DNA of 24,928 nucleotides. It comes from a virus. Shown piece by piece: positions 1-24,928 of this stretch (within the stretch, counting starts at the first letter, position 1; each line of letters begins with the position of its first letter). The DNA is taken from IMG/VR virus record IMGVR_UViG_3300005663_001084, positions 1-24,928 of that record; one strand, given 5' to 3'. The position numbers and the translations under genes were made by a program. The notes below the pieces were generated by a model, which saw only the letters and a list, made by a program, of their open reading frames with translations, was not told where the DNA came from and did no database searches.

Positions 1-2618
1 GGGTCATGCAGCGGAGCGCCTTCGCTGCCGTATTTCTCTTTGTCGAACCGCTCGAAAAAGTCGGTCATCTCGGCCACGGCGACGCCCACGGGGCTGCCCA
101 GCGCGCGGAATGCCGCGTTGCGCGCAGGCGTCACGAGCGCCTTGTGTGTCACGTCCAGCGGCAGGATCGTGATCTCCACGCCAGAGCGCAGGACGATATC
201 GGCGGCCTGCGGATCGACATAGATGTTGAACTCGGCCGTGGGGGTGAAGTTGCCGACCTCGAAATAGGCGCCGCCCATGAGGACGATGCCGGCGATGCGC
301 TCGGCGATGTCGGGCGCGTCGGTCAGCGCCTTCGCGATATTCGTGAGCGGCCCCAGCGCGCAGAGCGTCACGCTGCCGGCAGGCTGCTGGCGCAGGGTGT
401 CGATCAGGAAGCTGACGGCATGGGTGTCCTGCAAGGGCATGACCGGGTCGGGCAGGGTGGGCCCGTCAAGCCCGGTGCGCCCATGCACATGCTCGGCCGT
501 CACCAGCGCACGGTCAAGCGGCCTGTCGCAGCCGGCAAAGACCGGGATCTCGGGGTGGCCGGCCAATTCGCAGATCATCCGCGCGTTCTTCTGCGTCAGA
601 TCGAGGGGCACGTTTCCGGCCACGGCCGTGAGGCCAAGCAGGTCGATCTCGGCCGGTGAGGCGATCGCCAGAAGGATGGCGACGATTACGAGGATCGCCG
701 TCGCGCCCGCCGCCGCCCCGGCCGCGCGAGCGTAGATCTCGTGCGCGAGATTCTGAAGGATTCCCGCGACTTCGAGTTTCTGCCGCACGTCCTCACCGCA
801 GTTCGGACAGGGTACGCCGCCAGCCGTGTCCGCTCCGGCATCCATTCCCGCACCACCCGCCGGAGCGTCGAGAGGAGGTGCTTCTGCGGACGGTGGAGGA
901 GGTGGCGGTGGAGCGTCGGGCGGAAGCGGAGGCGGTTCTCCCGCTGTGGGCTCCTCGCCCGCCATTTCCTCGCCGCCCTCCGGTGGCATCGGCTCTTCGT
1001 CGCCTTCCGGCGGTGCTTCGCCTGCCAGTTCCGGTTCCAGGTCGTCGTCTTCTTCTTCCTCGTCTTCGTCCCCGGGGAACTGCTCCAGGATCGCGATGGC
1101 CTGCTCGGTTGAGATGCCTTCGGCCAACTGTTGCAGATCCATCGGGACGAAGCAGTGCGGGCAGATCTGGAGAGACTCGTGGTGGCTCTCGTCGTCGTCT
1201 TCGATCTCGTCCGCGTGCTTCCCGGCGGCGCTCTTCTCGACAGACTTGCCTGCCACACCAACGCCCGTGCCGACAGCCTTTCCAAGCGCGCCCGCGCCAC
1301 GTGCTGCGACGCCACCAATGGAACCGGCGGCGCGACCCGCACCCTTGGCGACGTCAGCCGCTGTCCTGCCCGCTTTGGCAATGACGGCTCCAACGCCTTC
1401 CTGGGCCATGCCGTGCTGCGAGACAACCTGACCGCCGGTCTGGCCGACGATGTCGTTCATGTCCCGCGCGGAATCCGGGATCTCGCCCAGTTCCGAGTCG
1501 GTCACAAAGATGGCCGCGCCGATATCCTCGGCACCGGCCGCAACCGTCTGGTCGGCTTCGTTCTGAAGCGCCTGGAGATTCTCCGGCGTGTTTTCGAGGG
1601 ACTTGGAAACCGCCCAGTCCGTGCCCACGCTCTCGCGCGTAAGCAGGATGGCGAAGCGGCCCTGAGGCTCGGCTTCGGTCATGGACTCCTGGCTGACCGA
1701 TTTCTTGTAGGCCAGCATGCGCTTCTGATAGTCCGCATTGCTTTCGCCGGGCTTGCGCTCTGGCTTCAGCGGTCCGGCCTCGACCTTGCCCTTCGCGGTG
1801 CGGCCCGGCGTGGTCTTGCCGCCCTTGTAGACACCGGCACGCCTGATGCCGCCGCCAGCCGCCGCGCGCGGGTCGCCCCCCGGAACGTAGGCTTCACCGA
1901 ACGCGCTTTCCATCGAAGAGCGCTTGACCGCCATGACGCCCGGTCCGGGACCGGGAATCTTGGCAACGCCCGCCTGCGCGCCCTGTGTCTTCTCAAGACC
2001 GGCCGGGGCCGTGCCGCCCTGTGGGGCCTTGCCGCCACCCTTGCCGGGTCCGAGATTCGAGCCGCTGACCGAGCCGACCTTGGTGCCCGTGTAGTTGCTT
2101 CCGGGCACGTTCGGCGGGTAGATGTCGGCGACCTCGATGCCGTCGCTGTGACGTCCGCTGTCGTCGCTCGTGTTCGCGCCCGGGCTCTTACCGCCGCCAT
2201 GAGCACCGACCGAAGGTCCTTCCGCGCCACTCTTGGTCGAGGGGTGCTTCGGGTCCTCGTTGTTCTTGCCGTGGCTGCGGTACTCGGGCGGAAGCTCCTT
2301 GCCCTTCGTGTCCACCTTGTCACTGCCCGTCAGGTCTCCGGCCTGGGCCTGCTCGCCCGTCTTGACCTTGAACTTCTCGGAGCCGGTGCCTTCGGTACCC
2401 GTGGGAGCCGCGCTGCTGGGCTTGAAGTTGCCGTAGCCCTGCTCGGTGAGCGCTTCGCGAACCTCCGACGGAACGATGCCGATGGCTTCGCCCTCGGAGT
2501 TGCGCACGAAGAGCAACCGCATGCCGCCCCGGTTGGCAACCAATTCGCCCTCCATCTCCTGGACCGTGTAGCCCAGATTCTGGAGAACCTCGGGAAGAGT
2601 GTCGTACTGAACCTGCAT
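1..2618 (-). CDS. Giant multidomain protein of more than 872 aa, truncated at the left window edge. It has an N-terminal ~65-aa globular segment, long Gly/Ala/Lys-rich and acidic/Pro-rich disordered linkers, two CxxC pairs, and a C-terminal IU-nucleoside-hydrolase-like domain (coordinates 1..~735) that lacks the DXDXXXDD aspartates.
   Basis: I translated the minus strand in one frame from 2618 down to position 1 and found no stop. The start ATG is at 2618..2616, preceded by AAGGAG with a 6-nt spacer. The C-terminal ~245 aa (SPAEIDLLGLTAVAGN...VTLCALGPLTNIAKAL...GNFTPTAEFNIYVDPQAADIV...GAPLHDP) aligns almost position by position with RihA/IU-NH. The expected ...DxDxGxDDAxA... segment instead reads AAGAAAGATAILVIVAILLAIASP. 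The provided ORF track does not list this ORF because it has no in-window stop. Confidence 0.75.
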   Translation of the reverse strand, partial: MQVQYDTLPEVLQNLGYTVQEMEGELVANRGGMRLLFVRNSEGEAIGIVPSEVREALTEQGYGNFKPSSAAPTGTEGTGSEKFKVKTGEQAQAGDLTGSDKVDTKGKELPPEYRSHGKNNEDPKHPSTKSGAEGPSVGAHGGGKSPGANTSDDSGRHSDGIEVADIYPPNVPGSNYTGTKVGSVSGSNLGPGKGGGKAPQGGTAPAGLEKTQGAQAGVAKIPGPGPGVMAVKRSSMESAFGEAYVPGGDPRAAAGGGIRRAGVYKGGKTTPGRTAKGKVEAGPLKPERKPGESNADYQKRMLAYKKSVSQESMTEAEPQGRFAILLTRESVGTDWAVSKSLENTPENLQALQNEADQTVAAGAEDIGAAIFVTDSELGEIPDSARDMNDIVGQTGGQVVSQHGMAQEGVGAVIAKAGRTAADVAKGAGRAAGSIGGVAARGAGALGKAVGTGVGVAGKSVEKSAAGKHADEIEDDDESHHESLQICPHCFVPMDLQQLAEGISTEQAIAILEQFPGDEDEEEEDDDLEPELAGEAPPEGDEEPMPPEGGEEMAGEEPTAGEPPPLPPDAPPPPPPPSAEAPPLDAPAGGAGMDAGADTAGGVPCPNCGEDVRQKLEVAGILQNLAHEIYARAAGAAAGATAILVIVAILLAIASPAEIDLLGLTAVAGNVPLDLTQKNARMICELAGHPEIPVFAGCDRPLDRALVTAEHVHGRTGLDGPTLPDPVMPLQDTHAVSFLIDTLRQQPAGSVTLCALGPLTNIAKALTDAPDIAERIAGIVLMGGAYFEVGNFTPTAEFNIYVDPQAADIVLRSGVEITILPLDVTHKALVTPARNAAFRALGSPVGVAVAEMTDFFERFDKEKYGSEGAPLHD

Positions 2619-2628
2619 GGATCTCTCC

Positions 2629-4296
2629 TTAGACTCGTGCAGCGACTGACTTGATCGCCTTGTCGAGTATATCCGCTTCCGGTGCCGTCGGCATCGGACA
2701 TGGTTGATCCGCCCTGGGCTCAAAGATCTCATCCAGGTTCGGCTCGACATCGGTCGCGCCGGGCTTGGGAATCCACATCACCCACCAGTCTGAATCGGGA
2801 TCGGTCGGCGTCGAAAGCAGCCGCGTCTCCGGGTACTCGGTCGACATCCCCGTACGGAGGTTCTCGACCTCCTCCATGGTCATCTGCGGATGCAACATCA
2901 CGTAGAGCGATTCCGACTTCGTGTCGAAGACCGTATCCTGGAGCGTATCCAGACTGTTGAGCATGTTCAGCTTTTTGACGACGCGGTCCACGATCATGTC
3001 GACCGAGTCCGCGCGAACCACACCGTACGTGACCGCTTCGGCCAGGACTTCCTGGGTGTCGCGATACCGGCACTGGTCGATCTGGTAGGCCTGCATCGCC
3101 TCGTATCCGGAGAGGCTGTCGAAGACGCAGAACTTCAGCGCCCGCTTGGTGCGGGCAAAGCCGGTCTTCTTCTTTTCCTGGATGACGATGATGCCTTCCG
3201 TCGGGAGGCCCAGGACCATGGTCTTGGCATTGCGCTTCAGCCAGGGCCGTACGGTCTCCATGCCCTCGGTGAGCTTGGCAAAGTTGATGTGCATGTCGAG
3301 CAGGCCCAGCGGACCGTTGTAGGCCCAGACTTCTCTGCCTTCCGTGTACTTGCTGCGCGGCAGCGTTCCCGAACAGATCAGCAGCTTGTTCTCGACCAGG
3401 ATGCACGGGACGCCGCCCACCTCAGTCAGGTCGACTTGGGCGTGGAACCAGGGCTGGCTCTCGTGCTGGGGCTCGCCCGGCTTCATGTTGATCCGACCGC
3501 TGTGGCTGCGGTTGTACCGGCCCAGGGCGCGGTGGAACTTGTCGCCGGTCTGAGAACGGTGCCAGTCGCGAGCGGCCTGGATACGCCGCCCCATCCCACG
3601 CCGGGAGTTGATCCGGCCCTGGATCTCGCGGTCGACATCCTTGGGAGACTCGCGCGGCGGCTTCAGGCTGAAGTACGACATGCCCTTCACCTTGCGGTTG
3701 CTCCGCTGCGGCGAGTACGTGCCACCCACCATCATGGAGTGCGGATCGTCCGCCATATCCCCCAGGCCAGGAGCCGCCGTGGCTTCGCGCAGTGCAGTTT
3801 CCCAGGTCGGAAGATCCGGGACGCCGAGTTCGGAGATGCGCTCCCACAGTTCTATGAACTGGCCCTCTTCCTCGATCTCGACCAGGAGACTGCGGATGAG
3901 TGCGTGTACCGCATCGGGAGCGTCTGCGAGATTCTCGCCCCAATCCTGGATCAGGGTGTCCAGGGCCTCGCCGCGCATAACGCGCGGAGCGATGATGCCT
4001 GCACGAGGTTCGGGTGCCGGGGTCAGGCGGGCCGTGATGTCGCCGACCGCGCCCTGGTCGTACTCACGTTTGTCGGGGTCGCCGAACGTAGCATCGACGT
4101 TCTTACGGCTGTTCCAGAGGATGCACCACCAGTCGGCCTTGATGTCGCCACTGACAAGGCGGCATCCAGACGATCCCGTGCGGGAACCCTGCTTCCCCGT
4201 CCAGTGCTCGCAATTCCCGCAGCGTTCGCTATTGGGATTGCGGGCTTTCTGGTACTGAACCTGGGTCTGATTAAAGACCTCTTCGAGCCGGGGCAT
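2629..4296 (-). CDS. Hypothetical protein of 555 aa with no confidently recognised domain.
   Basis: Long ORF with normal amino-acid composition. ATG at 4296 is preceded by GGAGGT 6 nt upstream (MPRLEEVF...). The sense-strand reading is clearly protein-like, whereas the antisense plus-strand ORFs are R/G/D-rich. Confidence 0.8.
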   Translation of the reverse strand: MPRLEEVFNQTQVQYQKARNPNSERCGNCEHWTGKQGSRTGSSGCRLVSGDIKADWWCILWNSRKNVDATFGDPDKREYDQGAVGDITARLTPAPEPRAGIIAPRVMRGEALDTLIQDWGENLADAPDAVHALIRSLLVEIEEEGQFIELWERISELGVPDLPTWETALREATAAPGLGDMADDPHSMMVGGTYSPQRSNRKVKGMSYFSLKPPRESPKDVDREIQGRINSRRGMGRRIQAARDWHRSQTGDKFHRALGRYNRSHSGRINMKPGEPQHESQPWFHAQVDLTEVGGVPCILVENKLLICSGTLPRSKYTEGREVWAYNGPLGLLDMHINFAKLTEGMETVRPWLKRNAKTMVLGLPTEGIIVIQEKKKTGFARTKRALKFCVFDSLSGYEAMQAYQIDQCRYRDTQEVLAEAVTYGVVRADSVDMIVDRVVKKLNMLNSLDTLQDTVFDTKSESLYVMLHPQMTMEEVENLRTGMSTEYPETRLLSTPTDPDSDWWVMWIPKPGATDVEPNLDEIFEPRADQPCPMPTAPEADILDKAIKSVAARV

Positions 4297-4371
4297 GCAA
4301 GAACCTCCGCTGAGGCTGGTGAGAGCGCCGCAACGCAATGACGCGAGTATGCCGGATAGCCGCTGAAAGTG

Positions 4372-4782
4372 TCAACTCAGCAGGAGTTTACGACGCTGAT
4401 CCTGGACCTTGAGAAGGCTGTTGATCGAGGTCGTAAGCTCTTCCCCATCCAGTTCTTTGACGATCTCCGAGGTGATCTCGTCGGGGATTCCCGCGTCCGG
4501 GTCCACCAGGACATGCTTCAGGACAGCCATGTGGACCATCAGAAGCTCCTTCGTCTCCTGGCGGCGGAGCCGCAGAAGCGCATCCTTCTGGGCCTCGTAC
4601 AGCTTGGTCATGTGCTGGATCGCGTCCATCTCCAGCACCTCGTCCGGCTCAGCGTTCAGGTCGCCCATGACCTTCTTGAATGCCATCTCGGCATCCGTGA
4701 AGGACAGCTTGGCCAGGAAGGTCGTGGTGTACGCCGACCGGGCCAGATACTTCCGAGCAGTCTTGAGCGTTGACGTGGCCAA
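4372..4782 (-). CDS. Hypothetical protein of 136 aa, partly coiled-coil-like.
   Basis: TTG start at 4782 with GGAGGA 5 nt upstream. It begins 1 nt after the TAA stop of the upstream gene. Confidence 0.6.
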   Translation of the reverse strand: MATSTLKTARKYLARSAYTTTFLAKLSFTDAEMAFKKVMGDLNAEPDEVLEMDAIQHMTKLYEAQKDALLRLRRQETKELLMVHMAVLKHVLVDPDAGIPDEITSEIVKELDGEELTTSINSLLKVQDQRRKLLLS

Positions 4783-4783
4783 G

Positions 4784-5002
4784 TTAATCCTCCAGCATCT
4801 CGCTGGTCTGGCCGCCGAACACTTCCTCGCGCTGCTCGGCCGACATCTTGTCGTAGCGGACCTTCTGACCCTTGTCGAGCTTGACGATGTACTCGCCGCT
4901 CGCCCGCTCGGTGATGGGTGCGCCCGCGCCGCCCAGGCCGTTGTTGACGCCCAAAGCGATGTCGTTCGCCGACTTGTCTGTCTTCACTACAATCTTGGCC
5001 AT
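4784..5002 (-). CDS. Small hypothetical protein of 72 aa (MAKIVVKTDK...).
   Basis: ATG at 5002 with GAGGAG 6 nt upstream. That SD overlaps the TGA stop of the WbqC-like gene. Confidence 0.6.
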   Translation of the reverse strand: MAKIVVKTDKSANDIALGVNNGLGGAGAPITERASGEYIVKLDKGQKVRYDKMSAEQREEVFGGQTSEMLED

Positions 5003-5012
5003 GCTGCTCTCC

Positions 5013-5705
5013 TCAGTCCAGGCTCCACCCGTGTTTGATAACGTCCATTGTGTAGGCTGCCCCATGGGTGAACAGGCAGTCCAGGACTGACATGCGTTCT
5101 TGGAATCCAGGATATATCTGGGGGTACGAATGGCAACGAAATCTTTGAAAAACTGCTTGCAAGTTGTGCTGGCGGGCGTGGTCCGGGAGAAGCCGCTGCT
5201 TGAATGCCGAACTGCTCAGGATCACCCGGCCACCCGCCGCGCGGGCGACGTTGAGCGAGAGCGTGAGGAAATCGTCCGTATCGAGGCTCAGCACCTGGGA
5301 CGAGTGCGCGATCCGGGTCTTGATGCCCAACCAGTCCCGGATGAGCAGGATCAGCGTGTAGTTGAGATCGAAGACCGTGGCCGAGGTCTTCAGAGCTTCC
5401 CGGATCTCCGGCGCGTACTCTTTCCAGTACGCGGTCTCGCCGTATGTCCCGGCCAGAAGCATCCAGGCCATCTCGATCTCGTGGAACGGCCGGAGCCGCG
5501 CCTCGGCGACCCGCTGCTGGGCGACCTGATTGACCGGGATGACCAGCCACGTCCAGTCGGACTCGGTGCGGATACGGTTCCGGTTCTGGAAGTGGCGCTT
5601 GCGAAAGTAGGTTGTATCGGTGAGGACGAACAGATCCGCGTGCAACAATTGATTCCAGAATCCTAACCATGGGATGAACTCTGGTTGGTGGACGCCGACG
5701 ATCAC
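5013..5705 (-). CDS. WbqC-like family protein (PF08889-like) of unknown function, a family typical of polysaccharide / O-antigen loci.
   Basis: The N-terminus IVGVHQPEFIPWLGFWNQLLHADLFVLTDTTYFRKRHFQNRNRIRT...WLVIPV matches the WbqC-family signature (QP.Y.PW.GYF..I...D.FV.LDDVQ....W.NRN.I). GTG start at 5705 is preceded by GGAAGGG. Confidence 0.75.
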   Translation of the reverse strand: MIVGVHQPEFIPWLGFWNQLLHADLFVLTDTTYFRKRHFQNRNRIRTESDWTWLVIPVNQVAQQRVAEARLRPFHEIEMAWMLLAGTYGETAYWKEYAPEIREALKTSATVFDLNYTLILLIRDWLGIKTRIAHSSQVLSLDTDDFLTLSLNVARAAGGRVILSSSAFKQRLLPDHARQHNLQAVFQRFRCHSYPQIYPGFQERMSVLDCLFTHGAAYTMDVIKHGWSLD

Positions 5706-5783
5706 ACGAACCCTTCCGGCGCTCTGGCGACACCTGCGCCCACGCCTCCCGGAGTGCGGTGATGATACTAATTATTGTGTGCC

Positions 5784-5816
5784 AAAGAAAAACGGGGACC
5801 CCGGCCGAGGTCCCCG
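5784..5816 (-). terminator. Rho-independent terminator for the minus-strand gene 5838..6224.
   Basis: On the minus strand, GGGGACC-tcggccgg-GGTCCCC (7-bp GC stem) is followed by GTTTTTCTTTGG. On the plus strand this reads aaagaaaaacGGGGACCccggccgaGGTCCCC. Confidence 0.6.
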
Positions 5817-5837
5817 CTATATCCGAATGGGGTTGAG

Positions 5838-6224
5838 TCACGCAAAAACAGGCGCGGCCATCTCTGGACGCACCACAAGCCTCTCGATGCCAATCACTCG
5901 ACCCAAGTCGGCAGCCTTCTGGGATGCGAAGCGTGCAACGCGCTCGTTGGCTTCCCTGGCGATCTCCGCACTGAGTTGATCGATATCCAGGCCGGGGAGC
6001 GACTCGACTCCCAGCGACTGGGCAATCTGTCTCGAAAGGTGCGCGGCCGACCACACGTCCGGCGTGGGCGCAGGCAGGCCAACGTAAATCTCAGCACCTG
6101 GGGCCAGGGCTTCGGCCATGGAGAACTGACCCAGCGCATCCTCAGGGCTGTCCGCGAAGATAGGCGTCCACGGACCCTGGGCGAACTGGGAAACGAGGTA
6201 GTCTCTGTATGCTGTCCGGACCAT
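5838..6224 (-). CDS. Hypothetical protein of 128 aa.
   Basis: ATG at 6224 with AGGAG 7 nt upstream. This is an internal start of track ORF 5838..6278. A promoter and palindrome lie just upstream. Confidence 0.65.
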   Translation of the reverse strand: MVRTAYRDYLVSQFAQGPWTPIFADSPEDALGQFSMAEALAPGAEIYVGLPAPTPDVWSAAHLSRQIAQSLGVESLPGLDIDQLSAEIAREANERVARFASQKAADLGRVIGIERLVVRPEMAAPVFA

Positions 6225-6238
6225 CGGGGCACTCCTCT

Positions 6239-6260
6239 GACACACAACATATTGTGTGTC
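6239..6260. promoter_or_regulatory. Perfect 9-4-9 palindrome GACACACAA-cata-TTGTGTGTC, immediately upstream of the SD of gene 5838..6224 and downstream of its -10 box. It could be an operator or a 5'-leader hairpin.
   Basis: Read directly from the sequence. The arms are perfect reverse complements. Confidence 0.45.
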
Positions 6261-6274
6261 GTGCCTTTGATACA

Positions 6275-6303
6275 ACAATACGATGCGCGTTAGGGTATGT
6301 CAA
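6275..6303 (-). promoter_or_regulatory. Sigma70-like promoter TTGACA-N17-TATTGT driving gene 5838..6224.
   Basis: Minus-strand reading is TTGACAtaccctaacgcgcatcgTATTGT. It lies about 45 nt upstream of the ATG. Confidence 0.5.
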
Positions 6304-6334
6304 CGATGAGTTGGGGACAGCCTGTGGACAATTG

Positions 6335-6365
6335 CCCTAAGTGCATAGGGGAAGTGCACTTAGGG
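6335..6365. repeat. Perfect 11-bp inverted repeat CCCTAAGTGCA-N9-TGCACTTAGGG just downstream of the stop of gene 6382..6936. It is hairpin, terminator or operator-like.
   Basis: Read directly. Both arms are perfect. It is flanked by the A/T-rich gagaaaatttt on the plus strand. Confidence 0.45.
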
Positions 6366-6381
6366 AGGTGAGAAAATTTTG

Positions 6382-6936
6382 TCAATCTGACTCGGTATGT
6401 CGAGTTTCCGCTAAGGTCCGGATGTCGTCCCTCTCACCGGGGGATACAAAATCCAGTCCCAACTCCTCGAACAGGCTCTTCTCACAGGGAGTTACGAGCT
6501 TCACATCTTCACGCTTCAAGCCCGACGCACCGAACTTCAGACCCTTGCTGCCCGCGAAGACCTCTATCATTTTGACAAACGGGACCGGCCCGTTGGCGTG
6601 GAGCATGGCCGCGCCCAGTTGCTCGGGCGGGATCACCAACCAGGAGACGTTCCCGTCCTCGAATTCGACGTAGTCGTAGATCTTGAACTTCTTGATCTTG
6701 CAGCCAGTGAACTCAACCTCGGCCCGGGACTTGATCTGAGAACGCACGTCGCCGGAGTCGGCCGTCTCGCTGAGAACGCCTACCACGCATAGCTGCTTCA
6801 CCTGGGCCTTCTCCGGCAGGCGGTACAGTTCCCCGCACGGGAACGTCTCGATCACGCCGGTCCCCGCCATGCACGACATGATCCGTGCCGCGAGCGACTC
6901 AGCGCGCTCGCGGCTCCAAGTTGTCTTAGCCGCCAT
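6382..6936 (-). CDS. Hypothetical protein of 184 aa.
   Basis: ATG at 6936 with GGAGGA upstream. A repeat-family promoter lies 20-55 nt upstream. The track ORF 6382..7053 N-terminal extension is rejected. Confidence 0.7.
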   Translation of the reverse strand: MAAKTTWSRERAESLAARIMSCMAGTGVIETFPCGELYRLPEKAQVKQLCVVGVLSETADSGDVRSQIKSRAEVEFTGCKIKKFKIYDYVEFEDGNVSWLVIPPEQLGAAMLHANGPVPFVKMIEVFAGSKGLKFGASGLKREDVKLVTPCEKSLFEELGLDFVSPGERDDIRTLAETRHTESD

Positions 6937-6961
6937 CGGTGTATCCTCCTGTCCCACCCTG

Positions 6962-6991
6962 TATATCGGATTGGGCGGGCAATTTCCCCAA
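6962..6991 (-). promoter_or_regulatory. Repeat-family promoter, copy 1 (TTGGGG-N18-GATATACAG).
   Basis: Minus-strand reading is TTGGGGaaattgcccgCCCAATCCGATATACAGG. It shares the CCCAATCCGATA core with the seven other copies. Confidence 0.55.
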
Positions 6992-7012
6992 CTTTTCTGC
7001 GACCTTGCCGGT

Positions 7013-7042
7013 TTGACATTCGCCAAGGCGAGGAGGTATAAC
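7013..7042 (+). promoter_or_regulatory. Sigma70-like promoter TTGACA-N18-TATAAC for the plus-strand AdoMetDC-family gene. The ATG is 9 nt after the -10 box, so the leader is very short or absent.
   Basis: Read directly. The aggagg at 7031 lies inside the spacer and is too far from the ATG to serve as an SD. Confidence 0.5.
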
Positions 7043-7051
7043 GACTTGACC

Positions 7052-7441
7052 ATGGCTTACGGCATCGGACTACGTATCGAAGGGCACGACTGCGGGAACG
7101 CCGCGATCCTCCGCGACGAGGAGGCCGTCCAAGAACTGCTGGTGACCGCGATCCAGGTCGCAGACATGACCCTGCTGGCCGGGCCGTTCTGCACCGAAGA
7201 ACTGACTCGGGACATCGGCAAGGGTCCCGGCCTCACAGCCTGCGCGATCCTGTACGAGTCCCACGTTGTCATCCACACCTATCCGGAACAGCGGTGGTTC
7301 CTGTTCGAGATGACCACCTGCAAAGAGTTCGACTCGGTCCGTGTCGTCAATCTCCTGAGAGCCTGGGCCGACTGCAAGACGGTCACCGACTGCACCGTCG
7401 TGGGCCACATGTTCCCCGAACCCGTTGAAGCGAATGGCTGA
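7052..7441 (+). CDS. Pyruvoyl-dependent S-adenosylmethionine decarboxylase proenzyme family (SpeH/SpeD class 1b-like), 129 aa. The substrate could be AdoMet, arginine or ornithine.
   Basis: CAILYESHVVIHTYPE matches the AdoMetDC self-processing motif (L-x-ESH-[LV]-SIHTWPE), with the serinolysis site at Ser70. The length of ~130 aa fits the small bacterial/archaeal form. This is an internal ATG of track ORF 6869..7441. Confidence 0.85.
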   Translation: MAYGIGLRIEGHDCGNAAILRDEEAVQELLVTAIQVADMTLLAGPFCTEELTRDIGKGPGLTACAILYESHVVIHTYPEQRWFLFEMTTCKEFDSVRVVNLLRAWADCKTVTDCTVVGHMFPEPVEANG

Positions 7442-7703
7442 TCTCCGCGAAACCATGCGCCGCGTCATGTGCCCGCTCACCGAGCGTATGACACCCACAT
7501 CCGTCGTTGGGCTGGCCCGAGCACACAGGCTGGCCGTCTCGGACGCTGAGGTGGTTGTGGACGAATACGGCAAGGACAAGATCACGCTCTTCCTGACGCA
7601 GCCCACCGAAGACAAGTACATCCGGGCCTTCAAGCGCGACCTGCGTAAACGCGATCCCCAAGCCGGTCAGGTCACCGTCCGAAGCCCAGGCGCAAGAAGG
7701 TAA
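7434..7703 (+). CDS. Hypothetical protein of 89 aa, translationally coupled to the decarboxylase gene.
   Basis: The ATG at 7434 overlaps the upstream TGA as ATGGCTGA. Confidence 0.55.
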   Translation: MADLRETMRRVMCPLTERMTPTSVVGLARAHRLAVSDAEVVVDEYGKDKITLFLTQPTEDKYIRAFKRDLRKRDPQAGQVTVRSPGARR

Positions 7704-7708
7704 CCGCG

Positions 7709-9763
7709 CTACTTCGGTTTTTTGACCCTCGGGATATTCAGGTTCCCCGCGTGGTACTCCTCAGCCGCGATCAACATCGGTGCCCACTGGAGGTAGCCCG
7801 CCCGCGTGCGCGGGTCCTGAAAGAACTGCTTGTAGTCGCCGGGCTTGTACGCATCGACGTTGAACAGCCGGGACTCCGGAACGGTGACCGTGGTCCTGAG
7901 CGGGCTGTCGTCATCCCATCTGTACCGCCGAAACGACCGCCGCTCACGGAACCAGCGAAAGATGGCCTTCTTCGCCCAGGGCTGCCACTTGTCAATCTTG
8001 GCGATGTAGCCGGGACCTGGATTGCCGTACGGCTTGAAACGCTCATGCCGGTAGTCGCTCCGATTCCGCCAGTCACCGTCCAGGCGGTTGTTCTCTTTCT
8101 CCGCCTCCTTTTCCTGCCAGAGGCCGTCCTGGCCGATGACCACGCTGCCCGTCTTCAGCGATTCGTTGCACTTCCGGCGGTACGCCTCGAAGTCCGGACG
8201 CTCGCCCTCGTACAGCGTGTTGGAATCGTCGTAGACAAGTTCGAGGGCCTGCCCGAAACCTTCGGCACTCCAGAGCTTGACCGGAAGGTGCGGATGTAGA
8301 ACATCGGAGCGGTCGAACAGACCTTGGACGATCAGCGCGATCCGGTTGTAGTGCTTGACCCGGTCCTCGACTTCCTTGAGCGCCTCGTCGAAGTACACGG
8401 AGGTGGAGTTGAACGGCTCCCACTCGTTTTCCCTGAAGCTGCTATGGAAATGCGTCTCGAAGTACCCGTCGTACGGAGCCTTGTCGAGAATATCCCTCCG
8501 CTCTCTTATCTGAAATTTGTTGAGATTGTGGGAGCTTTTCCGCAACCGCTTCGGCATGTTCTCTTTGAGCCACTTCTTCCGCCCCACCAGATTCCGTTTA
8601 TGCGCAGCCTCAGCATCTGCGTGTTCCTTGCAGAGCGCCTTGAACTCACGGACCGGGATCATCTCCTCCACCTTGTCGAAGCTCATCTTCGCCATCATCG
8701 GTTCGGTCGGGTCGAAGATCTTCCCACTGGGAAACAGCATCAGCCCGAACTCCAGGTCGCACCCCATCCAGTAGACGCGCTCCCCATTTCGGATGTACAA
8801 GTAGGTTTTCTTGTCGGCGTTTTCCAACCCCATGTGGATAAATATCTTCTTCGGATCGCCGCCCCAGTCGCGCGCTTTCTTCTCCCGCCGAACTTTGAAC
8901 GACACGATGCAGCGAGGGAATGGGAAGACCCGGTTCAAGTTCTCCGGCTCGCACAGCCATTTGTCGAACTTGTCGAGGCTATCAAAATCCATCCCACCAA
9001 GCTGGTAGTTGAGCAAGCACTCCTCGTCCATGTATAGGCGGCGCTGCATCAGATACAGTTTCTCGGAGATGTCAGCAGGCTCGCCCTTCTGGATCTGTTT
9101 CACGTCTTCAGTGAGACCTGCGTAGATGCTGACGTTGAAGATCCGATCCTGAATGTCATCGACGCAGGATTTCATTGCGCCTGCCATGGCCTCAAGCGGA
9201 ACGGCCTCGGCCGACAACCACATCGCTAGGTTTTCATTGGCGCTCCTAATCTCGCTAAACAGTTTCGGAAGGTCCTCATCCTTTGCCTTGACCAGCGCAT
9301 TTTCGTACTTCTTGACGTTGTCGGTCCCGGAGAGCGTAACCAGGGCAGTGCTGGAAGACTCGCTGCGCTCTTCAATACCGATCCGGCTACTCACACCCAG
9401 CCGGGCCGTGAGGGCTTTCACTTCGGCCATCTTCTCTTCGACCAGAGCTTTGTACTTGTGGACATTCCTACCGATTACATCCTTGGGCTTGGGCTCGTGA
9501 CGCAGTTCATCGAAGAAGTCGTCGAAGTGAACCCGGCAGTGGCTCTGACCCTGGTGACCTCTCGGAGAATGAAGCTCGACGTAGTTGGACCCGATCTCTG
9601 TGATGCAACCGAGCCACTCGTACTCGTAATCTTCGTATTTGTCAGTCTCTTCGTTGTACCTACTCTTGGTGTGCTTCACCCAGTACCACTGACCGACCTC
9701 GGCACCACCTTCGGTGTCGAGGCGGTCAGTGACGGGATTGCGCTTGGCGACTTGCTTGGCCAC
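7709..9763 (-). CDS. Large hypothetical protein of 684 aa, Lys/Glu/Tyr/Trp-rich, with lower GC (~55%) than its neighbours.
   Basis: GTG start at 9763 with AAGGAAG 6 nt upstream, 1 nt after the TAG of the upstream gene. It converges on plus gene 7434..7703, with only 5 bp between the stops. Confidence 0.8.
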   Translation of the reverse strand: MAKQVAKRNPVTDRLDTEGGAEVGQWYWVKHTKSRYNEETDKYEDYEYEWLGCITEIGSNYVELHSPRGHQGQSHCRVHFDDFFDELRHEPKPKDVIGRNVHKYKALVEEKMAEVKALTARLGVSSRIGIEERSESSSTALVTLSGTDNVKKYENALVKAKDEDLPKLFSEIRSANENLAMWLSAEAVPLEAMAGAMKSCVDDIQDRIFNVSIYAGLTEDVKQIQKGEPADISEKLYLMQRRLYMDEECLLNYQLGGMDFDSLDKFDKWLCEPENLNRVFPFPRCIVSFKVRREKKARDWGGDPKKIFIHMGLENADKKTYLYIRNGERVYWMGCDLEFGLMLFPSGKIFDPTEPMMAKMSFDKVEEMIPVREFKALCKEHADAEAAHKRNLVGRKKWLKENMPKRLRKSSHNLNKFQIRERRDILDKAPYDGYFETHFHSSFRENEWEPFNSTSVYFDEALKEVEDRVKHYNRIALIVQGLFDRSDVLHPHLPVKLWSAEGFGQALELVYDDSNTLYEGERPDFEAYRRKCNESLKTGSVVIGQDGLWQEKEAEKENNRLDGDWRNRSDYRHERFKPYGNPGPGYIAKIDKWQPWAKKAIFRWFRERRSFRRYRWDDDSPLRTTVTVPESRLFNVDAYKPGDYKQFFQDPRTRAGYLQWAPMLIAAEEYHAGNLNIPRVKKPK

Positions 9764-9764
9764 G

Positions 9765-11234
9765 CTACGCTTCCTTGAACTCGACCGGGAAGATCTCCGG
9801 CCGCTCCAGTGCGATCATCACCAGCTTCGCGCCCAGGCGCGTGCAGGCGTTGTAGTACCCCTCCGACAGGTGGTCGCTCTCGAACTCGTGAGCCAACTCG
9901 TGGATCACCAAGTCGGTCACCTTCTCCAGGTTGTCCGGGAACGCCTGGAACCACGCCCGTCCCAGGCGTCGCAAGTTGAACCGCAGATGCTTGCTGCCGT
10001 AGCACGCACCGTAGTTCTGCGGGTCGCGTACAATGTCGACCTCCGGCTCGAACCCCAGGAGCGCTTCGCCAACACGCTTCGTGTAGGCAATGATGGCCGT
10101 CATCTCGGACGTGAGATTCTTGACCCTGATGTCATCTCCATCAGCAGAGAAGATGGCCTTGCTGGTCGGGAACAAGACCGAGGACGGCTCCATCGTCTCG
10201 AAGCGCTTGGCGTTGCCCCACTCTCCTGAACTGAGCGAGCCGCCCGCCAGGACCGAGAAGCCTTCCGACACGCCACGGCTGTTGGCCTCGGGGTCCTGTA
10301 CAGACCAACTGGCGATGTCGTCCCCGTGCCGCTTGTGGATGACCTTGTCGAACGCCTCGGCCTCGATGTTCTCGTCGGACGTGGCTGCCCGCACCCAGGC
10401 CGCGCCCGCATCGTCGTCTTCCAGTTCCTCGTGGAAGTTATTGACGATCTCGACGCGAAGTGCCTGAAGGTAGGACGGACTCACGCTGTCACGGTCGCGC
10501 GGCAGCGGGACCTTCTGCTGGACATCGACATGCCACTTGTCGTCGGGCAGGTCACAGACGGGGATGCCCAGTTCGTACAGACGCGGCGTGTCGCCCTCTT
10601 CAACCTCGTAGAGGACCACGCGCGTCTTGCGCCGGGTGCGACGCATATTGCCTTCATCGTCAGCAAGCTCCGTGGGGAGCGTGGCCGAGAACTCGCCCAC
10701 CCTCTCAAGTATGGAGAGAGTCTCGCCGTTGATGATCGTGTGTACGCCTTCCGGCTGGATCACCGTGAACAAGACTTCCAGGGCTTCGGCGACCTCGTCC
10801 TTGTTCATGTAAACGTCGCCCTGGAAGATCGTGCCTCGCTCCAGACCCACGGTGCGCTTAACGCGACGCTGGCCGTCGGCCTTGAATGAAACGGTGCCCG
10901 TCACGGTCTCGATGACGGCACTCTTACAAAGCGAAAGGACTTCCTTTTCGCCGATGCAGAACCGCCCGCGCTTGCGCGGATCGCCGCGCCTTGATGTCCT
11001 CCCGTACAGAGTGTAAGAAGCACTCAAGTCCTCAAACCCGCGCGGGTCGTTGTCCGTGACCCGAATGTGCGCGAGGCCACGAGACACGTGCTCGAACTCG
11101 ACAAGTACATCGGTCGCGTCCGTGTCCCACGCATTGCCCAAGAGTTCCAGCGGTAAGAACGCTGACCCCCTTCGCCGGGCAACCTGGGCCAGCCCGGCCT
11201 TGTCCACCTCAAACCACTCGTTCTTCTTCGCCAT
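9765..11234 (-). CDS. GHKL-type ATPase (HATPase_c_3 / Hsp90-MORC-like Bergerat fold) with a C-terminal HExxH zincin-like motif, 489 aa.
   Basis: N-box PLELLGNAWDTDA (ExxxNAxD), G1 box VTDNDPRGF and G2 box GRFCIGEKE are all present. HELAHEF lies near the C-terminus. ATG at 11234 is preceded by GGAGAG 6 nt upstream. Confidence 0.8.
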   Translation of the reverse strand: MAKKNEWFEVDKAGLAQVARRRGSAFLPLELLGNAWDTDATDVLVEFEHVSRGLAHIRVTDNDPRGFEDLSASYTLYGRTSRRGDPRKRGRFCIGEKEVLSLCKSAVIETVTGTVSFKADGQRRVKRTVGLERGTIFQGDVYMNKDEVAEALEVLFTVIQPEGVHTIINGETLSILERVGEFSATLPTELADDEGNMRRTRRKTRVVLYEVEEGDTPRLYELGIPVCDLPDDKWHVDVQQKVPLPRDRDSVSPSYLQALRVEIVNNFHEELEDDDAGAAWVRAATSDENIEAEAFDKVIHKRHGDDIASWSVQDPEANSRGVSEGFSVLAGGSLSSGEWGNAKRFETMEPSSVLFPTSKAIFSADGDDIRVKNLTSEMTAIIAYTKRVGEALLGFEPEVDIVRDPQNYGACYGSKHLRFNLRRLGRAWFQAFPDNLEKVTDLVIHELAHEFESDHLSEGYYNACTRLGAKLVMIALERPEIFPVEFKEA

Positions 11235-11317
11235 GCGCTTCTCTCCTGCAAGAAGACCATGATGAATCTTGGGAGGCAGGGTTCCCCGTCGGTTCCCTTC
11301 TCAACCTGTCCGAAAGT

Positions 11318-11346
11318 AGAGTACCACAGTTCTACAGATTTGTCAA
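11318..11346 (-). promoter_or_regulatory. Sigma70-like promoter TTGACA-N17-TACTCT upstream of the GHKL ATPase gene.
   Basis: Minus-strand reading is TTGACAaatctgtagaactgtggTACTCT. Confidence 0.45.
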
Positions 11347-11414
11347 TGATTTTCCATAACTTTTTATATGAGTCTCCACGGGGCGCACTACGCCACCCAC
11401 ATGGCTCTACCATG

Positions 11415-11444
11415 TATATCGGATTGGACCGGCTATTTCGCCAA
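11415..11444 (-). promoter_or_regulatory. Repeat-family promoter, copy 2 (TTGGCG-N18-GATATACATGG).
   Basis: Minus-strand reading is TTGGCGAAATAGCCGGTCCAATCCGATATACATGG. Confidence 0.55.
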
Positions 11445-11445
11445 G

Positions 11446-12135
11446 TTATTCGCCAGGGTTTTCCGGAGCGACCACAGGGGGTTTCTCAGGCGGAGCTTCC
11501 TTGGGATCTCCCGGGCTGGTCGCGGCCCGGTACGCAAGGTAGACGCCCAGGATCGCAGCCCCGATCCCACCAAGCCAGATCGGGTTGAGGAACCATGGCA
11601 CACCCAGCTTGCTGTACTTGTCGTCAGCCTTGGGATCGCCACCGTCGCCGGTTCCCTGGGACGGGATGCCCTGGCTCTGGTGGACCGGGTCCATCGACGG
11701 ACGCCAGCCTCTCATCATCTCCTGGTTGATCGTCTCCAGGCCCTTCAGCTTCACGTGGATACGCTCGTTGCCAACGTGAAGCTGAAGGTCTTTCTCAAAC
11801 TGCTTGATCTCACCTCGGATCTCGACGAAGACCTTCTCGTGCTCCGAGTCACTCATCCGTGATCCATTTTCGATCTCGCGGTCACGCTTCTCCAGCTTTT
11901 CTTCAAGGCGGTCCATCAGATCCTGGAGACGCTGGGCGACTCCGGAGATCTTCTTATCCAGGTCCTTACTCTCACTTTCGATGCGTGCGTAGAGCTTGCC
12001 AACTTCTTCGGTTATCTTCTTGCGGACATCGCGGTCCTCTTCCTCGCGCTCTCGACGTTCCTTGTCGATAGCCTCGCGAAGAGCCCGCTCCTTCCGCTCG
12101 ATCTCGTCTCGGCGTTCTCGTTCTTGTCCGTCCAT
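11446..12135 (-). CDS. Coiled-coil protein with a C-terminal transmembrane helix, 229 aa.
   Basis: ATG at 12135 (MDGQERERRDEIERKERALRE...). The sequence is charged and heptad-like for ~170 aa, then PWFLNPIWLGGIGAAILGVYLAY. The N-terminal R-rich extension of the track ORF is rejected. It has its own consensus promoter. Confidence 0.7.
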   Translation of the reverse strand: MDGQERERRDEIERKERALREAIDKERREREEEDRDVRKKITEEVGKLYARIESESKDLDKKISGVAQRLQDLMDRLEEKLEKRDREIENGSRMSDSEHEKVFVEIRGEIKQFEKDLQLHVGNERIHVKLKGLETINQEMMRGWRPSMDPVHQSQGIPSQGTGDGGDPKADDKYSKLGVPWFLNPIWLGGIGAAILGVYLAYRAATSPGDPKEAPPEKPPVVAPENPGE

Positions 12136-12176
12136 GGTTAGTCTCGCAGGACACAGTCGTCCCCGCCTCGGATTCG

Positions 12177-12205
12177 ATTGTAAACGAGATGGAGCCGCAC
12201 GCCAA
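12177..12205 (-). promoter_or_regulatory. Sigma70-like promoter TTGGCG-N17-TACAAT for gene 11446..12135.
   Basis: Minus-strand reading is TTGGCGtgcggctccatctcgttTACAAT. Confidence 0.55.
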
Positions 12206-12214
12206 CCGAAGAGA

Positions 12215-12415
12215 TTATGTTGCGTAAGTAAGACCTTGCTTTTTACGGTCGGCGTTGATCTTGGAAATCTCTTTGTGGCGCTGCCGACCCTCGGGAGTTT
12301 CCTTCCAGGGCGTGCATCCGCCAACGCACCAGTCCGTGTCGACCGCCAGCTTGAGGCTGGCTTTGGCAAGAGCCGCACGGGCCTCGTACCCTCCGAAGAG
12401 GGTGGAGTTGAGCAT
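12215..12415 (-). CDS. Small hypothetical protein of 66 aa.
   Basis: It is the only protein-like ORF in a 280-nt gap and has GC3-rich codons. There is no clear SD. Confidence 0.4.
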   Translation of the reverse strand: MLNSTLFGGYEARAALAKASLKLAVDTDWCVGGCTPWKETPEGRQRHKEISKINADRKKQGLTYAT

Positions 12416-12487
12416 TCACGTAGGCCGCAGACACCGTAGACAGCGAAGAAAATCTTCCCACGGTAGTCTGGCGGCCTGCGAGAGCAT

Positions 12488-12712
12488 TCAGTGATCGCCG
12501 TTCGCCGAGATAGCGCCGATCTGGCTCAAGACCGTCTCGACGGTATCGGCAACGATCCGGCGGACCGCCCGAGCCTGCTTGCGCGTCAAGTCGGGCTTGC
12601 CTTTGCTCGTGGTCTCACGACGCACGGTCGCAAGCGAAATCTTCTCGATCCTGCTCTGCTGGGCATCGTCGAAGACCGGTTTCCGTCCACGCCGCTTCTT
12701 CTTTTTCCGGGC
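12488..12712 (-). CDS. Small highly basic protein of 74 aa (MARKKKKRRGRKPVFDD...), probably nucleic-acid binding.
   Basis: ATG at 12712 is preceded by GGGGGGAAAG. An alternative start exists at 12748. Confidence 0.6.
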   Translation of the reverse strand, partial: ARKKKKRRGRKPVFDDAQQSRIEKISLATVRRETTSKGKPDLTRKQARAVRRIVADTVETVLSQIGAISANGDH

Positions 12713-12728
12713 CATAGCTTTCCCCCCT

Positions 12729-12765
12729 ACAGGTTTGTGCACATCCATGTGCAGGACATACCTGT
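12729..12765. promoter_or_regulatory. Nested palindrome in the leader of the basic-protein gene. It contains a perfect 16-bp TGCACATCCATGTGCA inside ACAGGT...ACCTGT.
   Basis: Read directly. It lies between the -10 box of repeat promoter copy 3 and the SD. Confidence 0.45.
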
Positions 12766-12795
12766 ATTATCGGATTGCGGGAGCAATTCCTTTAA
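12766..12795 (-). promoter_or_regulatory. Repeat-family promoter, copy 3 (TTAAAG-N18-GATAATACAGG).
   Basis: Minus-strand reading is GGAATTGCTCCCGCAATCCGATAATACAGG. Confidence 0.5.
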
Positions 12796-12824
12796 GGAAA
12801 AATGGTGTAAAAATCCTTTTCTTG

Positions 12825-13040
12825 CTACTTTCCGCCGCAGGCCCGGGCTGCGTTGGCCACCGTGACCACCTCACGGACCTTGCGAATCGCCACGGTCTGG
12901 TCGGCGCTCTCCGGCGTGTGGTCCCGGATAATCGTGGCGAACGTCTTCCCCGCGTCCCGGATCAACTTGTAGGCGACGATGTCTTCGTCGTCCGGCGGGT
13001 GGTGGGTGAACCAGTTGTCCAGCATCTCGTCAGTGATCAC
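12825..13040 (-). CDS. Small hypothetical protein of 71 aa (…DNWFTHHPPDDEDIVAYKLIRDAGK...).
   Basis: GTG start at 13040 with GGAGGAG 7 nt upstream. It overlaps the stop of the upstream gene as GTGA. Confidence 0.6.
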   Translation of the reverse strand: MITDEMLDNWFTHHPPDDEDIVAYKLIRDAGKTFATIIRDHTPESADQTVAIRKVREVVTVANAARACGGK

Positions 13041-13663
13041 TTGATTACTCCTCCTAAAGTTTCCCAGTAGGCTCCGGGGATTCCATCCTCCGGATCGGGC
13101 CACTCCCAGTAGGCCCAAATCTTCCGCCAGTCCGGATGCGTCTGATCCATCCGCCGCTCGGCCATCTCTTTGGCCACCTCCGGACTGGTTAGGTGCACGG
13201 CGGTGCTCGACCAGACCGACTTCCCGTTCTGGTTGTCCGTGATGTCCAGGTACTCGCTGCCGTCGGGACGCTGCTTACAGTCGACCGTGTAGCGCGTCGT
13301 CAGCCGAATGGCCCAGTTCGTCGTGCCCGTCTCTTCCGGGTAGAGGACGTGACCGCGCTGCGCGCCCCGGTGGCCGAGCAAGATGCGCGCCTCGTCCTGC
13401 TTGGCTATGAACCACCAACCGAGCGGCAGTCCGATAACGTACAGTCCGCCAAACTGAGAGGGGATGCGCAGGAAACCGCACTCATCGAACGCGTCCGTAT
13501 CGTTGGTCCGATCCGTGTGCAGTTCCACCAACGGTGCGCATGTGTCGAAAGCGGCCACCCCGTCGTGTGCCTGGAACGCATAGTTAATCGCTCCCGGCGG
13601 AACGCCTGTGAACAGGGCGATCTTGGTAAGACGATCTGGCGGATTGGCCACGGCAACACTCAT
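13037..13663 (-). CDS. Hypothetical protein of 208 aa with a Trp-rich C-terminus.
   Basis: ATG at 13663 follows the upstream TGA directly as TGAATG. Composition is normal. Confidence 0.75.
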   Translation of the reverse strand: MSVAVANPPDRLTKIALFTGVPPGAINYAFQAHDGVAAFDTCAPLVELHTDRTNDTDAFDECGFLRIPSQFGGLYVIGLPLGWWFIAKQDEARILLGHRGAQRGHVLYPEETGTTNWAIRLTTRYTVDCKQRPDGSEYLDITDNQNGKSVWSSTAVHLTSPEVAKEMAERRMDQTHPDWRKIWAYWEWPDPEDGIPGAYWETLGGVIK

Positions 13664-14395
13664 TCAGTCGGCGACCCAGGGCTTCGTCGCCTTCAGGAAC
13701 GCCTCGACTTTTCCCAGGTCAAACCGGCGGTCATCATCGGACCGCACATGGGTCTCGACGTCAATCCAGATCGGACCGTCCTGGCACACGAAGGCGATCT
13801 TCTTCAGTTCTTCCTCGATGTTGTCCGGAGACAGGCCGCCTGCATAGCCACAGTAGACGCGGTTGCGCTCGACTTTGGGCCACTGGCCTGGAAGCACACC
13901 TGCGCCTCCGGACTTATCGAACAGTGGGGCCGCGTCGACGCCGTTACGCTGGGCAATGTCGAGCAAGTGGTTGTTCAGGTTGCCAAGCTGGAAGATCATC
14001 TGCGTCACGTTGACCGGGCGCAGGCGGCGCATGGACTCCATGAAGGTCGACGTGTCGATCTTCTTGATGTACGGCGAGAAGTTCAACTGGATGCGTCTGA
14101 ACACCGGCCACACGTCGACCAGCCTGGGGTCCTTGATCATCGACCAATCACCCGCGCAGATGCCCCGTACCCACTTCCCGCAAACATGGGAAGACAGGTT
14201 CAGCTTCTCCTGCTTGCCGACCAGCCCCATGAGCCACTCGGCACTGGGAAAGCGGGGCTTGCTGCCCATGCCGCTGTCCGACATCAGAATGCCCCACTCG
14301 ACGAACGGGTAGGCTTCCGAGAGTTCGATGAGGCACTTGACCTCCGTGCTGTCGTCGGCTCCCGTGATTGTGACCCGGTTCAGGATCTTCTTCAT
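13664..14395 (-). CDS. Phosphoribosylanthranilate isomerase (TrpF/PRAI)-like TIM-barrel protein, 243 aa.
   Basis: The N-terminal RVTITGADDSTEV resembles KICGIT of TrpF. The C-terminal LFDKSGGAGV...VYCGYAGGLSPDNIEEEL matches the TrpF phosphate-binding pattern (LD..GGTG...LAGGL.PENV). SD AAGGA is present, 2 nt after the Nudix stop. Confidence 0.7.
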   Translation of the reverse strand: MKKILNRVTITGADDSTEVKCLIELSEAYPFVEWGILMSDSGMGSKPRFPSAEWLMGLVGKQEKLNLSSHVCGKWVRGICAGDWSMIKDPRLVDVWPVFRRIQLNFSPYIKKIDTSTFMESMRRLRPVNVTQMIFQLGNLNNHLLDIAQRNGVDAAPLFDKSGGAGVLPGQWPKVERNRVYCGYAGGLSPDNIEEELKKIAFVCQDGPIWIDVETHVRSDDDRRFDLGKVEAFLKATKPWVAD

Positions 14396-14397
14396 GG

Positions 14398-14808
14398 TTA
14401 TCCTTTCAGAATGCCTCGATCCACCAGTTGCTGTAGGCCGTTGAAGCGCGGCGCAGGAACATCATCTCTCCAGATCCACTGCGTATGCTTCGTGGACTCC
14501 GGATTCTGCGGCAAAATCCCCAAGTACGGCTTCGACTGGAGGATCGCGCACACGAAATCGTTCTCGTAGTCGACGTAGGTCATCAACGGCCGGTCGATTT
14601 CGACCATGATACCTACCTCTTCCAGGACCTCGCGGATGCCGGTCTGCTCGATAGTCTCGGTTCCCTCGACATGACCACCGGGAAACTGCCACAAACCGTT
14701 GTACGGCTCGGCAATCCGCCTCGAAAGCAGGTGCTTCTCGGCCCTGAAGTCAACGATGCGTACCGCGACACTGACCGTTTTGCGTACGGGCGGAGGTTTC
14801 ATACTCAT
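14398..14808 (-). CDS. Nudix hydrolase, 136 aa.
   Basis: It contains a canonical Nudix box GHVEGTETIEQTGIREVLEEVGI (Gx5Ex7REUxEExGU). ATG at 14808 lies immediately after the -10 box of repeat promoter copy 4, so the mRNA is leaderless. Confidence 0.85.
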   Translation of the reverse strand: MSMKPPPVRKTVSVAVRIVDFRAEKHLLSRRIAEPYNGLWQFPGGHVEGTETIEQTGIREVLEEVGIMVEIDRPLMTYVDYENDFVCAILQSKPYLGILPQNPESTKHTQWIWRDDVPAPRFNGLQQLVDRGILKG

Positions 14809-14838
14809 TACATCGGATTGGGACGCCTAAATCGGCAG
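14809..14838 (-). promoter_or_regulatory. Repeat-family promoter, copy 4 (CTGCCG-N18-GATGTAATG).
   Basis: Minus-strand reading is CTGCCGATTTAGGCGTCCCAATCCGATGTAATGAGTATG. A second TGCCGAAAATAGCC half-copy lies about 20 nt further upstream. Confidence 0.5.
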
Positions 14839-14855
14839 GTTTTCTATGACCTGGG

Positions 14856-15134
14856 CTATTTTCGGCAGGTGCCGTCGGCCTTACGACCGTGTTTGCAACG
14901 CTTCCGGTCCTTGAACCAGCGCGGATCTGTACCGAAACCCAGTGAAAGTGACGGTGCGGAGATGGCCTTCCCGGAAGTGCCGCCGGAAGACATGCCGCCG
15001 CCGTTCCCCATGCCCCCTCCGCCGCCCATAGACCCACCAGAAGAGGCCCCGGCACCACCACCGGTACCTCCGGTACCCCCACCTGCGGCCTGTTCTCTGA
15101 GCGCCTTGTAGAGCTTTCCACGTGTAATTCGCAT
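14856..15134 (-). CDS. Small Gly-rich protein of 92 aa. A ~40-residue G/S/T/M tract is followed by a basic two-Cys tail.
   Basis: ATG at 15134 lies 6 nt after an extended -10 box (TGTTATACT), so the mRNA is leaderless. The opposite-strand Pro-rich ORF is the antisense artefact. Confidence 0.5.
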   Translation of the reverse strand: MRITRGKLYKALREQAAGGGTGGTGGGAGASSGGSMGGGGGMGNGGGMSSGGTSGKAISAPSLSLGFGTDPRWFKDRKRCKHGRKADGTCRK

Positions 15135-15137
15135 GGC

Positions 15138-15170
15138 GACAGTATAACAGAGCCAAAAATTTCAGAAAAG
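15138..15170 (-). promoter_or_regulatory. Extended -10 promoter (TGtTATACT) for the Gly-rich protein gene.
   Basis: Minus-strand reading is ctctgTTATACTgtcgccATG. Confidence 0.4.
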
Positions 15171-15255
15171 GGGTGTCCCGGAATTTGTAAGACAGCCTGA
15201 GCCAACATGTTACAGAATTTCGACGCGGATTATTTCGGAATCGCTGAAATCTTTG

Positions 15256-15274
15256 ACCTGGGAATTTCCCAGGT
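15256..15274. other. Short hairpin CCTGGG-aattt-CCCAGG inside the long intergenic region.
   Basis: Read directly. Confidence 0.3.
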
Positions 15275-15316
15275 GCCTGGACGCGCTTGAGGAGTAAGTA
15301 AAGCGATAGGGGCGAC

Positions 15317-15395
15317 AAAGACCTTATTTACCTTGTCAACTAAGTTGAATCCTGGACAGGACTTGCGCCCACGAAAAGATACGGTAAGGTCTTTA
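15317..15395. repeat. Long-range inverted repeat AAAGACCTTAtttACC / GGTAAGGTCTTT enclosing a ~50-nt loop. It could be an ncRNA, attenuator or terminator structure downstream of gene 15427..15783.
   Basis: Read directly. It sits in a ~290-bp AT-richer non-coding stretch (15135..15426). Confidence 0.35.
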
Positions 15396-15426
15396 CGCCA
15401 CTTGGGGCCTTAACTGCGCCTCTTTC

Positions 15427-15783
15427 TCAGGCCGTCTGGCGGACACGTTCGACCAGGAAGTTCAGGACGCGCAGGAAGCCCGCCATGTCGGTCCCGGCCG
15501 GGTTTGGACCCTGGGACGGCGGCAGCATCTCGCGCGCCACGTTCAGGCAGACGCGCTTCATCTCCTGAACTGCTACGCCCTGCATCTCAGCCTTCAGCGG
15601 GCCGAGCGCCTCCTCCAACGAGTCGAGGTTGACCTGGGCTTCGTCCCGATCCTGGTCCGCCCCGTAAGCGTACAAGAACAGTTGGTCAAGCAGATCCTCA
15701 CCATCGGCCATTGCCATGGTCGGCCGCTCGGCTTCGTCGAAGAACTCTTCGATGCGCTCTTTCGTTGCGTCGTCAATAGGCAT
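15427..15783 (-). CDS. Acidic hypothetical protein of 118 aa.
   Basis: ATG at 15783. It overlaps the end of the upstream gene by 11 nt. Confidence 0.7.
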   Translation of the reverse strand: MPIDDATKERIEEFFDEAERPTMAMADGEDLLDQLFLYAYGADQDRDEAQVNLDSLEEALGPLKAEMQGVAVQEMKRVCLNVAREMLPPSQGPNPAGTDMAGFLRVLNFLVERVRQTA

Positions 15784-16324
15784 TGGACTCTACACTCCCT
15801 GCCTCAGGTCGAGGCACTTTTTTGTGCATGCACAAATGAATGTCCCTGATCGCCCTTCCGCTGGTCTCGGGGTACGCCATCGGAAGGACGCGCCTAACTT
15901 CCTCCTCTAACTTTTGTTGCCCTGGCTCACTATCCACGTGGATGGCGTACTCCAACCACGTTCCGTCTTCCCATAAGACGTAGAAACGTGCAAGGGTGTA
16001 ACTCTCTTTGCCAATAGCCTGACCTGGAGGTGGGCCAAGAATCCAGGTGATCGCAGTATTATTTAACTTTGATCGCGTGCACACTCGTGTCTTTCCTTGG
16101 TGTACCGCATTCCACGTATTTGCAAGGTCAGGCAACCGCTTATGCGCGTCGTTGTACGGGTCTTCAACACCAGACTGCTTCATGTAGAACCCAAGCTCAT
16201 TAGCCGTGGGAGGTGTTCTCCCCTCATCCATGTACTTGATCAGATACCCCAAAACGCGCGTGCACAAATCCGAAAGGTTTGGCAGAAGTTTCCGGTAAGC
16301 CTCAATGCTGGTCGGTTTAACCAC
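15773..16324 (-). CDS. Hypothetical protein of 183 aa.
   Basis: GTG start at 16324 with GGGGAG 4 nt upstream. It overlaps the upstream stop as GTGGTTAA. Confidence 0.7.
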   Translation of the reverse strand: MVKPTSIEAYRKLLPNLSDLCTRVLGYLIKYMDEGRTPPTANELGFYMKQSGVEDPYNDAHKRLPDLANTWNAVHQGKTRVCTRSKLNNTAITWILGPPPGQAIGKESYTLARFYVLWEDGTWLEYAIHVDSEPGQQKLEEEVRRVLPMAYPETSGRAIRDIHLCMHKKVPRPEAGSVESNAY

Positions 16325-16838
16325 GAGGCTCCCCGTTCGGCGTCTTGGTCAGATCAGGAATCATGTACGGGTTGATCCGGAACACGGACGTGTCGGCGAG
16401 GCCGAAGCGGACCTCCATGAGCGATTCGTTTTCCGGCGTGGGCTCTCCCGTCGTCGGCCGTAGCTGCCACCAGACCCGATCCCAGTAGCTGCCGTACTGA
16501 TCGTTGCCGCCCCACAGATCGTAGTGCCGGTTCCACAGCGCACCCATCCACATGTCGCGCATAGCTTCGTGACCGAACGCTTCCTCGGCGTCGTGGTGAC
16601 CGAAGACCGCGAGGATGAGCGCCTTGTTGTCGTGGAAGTTGTCAGACTCCACGATCCAGTAATTGTGCTGCCAGTCCATCCCGTCGACCCAGACCTCGCC
16701 GTAGTAGCCACCCTCCGGGTGACCGAAGCGTGCGACCGGGACGGCCGGGTTCTCGCGCGCGAGCCCATTGTACTTTTCGTACGCGGCCTCGATGAGGTTG
16801 TAGCCGTTGGTGAAGTGTGTAGCGAATCTGACGAGCAT
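16317..16838 (-). CDS. Trp/His-rich hypothetical protein of 173 aa.
   Basis: ATG at 16838 lies ~14 nt downstream of repeat promoter copy 5. Confidence 0.75.
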   Translation of the reverse strand: MLVRFATHFTNGYNLIEAAYEKYNGLARENPAVPVARFGHPEGGYYGEVWVDGMDWQHNYWIVESDNFHDNKALILAVFGHHDAEEAFGHEAMRDMWMGALWNRHYDLWGGNDQYGSYWDRVWWQLRPTTGEPTPENESLMEVRFGLADTSVFRINPYMIPDLTKTPNGEPRG

Positions 16839-16846
16839 GTAAGAGT

Positions 16847-16876
16847 CCCTACCCGTGTTATCGGATTGGGAAGGCT
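16847..16876 (-). promoter_or_regulatory. Repeat-family promoter, copy 5 (TTGCTG-N18-GATAACACGGG).
   Basis: Minus-strand reading is TTGCTGAAATAGCCTTCCCAATCCGATAACACGGG. It begins 3 nt after the TAA of the GNAT gene. Confidence 0.55.
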
Positions 16877-16889
16877 ATTTCAGCAATAA

Positions 16890-17327
16890 TTATTGGAGAT
16901 TCCACGAAACGGCCCACCCGTCGCCCGGTTTGCCTTCTCCGTCGACTTCGTGGTAGCTGGTGGCCGGAATTTCGTCGATACTCTCAAACGCGGTCGCGGA
17001 GGGCGTCCCAAAGGCCGAGACCAAGGCCCGGTACGACTTTTGAGACGTCACATCCGCTTCGACCGTCTTCACGCCCCACTCTTTCAACGACTGGGCTGCT
17101 TTTTGGGCCAGGAGCGTACCGTAGCCCCGGCCGCGATGTGCGGGCTTCACAAAAAGGTTGCCCAGGTGGGATTTCGTGTCGTCGAGAGTCTCAGTCGTCA
17201 CGTGGCCGACTTCTTCGCCCGCAAGGTAGGCGCGAAGAGTCAGACCGCCCCAGGGAGCCTTCATCACCTGGAAAGTGAGGCCCCGGGCTTCGTTGAGGAC
17301 GGTTCGGATGGCGCGTCGGGAATCCAT
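16890..17327 (-). CDS. GNAT family N-acetyltransferase, 145 aa.
   Basis: GNAT motif A is present: VKPAHRGRGYGTLLAQKA. ATG at 17327 lies 7 nt after a TATACT box, so the mRNA is leaderless. Confidence 0.85.
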   Translation of the reverse strand: MDSRRAIRTVLNEARGLTFQVMKAPWGGLTLRAYLAGEEVGHVTTETLDDTKSHLGNLFVKPAHRGRGYGTLLAQKAAQSLKEWGVKTVEADVTSQKSYRALVSAFGTPSATAFESIDEIPATSYHEVDGEGKPGDGWAVSWNLQ

Positions 17328-17334
17328 GGCGGAG

Positions 17335-17363
17335 AGTATACCCGGATCACCAGATCAGGTAAA
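17335..17363 (-). promoter_or_regulatory. Promoter TTTACC-N17-TATACT for the GNAT gene, giving a leaderless transcript.
   Basis: Minus-strand reading is TTTACCtgatctggtgatccgggTATACTctccgccATG. Confidence 0.4.
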
Positions 17364-17390
17364 ATAGGTCCCACCGAATGGCGTCGTCAG

Positions 17391-17669
17391 TCATTCTTCG
17401 TCATGCCCCACAGCCTGGAACTGGCGGTCGCGACAGTACACCCGAACCAAGCTGTCCCTGATAACTTCGCCCGCATGGTCTGTCCAACGAAAATGGCACT
17501 GGGCACACTCCCGAACGGGAATCGACACGATTAACTGCTGTGCGTCCTTACCGGAGCCCTGCTGAAAAATGTCCGGAGTCCACTCCGTCGAAACTTCAGC
17601 ACCGAGGCACTGCGGACAATGCAGCATCTCCTCATAATCCGCATTCGATAAATCAACTGGGTTATCCAC
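17391..17669 (-). CDS. Zinc-ribbon protein of ~92 aa (CPQC...CAQC).
   Basis: GTG start at 17669 with GGAGGAAG 4 nt upstream. It overlaps the upstream stop as GTGGATAA. The S/T-rich N-terminal extension of the track ORF is rejected. An alternative ATG exists at 17627. Confidence 0.55.
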   Translation of the reverse strand: MDNPVDLSNADYEEMLHCPQCLGAEVSTEWTPDIFQQGSGKDAQQLIVSIPVRECAQCHFRWTDHAGEVIRDSLVRVYCRDRQFQAVGHDEE

Positions 17670-18399
17670 GCTTCCTCCTCTTCGTCGGCTTGCGACGAAA
17701 ACTCCACTCGTCGAACCCGCGCTGCTTGATGCGGTCGTCGTTGCCGACCTCGCCCATATCGCGGTCGGCCATGCCAAGCACGCCGGACAGGTACATGTGG
17801 ATCTCCTGGCAGGCGGTATACGAGTCCTTGACCTTCATAAAGCCATAGTCTTTGAGTCGCGGATTGAGGATCAGCTTGCACTTGCTCTTCTTCGATGACC
17901 AACCGCTGAACCAGCCCGATAACCCCGCCTTATCTATGTGCAGGAAGCACGGCACGCGGTACCGCACGAACATGGGCAAGAGGAAGCCCCACGAGTTCAG
18001 ATCGAAGAAAGTTTTGAAGTCCACGTCGGAAATTCGCCGCCGCCAGGAGAACGCCCGACGGCTGTTGACATGTTCTCGTTCCTCCGGAAGAATCTCGTCC
18101 AAGTAGGCCATCAGCGGTTCCACTGTGTAGAAGAACTGCGTGGGATTATTTTCGATGGTGTCCAGGAGTTGCGTGACCTGGACATGCGGGTAGATCTCCC
18201 CGCAGAACCCCACAACGCGCCATTCGATCACGTAGTTCTTCTGCTTGTGCGAAGAACTGTGCGAGTAGAGCCGCAGGTGCCGCGCATCATTCAAGGTGAC
18301 GTTCACCTCGGATTTCTTGCGCTGGTAGACGCACGTCTTGTCGACGCCGTGCGCCAGGGCCGTGTCGTAGTAGTCGTGGAATTTCGAGATGATCAGCAT
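17662..18399 (-). CDS. Hypothetical protein of 245 aa.
   Basis: ATG at 18399 shares its A with the upstream TGA (TGATG). Confidence 0.75.
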   Translation of the reverse strand: MLIISKFHDYYDTALAHGVDKTCVYQRKKSEVNVTLNDARHLRLYSHSSSHKQKNYVIEWRVVGFCGEIYPHVQVTQLLDTIENNPTQFFYTVEPLMAYLDEILPEEREHVNSRRAFSWRRRISDVDFKTFFDLNSWGFLLPMFVRYRVPCFLHIDKAGLSGWFSGWSSKKSKCKLILNPRLKDYGFMKVKDSYTACQEIHMYLSGVLGMADRDMGEVGNDDRIKQRGFDEWSFRRKPTKRRKRG

Positions 18400-19103
18400 C
18401 AGGAGGGTGCGATTTGAAGCACATCCTCGACGCCGCTGCCGTCCTTCTTCTGGCGGCGGGTGACCAGCGCCATAATGGGCATTCCGAGGGCCTCTTGAAC
18501 CTCCGCAGCAAACTGACCGCGAGGTCCCTGCATGCCCACAGCAACCGGCCCGAACGGCTCTCCGATCAGCAGGACGGCCGAGTCATGGATCTTGGTCTTC
18601 TGCTCGTCAGTGATCTTCAAATCGTTGTGCACTTCGATCAGCAATCCCGTCGTCTGGTCGCCGGTCACGGGCGGATTGACCAGTTCGGGCTCGAACGGAA
18701 CGAACACGCCGTTGTGCCGGTCTCGGTTGGCCTGCATCTGATCAGCGGTGTATCCGATGATGAAAACACCCTCGACGTCGTCCATGTAAATGCCGTGCGG
18801 GATCACGGCGGTCAGCGGAGTCTTCGATCCGTCGGGAACGCCTTCCGGCCAGATGTAGCCGTACATGAACTCCAGATCTGGAGGGCATTTTGCGCTCGGC
18901 AGCTTGAAGGGACCGACGAAGCCCGGAAGCTGCTGCTCCAGCGGTGGAGCGAATGCGAAGTGCTCGTCGTCCTTGTACTTCTCCTGCAAGTCGGCCGCCG
19001 TTTGCTCCGGTGTACGGCCCCGGAGACGCTCAATATCTACCCGGCGTTCGTAGACACTATCCGACGAGGAGTACAGGCGAATGTAAAAAATACCGCGCAG
19101 CAT
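18399..19103 (-). CDS. Hypothetical protein of 234 aa.
   Basis: ATG at 19103, TGATG-coupled to the upstream gene. Confidence 0.75.
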   Translation of the reverse strand: MLRGIFYIRLYSSSDSVYERRVDIERLRGRTPEQTAADLQEKYKDDEHFAFAPPLEQQLPGFVGPFKLPSAKCPPDLEFMYGYIWPEGVPDGSKTPLTAVIPHGIYMDDVEGVFIIGYTADQMQANRDRHNGVFVPFEPELVNPPVTGDQTTGLLIEVHNDLKITDEQKTKIHDSAVLLIGEPFGPVAVGMQGPRGQFAAEVQEALGMPIMALVTRRQKKDGSGVEDVLQIAPS

Positions 19104-19423
19104 CAGAAACGTCTCCCGGTCGGCCTGTCCTCGTTTTTACACGGCAAACGGGAGACCGTGAACGTGTCGATGACCTTCCCGTCGCGGACGCGGGCGTAGC
19201 CCCAGCACTTGGTCGGACCCTCGGCATCGACGCAGGGCCACTCCCAGGTCCAGCACTCGTCCTGGTCGGTGAAAAACAGTGTGAAGAGGCACCAAACAGG
19301 CAGCATGAGCGGGTGCACGGTGTACACCCGGCGCATACGGCCGTTGGTCGCGGCCTCCAGTTTGACCTTAATCCCCAGGGCCTCGGGAGGAACCACCCCG
19401 AACTTTGGTTTCGTGATCTTCAT
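19103..19423 (-). CDS. Hypothetical protein of 106 aa, leaderless and first gene of an operon.
   Basis: ATG at 19423 lies 6 nt after the -10 box of repeat promoter copy 6. The track ORF extension MAILPPKSDNIG is simply the promoter read through. Confidence 0.7.
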   Translation of the reverse strand: MKITKPKFGVVPPEALGIKVKLEAATNGRMRRVYTVHPLMLPVWCLFTLFFTDQDECWTWEWPCVDAEGPTKCWGYARVRDGKVIDTFTVSRLPCKNEDRPTGRRF

Positions 19424-19429
19424 GCCTAT

Positions 19430-19459
19430 ATTATCGGATTTGGGAGGCAAAATAGCCAA
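19430..19459 (-). promoter_or_regulatory. Repeat-family promoter, copy 6 (TTGGCT-N18-GATAATATAGG).
   Basis: Minus-strand reading is TTGGCTATTTTGCCTCCCAAATCCGATAATATAGGCATG. Confidence 0.6.
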
Positions 19460-19470
19460 GTTATTTCAGG

Positions 19471-19495
19471 CTGGGGCGATCAAGTTCGACCCCAG
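19471..19495. other. Hairpin CTGGGG-N13-CCCCAG between gene 19586..19843 and promoter copy 6. It is a possible terminator or operator.
   Basis: Read directly. There is no U-tract. Confidence 0.3.
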
Positions 19496-19585
19496 AACTA
19501 CTAACTTTCCGCAGTTTTATGTCGTAATCCACGCCGGACCTTGTATTTCCCCGCCCAGCCTCGATGACGATTCCGCCGACCATTA

Positions 19586-19843
19586 TCAGGCCTCGTGCGG
19601 GTGGACGCCGGTCAACCCAATGAACAGTTCGATGGCGTCAGCAAGGATCTCGAATTCAATCTTTCTGCGCTCTTCCTGGTCGGCCTTGAAGTCCGTCTGG
19701 TCGGTGCTGACACGCGGCTGCTGGACAGCGCTGATGTTTTCCATGCACCGCTTGAACAGCTTCTCGGCCCGCCGGATCTCCGGGCTGTGCCCGTTGCCCA
19801 TGAAAATCTGGCGAGTCAACTCAGGAAGCTCCGGTGCGTCCAT
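19586..19843 (-). CDS. Hypothetical protein of 85 aa.
   Basis: ATG at 19843, TGATG-coupled to the upstream gene. Confidence 0.65.
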   Translation of the reverse strand: MDAPELPELTRQIFMGNGHSPEIRRAEKLFKRCMENISAVQQPRVSTDQTDFKADQEERRKIEFEILADAIELFIGLTGVHPHEA

Positions 19844-20124
19844 CAGAGGCTGTCCACGATTTCGTCGTGAACCTCGGCCGGGATCTGCTCAGTCACGCCC
19901 AACCGCTTGAAGGTGTTCCAGGCTTGGCGGCCCTCTTCGGAATGGTTAAGGATCTCAGTGCGGTGGCCGTACTCGCTTTCGCCATACTTGACTTCGACCC
20001 AGTCCAGGTACACGTGCGAGCGTTCAGTACAAAGCGCCCGCAGGTATTCGACGAAATGTGCCCGCTGGCCGTCGCCCTGGTCGCTCTCGGCCCAGCCCTC
20101 CTTGCTGCCGTCCGGCGCGACCAT
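19843..20124 (-). CDS. Hypothetical protein of 93 aa.
   Basis: ATG at 20124 with AGGAG 4 nt upstream. Confidence 0.7.
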   Translation of the reverse strand: MVAPDGSKEGWAESDQGDGQRAHFVEYLRALCTERSHVYLDWVEVKYGESEYGHRTEILNHSEEGRQAWNTFKRLGVTEQIPAEVHDEIVDSL

Positions 20125-20151
20125 GAAGCTCCTGTAGCGATTGACGCCGTC

Positions 20152-20262
20152 CTAAACGATCTCGGTGACGAGCATGCCTAATTCAACGGCCTGGGTACGG
20201 GCCTTGTCGAGTTGGGCACCGTGGGCCGTCACTACGATAGCGTGGTGGAGAACGTAGCTCAT
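20152..20262 (-). CDS. Leaderless micro-ORF of 36 aa (MSYVLHHAIVVTAHGAQLDKARTQAVELGMLVTEIV).
   Basis: ATG at 20262 lies 6 nt after the -10 box of repeat promoter copy 7. It is below the 60-aa cutoff of the track. Confidence 0.4.
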   Translation of the reverse strand: MSYVLHHAIVVTAHGAQLDKARTQAVELGMLVTEIV

Positions 20263-20268
20263 ACCTGT

Positions 20269-20298
20269 GTTATCGGATTGGGGCAGCTATATCTCTTG
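20269..20298 (-). promoter_or_regulatory. Repeat-family promoter, copy 7. The -35 box is degenerate and the -10 region is GATAACACAGG.
   Basis: Minus-strand reading is GAGATATAGCTGCCCCAATCCGATAACACAGGTATG. Confidence 0.45.
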
Positions 20299-20368
20299 GT
20301 AATTTTGAAAATTAGTAAACCGAACGGACCCTGACCACCTCCCCGTACTTCGAGGCCTTGTCCCGGGC

Positions 20369-20497
20369 CTATTCCTCGCAGTCCGCTTCGACCCGGTAAT
20401 CGCGAGTGTACTTCGAGTCGGCAGGCTTCACCGTGACCAGGAAGTGGTACCGGATATGCTGACAGTGGATGTCAAGATTGGTCAACGCTGCGGTCAT
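20369..20497 (-). CDS. Micro-ORF of 42 aa.
   Basis: ATG at 20497 with GGAGA 7 nt upstream. Confidence 0.4.
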   Translation of the reverse strand: MTAALTNLDIHCQHIRYHFLVTVKPADSKYTRDYRVEADCEE

Positions 20498-20557
20498 TTC
20501 TCTATCTCCAAGAAGATCGAAGTGTTCTCTCCAACGTACGCCACAACCACGTTGAAG

Positions 20558-20746
20558 TCAAAAAATTCGTCCGCAGTTTTCCTCAGCGACAGCTTGAGTC
20601 ATCTGCGCGCAAAGTTCTTCCTCGATAGTCGGGCGTGGGCGGACCCAACCCCAGAGCTTCTGGACGTGGACCCAGGAGCCCTTCCCGACGACGATCTCGT
20701 AAACCCTAGACAGGAAGAGGATGGCCCTGTCCTTGAACGTCGTCAC
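20558..20746 (-). CDS. Small hypothetical protein of 62 aa.
   Basis: GTG start at 20746 has no SD. It may be coupled to the upstream micro-ORF. Confidence 0.3.
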   Translation of the reverse strand: MTTFKDRAILFLSRVYEIVVGKGSWVHVQKLWGWVRPRPTIEEELCAQMTQAVAEENCGRIF

Positions 20747-20770
20747 GCAGTAGTAGATCTGAAAAGCGGA

Positions 20771-20845
20771 TCAGCCACAGTACTCTCCCAGCGCCAGCAT
20801 CGCAATGCCGATCAGAATCCAGACCCACCCGTAGCTGTCACTCAT
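20771..20845 (-). CDS. Hydrophobic micropeptide of 24 aa (MSDSYGWVWILIGIAMLALGEYCG), possibly a membrane peptide.
   Basis: Its ATG overlaps the TGA of the upstream Zn-ribbon gene as ATGA. GGAAG lies 5 nt upstream. Confidence 0.35.
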   Translation of the reverse strand: MSDSYGWVWILIGIAMLALGEYCG

Positions 20846-20994
20846 GGTTTCTTCCAGACCGAGGTCTTGAAGTAGCACTTACGCGAGCAGTAGATCCGAA
20901 TACCCCACTGCTGAATGCTGATACGCAGTTGCTTGCGCGTGAAGCTCTTCTTGCAGACCGGGCAGGTTTTGGTCTCTTCAATGGTAGTTGTCAT
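20842..20994 (-). CDS. Zinc-ribbon protein of 50 aa (CPVC...CSRKC).
   Basis: ATG at 20994 with GGAG 6 nt upstream, just after the TAA of gene 21009..21332. Confidence 0.5.
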   Translation of the reverse strand: MTTTIEETKTCPVCKKSFTRKQLRISIQQWGIRIYCSRKCYFKTSVWKKP

Positions 20995-21008
20995 CAGGTT
21001 CTCCTATT

Positions 21009-21332
21009 TTACTCGCGAGCCATCACACCCAACGCTTGCCATACCAGCTTTCCGATCTCGTTCTCAATCTCGTCTTTGATCCGCTCGAACAGGGGCTTCT
21101 GGTGCCGCCGTCCCCAGCGCCACGCCGTGCGGGCCTGCTGGTGAATACGCTTCTTCCTAATCCGCCGCCGTGCCTGCAACTGCGTCCGCTGAACGAAGTT
21201 CTCTGGTGGCACCCACAGCAGCGGCCGATGGAAACCATGCAGGATGTAGGACAACTCCCACACCCACCGGAAGCGGCTGGGGCAGTCGACCATAGGCCAC
21301 TCACGAGACTTCCATCCCCGGAGGTCATTCAT
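21009..21332 (-). CDS. Hypothetical basic protein of 107 aa, leaderless.
   Basis: ATG at 21332 lies 6 nt after the -10 box of repeat promoter copy 8. The track extension ...PQSDNIG is the promoter read through. Confidence 0.7.
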   Translation of the reverse strand: MNDLRGWKSREWPMVDCPSRFRWVWELSYILHGFHRPLLWVPPENFVQRTQLQARRRIRKKRIHQQARTAWRWGRRHQKPLFERIKDEIENEIGKLVWQALGVMARE

Positions 21333-21338
21333 ACCTAT

Positions 21339-21368
21339 ATTATCGGATTGCGGGGGCTGTTTCGGCAA
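21339..21368 (-). promoter_or_regulatory. Repeat-family promoter, copy 8 (TTGCCG-N18-GATAATATAGG).
   Basis: Minus-strand reading is TTGCCGAAACAGCCCCCGCAATCCGATAATATAGGTATG. Confidence 0.6.
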
Positions 21369-21388
21369 GAATTTCTGGATCGGGCGAG

Positions 21389-21904
21389 TCACGTGGGCAG
21401 TTTGGACAGGTTCGGACCCCACTTCCAGTCAAAACCTTTGATCTGGGCACGTCTTATGAGACGGACCAAGGCTCCCATCTCGCGCTTCCGGACGGACTCG
21501 TCGAACACCCGGCGCTCCGGGCTTTTGCTGGCCGGGACGGTCATCGTCTTCGGAGGCAGGCAGATCTTGCGAATATTCTTCGGCGTGCAGTACAGCAGGC
21601 CCCACCCGTGCTTCTCAACGTCCTCGGCCTCCAGGACGCCCGGCTGGCACATGTACCAGCGTTCCTGGCCGACGCCAAATCCTGGGTTACGGTACTTCTT
21701 CCTGCGGTCGGAGTAGAAATCCCCCTTGGTCGCCTTGCACTCGACCAGGATCGACCAGCCGTTGCCGAGCCACCCGAACGCGTCAGGCTCCTCCCCAGCG
21801 TGCATCGGAAACTCAGACGCGACGGCCTTGCAGTGTTGGATGGTGAGCCACTTGATCGCGCGGCGAACCAGTTCGTCGTGGTCGAGAACTATCGGCTCCG
21901 TCAT
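21389..21904 (-). CDS. PD-(D/E)xK nuclease-fold protein, 171 aa.
   Basis: EPDAFGWLGNGWSILVECKATKG matches the D...E-x-K restriction-endonuclease-like core. ATG at 21904 overlaps the upstream stop as ATGA. The R-rich N-terminal extension of track ORF 21389..22195 is rejected. Confidence 0.65.
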   Translation of the reverse strand: MTEPIVLDHDELVRRAIKWLTIQHCKAVASEFPMHAGEEPDAFGWLGNGWSILVECKATKGDFYSDRRKKYRNPGFGVGQERWYMCQPGVLEAEDVEKHGWGLLYCTPKNIRKICLPPKTMTVPASKSPERRVFDESVRKREMGALVRLIRRAQIKGFDWKWGPNLSKLPT

Positions 21905-22185
21905 ACAACACTGGCCGGATCGTCTCCGGGGCCGCCCGCGATACGCTTCTCCAGTCGGTCTGCCTGCTCCCGGAGAGCCTTCATCATGTCCTCGCGGTTG
22001 GCGTTGGAAATCCACTGCATGTTCTTGCCGTCGCCGCCGAACTCGAACATCAGTACACAGAATCCCCAGTCTGGAGGGCAGTAGCTTTCTTCGATGTGGC
22101 TGGCGAGCTTCTGAAGACCGGCGCGGACCATCTCGTGGTACAGGTTGAACGCTTTCTTTTTGTCGTCGGTCCTGGGCAGATACAC
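21901..22185 (-). CDS. Hypothetical protein of 94 aa.
   Basis: GTG start at 22185 is the first start codon in the ORF, with GGGAGG immediately upstream (spacing short). Codons are GC3-rich. Confidence 0.55.
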   Translation of the reverse strand: MYLPRTDDKKKAFNLYHEMVRAGLQKLASHIEESYCPPDWGFCVLMFEFGGDGKNMQWISNANREDMMKALREQADRLEKRIAGGPGDDPASVV

Positions 22186-22204
22186 CTCCCGTCACGGTCC
22201 GTCA

Positions 22205-22756
22205 TCAGTCCGTATCCTCACGCAGCTTGCGTATGGCGTGGACGGGGAGCTTGCCCTTGTGAACCCAGACCCGCCATTCGTCTCGATCCAGTCGGAAAGA
22301 TTTCAGAGCCTGCACGAGGCCGATGTCCACAACCATCTCGTCGACAGGATCGACCGCGTACCGACTCGCAGCTTTTTGCGCGAGAGTGATAGTGATCGCA
22401 TGAACATACAAGGTCCCCCACAACCTACCACGCCGGGGGCCGCGCGAACGGTTCAAGCGTACCCAGCCGCTCGCAATCACACGGTCGATCAGGAACGGGT
22501 TGTACGATCCTGGAAGATGCTGCTCCTCTCGTGGCCGACCCCTCTTCTGCGGATCAGCCTTTGGATGAGCATCGAATTCTTCGACCTGGGCGGCGGTCAG
22601 CCCAAACCGCTCTGGCTGTTCGCGGATGATCTTGGTGTGTTCCGGCCTCGGTTCTCCAGGTGGGCACACCTCGACGCCGCTGCCCGGATGGTACCAACCG
22701 AGCGTCCCGGAAATCTCGGGCGGCGCGTCACAAAGGGTTTGGCGGATAGCGTTCAC
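22205..22756 (-). CDS. Hypothetical protein of 183 aa.
   Basis: GTG start at 22756 overlaps the upstream stop as GTGA. Confidence 0.65.
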   Translation of the reverse strand: MNAIRQTLCDAPPEISGTLGWYHPGSGVEVCPPGEPRPEHTKIIREQPERFGLTAAQVEEFDAHPKADPQKRGRPREEQHLPGSYNPFLIDRVIASGWVRLNRSRGPRRGRLWGTLYVHAITITLAQKAASRYAVDPVDEMVVDIGLVQALKSFRLDRDEWRVWVHKGKLPVHAIRKLREDTD

Positions 22757-22977
22757 CAGTCCACCCGGGTCAGCGTCTTCTTCAGATCAGACTGCCGGTA
22801 GACGTGGTCCTCGACGACACACCCCACGCAGACGAGCTTCTTCCGGCGTAGCCACATGCCGCGATCCCAGCACCAGATCTTTCCGTTGCACCCATACCGG
22901 CTGCACGGCACATTCTTGGGCTGGTACCCACAGATCCTAGATCGGCCTCTGCGTCTCGTGCGGAGCATACAAGTCAC
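22753..22977 (-). CDS. Cys-rich zinc-finger-like protein of 74 aa.
   Basis: GTG start at 22977 overlaps the upstream TGA as GTGA. An alternative ATG exists at 22968. Confidence 0.5.
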   Translation of the reverse strand: MTCMLRTRRRGRSRICGYQPKNVPCSRYGCNGKIWCWDRGMWLRRKKLVCVGCVVEDHVYRQSDLKKTLTRVDW

Positions 22978-23279
22978 TCTACCGTACCAATGAAGCCAAT
23001 GCCAGAAGGTTCCCTGACGGGATCGCGGGCACCCAGGCCCCGTGACACGCCGATTACGTTGGCTACTTCGAGACTCTCTGGGGTGCCCCGCCGTATGACG
23101 AGCCCGTCAAAGAAGTTGGACCTCGATACGTAGACCCGGTCCCCATCCTTGCCTCCCGGCTGAGTGTACCAAGAGCCGTCGAACTTGAACCGGCCTCCGT
23201 TCTTCAGGGTTCTCCAGCCGCTCCAGATTTCCCCTTCGCAGTAGCTGTCGTATTTAGAGACGGCCATCAGAGTCACCAC
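22974..23279 (-). CDS. Hypothetical protein of 101 aa.
   Basis: GTG start at 23279 (or 23276) overlaps the upstream TGA. Confidence 0.6.
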   Translation of the reverse strand: MVTLMAVSKYDSYCEGEIWSGWRTLKNGGRFKFDGSWYTQPGGKDGDRVYVSRSNFFDGLVIRRGTPESLEVANVIGVSRGLGARDPVREPSGIGFIGTVE

Positions 23280-23587
23280 GCAATGTCGATAGTTACGGTC
23301 ACCTTAACCAGGGCTGGGACCCAGAGATAGGTGACGCCTTCACCTGCCTTAAAAAATACAAACGCAGTCCGAGACTCATAATGCGCATTCCGTTCGTGCG
23401 CCGCCGGATTGAACGAGATATCCACCGTGTTCAGAAGCGTGAACATCCGGTAGGTGTGCGTACCGGGCATGACAGCGTGTACACCGACGTTGTCCGGAAA
23501 CTCCTTGATGTACTTCTTGATCGGGAGCCACGCCACAACGTTCTTGTCCCGGTCGTAGTAGCCGATCTCCTGGTCACTGAATTTCAT
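23273..23587 (-). CDS. Hypothetical protein of 104 aa.
   Basis: ATG at 23587 with GGGGT 7 nt upstream, 5 nt after the upstream TAA. Confidence 0.7.
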   Translation of the reverse strand: MKFSDQEIGYYDRDKNVVAWLPIKKYIKEFPDNVGVHAVMPGTHTYRMFTLLNTVDISFNPAAHERNAHYESRTAFVFFKAGEGVTYLWVPALVKVTVTIDIAW

Positions 23588-23592
23588 CTAGG

Positions 23593-23847
23593 TTACCCCG
23601 CGTCAAACATGACGTCGCCGTTCGGACTCATCCGTCGCGGTTTGACGGCCTCGAAGTCCCCGTCGAAATCGAGGAAATCAAACTTCGGTCGGAAGTCGCC
23701 GTCACCATCGGAGTAGATCGCCACCTCGCGACTGCTGCCGATGTTGCCCAGGTACTGCATGTGCTGAAGCATCGACAGGAAGTCCGGAACCCAGCGCCGA
23801 CGACAAGTCATCTTGATCGTCACAGTCACATCTTCAGGAGTGGGCAT
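23593..23847 (-). CDS. Hypothetical acidic protein of 84 aa (MPTPEDVTVTIK...).
   Basis: Internal ATG at 23847 of track ORF 23593..24210, TGATG-coupled. The R-rich N-terminal extension is rejected. Confidence 0.55.
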   Translation of the reverse strand: MPTPEDVTVTIKMTCRRRWVPDFLSMLQHMQYLGNIGSSREVAIYSDGDGDFRPKFDFLDFDGDFEAVKPRRMSPNGDVMFDAG

Positions 23848-24120
23848 CAGTCCCTCGCCTTCTTGATTAGTTTCAACAGCGCCTTGCACCAGCCCATCCA
23901 TTTGTCGAGACGTTCCTGGGCCTTCTCGATCTGCCACGGGCGGTTCACGTCCGCTGCCTTCGCGTTGTCGAGCCAGCCCTGAGACTTCGACACCATGCCA
24001 TGGACGTACCGCATCAGCCCGTCGATGTCGTTCTGCGTCTGCGGCTTCCCGCAGTCCGGACAGTAGAGCGTCGTGCGGACCCTGCCGCAGCACCGGTTCC
24101 TTGCGCGCTTGCGCACCATC
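23847..24120 (-). CDS. Zinc-ribbon protein of 90 aa (CC...CPDC).
   Basis: ATG at 24120 with AGGAGG 13 nt upstream. Confidence 0.5.
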
Positions 24121-24203
24121 AGACTCGACCCGCCTCCTTGCAACCCTGGCAGTACGCCTTGCGTCGCTTCCAATCGACGGACCAACCTTTACGCTGGGCC
24201 AGC

Positions 24204-24928
<725 letters not shown>

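Follow-up and report, generated by a model that had tools for sequence, protein, structure and literature searches.

Repeated motif copies in the minus-strand gene train

The window, meaning the whole stretch of 24,928 nt analysed here, comes from an uncultured tailed phage in a marine-sediment metagenome. It holds exactly eight copies of a promoter-like motif, all on the minus strand, which is the coding strand. All eight are housed in gaps between called genes, in the orientation of the genes, and they precede small accessory-gene cassettes, anti-defence groups included. No copy was found in the 14 kb of downstream genes, which include those for the head protease and the major head protein. 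Read-through on the sense strand would put all copies into transcripts.

With a 50-nt PWM, the eight copies score 55–67 bits. No other site on the two strands reaches 0, and the top score in 30 shuffled controls was 12.7. Leave-one-out scores of the copies are 34–58 bits. The family was also recovered independently by a repeat search. The PWM, the whole-window scan and the repeat search bear out the eight minus-strand copies reported in a preliminary description, which gave for each copy the coordinate of the final -10 base; its 16847 is a slip for 16857. ATCCGAT occurs eight times on the minus strand of the window, each time within a motif copy. Pairwise identity among the copies is 60–77%, and the repeat comparison of the window found no long identical tracts between them.

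The motif spans ~50 bp (-47 to +3, the A of the ATG being +1), not ~35 bp as first described. An A/T tract at about -44 to -38 is similar to an UP element. It is followed by YTG at -36 to -34, GAAAT.GC at -31 to -24, the core ATCCGATA at -16 to -9, and GGTA across -3 to +1. Because the register of the copies is ungapped, the distance between the two boxes is always 18 bp, as had been claimed, although just five of the eight copies show TTG itself; the others have CCAAGA, CTGCCG and CTTAAA. GATAAT, formerly taken as the conserved unit, is literal in three copies (GATAAC in two, GATATA in two and GATGTA in one); what is conserved is ATCCGATA, and T-7 is not.

Among 14 copies (the window plus two related phages), C-14, C-13, G-12 and A-11 are invariant, A-11 being the base at which melting by sigma70-family factors begins. 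A-16, T-15, T-10, A-9 and T-35 are each present in 13 copies, and A at +1 in 12. T-7 is found in only five, and -12 is always G. No RNA consensus structure or covariation was found among the copies, a search of the motif against Rfam matched no family, and the hairpins upstream of the copies are not beyond chance (z from -1.4 to +1.0).

Genes downstream of the copies

In five window copies an ATG lies at +1, 6 nt past the box (21332, 20262, 19423, 14802 and 12759). The earlier count of five was thus correct, but its fifth example, GATATACATGG at 11415, was wrong, and copy 12775 had been overlooked as one of the five. The ATG of the wrong example is rejected: it starts 1 nt past the box, and the 129-codon ORF that it opens overlaps a 489-aa gene and has no coding signature.

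Copy 1 (21330..21379; TTGCCG-N18-GATAAT-ATAGGT-ATG; 66.9 bits) has its ATG in frame with the ORF 21009–21332 (107 aa). Copy 2 (20260..20309; 63.9 bits) shows CCAAGA instead of TTG and a GATAAC box, and its ATG starts a 36-codon ORF (20262–20152) upstream of a gene at 20124 led by a Shine-Dalgarno (SD) sequence. The ATG of copy 3 (19421..19470; TTGGCT-N18-GATAAT-ATAGGC-ATG; 58.5 bits) is the start picked independently by the gene caller of the collection (106 aa); there is no space for an SD, since the motif fills the entire 37-nt gap. Copy 5 (14800..14849; CTGCCG and GATGTA boxes; 56.1 bits) heads an operon for NUDIX, PRAI-like, 208-aa and Acb2/Tad1-like proteins (Pfam), with ATG 14802 at +1; the caller's ATG 14808 falls within the -10 region. 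In copy 6 (12757..12806; CTTAAA and GATAAT boxes; 55.0 bits) the ATG gives just a 10-codon ORF, and the real gene start is 12715 or 12748.

The three remaining copies have leaders of 12, 19 and ~174 nt. Copy 4 (16848..16897; GATAAC box ending at 16857; 65.1 bits) has its predicted +1 at 16850, 12 nt from the gene start at 16838. Copy 8 (6953..7002, also named copy 6971; 56.9 bits) occupies the divergent gap that follows two plus-strand genes, at the very point where the train of minus-strand genes resumes. Its 19-nt leader carries AGGAGG and is followed by ATG 6936 of a PolX-thumb-like protein (184 aa). Copy 7 (11406..11455; 57.2 bits) is an orphan, separated from the 489-aa gene at 11234 by ~174 nt that include a canonical promoter (11346–11318).

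SDs are absent at the +1 ATGs and present in about half of other genes. As the +1 ATGs that open real genes have no SD, these genes are plausibly leaderless. The proposal of leaderless genes is kept for several ATGs exactly at the expected start, but real leaderless genes are plausibly headed by just three or four of the eight copies (21332, 19423, 14802 and, as the fourth, the 36-codon ORF at 20262). The SDNIGM peptides attributed to read-through are found in ORFs 19103–19459 and 21009–21422.

Canonical promoter-like sites in the same region

Seven canonical TTGACA-N17/18-TAnnnT sites share the region with the motif. T-7 is present in six of them, and five are conserved in relatives. With at least seven such sites, the motif is not necessarily the dominant promoter class it had been supposed to be. 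On the minus strand, 17335..17363 (TTTACC-N17-TATACT) lies upstream of ATG 17327 for a GNAT acetyltransferase; with 7 nt between the TATACT box and this ATG, the site is an ordinary-class candidate for leaderless transcription. The extended -10 site at 15141..15169 (minus strand; TGTTATACT) is 6 nt from ATG 15134, which opens a Gly-rich 92-codon ORF missed by the gene caller. Both TATACT variants, N6-ATG at 15134 and N7-ATG at 17327, are as previously noted.

Minus-strand sites at 12177..12205 (TTGGCG-N17-TACAAT; conserved in L022 and L023) and 4346..4375 (TTGACA-N18-CATACT; conserved in L022) lie upstream of a 229-aa and a 555-aa gene, respectively. The 489-aa HATPase-like gene is preceded by 11318..11346 (minus strand; TTGACA-N17-TACTCT), conserved in L022 (TAGACT) and L023 (TAAGGT). 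The plus-strand site 7013..7042 (TTGACA-N18-TATAAC), conserved in L022, serves the AdoMet_dc operon, with ATG 7052 located 9 nt past the box.

Conservation and turnover in related phages

The repeat, with its anatomy and placement, is conserved across three phages. Six further copies are present in two related phages (L022; L023/L112), three of them in syntenic positions. Since L112 and L023 come from one sample, SRR29093016, they were taken as the same phage. The neighbouring 489-aa protein shows 78% amino-acid identity in L022 and 72% in L023/L112. A ninth copy (38.6 bits), with an ATG at the same place, lies just upstream of the window in L021. Orthologous copies differ at ~30% of positions and keep ATCCGATA. 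The consensus varies among the three phages, and copies within one phage resemble each other.

Gene cassettes adjacent to the motif are gained and lost, with two promoter-adjacent indels among the three relatives. L023 has neither copy 6 nor its gene (12825–12477). In L022, a 93-aa gene lies between the counterpart of copy 7 and the canonical promoter. Copy 8 is orthologous to the L022 copy at 8092. The only cultured relatives found are Mesorhizobium and Erythrobacter (CbK-like) phages, with weaker matches in Flavobacterium and Tunturiibacter phages; the actinophage framing proposed earlier has no support.

A putative phage-specific promoter class

The sigma70-family geometry supports the earlier view that the motif is a promoter-like element heading minus-strand gene groups; promoter activity is deduced from this geometry, and the start site and the reader are deduced as well. 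The best explanation, to which we give about an even chance, is a lineage-specific, phage-specific promoter class, probably read by a dedicated factor. Transcription would start at, or within 1–3 nt of, A+1. Copies with an ATG at +1 would give an mRNA with no leader or next to none; copies that have had their downstream cassette swapped would feed a short SD-containing leader from the same promoter. Because the copies precede accessory and anti-defence groups, and the head-gene module has none, they probably mark an early or middle regulon, so that the early or middle assignment made previously is reasonable.

The conserved core is unlike the ordinary promoters nearby, suggesting a separately controlled class. 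CCGA (-14 to -11) is conserved rather than T-12/T-7, with canonical promoters alongside, and thus a dedicated specificity factor, already suspected in the preliminary description, is probable. The reader may be a sigma factor, alternative or phage-encoded, that prefers a sigma28-like -10, or else host polymerase modified by the phage. The primary sigma without such help is a less likely reader; its preference is taken here only from the canonical sites of the phage.

It is possible, although rather unlikely, that the copies are plain early promoters of the host primary sigma, in which the extra bases come from cassette descent and recombinational homogenisation, as proposed for T4-type phages, or from tuning of strength via spacer, discriminator and UP element. 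YTG, the 18-bp spacer, A-11, the AT-rich -10 region and the upstream A-tract fit such a promoter, and GATAAT matches TATAAT at five of six positions. The genes served appear early. Acb2/Tad1-like and NUDIX genes look immediate-early, so host polymerase would have to read them in its unmodified state unless the dedicated factor comes from the host's own sigmas. The ~60 kb readable of this incomplete genome yielded no gene for a sigma, an RNAP or a MotA/AsiA-like protein. The two indels recall shuffling mediated by promoter-early stem-loops (PeSL) (PMC4122927), and the likeness of copies within a genome could come partly from cassette recombination rather than selection by a reader. Against this explanation, T-7 is unconstrained and -12 is always G, whereas the nearby canonical sites retain TAnnnT. 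The copies are also too dissimilar, with no long shared tracts, to fit homogenisation well. The invariant bases cluster at -16 to -9 and outlast the divergence of orthologous copies, which argues for selection on those bases.

That the core serves mainly as an operator, bound by a repressor or activator of the phage, with the promoter secondary, is improbable. In its asymmetry and its strict alignment with transcription the core recalls the stoperators of Cluster A mycobacteriophages, and it is intergenic only. The 183-aa product of 15773–16324 resembled a winged-helix protein by eye, but sequence searches against Pfam, NCBIfam and PDB found nothing. Every copy shows a complete promoter layout, with the A-tract, YTG and a constant spacing to the ATG or A among its parts, which a pure operator would not need, and the window shows no gene for a repressor, an integrase or any other lysogeny function.

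It is about as improbable that the motif serves as promoter for a non-sigma RNA polymerase that the phage encodes (single-subunit T7/N4-like or other), with ~-18 to +3 for recognition and melting. The unbroken high information from -17 to -9 plus GGTA would suit it, as would a consensus that differs between phages and is shared within each; conservation at -47 to -23 with a sigma-type -35 spacing, an invariant A-11 placed for sigma-family melting (6 nt plus the hexamer before +1) and the lack of an RNAP gene in the readable contigs would not.

A recombination or packaging repeat, an alternative named in the preliminary description, or a structured RNA element (processing or antitermination site), either of them devoid of promoter function, is the least credible: adjacent cassettes do turn over and all copies would be transcribed in sense, but, in contrast to clustered iterons and pac/cos sites, the copies are scattered over gene starts, the constant -35/-10/ATG geometry is unaccounted for, and RNA structure, covariation, an Rfam family and above-chance hairpins are all absent.

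Comparison with known promoter systems

In large lytic phages, temporal promoter classes are read by phage factors, such as T4 middle (MotA/AsiA) and late (gp55) and SPO1 gp28 and gp33/34. The motif is similar in being non-canonical, strongly conserved, mixed in with host-type promoters and limited to one gene set. Unlike the T4 classes, it has neither a MotA box (TGCTT at -30) nor TATAAATA.

The sigma28 (FliA/SigD, group 3) promoter has TAAAG at -36 to -30 and the -10 element GCCGATAA at -15 to -8 (PMC12784957). TCCGATA(A/T) of the motif, at -15 to -8 relative to the ATG, matches seven of these eight positions in the same register to the presumed +1. The invariant CCGA corresponds to the sigma28-specific bases, and T-7 is not required in either. 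The motif differs in having T in place of G-15 and a sigma70-like -35, YTG(S)(S), instead of TAAAG; the nearest AAAT is 3 bp too close.

The PeSL cassettes of T4-type phages (Arbiol et al. 2010, PMC2839356; Comeau et al. 2014, PMC4122927) are likewise repeated phage-specific promoters with an AT-rich upstream tract. They separate small accessory ORFs in plastic regions, seldom occur in structural modules, adjoin indels or replacements between close relatives (two cases here), and have a consensus that varies by phage pair. In PeSL, however, a terminator stem-loop is found just upstream, which the motif does not have, and the promoter is near-consensus sigma70 (TTGACA/TAYWAT) followed by an SD, in contrast to a -10 of ATCCGATA lacking T-7 and an ATG at +1 in half of the copies. 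The likeness does not establish a T4-type affiliation of the phage.

Leaderless transcription units are described in Actinobacteria, Deinococcus and Caulobacter (e.g., PMC3898074, PMC4007540). As in those units, the -10 box of the motif ends 6–7 nt before the ATG and an SD is absent; the two ordinary TATACT promoters (15134 and 17327) show the same spacing. Those units have TAnnnT as the -10, unlike the motif, of which only the three or four copies above head a real gene that is plausibly leaderless. A distant relative, L077, carries five A-tract-CTTGCGC-N17-CAtAgT-N6-ATGACAACAAC units; thus, leaderless promoter cassettes recur in phages having the 489-aa HATPase-like gene.

Occurrence of the Repeat

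The heptamer ATCCGAT has eight minus-strand occurrences in the window, each within one copy of the promoter-like motif. On the plus strand, it is found twice, both times in unrelated coding sequence. The copies were aligned with ATCCGAT as the anchor, and a 50-nt PWM was derived from the alignment. The shared stretch of the window copies is ~50 nt long, with the consensus TC.aaaAaaaCTTGgcGAaATaGCC.cCCCAATCCGATAa.A.aGGTAtG. The eight copies score 55-67 bits, and no other site on either strand reaches 0. The best score in 30 shuffled windows is 12.7, and the leave-one-out scores of the real copies are 34-58 bits. A repeat search without prior information recovers the same family. All eight copies run in the direction of the genes and occupy intergenic gaps, as judged from the genes called independently in the public collection. 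A ninth copy (38.6 bits), with an identically placed ATG, is found 1.3 kb past the right end of the window, at position 2655 of L021, a contig of the same phage. The repeat is real, far beyond chance.

The positions given in the preliminary description (6962, 11415, 12766, 14809, 16847, 19430, 20269 and 21339) correspond to the final base of the -10-like box, except that 16847 should be 16857. Here, copies are named by their anchor coordinates.

Base Conservation and Two Probable Promoter Classes

Motif positions are numbered with the A of the ATG behind five of the copies as +1. In this numbering, an A/T tract (-44..-38), YTG (-36..-34), GAAAT.GC (-31..-24), the core ATCCGATA (-16..-9), and GGTA (-3..+1) form the conserved blocks. 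Conservation was counted in 14 full copies from three phages: the window phage and two relatives, L022 and L023/L112. C-14, C-13, G-12, and A-11 are invariant. A-16, T-15, T-10, and A-9 are found in 13 of the 14 copies, as is T-35, and A+1 in 12. In the -35 region, Y-36 is invariant, G-34 is present in 11 copies, and the last three positions are unconstrained. Positions -36..-30 read YTGSSSA; TTAAAGG is seen in copy 12775 only. The register is ungapped, so that the 18-bp spacing reported in the preliminary description holds in every copy and falls within the 17 +/- 1 bp of sigma70-type promoters. The boxes described there are less uniform: a literal TTG is present in only five of the eight window copies and a literal GATAAT in only three. 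The hexamer TAnnnT is not a feature of the class (G-12 in 14/14, T-7 in 5/14), though A-11 is invariant. Taken together, the blocks, the 18-bp spacer, and A-11 read as the geometry of a sigma70-family promoter.

Searches for a conserved RNA structure gave no consensus fold, no Rfam family, and no tRNAs. Folds of -95..-25 revealed no upstream hairpins beyond chance (z -1.4 to +1.0), and the terminator scan of 6000-24928 found nothing adjoining any copy.

Seven sites of the ordinary class share the region with the motif: TTTACC-17-TATACT, TGTTATACT, TTGGCG-17-TACAAT, TTGACA-17-TACTCT, TTGACA-17-TATTGT, TTGACA-18-CATACT, and TTGACA-18-TATAAC. T-7 is present in six of them, and five are kept in L022 and/or L023. 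These canonical sites appear to show the housekeeping-type promoter form for this phage. In contrast to them, the motif has G rather than T at -12, no preference at -7, and an invariant CC at -14/-13, where an extended -10 element has TG. The departure falls exactly where the -10 element is read by the primary sigma.

What Reads the Motif

It is almost certain, from the form of the repeat, that the motif is a promoter. For phages that cannot be grown, the transcription programme is accessible chiefly through repeated phage-specific promoters. By function, the motif is similar to the temporal classes of promoters in large lytic phages.

The -10 element of the sigma28 class is GCCGATAA at -15..-8 (PMC12784957). 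TCCGATA(A/T), at -15..-8 from the ATG as the presumed start, matches it at seven of eight positions, and CCGA is invariant. Unlike sigma28/FliA promoters, the motif does not have the -35 element TAAAG(TTT) ~11 bp upstream of the -10 element. The -10 region is nevertheless closer to a group-3 sigma element than to the housekeeping one, which gives a concrete, testable prediction on how this phage lineage directs RNA polymerase. The sigma28-like core and the differences from the canonical sites are the reasons why the motif is read as a separate promoter class. Such a class would probably need a dedicated factor, which may be a sigma (alternative or encoded by the phage) or the host polymerase in modified form. 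The chance that a dedicated factor is the reader appears about even. Against it, the genes served look early, which favours a reader already in the host. In addition, no sigma, RNAP, or regulator gene was found among ~45 proteins of the readable ~60 kb of the incomplete genome (Pfam, PHROGs, NCBIfam, and PDB sequence).

Plain host sigma70 is a somewhat doubtful reader. The overall geometry is of its family, but G-12, the unconstrained -7, and CC at -14/-13 set the motif apart from the canonical sites. It is unlikely that the reader is specifically a sigma of the sigma28/FliA class, whether the flagellar sigma of the host or a homologue that the phage encodes and whose -35 preference has changed. 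If this were true, a CbK-related phage would couple the expression of its accessory and anti-defence genes to host motility. A parallel would be the "lytic deferment" through CtrA that has been proposed for flagellotropic and pilitropic phages of Alphaproteobacteria (PMC9437464). That the motif serves as an operator only is quite improbable, given blocks that take promoter form. Less probable still is a phage RNAP. A single-subunit enzyme is expected to use ~20 contiguous bp without a -35 element, whereas conservation here reaches out to -47 with -35-type spacing; no RNAP gene was found in the readable ~60 kb of the incomplete genome. A non-promoter element is very improbable.

Several known classes were compared and rejected. 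The motif does not belong to the T4 middle class, the T4 late class, or the sigma28 regulon, each of which has a defining feature that it lacks. Unlike T4 middle (MotA) promoters, the motif reads GAAATAGCC at -31..-23, with neither a TGCTT box near -30 nor TAnnnT. An archaeal TATA/BRE promoter is excluded by the bacterial -35/-10 spacing of the blocks (A/T block at -30..-27, YTG at -36..-34), and also by the SD sequences and the canonical TTGACA/TAnnnT sites. For an ECF-type sigma (AAC..CGT), the register does not fit and the spacing is 3 bp too short. The registers of sigma54 (GG-24/GC-12) and SigB/F (GTTT..GGGTAT) do not fit either. CcrM GANTC and CtrA TTAA-N7-TTAA sites are not consistently present in the copies.

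Leaders and Start Codons

An ATG is present at +1 in five window copies, at 21332, 20262, 19423, 14802, and 12759. None of them has an SD sequence, and the -10 geometry is as for leaderless mRNA. The ATG at 19423 was chosen by the gene caller itself; no SD sequence is possible there because the whole 37-nt gap is motif. The ATG at 21332 shares the frame of the 21009 gene and lengthens it by 13 codons relative to the called start. The ATG at 14802 is likewise in frame with its gene, NUDIX; the ATG called for that gene (14808) would fall within the -10 region. The starts are accordingly corrected to 21332 from 21293 and to 14802 from 14808. The SDNIGM peptides noted earlier are indeed present in ORFs 19103-19459 and 21009-21422, and these read-through ORFs are dropped. 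The ATG at 20262 starts a 36-codon ORF, and that at 12759 starts an ORF of only 10 codons, ahead of the real start. In both the window (12727-12759, minus strand) and L112 (1957-1986), the ORF opened by the +1 ATG has only 9-10 codons and runs up to or into the real start of the following gene. These ORFs could be vestiges of cassette exchange or leaderless uORFs coupled to the downstream start.

The leaders are 12 nt at copy 16866, 19 nt with AGGAGG at copy 6971, and ~174 nt at copy 11424. The proposal that the motif drives leaderless genes is plausible for about half of the copies, where transcription probably starts at or beside the ATG, but these three clearly have leaders. The fifth leaderless example listed in the preliminary description, at 11415, is spurious.

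The same start habit is seen in the ordinary class. The TATACT-N6-ATG at 15134 and TATACT-N7-ATG at 17327, described earlier as variants, are both real, and the plus-strand TATAAC has an ATG 9 nt past the box. Five A-tract-CTTGCGC-N17-CAtAgT-N6-ATGACAACAAC units in L077, a contig of a distant relative, share this near-box ATG. Therefore, leaderless starts are plausible in the phage and its host.

Some observations concern genes of the same region. An uncalled 92-codon glycine-rich ORF (14856-15134, minus strand) starts 6 nt past the TGTTATACT box, in a 618-nt gap without called genes. The gap from 20842 to 20124 also contains uncalled small ORFs, e.g., 20558-20746.

Gene Placement and Cassette Exchange

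Copy 6971 (6953..7002) lies where the minus-strand gene train must restart after two plus-strand genes, and is back to back with the canonical TTGACA-N18-TATAAC promoter that serves this pair. The pair (7046-7703), the sole plus-strand genes, encodes an AdoMet-decarboxylase-like protein (131 aa) and an 89-aa protein, and is kept in L022. ATG 7052 is the likelier start, since the called TTG start (7046) is only 3 nt past the -10 box. No motif copies are found in 14 kb of downstream genes, the head protease and the major head protein included.

The 489-aa protein beside copy 11424 has homologues with 78% identity in L022 (NCBI JAZHCL010454023.1) and 72% in L023 (run SRR29093016). L022 has three motif copies (20-22 bits), all syntenic with window copies, and a further three are in L112, which shares its run with L023. 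Orthologous copies differ at ~30% of positions and keep ATCCGATA. In 80 metagenome loci and five contigs with the 489-aa gene, which represent more distant phages (914 kb), no motif score exceeds 17 bits. This makes the motif lineage-specific, and the 489-aa gene is too widespread to define relatives. The motif pattern has 13 single matches in IMG/VR, all by chance in unrelated AT-rich contigs, and no match in GTDB genomes.

Two indels adjoin the motif. The motif and a 75-aa gene (12825-12477) are absent from L023, and a 93-aa gene behind the motif in L022 (3221-3480) is absent from the window. Copy 11424 is orphaned, in tandem with a canonical promoter, because this 93-aa gene is absent. The motif thus marks sites of gene-cassette exchange between relatives. 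Among described systems, the PeSL cassettes of T4-type phages come closest; they are repeated promoter cassettes among small variable ORFs and mediate modular shuffling (PMC2839356, PMC4122927). Like them, the motif lies between small variable ORFs and beside indels in close relatives, with none in the head module. Unlike them, it has no terminator stem-loop directly upstream and no near-consensus sigma70 boxes. As for a T4-type affiliation, the head protein matches Gp23/phrog_138; protein similarity led to no cultured relatives other than CbK-like siphoviruses and other large phages.

Other repeated elements were seen in the compared sequences. L024 (Ga0214473_10002227, 1500-8500) contains twelve copies of a different ~70-nt element upstream of SD-led small genes. 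It consists of GTGCATCCTGCA, a variable hairpin, and TCAAGGTGCATGTCGCACC, and resembles a promoter/stem-loop cassette. The L077 units (Ga0306921_10003423; 356, 3793, 5170, 7711, and 10001), A-tract-CTTGCGC-N17-(C/T)AtagT-N6-ATGACAACAAC, look like leaderless promoter cassettes, given their canonical -10 and the conservation of the first four codons; one heads a 489-aa homologue. In Mesorhizobium phage Cp1R7A-A1 (MT188704.1; 20728, 20905, 21109, 21919, and 26306), GG(T/A)TGAGTGCAG abuts the ATG and is start-associated at at least five genes.

The Source Phage and Its Genes

Positions 695-24928 are 100% identical to contigs from the marine-sediment runs SRR1555743 and SRR1555744. Positions 1-694 differ from other assemblies: an 852-aa phage gene is fused in frame to an inosine-uridine nucleoside hydrolase domain of 68% GC. 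This part is foreign to the phage, probably through chimeric assembly of the source contig. Since the left end is probably chimeric, a 224-kb jumbo phage is not established.

The genes are tightly packed on one strand and include NUDIX, GNAT, PRAI-like, WbqC, GDP-mannose dehydratase, PolX-thumb-like, and Acb2/Tad1-like genes, with the AdoMet-decarboxylase-like gene on the opposite strand. The last gene in the motif-driven NUDIX operon (12825-13040, minus strand) encodes a 71-aa protein with an Acb2/Tad1 hairpin domain (Pfam PF24729, E = 3.6e-9), a candidate anti-CBASS/anti-Thoeris sponge. Small accessory genes, this anti-defence gene among them, make up the regulon that the motif defines in this uncultured sediment phage.

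Downstream of the window are genes for a head maturation protease and a Gp23-like major head protein (Pfam Gp23, phrog_138), and the gene content indicates that the source virus is a tailed phage. A 16-kb megablast query had no match among 50,697 phage genomes. A 684-aa protein is 44% identical to one of Mesorhizobium phage Cp1R7A-A1 and 39% to one of Erythrobacter phage vB_EliS-L02, a CbK-like siphovirus; it has no relatives in IMG/VR. Weaker protein matches are found in Flavobacterium and Tunturiibacter phages, with no other cultured relatives found. Nothing points to an actinophage, the group whose promoters the preliminary description proposed for comparison. The GDP-mannose dehydratase is uninformative about the host, with matches of 60-65% identity scattered across many phyla.

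The 684-aa protein and the 489-aa HATPase-like protein form a conserved pair (7709-11234, minus strand). For the latter, >550 relatives are present in JGI metagenome contigs (2-485 kb; soils, sediments, and waters). The segment 5784-5815 (minus strand), behind the 128-aa gene and outside the 6000-24928 terminator scan, forms a textbook intrinsic terminator, in which TTTTTCTTT follows GGGGACCTCGGCCGGGGTCCCC. A comparable hairpin with a T-run is present at the matching position in L022.

Follow-up and report, generated by a model that had tools for sequence, protein, structure and literature searches.

A predicted pyruvoyl decarboxylase of the AdoMetDC fold with a remodelled loop and its own conserved promoter region in a large uncultured phage

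Phage homologues of the S-adenosylmethionine decarboxylase SpeD are known auxiliary metabolic genes that alter polyamine metabolism in the host and whose products have switched substrate among S-adenosylmethionine (AdoMet), L-arginine and L-ornithine (PMC9992855). In the study of Li et al. (2023), the homologues from S-PM2, phiN3, P2559S and phiYs40 were AdoMet decarboxylases (AdoMetDCs), that from pelagiphage HTVC201P was an arginine decarboxylase (ADC) and others (Lake Baikal phage, UCP01-04) were ornithine decarboxylases (ODCs) (PMC9992855). Such genes usually come without a spermidine synthase gene, and the phage AdoMetDCs usually use the SpeE of the host (PMC9992855). The reference enzymes of the fold are the class 1b AdoMetDCs (SpeD/SpeH; T. 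maritima TM0655, PDB 1TLU; B. subtilis SpeD), and in the T. maritima enzyme S63, H68 and C83 are residues of processing or catalysis (PMC10407285). Two AdoMetDC-derived families, SpeDA and SpeDC, decarboxylate L-arginine and L-ornithine, respectively, and SpeDC is marked by diagnostic Gln, Thr, Phe and Tyr residues around the cleavage site (PMC10407285). Because phage SpeD homologues of the AdoMetDC, ADC and ODC types have already been described by Li et al., the gene analysed here is of a kind already known from phages, to which its product adds a rare and divergent branch.

The gene lies in a DNA stretch of 24,928 nucleotides (hereafter the window), which represents 25 kb of a 153-kb contig. 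Its source is a large uncultured phage: the window contains PHROG matches, a terminase gene adjoins the homologue on a related contig (L002), another related contig carries an Acb2/Tad1 gene (L001), and a third (L013) is an IMG/VR viral contig. A search for near-identical DNA in cultured phages returned no match. Within the window, two adjacent plus-strand genes form an island (Table 1), which we read, with a probability of roughly 0.6, as a moron-like auxiliary metabolic unit with transcription of its own, whose decarboxylase serves polyamine supply in the host. The layout proposed in the original prediction held: the island stands head-to-head with a divergent gene whose start is separated by 115 bp from the decarboxylase ATG, and it stops just short of a convergent gene. 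The divergent Pol X-like neighbour keeps its synteny in four relatives and can be aligned to T. thermophilus Pol X. The convergent gene, which had no match in searches against family profiles, has a syntenic counterpart of 690 aa in L001. Codon statistics and family matches agree with the proposal that these are the only two plus-strand genes, except that about 880 bp at 20125-21008 have no convincing gene on either strand. A 143-aa plus-strand open reading frame in that region (20444-20875) was rejected as a third plus-strand gene, as it has no homologue and no PHROG match. The island does not end in an intrinsic terminator (fold z-score at its 3' end 0.01; a terminator scan was also empty), and the window contains no tRNA or Rfam elements.

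Table 1 Features of the island and its boundaries
Feature	Position	Strand	Basis or remark
Divergent neighbour, 184-aa mini Pol X-like protein; left boundary	6382..6936	-	PF14791, E 1.4e-7
-35 hexamer TTGACA, inside conserved GTTTGACA	7013..7018	+	Invariant in window, L014, L001 and L015
Alternative ribosome-binding site and start: GAGGAGG (7030-7036) in promoter spacer, in-frame TTG (7046-7048)	7030..7048	+	Sequence
-10 hexamer TATAAC, inside conserved TATAACG	7037..7042	+	18 nt after -35; comparison of relatives
Decarboxylase gene, 129-aa class 1b AdoMetDC-fold pyruvoyl proenzyme (predicted)	7052..7441	+	PF02675, AF2, Foldseek, dN/dS
Clade-specific loop E50-L-T-R53-D54-I-G-K57-G-P59-G60	7199..7231	+	Replaces HxFxPxG of canonical AdoMetDCs
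Glu69-Ser70 codons, predicted self-cleavage site (Ser70 to pyruvoyl)	7256..7261	+	Aligned to T. maritima E62-S63
His75 codon	7274..7276	+	Aligned to T. maritima H68
Cys90 codon	7319..7321	+	Aligned to T. maritima C83
89-aa basic ORFan	7434..7703	+	ATG 7434; dN/dS; 8-nt overlap with end of decarboxylase gene
Convergent 684-aa gene; right boundary	7709..9763	-	5 bp (7704-7708) from 89-aa gene

Several lines of evidence place the 129-aa product in the AdoMetDC family. It matched PF02675 (AdoMet_dc) over residues 9-104 with 55.2 bits (cut-off 25; E 1.1e-14), and it matched PHROG 3125. An AF2 model (pLDDT 90.3) showed the alpha/beta sandwich of the prokaryotic AdoMetDC protomer, and Foldseek aligned it to 1tmi, 1tlu, 1vr7 and 2iii with TM scores of 0.71-0.84 and E values of 1.7e-8 to 2.1e-7; these matches are the AdoMetDCs of T. 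maritima and A. aeolicus, and for 1tlu, 1tmi and 1vr7 the TM scores were 0.77-0.84. The top structural matches in BFVD were viral SpeD homologues. The reading frame contains YESHVVIHTYPE, in which the Ser70 codon is TCC (7259-7261), and E69-S70, H75 and C90 are invariant in 10 of 10 members of the clade described below. Comparison with five relatives gave dN/dS values of 0.11-0.36, and the gene is under purifying selection. Together with the alignment of the catalytic residues, the family and fold matches bear out the predicted class 1b proenzyme with a pyruvoyl-forming Ser70. The protein scored 48.7 bits against the NCBIfam equivalog TIGR03330, below the cut-off of 75.65, but this score is uninformative because verified phage AdoMetDCs also miss the cut-off (phiN3, 28.9 bits; P2559S, 63.3 bits). 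A deoxyhypusine-synthase-fused homologue that is probably of the ADC type passes it with 84.5 bits, and after these controls we discarded the TIGR03330 cut-off as a test of function.

The decarboxylase gene is preceded by TTGACA-N18-TATAAC, with its ATG nine bases past the -10 hexamer, exactly as had been described. The element has a single occurrence in the window, where 0.03 would be expected, and matches 11 of the 12 sigma-70 consensus positions with a spacer at the upper end of the 16-18 nt range. Both hexamers are invariant in the window and three relatives, and the -10 hexamer is also kept in a fourth (L016), with spacers that vary. Position, uniqueness and conservation thus agree with the claim that the island has a promoter of its own, whereas the consensus is imperfect: TATAAC has C, not T, at position 6, which is why a strict sigma-70 scan did not call the site, and this base together with the 18-nt spacer makes the strength of the promoter uncertain. 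We therefore describe it as a predicted sigma-70-type promoter with an imperfect consensus, backed by a phylogenetic footprint. In the relatives, the promoter is followed by a leader of 24-30 nt with a Shine-Dalgarno sequence, which is deleted in the window. As transcription would start about 3 nt before the ATG, the transcript in the window lineage may be nearly leaderless. A GAGGAGG sequence and an in-frame TTG offer an alternative start, in the same arrangement in the window and in L014. The database copy of the protein (P0001), at 131 aa, begins at the TTG. That start would require transcription from further upstream.

Searches beyond the window placed the protein in a rare clade of 15 sequences, which was monophyletic in 95 of 100 neighbour-joining bootstraps. 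All members come from metagenomes, and those on long contigs lie in phage-like sequence. Among 185,579 reference genomes there were no close homologues; this search retrieved only four canonical SpeD-SpeE fusion genes, with partial alignments of 34-52% identity, by way of the VIHTYPE word that they share. The clade stood apart from every reference included in the tree, a set from which the characterised SpeDA sequences, the HTVC201P ADC and the phage ODC sequences were absent, and no characterised enzyme fell inside or next to it. The tree did not settle on one sister group. The most frequent candidate is a large group, one member of which adjoins a deoxyhypusine-synthase homologue, as some other members do not; another relative in it is part of a biosynthetic cluster that also encodes two radical-SAM enzymes, an ATP-grasp protein and a FemAB-like protein. 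The nearest group is functionally mixed.

A feature that sets the clade apart is a loop that may lie on the substrate side. T. maritima, S-PM2, P2559S, D. phosphitoxidans SpeD1 and two SpeE-fused proteins have the motif HxFxPxG ahead of the cleavage strand, whereas the window protein has RDIGKGPG in its place, in which proline directly precedes glycine and the loop has no aromatic residue. Clade members follow the pattern E-x-x-R-D-x-GKGPG, with E50, R53, G56, K57, G58, P59 and G60 invariant. Tyr or Phe occupies the site equivalent to Glu50 in ADC-like, ODC and phiN3-type relatives. We take the Phe of HxFxPxG to be the counterpart of human F223, which stacks on adenine. Its Pro is probably the 'gamma' proline that is fully conserved in bona fide AdoMetDCs (PMC10407285). 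As the motif is missing and Glu50 is invariant, the pocket of the clade may differ from that of every characterised enzyme. The missing motif lowers the case for an AdoMetDC but does not exclude one, because the verified phiN3 enzyme also lacks the canonical HxFxPxG.

Comparison with the described systems leads to the same mixture of likeness and difference. The window protein resembles class 1b AdoMetDCs in fold, in size (about 130 aa) and in the self-cleavage motif ES-H-x-x-I-H-T-[WY]-P-E, but it is only 18-23% identical to them, its loop is about 9 residues longer than the HxFxPxG segment, its Cys motif reads 'xxCKxF' rather than 'FTCG', and no speE is found near its gene in the 25 kb of the 153-kb contig. 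Like the phage genes of Li et al., it is a solitary small gene for a PLP-independent decarboxylase with no partner aminopropyltransferase. It shares the long-form 'GP...SCKxF' architecture with phiN3, but it is no more than 25% identical to the S-PM2, phiN3 and P2559S proteins and falls in a separate clade.

AdoMetDC-derived L-arginine decarboxylases were reportedly described by Giles and Graham in 2008. The ESH...IHTxPE...C core of SpeDA (PMC10407285) is kept in the window protein, but the canonical FxPxG arrangement is absent. A deoxyhypusine-synthase (SpeY-like) neighbour is the typical SpeDA context and was seen beside the one sister-group relative, whereas no speY, speB or aguA/B lies near our gene within the window. 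In the deoxyhypusine-synthase-fused homologues, which are likely ADCs, the site of Glu50 holds Tyr. Because SpeDA has no positive sequence signature, membership in it cannot be tested by sequence. With SpeDC (PMC10407285) the protein shares its long-form architecture and an 'SC' Cys motif that has an aromatic residue after it. However, when the diagnostic positions are located from the domains in PMC10407285 Fig. S5 (Q-L-I-E-T-S...G-H-F-A-N...Y-x-D-x-F-S-C), all four diagnostic residues are missing (A65, E69, T76 and F84 stand there instead), and for this reason we excluded the ODC subtype.

On the reading that we favour, the promoter would give rise to a two-gene transcript, and the proenzyme would cleave itself between Glu69 and Ser70, so that Ser70 becomes the pyruvoyl group at the N terminus of an alpha chain of about 60 residues. 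The enzyme would be a dimer like that of T. maritima and would decarboxylate an alpha-amino acid through a Schiff base with the pyruvoyl group, with His75 and Cys90 taking part in processing and catalysis. Its role would be polyamine supply in the infected host: AdoMet as substrate would yield decarboxylated AdoMet for a host spermidine synthase, and L-arginine would yield agmatine. The candidates do not permit an assignment. AdoMet is the tentative front-runner, L-arginine and a compound of some other kind are each slightly less probable than AdoMet, and L-ornithine is very unlikely. The original prediction that sequence does not reveal the substrate therefore stands for most candidates, in agreement with PMC9992855, PMC10407285 and our own tests, except that the ODC subtype can be set aside. 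Its statement that no spermidine synthase follows also stands: speE, speB, aguA/B and speY were absent from the 41 window ORFs that were compared with one or more family libraries, Pfam being used for 31.

A possible, though rather unlikely, alternative is that the substrate is new for the fold, being neither AdoMet, arginine nor ornithine, and that the enzyme has a function outside bulk polyamine supply. Its substrate might then be a different amino acid, an amino-acid moiety carried by a nucleotide or sugar, or an intermediate of secondary metabolism. The invariant E50-x-x-R53-D54-x-G-K57-G-P-G loop in place of HxFxPxG, with Glu50 for an aromatic residue, would fit such a switch if it lines the active site, as would a well-supported clade with no characterised member and the sister-group relative in the radical-SAM/ATP-grasp/FemAB-like cluster. 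The genes near the decarboxylase in the window and in related phages (NUDIX, nucleoside hydrolase, WbqC, GNAT, glycosyltransferases and epimerases) also point towards nucleotide- and sugar-modifying enzymes rather than polyamine enzymes, but across the loci compared no neighbour is consistently linked to the decarboxylase throughout the clade. Moreover, every phage homologue tested by experiment acts on AdoMet, Arg or Orn (PMC9992855). Judged from sequence, the stronger proposal that the GKGPG clade adds a fourth functional type to the pyruvoyl enzymes of the AdoMetDC fold, with a loop (invariant Glu50, Arg53 and Lys57) that recognises another substrate, is doubtful and slightly less probable still. 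If it were true, the product of the phage enzyme would be an amine not yet linked to infection; if the protein is an ordinary AdoMetDC or ADC, it merely extends the known catalogue. Because the catalytic residues are intact and the presumed substrate-side loop is remodelled, the clade is a cheap and well-defined candidate for a further specificity switch.

Two other explanations are far less probable. By analogy with the SAM lyase of phage T3, AdoMetDC chemistry might have been selected to deplete host SAM and so to disarm SAM-dependent restriction or defence. An own promoter on the opposite strand, as in a moron or early gene, would suit this idea, and so would the absence of a spermidine synthase from the window, the counter-defence gene (Acb2/Tad1) of L001 and the faster divergence of the decarboxylase gene than of its flank (dS 0.59 versus 0.23, window versus L014). 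We nevertheless consider it improbable, as dN/dS values of 0.2-0.36 indicate purifying selection of the ordinary kind and give no hint of an arms race, and as the missing HxFxPxG motif puts AdoMet specificity itself in doubt. In addition, phages commonly carry a solitary AdoMetDC gene, which is usually explained by host SpeE (PMC9992855). Nor did the neighbour genes provide support for the roles that had been suggested in DNA packaging, modification or SAM-linked anti-restriction. That the gene is not expressed, or that its product is a remnant without catalytic activity or has a solely structural or regulatory role, might be argued from the TIGR03330 score (48.7 versus 75.65 bits), but the verified phage AdoMetDCs are also under that cut-off. 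This explanation is highly improbable given the invariant Ser70, His75 and Cys90, dN/dS values of about 0.2-0.36, a conserved promoter and a confident AF2 model. With its phylogenetically footprinted promoter, the island is also a clean case of a moron-like unit from large phages whose group is otherwise uncharacterised.

The second gene of the island had been described as coupled to the first, and its start does overlap the end of the decarboxylase gene by 8 nt, but it is not a conserved partner. Its 89-aa product had no Pfam, PHROG or NCBIfam match, and among 5.8 billion clustered proteins only 3 homologous clusters were found. Other small co-directional ORFs follow the decarboxylase gene in L002/L013 (117 and 110 aa) and L007 (123 aa); hhalign gave a 0.2% probability of relationship between these downstream ORFs and the 89-aa protein, and L008 has no such ORF, so the protein was rejected as a conserved partner. 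By sequence comparison it is confined to the closest relatives, and it would be a lineage-specific accessory protein rather than an obligate partner of the decarboxylase. Its gene has dN/dS values of 0.05-0.43, and AF2 gave it a generic alpha-beta-beta-alpha-beta fold with a pLDDT of 80.

By profile, fold and catalytic residues, the product of the first gene of the plus-strand island belongs to the AdoMet_dc family. It matched Pfam AdoMet_dc at 55.2 bits (cut-off 25), as well as PHROG families annotated as AdoMetDC. An AlphaFold2 model computed from ten homologues had a pLDDT of 90.3; its top solved-structure matches were the T. maritima and A. aeolicus AdoMetDCs (E 1.7e-8 to 2.1e-7, TM 0.71-0.84), and its top matches among viral models were phage SpeD homologues. 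The protein contains ILYESHVVIHTYPE, and position 70 is a serine. Glu69-Ser70, His75 and Cys90, invariant across the ten closest homologues, align with T. maritima E62-S63, H68 and C83, which are needed for self-processing and catalysis (PMC10407285). Across five relatives the gene had a dN/dS of 0.11-0.36, indicating purifying selection. On the basis of the family and fold match, the invariant catalytic residues and this selection, the gene is real and encodes a very probably active class 1b pyruvoyl proenzyme, which supports the original assignment, with Ser70 as the predicted pyruvoyl-forming residue.

We re-read both promoter hexamers, the ATG, Ser70, the gene overlap and the 5-bp gap to the convergent gene in the window, and the coordinates and motifs first reported were right. 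The remaining credible genes of the window all lie on the minus strand, as judged by codon-position GC and family hits, in agreement with the claim that only two genes are on the plus strand. About 880 bp at 20125-21008 held no convincing gene on either strand; the only long ORF there (143 aa, 20444-20875, +) had no homologue and no PHROG match. This stretch has a lower GC (about 0.56), and no repeats, tRNA or Rfam matches were found in it. The alternative TTG start is the one used by a database copy (P0001, 131 aa) on a 152,928-bp JGI contig. The gene order Pol X-like (-), decarboxylase (+), small ORF (+), convergent gene (-) recurs in the window and in the related contigs L001, L014 and L015; a more distant homologue, on contig L008, is likewise a single plus-strand gene amid minus-strand genes.

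Layout of the island, and fusion proteins of the same fold on other contigs
Feature	Position	Strand	Remarks
-35 hexamer TTGACA	7013-7018	+	read from window
-10 hexamer TATAAC	7037-7042	+	18-nt spacer after -35
Alternative start TTG	7046	+	in frame; 9 nt past GAGGAGG (7030-7036)
Decarboxylase gene	7052-7441	+	129 aa; ATG 7052, nine bases past -10 hexamer
ORF89	7434-7703	+	89 aa; ATG 7434, 8-nt overlap with decarboxylase gene
Convergent 684-aa gene	7709-9763	-	stop 5 bases from ORF89 end
Divergent Pol X-like neighbour, 184 aa	6382-6936	-	115 bp upstream of decarboxylase gene
AdoMetDC-fold fusion proteins	P0129, P0138, P0139; L010 4947-6083; L011 4953-6032		P-numbered proteins 546-581 aa

Conservation in relatives backs the proposal that the island has its own promoter, though it is not a perfect consensus. 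TTGACA-N15-19-TAHAAY has a single occurrence in the window (0.03 expected), and L001 likewise has one, at the corresponding position. When five sequences were aligned, GTTTGACA and TATAACG did not vary and the 18-nt spacer did, the footprint that would be expected of a functional promoter; but position 6 of the -10 hexamer is C, so a strict promoter scan does not call the site. In L001, L015 and L016 there is a leader of 24-30 nt, which includes a purine-rich element resembling a Shine-Dalgarno sequence. Because this leader is deleted in the window, as in L014, a transcript starting about 7 nt past the -10 hexamer (near A7049) would be near-leaderless, with about 3 nt ahead of the ATG. A terminator scan and a fold test found no intrinsic terminator 3' of the island.

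ORF89, the second gene, is genuinely coding (dN/dS 0.05-0.43), with a family of three clusters confined to the closest relatives and no match in Pfam, PHROG or NCBIfam. When window 7052-7703 was compared with L014 1156-1807, ORF89 had 94% amino-acid identity, whereas the overlapping decarboxylase gene had 70% (dS 0.59); the flanking Pol X-like gene had 91% (dS 0.23). Faster divergence of the decarboxylase gene than of its flank fits mosaic, moron-like units, and the uneven identities within the island suggest that allele exchange was limited to this gene.

To judge from database searches, close relatives of the decarboxylase are few. Only ten turned up when 5.8 billion protein clusters were searched by word index. 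A profile search run exhaustively over 1.84 billion representatives gave 2665 family members with E no higher than 0.001, but no more than four reached 1e-30 or better; from 221 bits the scores dropped sharply to about 80 and then flattened near 70. Placement on a phylogeny had been proposed with the original prediction; in a neighbour-joining tree (94 sequences, 118 columns, 100 bootstraps) the 15 sequences sharing a GKGPG motif were monophyletic in 95 of 100 bootstraps, and no characterised enzyme fell within or beside this clade. Its members are all metagenomic and mostly singletons, with none in 185,579 species (one genome each) and one in IMG/VR. The long contigs carrying them resemble large phages: terminase and HNH genes adjoin the homologue on a 188-kb contig, the syntenic 55-kb L001 has an Acb2/Tad1 gene, and one is an 84-kb IMG/VR contig. 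In the window itself PHROG matches are interspersed among ORFans, and megablast against cultured phages gave no match. The GKGPG clade is a rare, divergent and apparently phage-restricted branch.

We agree with the original prediction that the substrate cannot be read from the sequence: homologues of known substrate differ, and genomic contexts are mixed. The phage SpeD homologues of S-PM2, phiN3, P2559S and phiYs40 are true AdoMetDCs, that of HTVC201P is an arginine decarboxylase (ADC) and others are ornithine decarboxylases (ODCs) (Li et al., PMC9992855); identical switches are widespread among bacteria and archaea, and the ODC type is defined by four diagnostic residues (Li et al., PMC10407285). 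We placed these positions using the AdoMetDC-derived ODC (SpeDC) domains in the supplement of PMC10407285 (QLIETS...GHFAN...YxDxFSC). The decarboxylase has none of the four and, on these residues, is not a SpeDC, which makes ornithine a most improbable substrate. A short HxFxPxG segment is common to the verified canonical AdoMetDCs and to two SpeD-SpeE fusions; its Phe corresponds to F223 of the human enzyme, which stacks on the adenine ring. The GKGPG clade instead falls in a long-form 'GP...SCKxF' group, which also holds deoxyhypusine-synthase fusions, ODCs and the verified phiN3 AdoMetDC. Since agmatine is used by SpeY (PMC13625781), the deoxyhypusine-synthase fusions are probable ADCs. All of these have Tyr or Phe at the strand end, whereas the GKGPG clade always has Glu50 there, and after it a loop, x-x-R-D-x-GKGPG, that is likewise invariant.

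We put AdoMet at a probability of roughly one in three, and arginine, like a substrate other than AdoMet, arginine or ornithine, only slightly lower. A new specificity behind the remodelled loop is rather unlikely. The decarboxylase scored below the NCBIfam equivalog cut-off, a test that a control showed to be uninformative. Among the candidate sister group, one member adjoins a deoxyhypusine-synthase homologue, another belongs to a cellular genome and has no polyamine genes close by, and a third lies in a radical-SAM/ATP-grasp biosynthetic cluster. None of the 41 window ORFs compared with one or more family libraries (31 of them with Pfam) was a polyamine gene, consistent with the reported lack of a spermidine synthase; the neighbours with recognisable domains are nucleoside hydrolase, WbqC, Pol X-like, NUDIX and GNAT acetyltransferase genes, with a weak PRAI-like match. 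The locus probably works like known phage SpeD-family auxiliary metabolic genes; the roles in DNA packaging, modification or anti-restriction suggested earlier are speculation. Phage SpeD-family genes are already known, and what is new here is a rare, divergent branch of them.

The Pol X-like protein resembles a mini family-X DNA polymerase that consists of palm and thumb alone, and is close to ASFV Pol X in size. In an alignment to T. thermophilus Pol X, 'VDLRVVPPE' paired with 'VSWLVIPPE', so that Ser98 stands in place of the third catalytic Asp. Read by eye, the GS...DxD region also looks degenerate; the gene is conserved in four relatives under purifying selection (dN/dS about 0.2). At the left end of the window, a single ORF, open for at least 925 codons (3-2777, -), runs off the edge, with a GC of 66-68% against about 58-60% in the remaining window. 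Its last ~230 residues form an inosine-uridine-preferring nucleoside hydrolase domain (PF01156, E 6e-75; PHROG 8702), and the ~700 residues before it had no family match. A WbqC-like protein (PF08889, E 3e-43; 5013-5705, -), of a family usually set in bacterial polysaccharide clusters, is kept in L001 (7929-8621, -); L001 and L007 also have glycosyltransferase, epimerase and sulfotransferase genes.

NUDIX hydrolase and GNAT genes recur a few kb from the decarboxylase homologue across different phage contigs (window 14398-14808 and 16890-17327, both -; L007 10755-11375; L008 8054-8479). Phage spermidine N-acetyltransferases have been reported (Li et al., PMC9992855); the window GNAT matched generic acetyltransferase models only. 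On a root-metagenome contig (L019, JGI 3300003322), the AdoMetDC-fold homologue P0051 (6001-6465) lies within an apparent biosynthetic gene cluster with ATP-grasp, LuxR-type regulator, MFS transporter, radical-SAM, B12-binding radical-SAM, epimerase and FemAB-like genes, which hints at a use of the fold in secondary metabolism. Natural fusions join an AdoMetDC-fold domain to a deoxyhypusine-synthase (SpeY-like) or a spermidine-synthase domain, and could help to classify the family, since the fused domain would label function from within: a probable ADC in the first case, a probable AdoMetDC in the second.

What the first reader, a model, noticed from the sequence alone, without database searches (positions are those of the whole stretch)
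12825..14838. Nudix hydrolase / TrpF-PRAI-like TIM barrel / 208-aa / 71-aa operon behind one leaderless promoter
Four tightly coupled genes follow repeat promoter copy 4. Adjacent pairs are joined by TAAccATG, TGAATG and GTGA junctions. The first gene is a canonical Nudix hydrolase, which cleaves nucleoside-diphosphate-X substrates. The second is a TIM barrel with the TrpF phosphate-binding signature; TrpF performs an Amadori rearrangement of a ribosylamine phosphate. The third is a 208-aa protein with no recognisable fold. The fourth is a 71-aa protein. PRAI-like enzymes are not normal phage cargo. Paired with a Nudix enzyme, this suggests stepwise processing of a ribosyl-nucleotide. The substrate could be ADP-ribose, an NAD-derived signal, a nucleotide second messenger or a modified-nucleotide precursor. 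The same genome carries the Asp-less nucleoside-hydrolase domain and an AdoMetDC-family enzyme. Candidate roles are anti-defence degradation or re-routing of immune signalling nucleotides, or a DNA/RNA hypermodification route.
Basis: partly seen in the sequence, partly recalled or inferred. Interest (0 to 1): 0.75.

Follow-up and report, generated by a model that had tools for sequence, protein, structure and literature searches.

The report
Phage accessory cassette with Acb2 sponge
Four tightly packed phage genes behind one repeated promoter are real, but they look like a lineage-specific mix of independent accessory genes rather than a conserved ribosyl-nucleotide pathway: a small MutT-like Nudix enzyme, an uncharacterised TrpF-related barrel enzyme, an orphan protein, and an Acb2-family "sponge" of the kind that soaks up bacterial immune signals.

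Summary
Four co-directional minus-strand genes (134/136, 243, 208 and 71 aa) are joined by TAAccATG, TGAATG and GTGA junctions. They lie between two copies of an 8-copy promoter-like repeat.

Gene 1 has a canonical Nudix box. Its nearest relatives are MutT/NudG-type enzymes, and it lacks ADP-ribose-pyrophosphatase hallmarks.

Gene 3 has only a handful of detectable relatives and no known fold. Its "VHLTS" histidine is not conserved, so it is not a 2H phosphoesterase.

It passes Pfam PF24729 and is 49% identical to Acb2_27. A 2025 preprint table scores Acb2_27 positive against type I Thoeris and one CBASS system.

None of the other three genes accompanies the barrel gene in about 120 other loci. 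The stepwise-pathway idea is therefore unsupported. The anti-defence setting is supported, but through the sponge. Interest is moderate.

The parts
14802..14849 (-). Copy 4 of an 8-copy promoter-like repeat. On the minus strand it reads ...CTGCCG-N18-GATGTAAT-GAGT-ATG. It is probably a leaderless promoter for the cassette.
   Evidence: the repeat finder family D1/D2. Alignment of the 8 copies shows an ATG 6-7 nt after the -10-like hexamer in 5 copies. Promoter function is inferred; the consensus scan was negative.
14398..14808 (-). Small Nudix hydrolase, 136 aa as the ORF, more likely 134 aa from the ATG at 14802. It is MutT/NudG-like and has a canonical Nudix box, G45-x5-E51-x7-R59-E60-V-L-E63-E64-V-G66-I.
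   Evidence: Pfam PF00293 2e-14 and phrog_1198 2.5e-16. NCBIfam best hits are PRK08999, MutT and NudG, all below the equivalog cut-offs. PDB best hits are MutT 3hhj, AtNUDT1, NUDT18/15 and NudG. PADLOC PDC-S07 5.6e-15.
13664..14395 (-). 243-aa (beta/alpha)8 barrel of a large uncharacterised family remotely related to TrpF/PRAI. The phosphate-binding C-terminal half and the Asp160 acid are kept. Thr11 replaces the TrpF catalytic Cys.
13037..13663 (-). 208-aa protein from a very small family. It has no known fold and no conserved catalytic-looking residues.
12825..13040 (-). 71-aa Acb2-family sponge homologue. It starts at a GTG that overlaps the stop of the 208-aa gene.
   Evidence: Pfam PF24729 Acb2_Tad1_hairpin 8.6e-9, 35.9 bits against a cut-off of 27. 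phrog_1454 1.2e-12. All 15 homologues carry PF24729. 49% identity, E 2e-18, to the tested Acb2_27. hhalign to Acb2_43 (PDB 9ptq) E 2.9e-4.
12759..12806 (-). Copy 3 of the promoter-like repeat. It marks the downstream boundary of the cassette and the start of the next unit, an 86-aa gene at 12488-12748.

Best explanation
The region is one probably leaderless transcription unit in the accessory-gene region of an uncultured phage from marine sediment. Its four genes are independent modules that happen to be neighbours in this lineage.

(1) The 71-aa product is an Acb2-family sponge. By analogy with characterised members it would assemble into an oligomer that binds and sequesters a nucleotide immune signal. 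Candidate signals are a CBASS cyclic dinucleotide and/or the Thoeris signal 3'cADPR. Sequestration would block the host effector. Family membership is shown here. The oligomeric state, the ligand and the effect on a host are all inferred.

(2) The Nudix enzyme is a minimal MutT/NudG-like pyrophosphohydrolase. Its most likely substrates are (d)NTPs or another small NDP-X compound. The substrate is not shown.

(3) The 243-aa protein is a stand-alone enzyme of a large, unnamed, PRAI-related barrel family. It probably binds a phosphorylated sugar or ribosyl compound through the conserved TrpF-like phosphate site. It probably performs a reaction other than canonical PRA isomerisation, because the catalytic Cys is replaced by Thr. 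This is inference.

(4) The 208-aa protein has very few relatives and no enzymatic signature. It may be a binding or inhibitor protein.

The cassette as a whole most likely serves host takeover or counter-defence. It is not a conserved multi-step pathway.
For: - The cassette is bounded by two promoter-repeat copies and its genes are tightly coupled.
- Acb2 membership: PF24729 above the gathering score. All 15 homologues carry the same domain. The protein is 49% identical to Acb2_27. Close relatives with the same sequence motifs are listed among Acb2 homologues in Table S1 of bioRxiv 10.1101/2025.08.24.671296. Table S2 of that preprint scores Acb2_27 positive in plaque assays against type I Thoeris and Y. 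aleksiciae CBASS.
- Independence of the modules: tblastn with the Nudix, 208-aa and 71-aa proteins found nothing in 40 viral or context loci or in 80 genome loci that encode the barrel. A Nudix-box regular expression matched 1 of 813 and 0 of 1,057 neighbouring ORFs. An Acb2 HMM found nothing in 7,730 ORFs. Homologues of the 71-aa gene sit in unrelated contexts.
- Barrel classification.
- Nudix type.
- 208-aa protein.
Against: - Tight translational coupling, including an overlapping stop/start, would also suit proteins that act together.
- Anti-defence genes tend to cluster, so the neighbours of a sponge could share its target pathway.
- In one lineage of large phages the barrel gene lies near Tpt1, WGR-PARP, ADP-ribosylglycohydrolase and RNA ligase genes. 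This gives weak support to an NAD/ADP-ribose or RNA-repair link for the barrel.
- No biochemical data exist for any of the four proteins.
- The Thr11-for-Cys7 equivalence rests on a low-confidence part of the alignment plus the RVTITG/RVKICG motif match.
Confidence: 0.6

Rival explanations
1. The Nudix enzyme, the PRAI-like barrel and the 208-aa protein form a stepwise pathway. The pathway degrades or re-routes a ribosyl-nucleotide such as ADPR, a cADPR isomer, an NAD-derived signal or a second messenger. It complements the sponge in defeating Thoeris- or CBASS-type or NAD-depleting immunity.
For: - The genes are co-transcribed and translationally coupled.
- They are adjacent to an Acb2-family sponge whose tested relative Acb2_27 is scored positive against type I Thoeris, which signals with 3'cADPR.
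- The barrel keeps a TrpF-like ribose-phosphate site.
- In one large-phage lineage the barrel gene lies close to PARP, ARH and Tpt1 genes.
- Iyer et al. 2022 (PMC9503650) propose that phage Nudix domains counter ADPr-derived signals.
Against: - No co-occurrence of Nudix, 208-aa or Acb2 genes with the barrel in about 120 other loci.
- The Nudix is MutT/NudG-like. It is only 134 aa and has no Pro at +15/16 after the box (direct reading). It is not in the T4 NudE or NadM clades that dominate phage ADPr-linked Nudix proteins, since only 5 weak phage hits were found.
- The 208-aa protein has no catalytic signature, and its VHLTS motif is not conserved.
- The PARP/ARH association is confined to one related lineage.
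Confidence: 0.12
2. The barrel works in RNA or tRNA repair, or in translation-related host takeover. [quoted passage not shown] The Nudix would be an RNA 5'-end or NAD-cap pyrophosphohydrolase.
For: Within 2 genes of the barrel in viral loci there are TyrRS (4 loci) and single cases of Tpt1, Thg1, HAD_SAK_2 and RlaP. RlaP lies directly downstream in L012/L134, and an RNA ligase is nearby in L133. In gut alphaproteobacterial MAGs the gene sits beside an RlmN-like gene, and a MiaB-like gene lies within about 6 kb.
Against: Each association is limited to one lineage. The four TyrRS loci are related, and L012 and L134 are the same locus. No background model was applied. Most neighbours have no annotation. 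Nothing RNA-related was found in the genes scanned near the cassette in this window.
Confidence: 0.1
3. This is a nucleotide-pool or DNA-hypermodification module. The Nudix sanitises or converts (d)NTPs, and the barrel makes or modifies a phosphoribosyl precursor for modified bases.
For: The Nudix has a MutT/NudG-like sequence profile. The genome also carries AdoMetDC-like, WbqC-like and acetyltransferase genes. In Microcystis phage Mwe-JY13 the barrel lies near PAPS-reductase-like and ParB/Srx-like genes.
Against: No known modification enzyme, such as a glycosyltransferase, DpdA, a TS-like hydroxymethylase or PurZ, was seen next to the barrel. There is no conserved partner across loci.
Confidence: 0.08
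4. The 243-aa protein is a genuine phosphoribosylanthranilate isomerase, that is, an auxiliary tryptophan-biosynthesis gene.
Against: The catalytic Cys position holds an invariant Thr. The NCBIfam TrpF equivalog score is 17.7 against a cut-off of 215. The family profile finds no TrpF chain in the PDB. Identity to TrpF structures is 15-16%. The 25 most frequent Pfam families among 141 neighbouring proteins include no tryptophan-pathway family. The family also has its own extra invariant residues: H70, C72, R101, Q103, N105, Q136, E214 and R218.
Confidence: 0.03

Closest known systems
Acb2 anti-CBASS/anti-Thoeris sponge family (Pfam PF24729; PaMx33 Acb2, T4 Vs.4, Acb2_43 PDB 9ptq, Acb2_27)
   Same: The size is similar, at 71 aa. 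The Pfam hairpin domain scores above the cut-off. The protein is 49% identical to the tested homologue Acb2_27. It aligns without gaps to Acb2_43, and His14 and Arg28 fall on the 3'cADPR-contacting residues H5 and K19 (bioRxiv 10.1101/2025.08.24.671296).
   Different: The ligand is unknown. Acb2_43 K55 aligns with Ala64. The oligomeric state was not tested. Relatives with the same FT(Y/H)HxP motif differ in which systems they inhibit: #4 inhibits cGAMP CBASS only, #17 inhibits none, and #27 inhibits type I Thoeris and cUA CBASS.
Phosphoribosylanthranilate isomerase TrpF (PF00697; e.g. T. maritima 1LBM/1NSJ)
   Different: Thr replaces the catalytic Cys7. The beta8 SSG phosphate loop is replaced by E-T-H..R. 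There are extra invariant residues: H70, C72, R101, Q103, N105 and Q136. The protein is about 40 residues longer. Identity is only 15-16%. There is no trp-operon context. The family is carried by phages and found in scattered bacterial MAGs.
MutT/NudG-type minimal Nudix NTP pyrophosphohydrolases (and the MutT-ThiE fusion family PRK08999)
   Same: It has a canonical Nudix box and the upstream GLWQFPGG motif. The best NCBIfam and PDB hits are MutT, NudG, NUDT15/18 and AtNUDT1. The size is about 134 aa.
   Different: All scores are far below the equivalog cut-offs and identity is about 25-33%. The substrate is not assignable. It is phage-encoded, and only 5 weak homologues exist among 50,697 phage records.
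Phage anti-defence gene clusters (islands where sponge, anti-CRISPR or NAD-restoring genes sit together)
   Same: An accessory-gene cassette behind its own promoter-like repeat contains a known sponge-family gene next to small enzymes of unknown role.
   Different: Only one of the four genes belongs to a known anti-defence family. The neighbours are not found next to sponge genes elsewhere.

Membership tests
Nudix hydrolase superfamily | Nudix box GX5EX7REUXEEXGU and the Nudix fold domain | tested here: met
   G45-HVEGT-E51-TIEQTGI-R59-E60-V-L-E63-E64-V-G66-I67, read from the translation. PF00293 2.2e-14.
ADP-ribose pyrophosphatase subgroup of Nudix | Pro about 15-16 residues after the box, and an extra N-terminal or dimerisation domain giving about 170-210 aa (from the literature on Nudix specificity motifs; own knowledge) | tested here: not met
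   Residues +15/+16 are E82/N83, and the protein is 134-136 aa. NudF/NudE family models score E 0.01-0.03 and lie far below their cut-offs.
MutT / NudG equivalogs | NCBIfam equivalog score above the curated cut-off | tested here: not met
   MutT scores 42 bits against 148, NudG 35.6 against 156, and PRK08999 54.5 against 245. It resembles this group but cannot be filed as an equivalog.
PRAI / TrpF (PF00697) | (beta/alpha)8 barrel and the Pfam gathering score | tested here: met
PRAI / TrpF (PF00697) | Catalytic general base Cys at the end of beta1 (Cys7 in T. maritima TrpF) | tested here: not met
   RVTITG aligns with RVKICG, so Thr11, which is invariant in 50 sequences, occupies the Cys position. 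This stretch of the alignment has low confidence.
PRAI / TrpF (PF00697) | General acid Asp after beta6 and the beta7 GG phosphate site | tested here: met
   D160 aligns with D126, and YAGGLSPxN aligns with LSGGLNPEN. Both are invariant in the family.
PRAI / TrpF (PF00697) | TrpF equivalog score and a trp-operon context | tested here: not met
   NF002298 scores 17.7 bits against 215. The 25 most frequent Pfam families among 141 neighbouring proteins include no tryptophan-pathway family, and none was found among the neighbours examined in genome loci.
Acb2 sponge family (PF24729) | Acb2/Tad1 hairpin domain above the Pfam cut-off and similarity to experimentally tested members | tested here: met
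   35.9 bits against 27. 49% identity, E 2e-18, to Acb2_27. hhalign E 2.9e-4 to Acb2_43. Close relatives with the same motifs are listed as Acb2 homologues in Table S1 of the preprint.
Acb2 sponge family (PF24729) | Hexameric assembly that binds cyclic oligonucleotides or 3'cADPR without cleaving them | not testable with these tools
H5 and K19 of Acb2_43 align with the invariant H14 and R28. K55 aligns with A64.
2H phosphoesterase (proposed for the 208-aa protein) | Two conserved H-x-T/S-x motifs and the 2H fold | tested here: not met
Macro domain (proposed for the 208-aa protein) | Macro fold | tested here: not met

The most novel reading that the evidence does not exclude
The PRAI-related barrel family has about 1,590 detectable members, occurs in phages of 18 kb to over 500 kb, has no PHROG match and was not found in the literature searched. 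On this reading it is a new class of phage enzyme that isomerises or cleaves a ribosyl-phosphate immune metabolite, such as ADPR, a cADPR isomer, ADPR-1''-phosphate or a related TIR or Tpt1 product. In this phage it would be deployed together with a Nudix enzyme and an Acb2 sponge as a layered counter to NAD-derived immune signalling.
Probability: 0.1. Interest if true: 0.85.

Novelty: new variant of a known kind. Interest (0 to 1): 0.45.

Why it matters
The 71-aa gene adds a marine-sediment phage to the Acb2 sponge family. It places that sponge in a compact cassette with two enzymes and a protein that has almost no relatives. Neighbours of sponge genes are reasonable candidates for new counter-defence functions.

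The larger point is the 243-aa protein. It represents a large, well-conserved, TrpF-derived barrel family that is spread across phages, including huge phages, and across some bacterial MAGs. The family has no assigned function. Its active site keeps the ribose-phosphate grip of TrpF but not the catalytic cysteine. Working out its substrate would annotate more than a thousand genes. It could also reveal a new piece of phage nucleotide or NAD-related metabolism.

Tried and rejected
- DNA similarity of window 12000-16000 to 50,697 phage records: no match.
- phmmer of the 243-aa and 97-aa proteins against PDB sequences: no hits.
- The A1 family profile against PDB sequences: only chance hits.
- 2H-phosphoesterase or macro fold for the 208-aa protein: rejected. 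The exhaustive search for it also matched short stretches of two giant repeat proteins, P0125 and P0126. I did not follow these up.
- A conserved partner for the barrel gene. I clustered neighbours in 40 viral or context loci and 80 genome loci and ran Pfam on 141 neighbours plus selected representatives. I found only lineage-limited partners: TyrRS, PARP/ARH, RlaP, DUF5131, and housekeeping genes in gut Alphaproteobacteria.
- Nudix-box regular expression and Acb2 HMM searches in those loci: essentially nothing.
- Microdiversity of the sponge gene between two assemblies: the DNA is 100% identical, and only the start calls differ.
- Literature searches for a phage TrpF-like enzyme or a phage Nudix acting on Thoeris signals: nothing specific.
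- The Burroughs and Aravind 2016 RNA-repair survey could not be retrieved.
- Rfam and tRNA scans of the window: empty.
- GC content of the cassette matches the genome, so there is no sign of recent acquisition.
Full report
**Observation**

The region holds four minus-strand ORFs:
- 14398-14808, 136 aa
- 13664-14395, 243 aa
- 13037-13663, 208 aa
- 12825-13040, 71 aa from a GTG start

The ORF lister extends the last one to a 97-aa TTG start. Fifteen homologues all begin at the position of the GTG, so 71 aa is the better call. The junctions are exactly as described: TAAccATG, TGAATG and an overlapping GTGA.

A roughly 45-nt element occurs eight times in the window, always in the same orientation and just upstream of minus-strand genes. 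On the minus strand its consensus is TTGsCG-N18-GATAAY-AYAGGT-ATG. Copy 4 (14802-14849) precedes the Nudix gene. Copy 3 (12759-12806) follows the stop of the 71-aa gene, so the four genes form one bounded unit.

In five of the eight copies an ATG sits 6-7 nt after the -10-like hexamer, which is the geometry of a leaderless transcript. In copy 4 that ATG is the second Met codon (14802). The Nudix protein is therefore probably 134 aa, and two other assemblies call it that way. A simple sigma-70 consensus scan found nothing, so promoter function is an inference.

The window is part of a 46-kb contig from a marine-sediment metagenome, project PRJNA259156. NCBI names the 208-aa protein LCGC14_0163060, marine sediment metagenome. 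The contig has no DNA-level relative among 50,697 phage records. Most of the surrounding genes that I scanned have no family assignment. GC content across the cassette, 0.56-0.65, matches the window value of 0.60.

**Gene 1, Nudix**

The Nudix box is canonical: G45-x5-E51-x7-R59-E60-V-L-E63-E64-V-G66-I. Pfam gives PF00293 at 2e-14, and PHROGs gives phrog_1198, MutT/NUDIX, at 2.5e-16.

The best curated-family hits are the MutT-ThiE fusion family PRK08999, then MutT and NudG. All lie far below the equivalog cut-offs. The best solved relatives are MutT (3hhj), plant NUDT1, NUDT18/15 and NudG.

The protein is too short for the usual ADP-ribose pyrophosphatase architecture. It also lacks the Pro at +15/16 after the box; that motif rule comes from my own knowledge of the Nudix literature. 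Only five phage records hold a relative, at 33% identity or less. It is therefore not in the T4 NudE or NadM clades that Iyer et al. 2022 (PMC9503650) describe as the main phage Nudix groups.

The substrate cannot be assigned. On sequence, an NTP-type pyrophosphohydrolase is the default.

**Gene 2, the barrel**

- Pfam reports only PRAI: 26.3 bits against a cut-off of 22.7, covering residues 144-234.
- The AlphaFold model built on 50 homologues is a confident eight-stranded beta/alpha barrel, pLDDT 93.
- Foldseek against the PDB gave only weak, mixed TIM-barrel matches.
- hhalign of the family alignment against T. maritima TrpF gives P 2e-4. I checked the typed TrpF sequence against PDB entry 1LBM.

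The hhalign alignment pairs these motifs:
- QLNFH with QLNAVQLHG
- LFDxSGGxG with LLD...GGSG, which puts Asp160 on the general acid Asp126
- YAGGLSPxN with LSGGLNPEN
- IWIDVETxVR with FAVDVSSGVE

A more permissive alignment extends to RVTITG against RVKICG. That places an invariant Thr11 where TrpF has its catalytic Cys7, and perhaps Arg48 on Arg36. This N-terminal stretch has low confidence.

The family has its own set of invariant residues: T9, T11, E33, R48, H70, C72, R101, Q103, N105, Q136, D160, S162, Y184, D212, E214 and R218. The protein is therefore a TrpF-derived barrel that keeps the ribose-phosphate half. It has lost the canonical base and has a remodelled substrate half.

The inference of Amadori chemistry on a ribosylamine is not established.

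**Distribution and context of the barrel family**

The indexed search returned 1,590 proteins with E at or below 0.001, mostly 230-260 aa, on contigs up to 584 kb. The family appears in:
- 36 IMG/VR viral contigs of 18-527 kb
- two 735-kb and one 635-kb uncultured huge-phage records, and Microcystis phage Mwe-JY13
- 129 places in species-representative genomes

All 80 genome loci that were returned are MAGs or other uncultured-organism assemblies. Many are from gut Alphaproteobacteria, where the gene is chromosomal and sometimes occurs as tandem paralogues. There it lies among LptFG/LptD, RlmN, MutY, BacA, XseA and FtsY genes. Other loci come from Thermoguttaceae and CPR MAGs.

PHROGs has no match for the 243-aa protein. 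I found no paper on the family.

I then tested whether the cassette is a conserved unit.
- tblastn with the Nudix, 208-aa and 71-aa proteins found nothing in the 40 viral or context loci or in the 80 genome loci.
- A Nudix-box regular expression matched 1 of 813 and 0 of 1,057 neighbouring ORFs.
- An Acb2 HMM found nothing in 7,730 ORFs.
- Clustering of neighbours and Pfam scans gave only lineage-limited partners.

The lineage-limited partners are:
- TyrRS in four related loci
- WGR-PARP in three loci, with ADP-ribosylglycohydrolase in two of them and Tpt1 in one, all from related large phages
- an RNA ligase in L133
- RlaP directly downstream in one locus
- single Thg1 and HAD_SAK_2 cases
- DUF5131 in several loci

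There is a faint NAD/ADP-ribose and RNA-repair flavour. No partner is conserved, and I applied no statistical background.

**Gene 3, the 208-aa protein**

No family library matches it. The indexed search found only the protein itself and an 81-82% identical relative. An exhaustive HMMER search of 1.84 billion representatives found ten hits. Six are proteins of similar size at 23-38% identity, and two are giant repeat proteins matched over short stretches.

Only G63, P80, W83, R124, Y185 and W186 are invariant. The histidine of VHLTS is already Gln in the closest homologue.

**Gene 4, the 71-aa protein**

- It matches Pfam PF24729, the Acb2/Tad1 hairpin domain, at 8.6e-9 and 35.9 bits against a cut-off of 27. 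It also matches phrog_1454.
- All 15 database homologues carry the same domain.
- A profile of the family finds Acb2 homolog 43 (PDB 9ptq) as its only biologically sensible PDB hit, though weakly at E 0.46. Pairwise hhalign gives E 2.9e-4 over 57 ungapped columns.

The preprint bioRxiv 10.1101/2025.08.24.671296 shows that Acb2_43 forms a hexamer, binds the Thoeris signal 3'cADPR and inhibits type I Thoeris. The contacts come from T4, H5, K19 and K55. In my alignment H5 and K19 fall on the invariant H14 and R28 of the present family, and K55 falls on Ala64.

Table S1 of the preprint lists close relatives of the 71-aa protein, with the same sequence motifs, among its 4,204 Acb2 homologues. One tested member, Acb2_27, is 49% identical to it, E 2e-18. 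In Table S2, Acb2_27 is scored positive in plaque assays against type I Thoeris and against the Y. aleksiciae (cUA) CBASS. It is scored negative against type IV Thoeris and the E. albertii (cGAMP) CBASS. It showed no phenotype in the liquid-culture screen against type II Thoeris or either Pycsar system. I checked the column meaning against the Methods and against the Acb2_43 row.

Other tested relatives with the same N-terminal FT(Y/H)HxP motif have different or no activities. The ligand of this protein therefore cannot be read from sequence.

Homologues occur in many actinobacteriophages and in Bacillus, Brevibacillus and cyanophage genomes. They also occur in metagenomic phages in unrelated contexts, such as next to a portal gene or near a primase.

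**Synthesis**

What is shown:
- a bounded, tightly coupled four-gene unit behind a repeated promoter-like element
- a canonical small Nudix enzyme
- a TrpF-related barrel of a large uncharacterised family that lacks the TrpF cysteine
- a protein with almost no relatives and no known fold
- an Acb2-family sponge homologue

What is inferred:
- the unit is an accessory, host-takeover or counter-defence cassette
- the sponge sequesters a CBASS and/or Thoeris signal
- the barrel binds a phosphorylated ribosyl or sugar compound

What is not supported is that the genes form a conserved stepwise pathway. The four genes travel independently.

The Nudix looks like a MutT-type enzyme. The barrel is PRAI-like rather than ThiE- or PcrB-like, but it lacks the PRAI base.

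**Verdict**

The cassette is a lineage-specific variant of a known kind of phage accessory or anti-defence gene cluster. Its most interesting component is the unnamed barrel family. Interest is 0.45.

The most novel reading still open is that the barrel is a new enzyme acting on NAD-derived ribosyl immune metabolites alongside the Nudix and the sponge. I give that reading about 10% probability. It would be highly interesting if true.

Noticed in passing
window, + strand starts 6955, 11408, 12759, 14802, 16850, 19423, 20262, 21332: There are eight copies of a roughly 45-nt promoter-like element with an invariant CAATCCGAT core on the minus strand. Five copies place an ATG 6-7 nt after a GATAAT-like hexamer, which looks leaderless. 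The other three are followed by a leader, and the copy at 6955 shows an AGGAGG-like sequence there. The invariant core just upstream of the -10 could be a binding site for a phage-specific factor.
   Followed up: partly
window 14809-15427 (minus strand ORF 14856-15134): A 620-nt stretch upstream of the cassette has no called gene in any assembly. It contains a 92-aa ORF that is extremely Gly-rich (GGGTGGTGGGAGASSGG...) and has a basic, Cys-containing C-terminus. There is also an AT-rich dip, GC 0.47, at 15100-15399. No Rfam match was found.
   Followed up: no
L094, L105, L113 (gut alphaproteobacterial MAGs), about 6000-9100: The PRAI-related barrel gene occurs as two or three tandem paralogues in a chromosomal row of LptF/G - LptD - unknown - RlmN-like - barrel - barrel. 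One downstream paralogue that I scanned (L105) has no Pfam hit at all.
   Followed up: partly
L007 7043-15970; L133 4469-11090; L017 7616-12608: In one lineage of large phages, the barrel gene has one or more of these within about 9 kb: Tpt1, an RNA-polymerase alpha-CTD-like protein, an RNA ligase, a WGR-PARP and an ADP-ribosylglycohydrolase. One of these contigs is binned as a Thorarchaeota MAG. This is an NAD/ADP-ribose and RNA-repair neighbourhood.
   Followed up: partly
window 7046-7441 (+), 5013-5648 (-), 16890-17327 (-): The same phage encodes an AdoMet-decarboxylase-family protein on the opposite strand, a WbqC-like protein and a GNAT acetyltransferase. These come from precomputed Pfam hits on the identical contig L001, converted to window coordinates.
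   Followed up: no
P0125 (2896 aa) and P0126 (2529 aa): Two giant proteins match short stretches of the 208-aa protein (best stretches about residues 130-197) 17 and 24 times. This suggests that the C-terminal part of the 208-aa protein resembles a repeat unit used in very large proteins.
   Followed up: no
NCBIfam hit NF006530 (PRK08999) for window 14398-14808: The best curated match of the Nudix is a family in which a MutT-like Nudix domain is fused to a ThiE/TenI-like TIM barrel; that description of the family is from my own knowledge. It is a known precedent for a Nudix paired with a phosphate-binding barrel, and it parallels the Nudix-barrel adjacency seen here.
   Followed up: no
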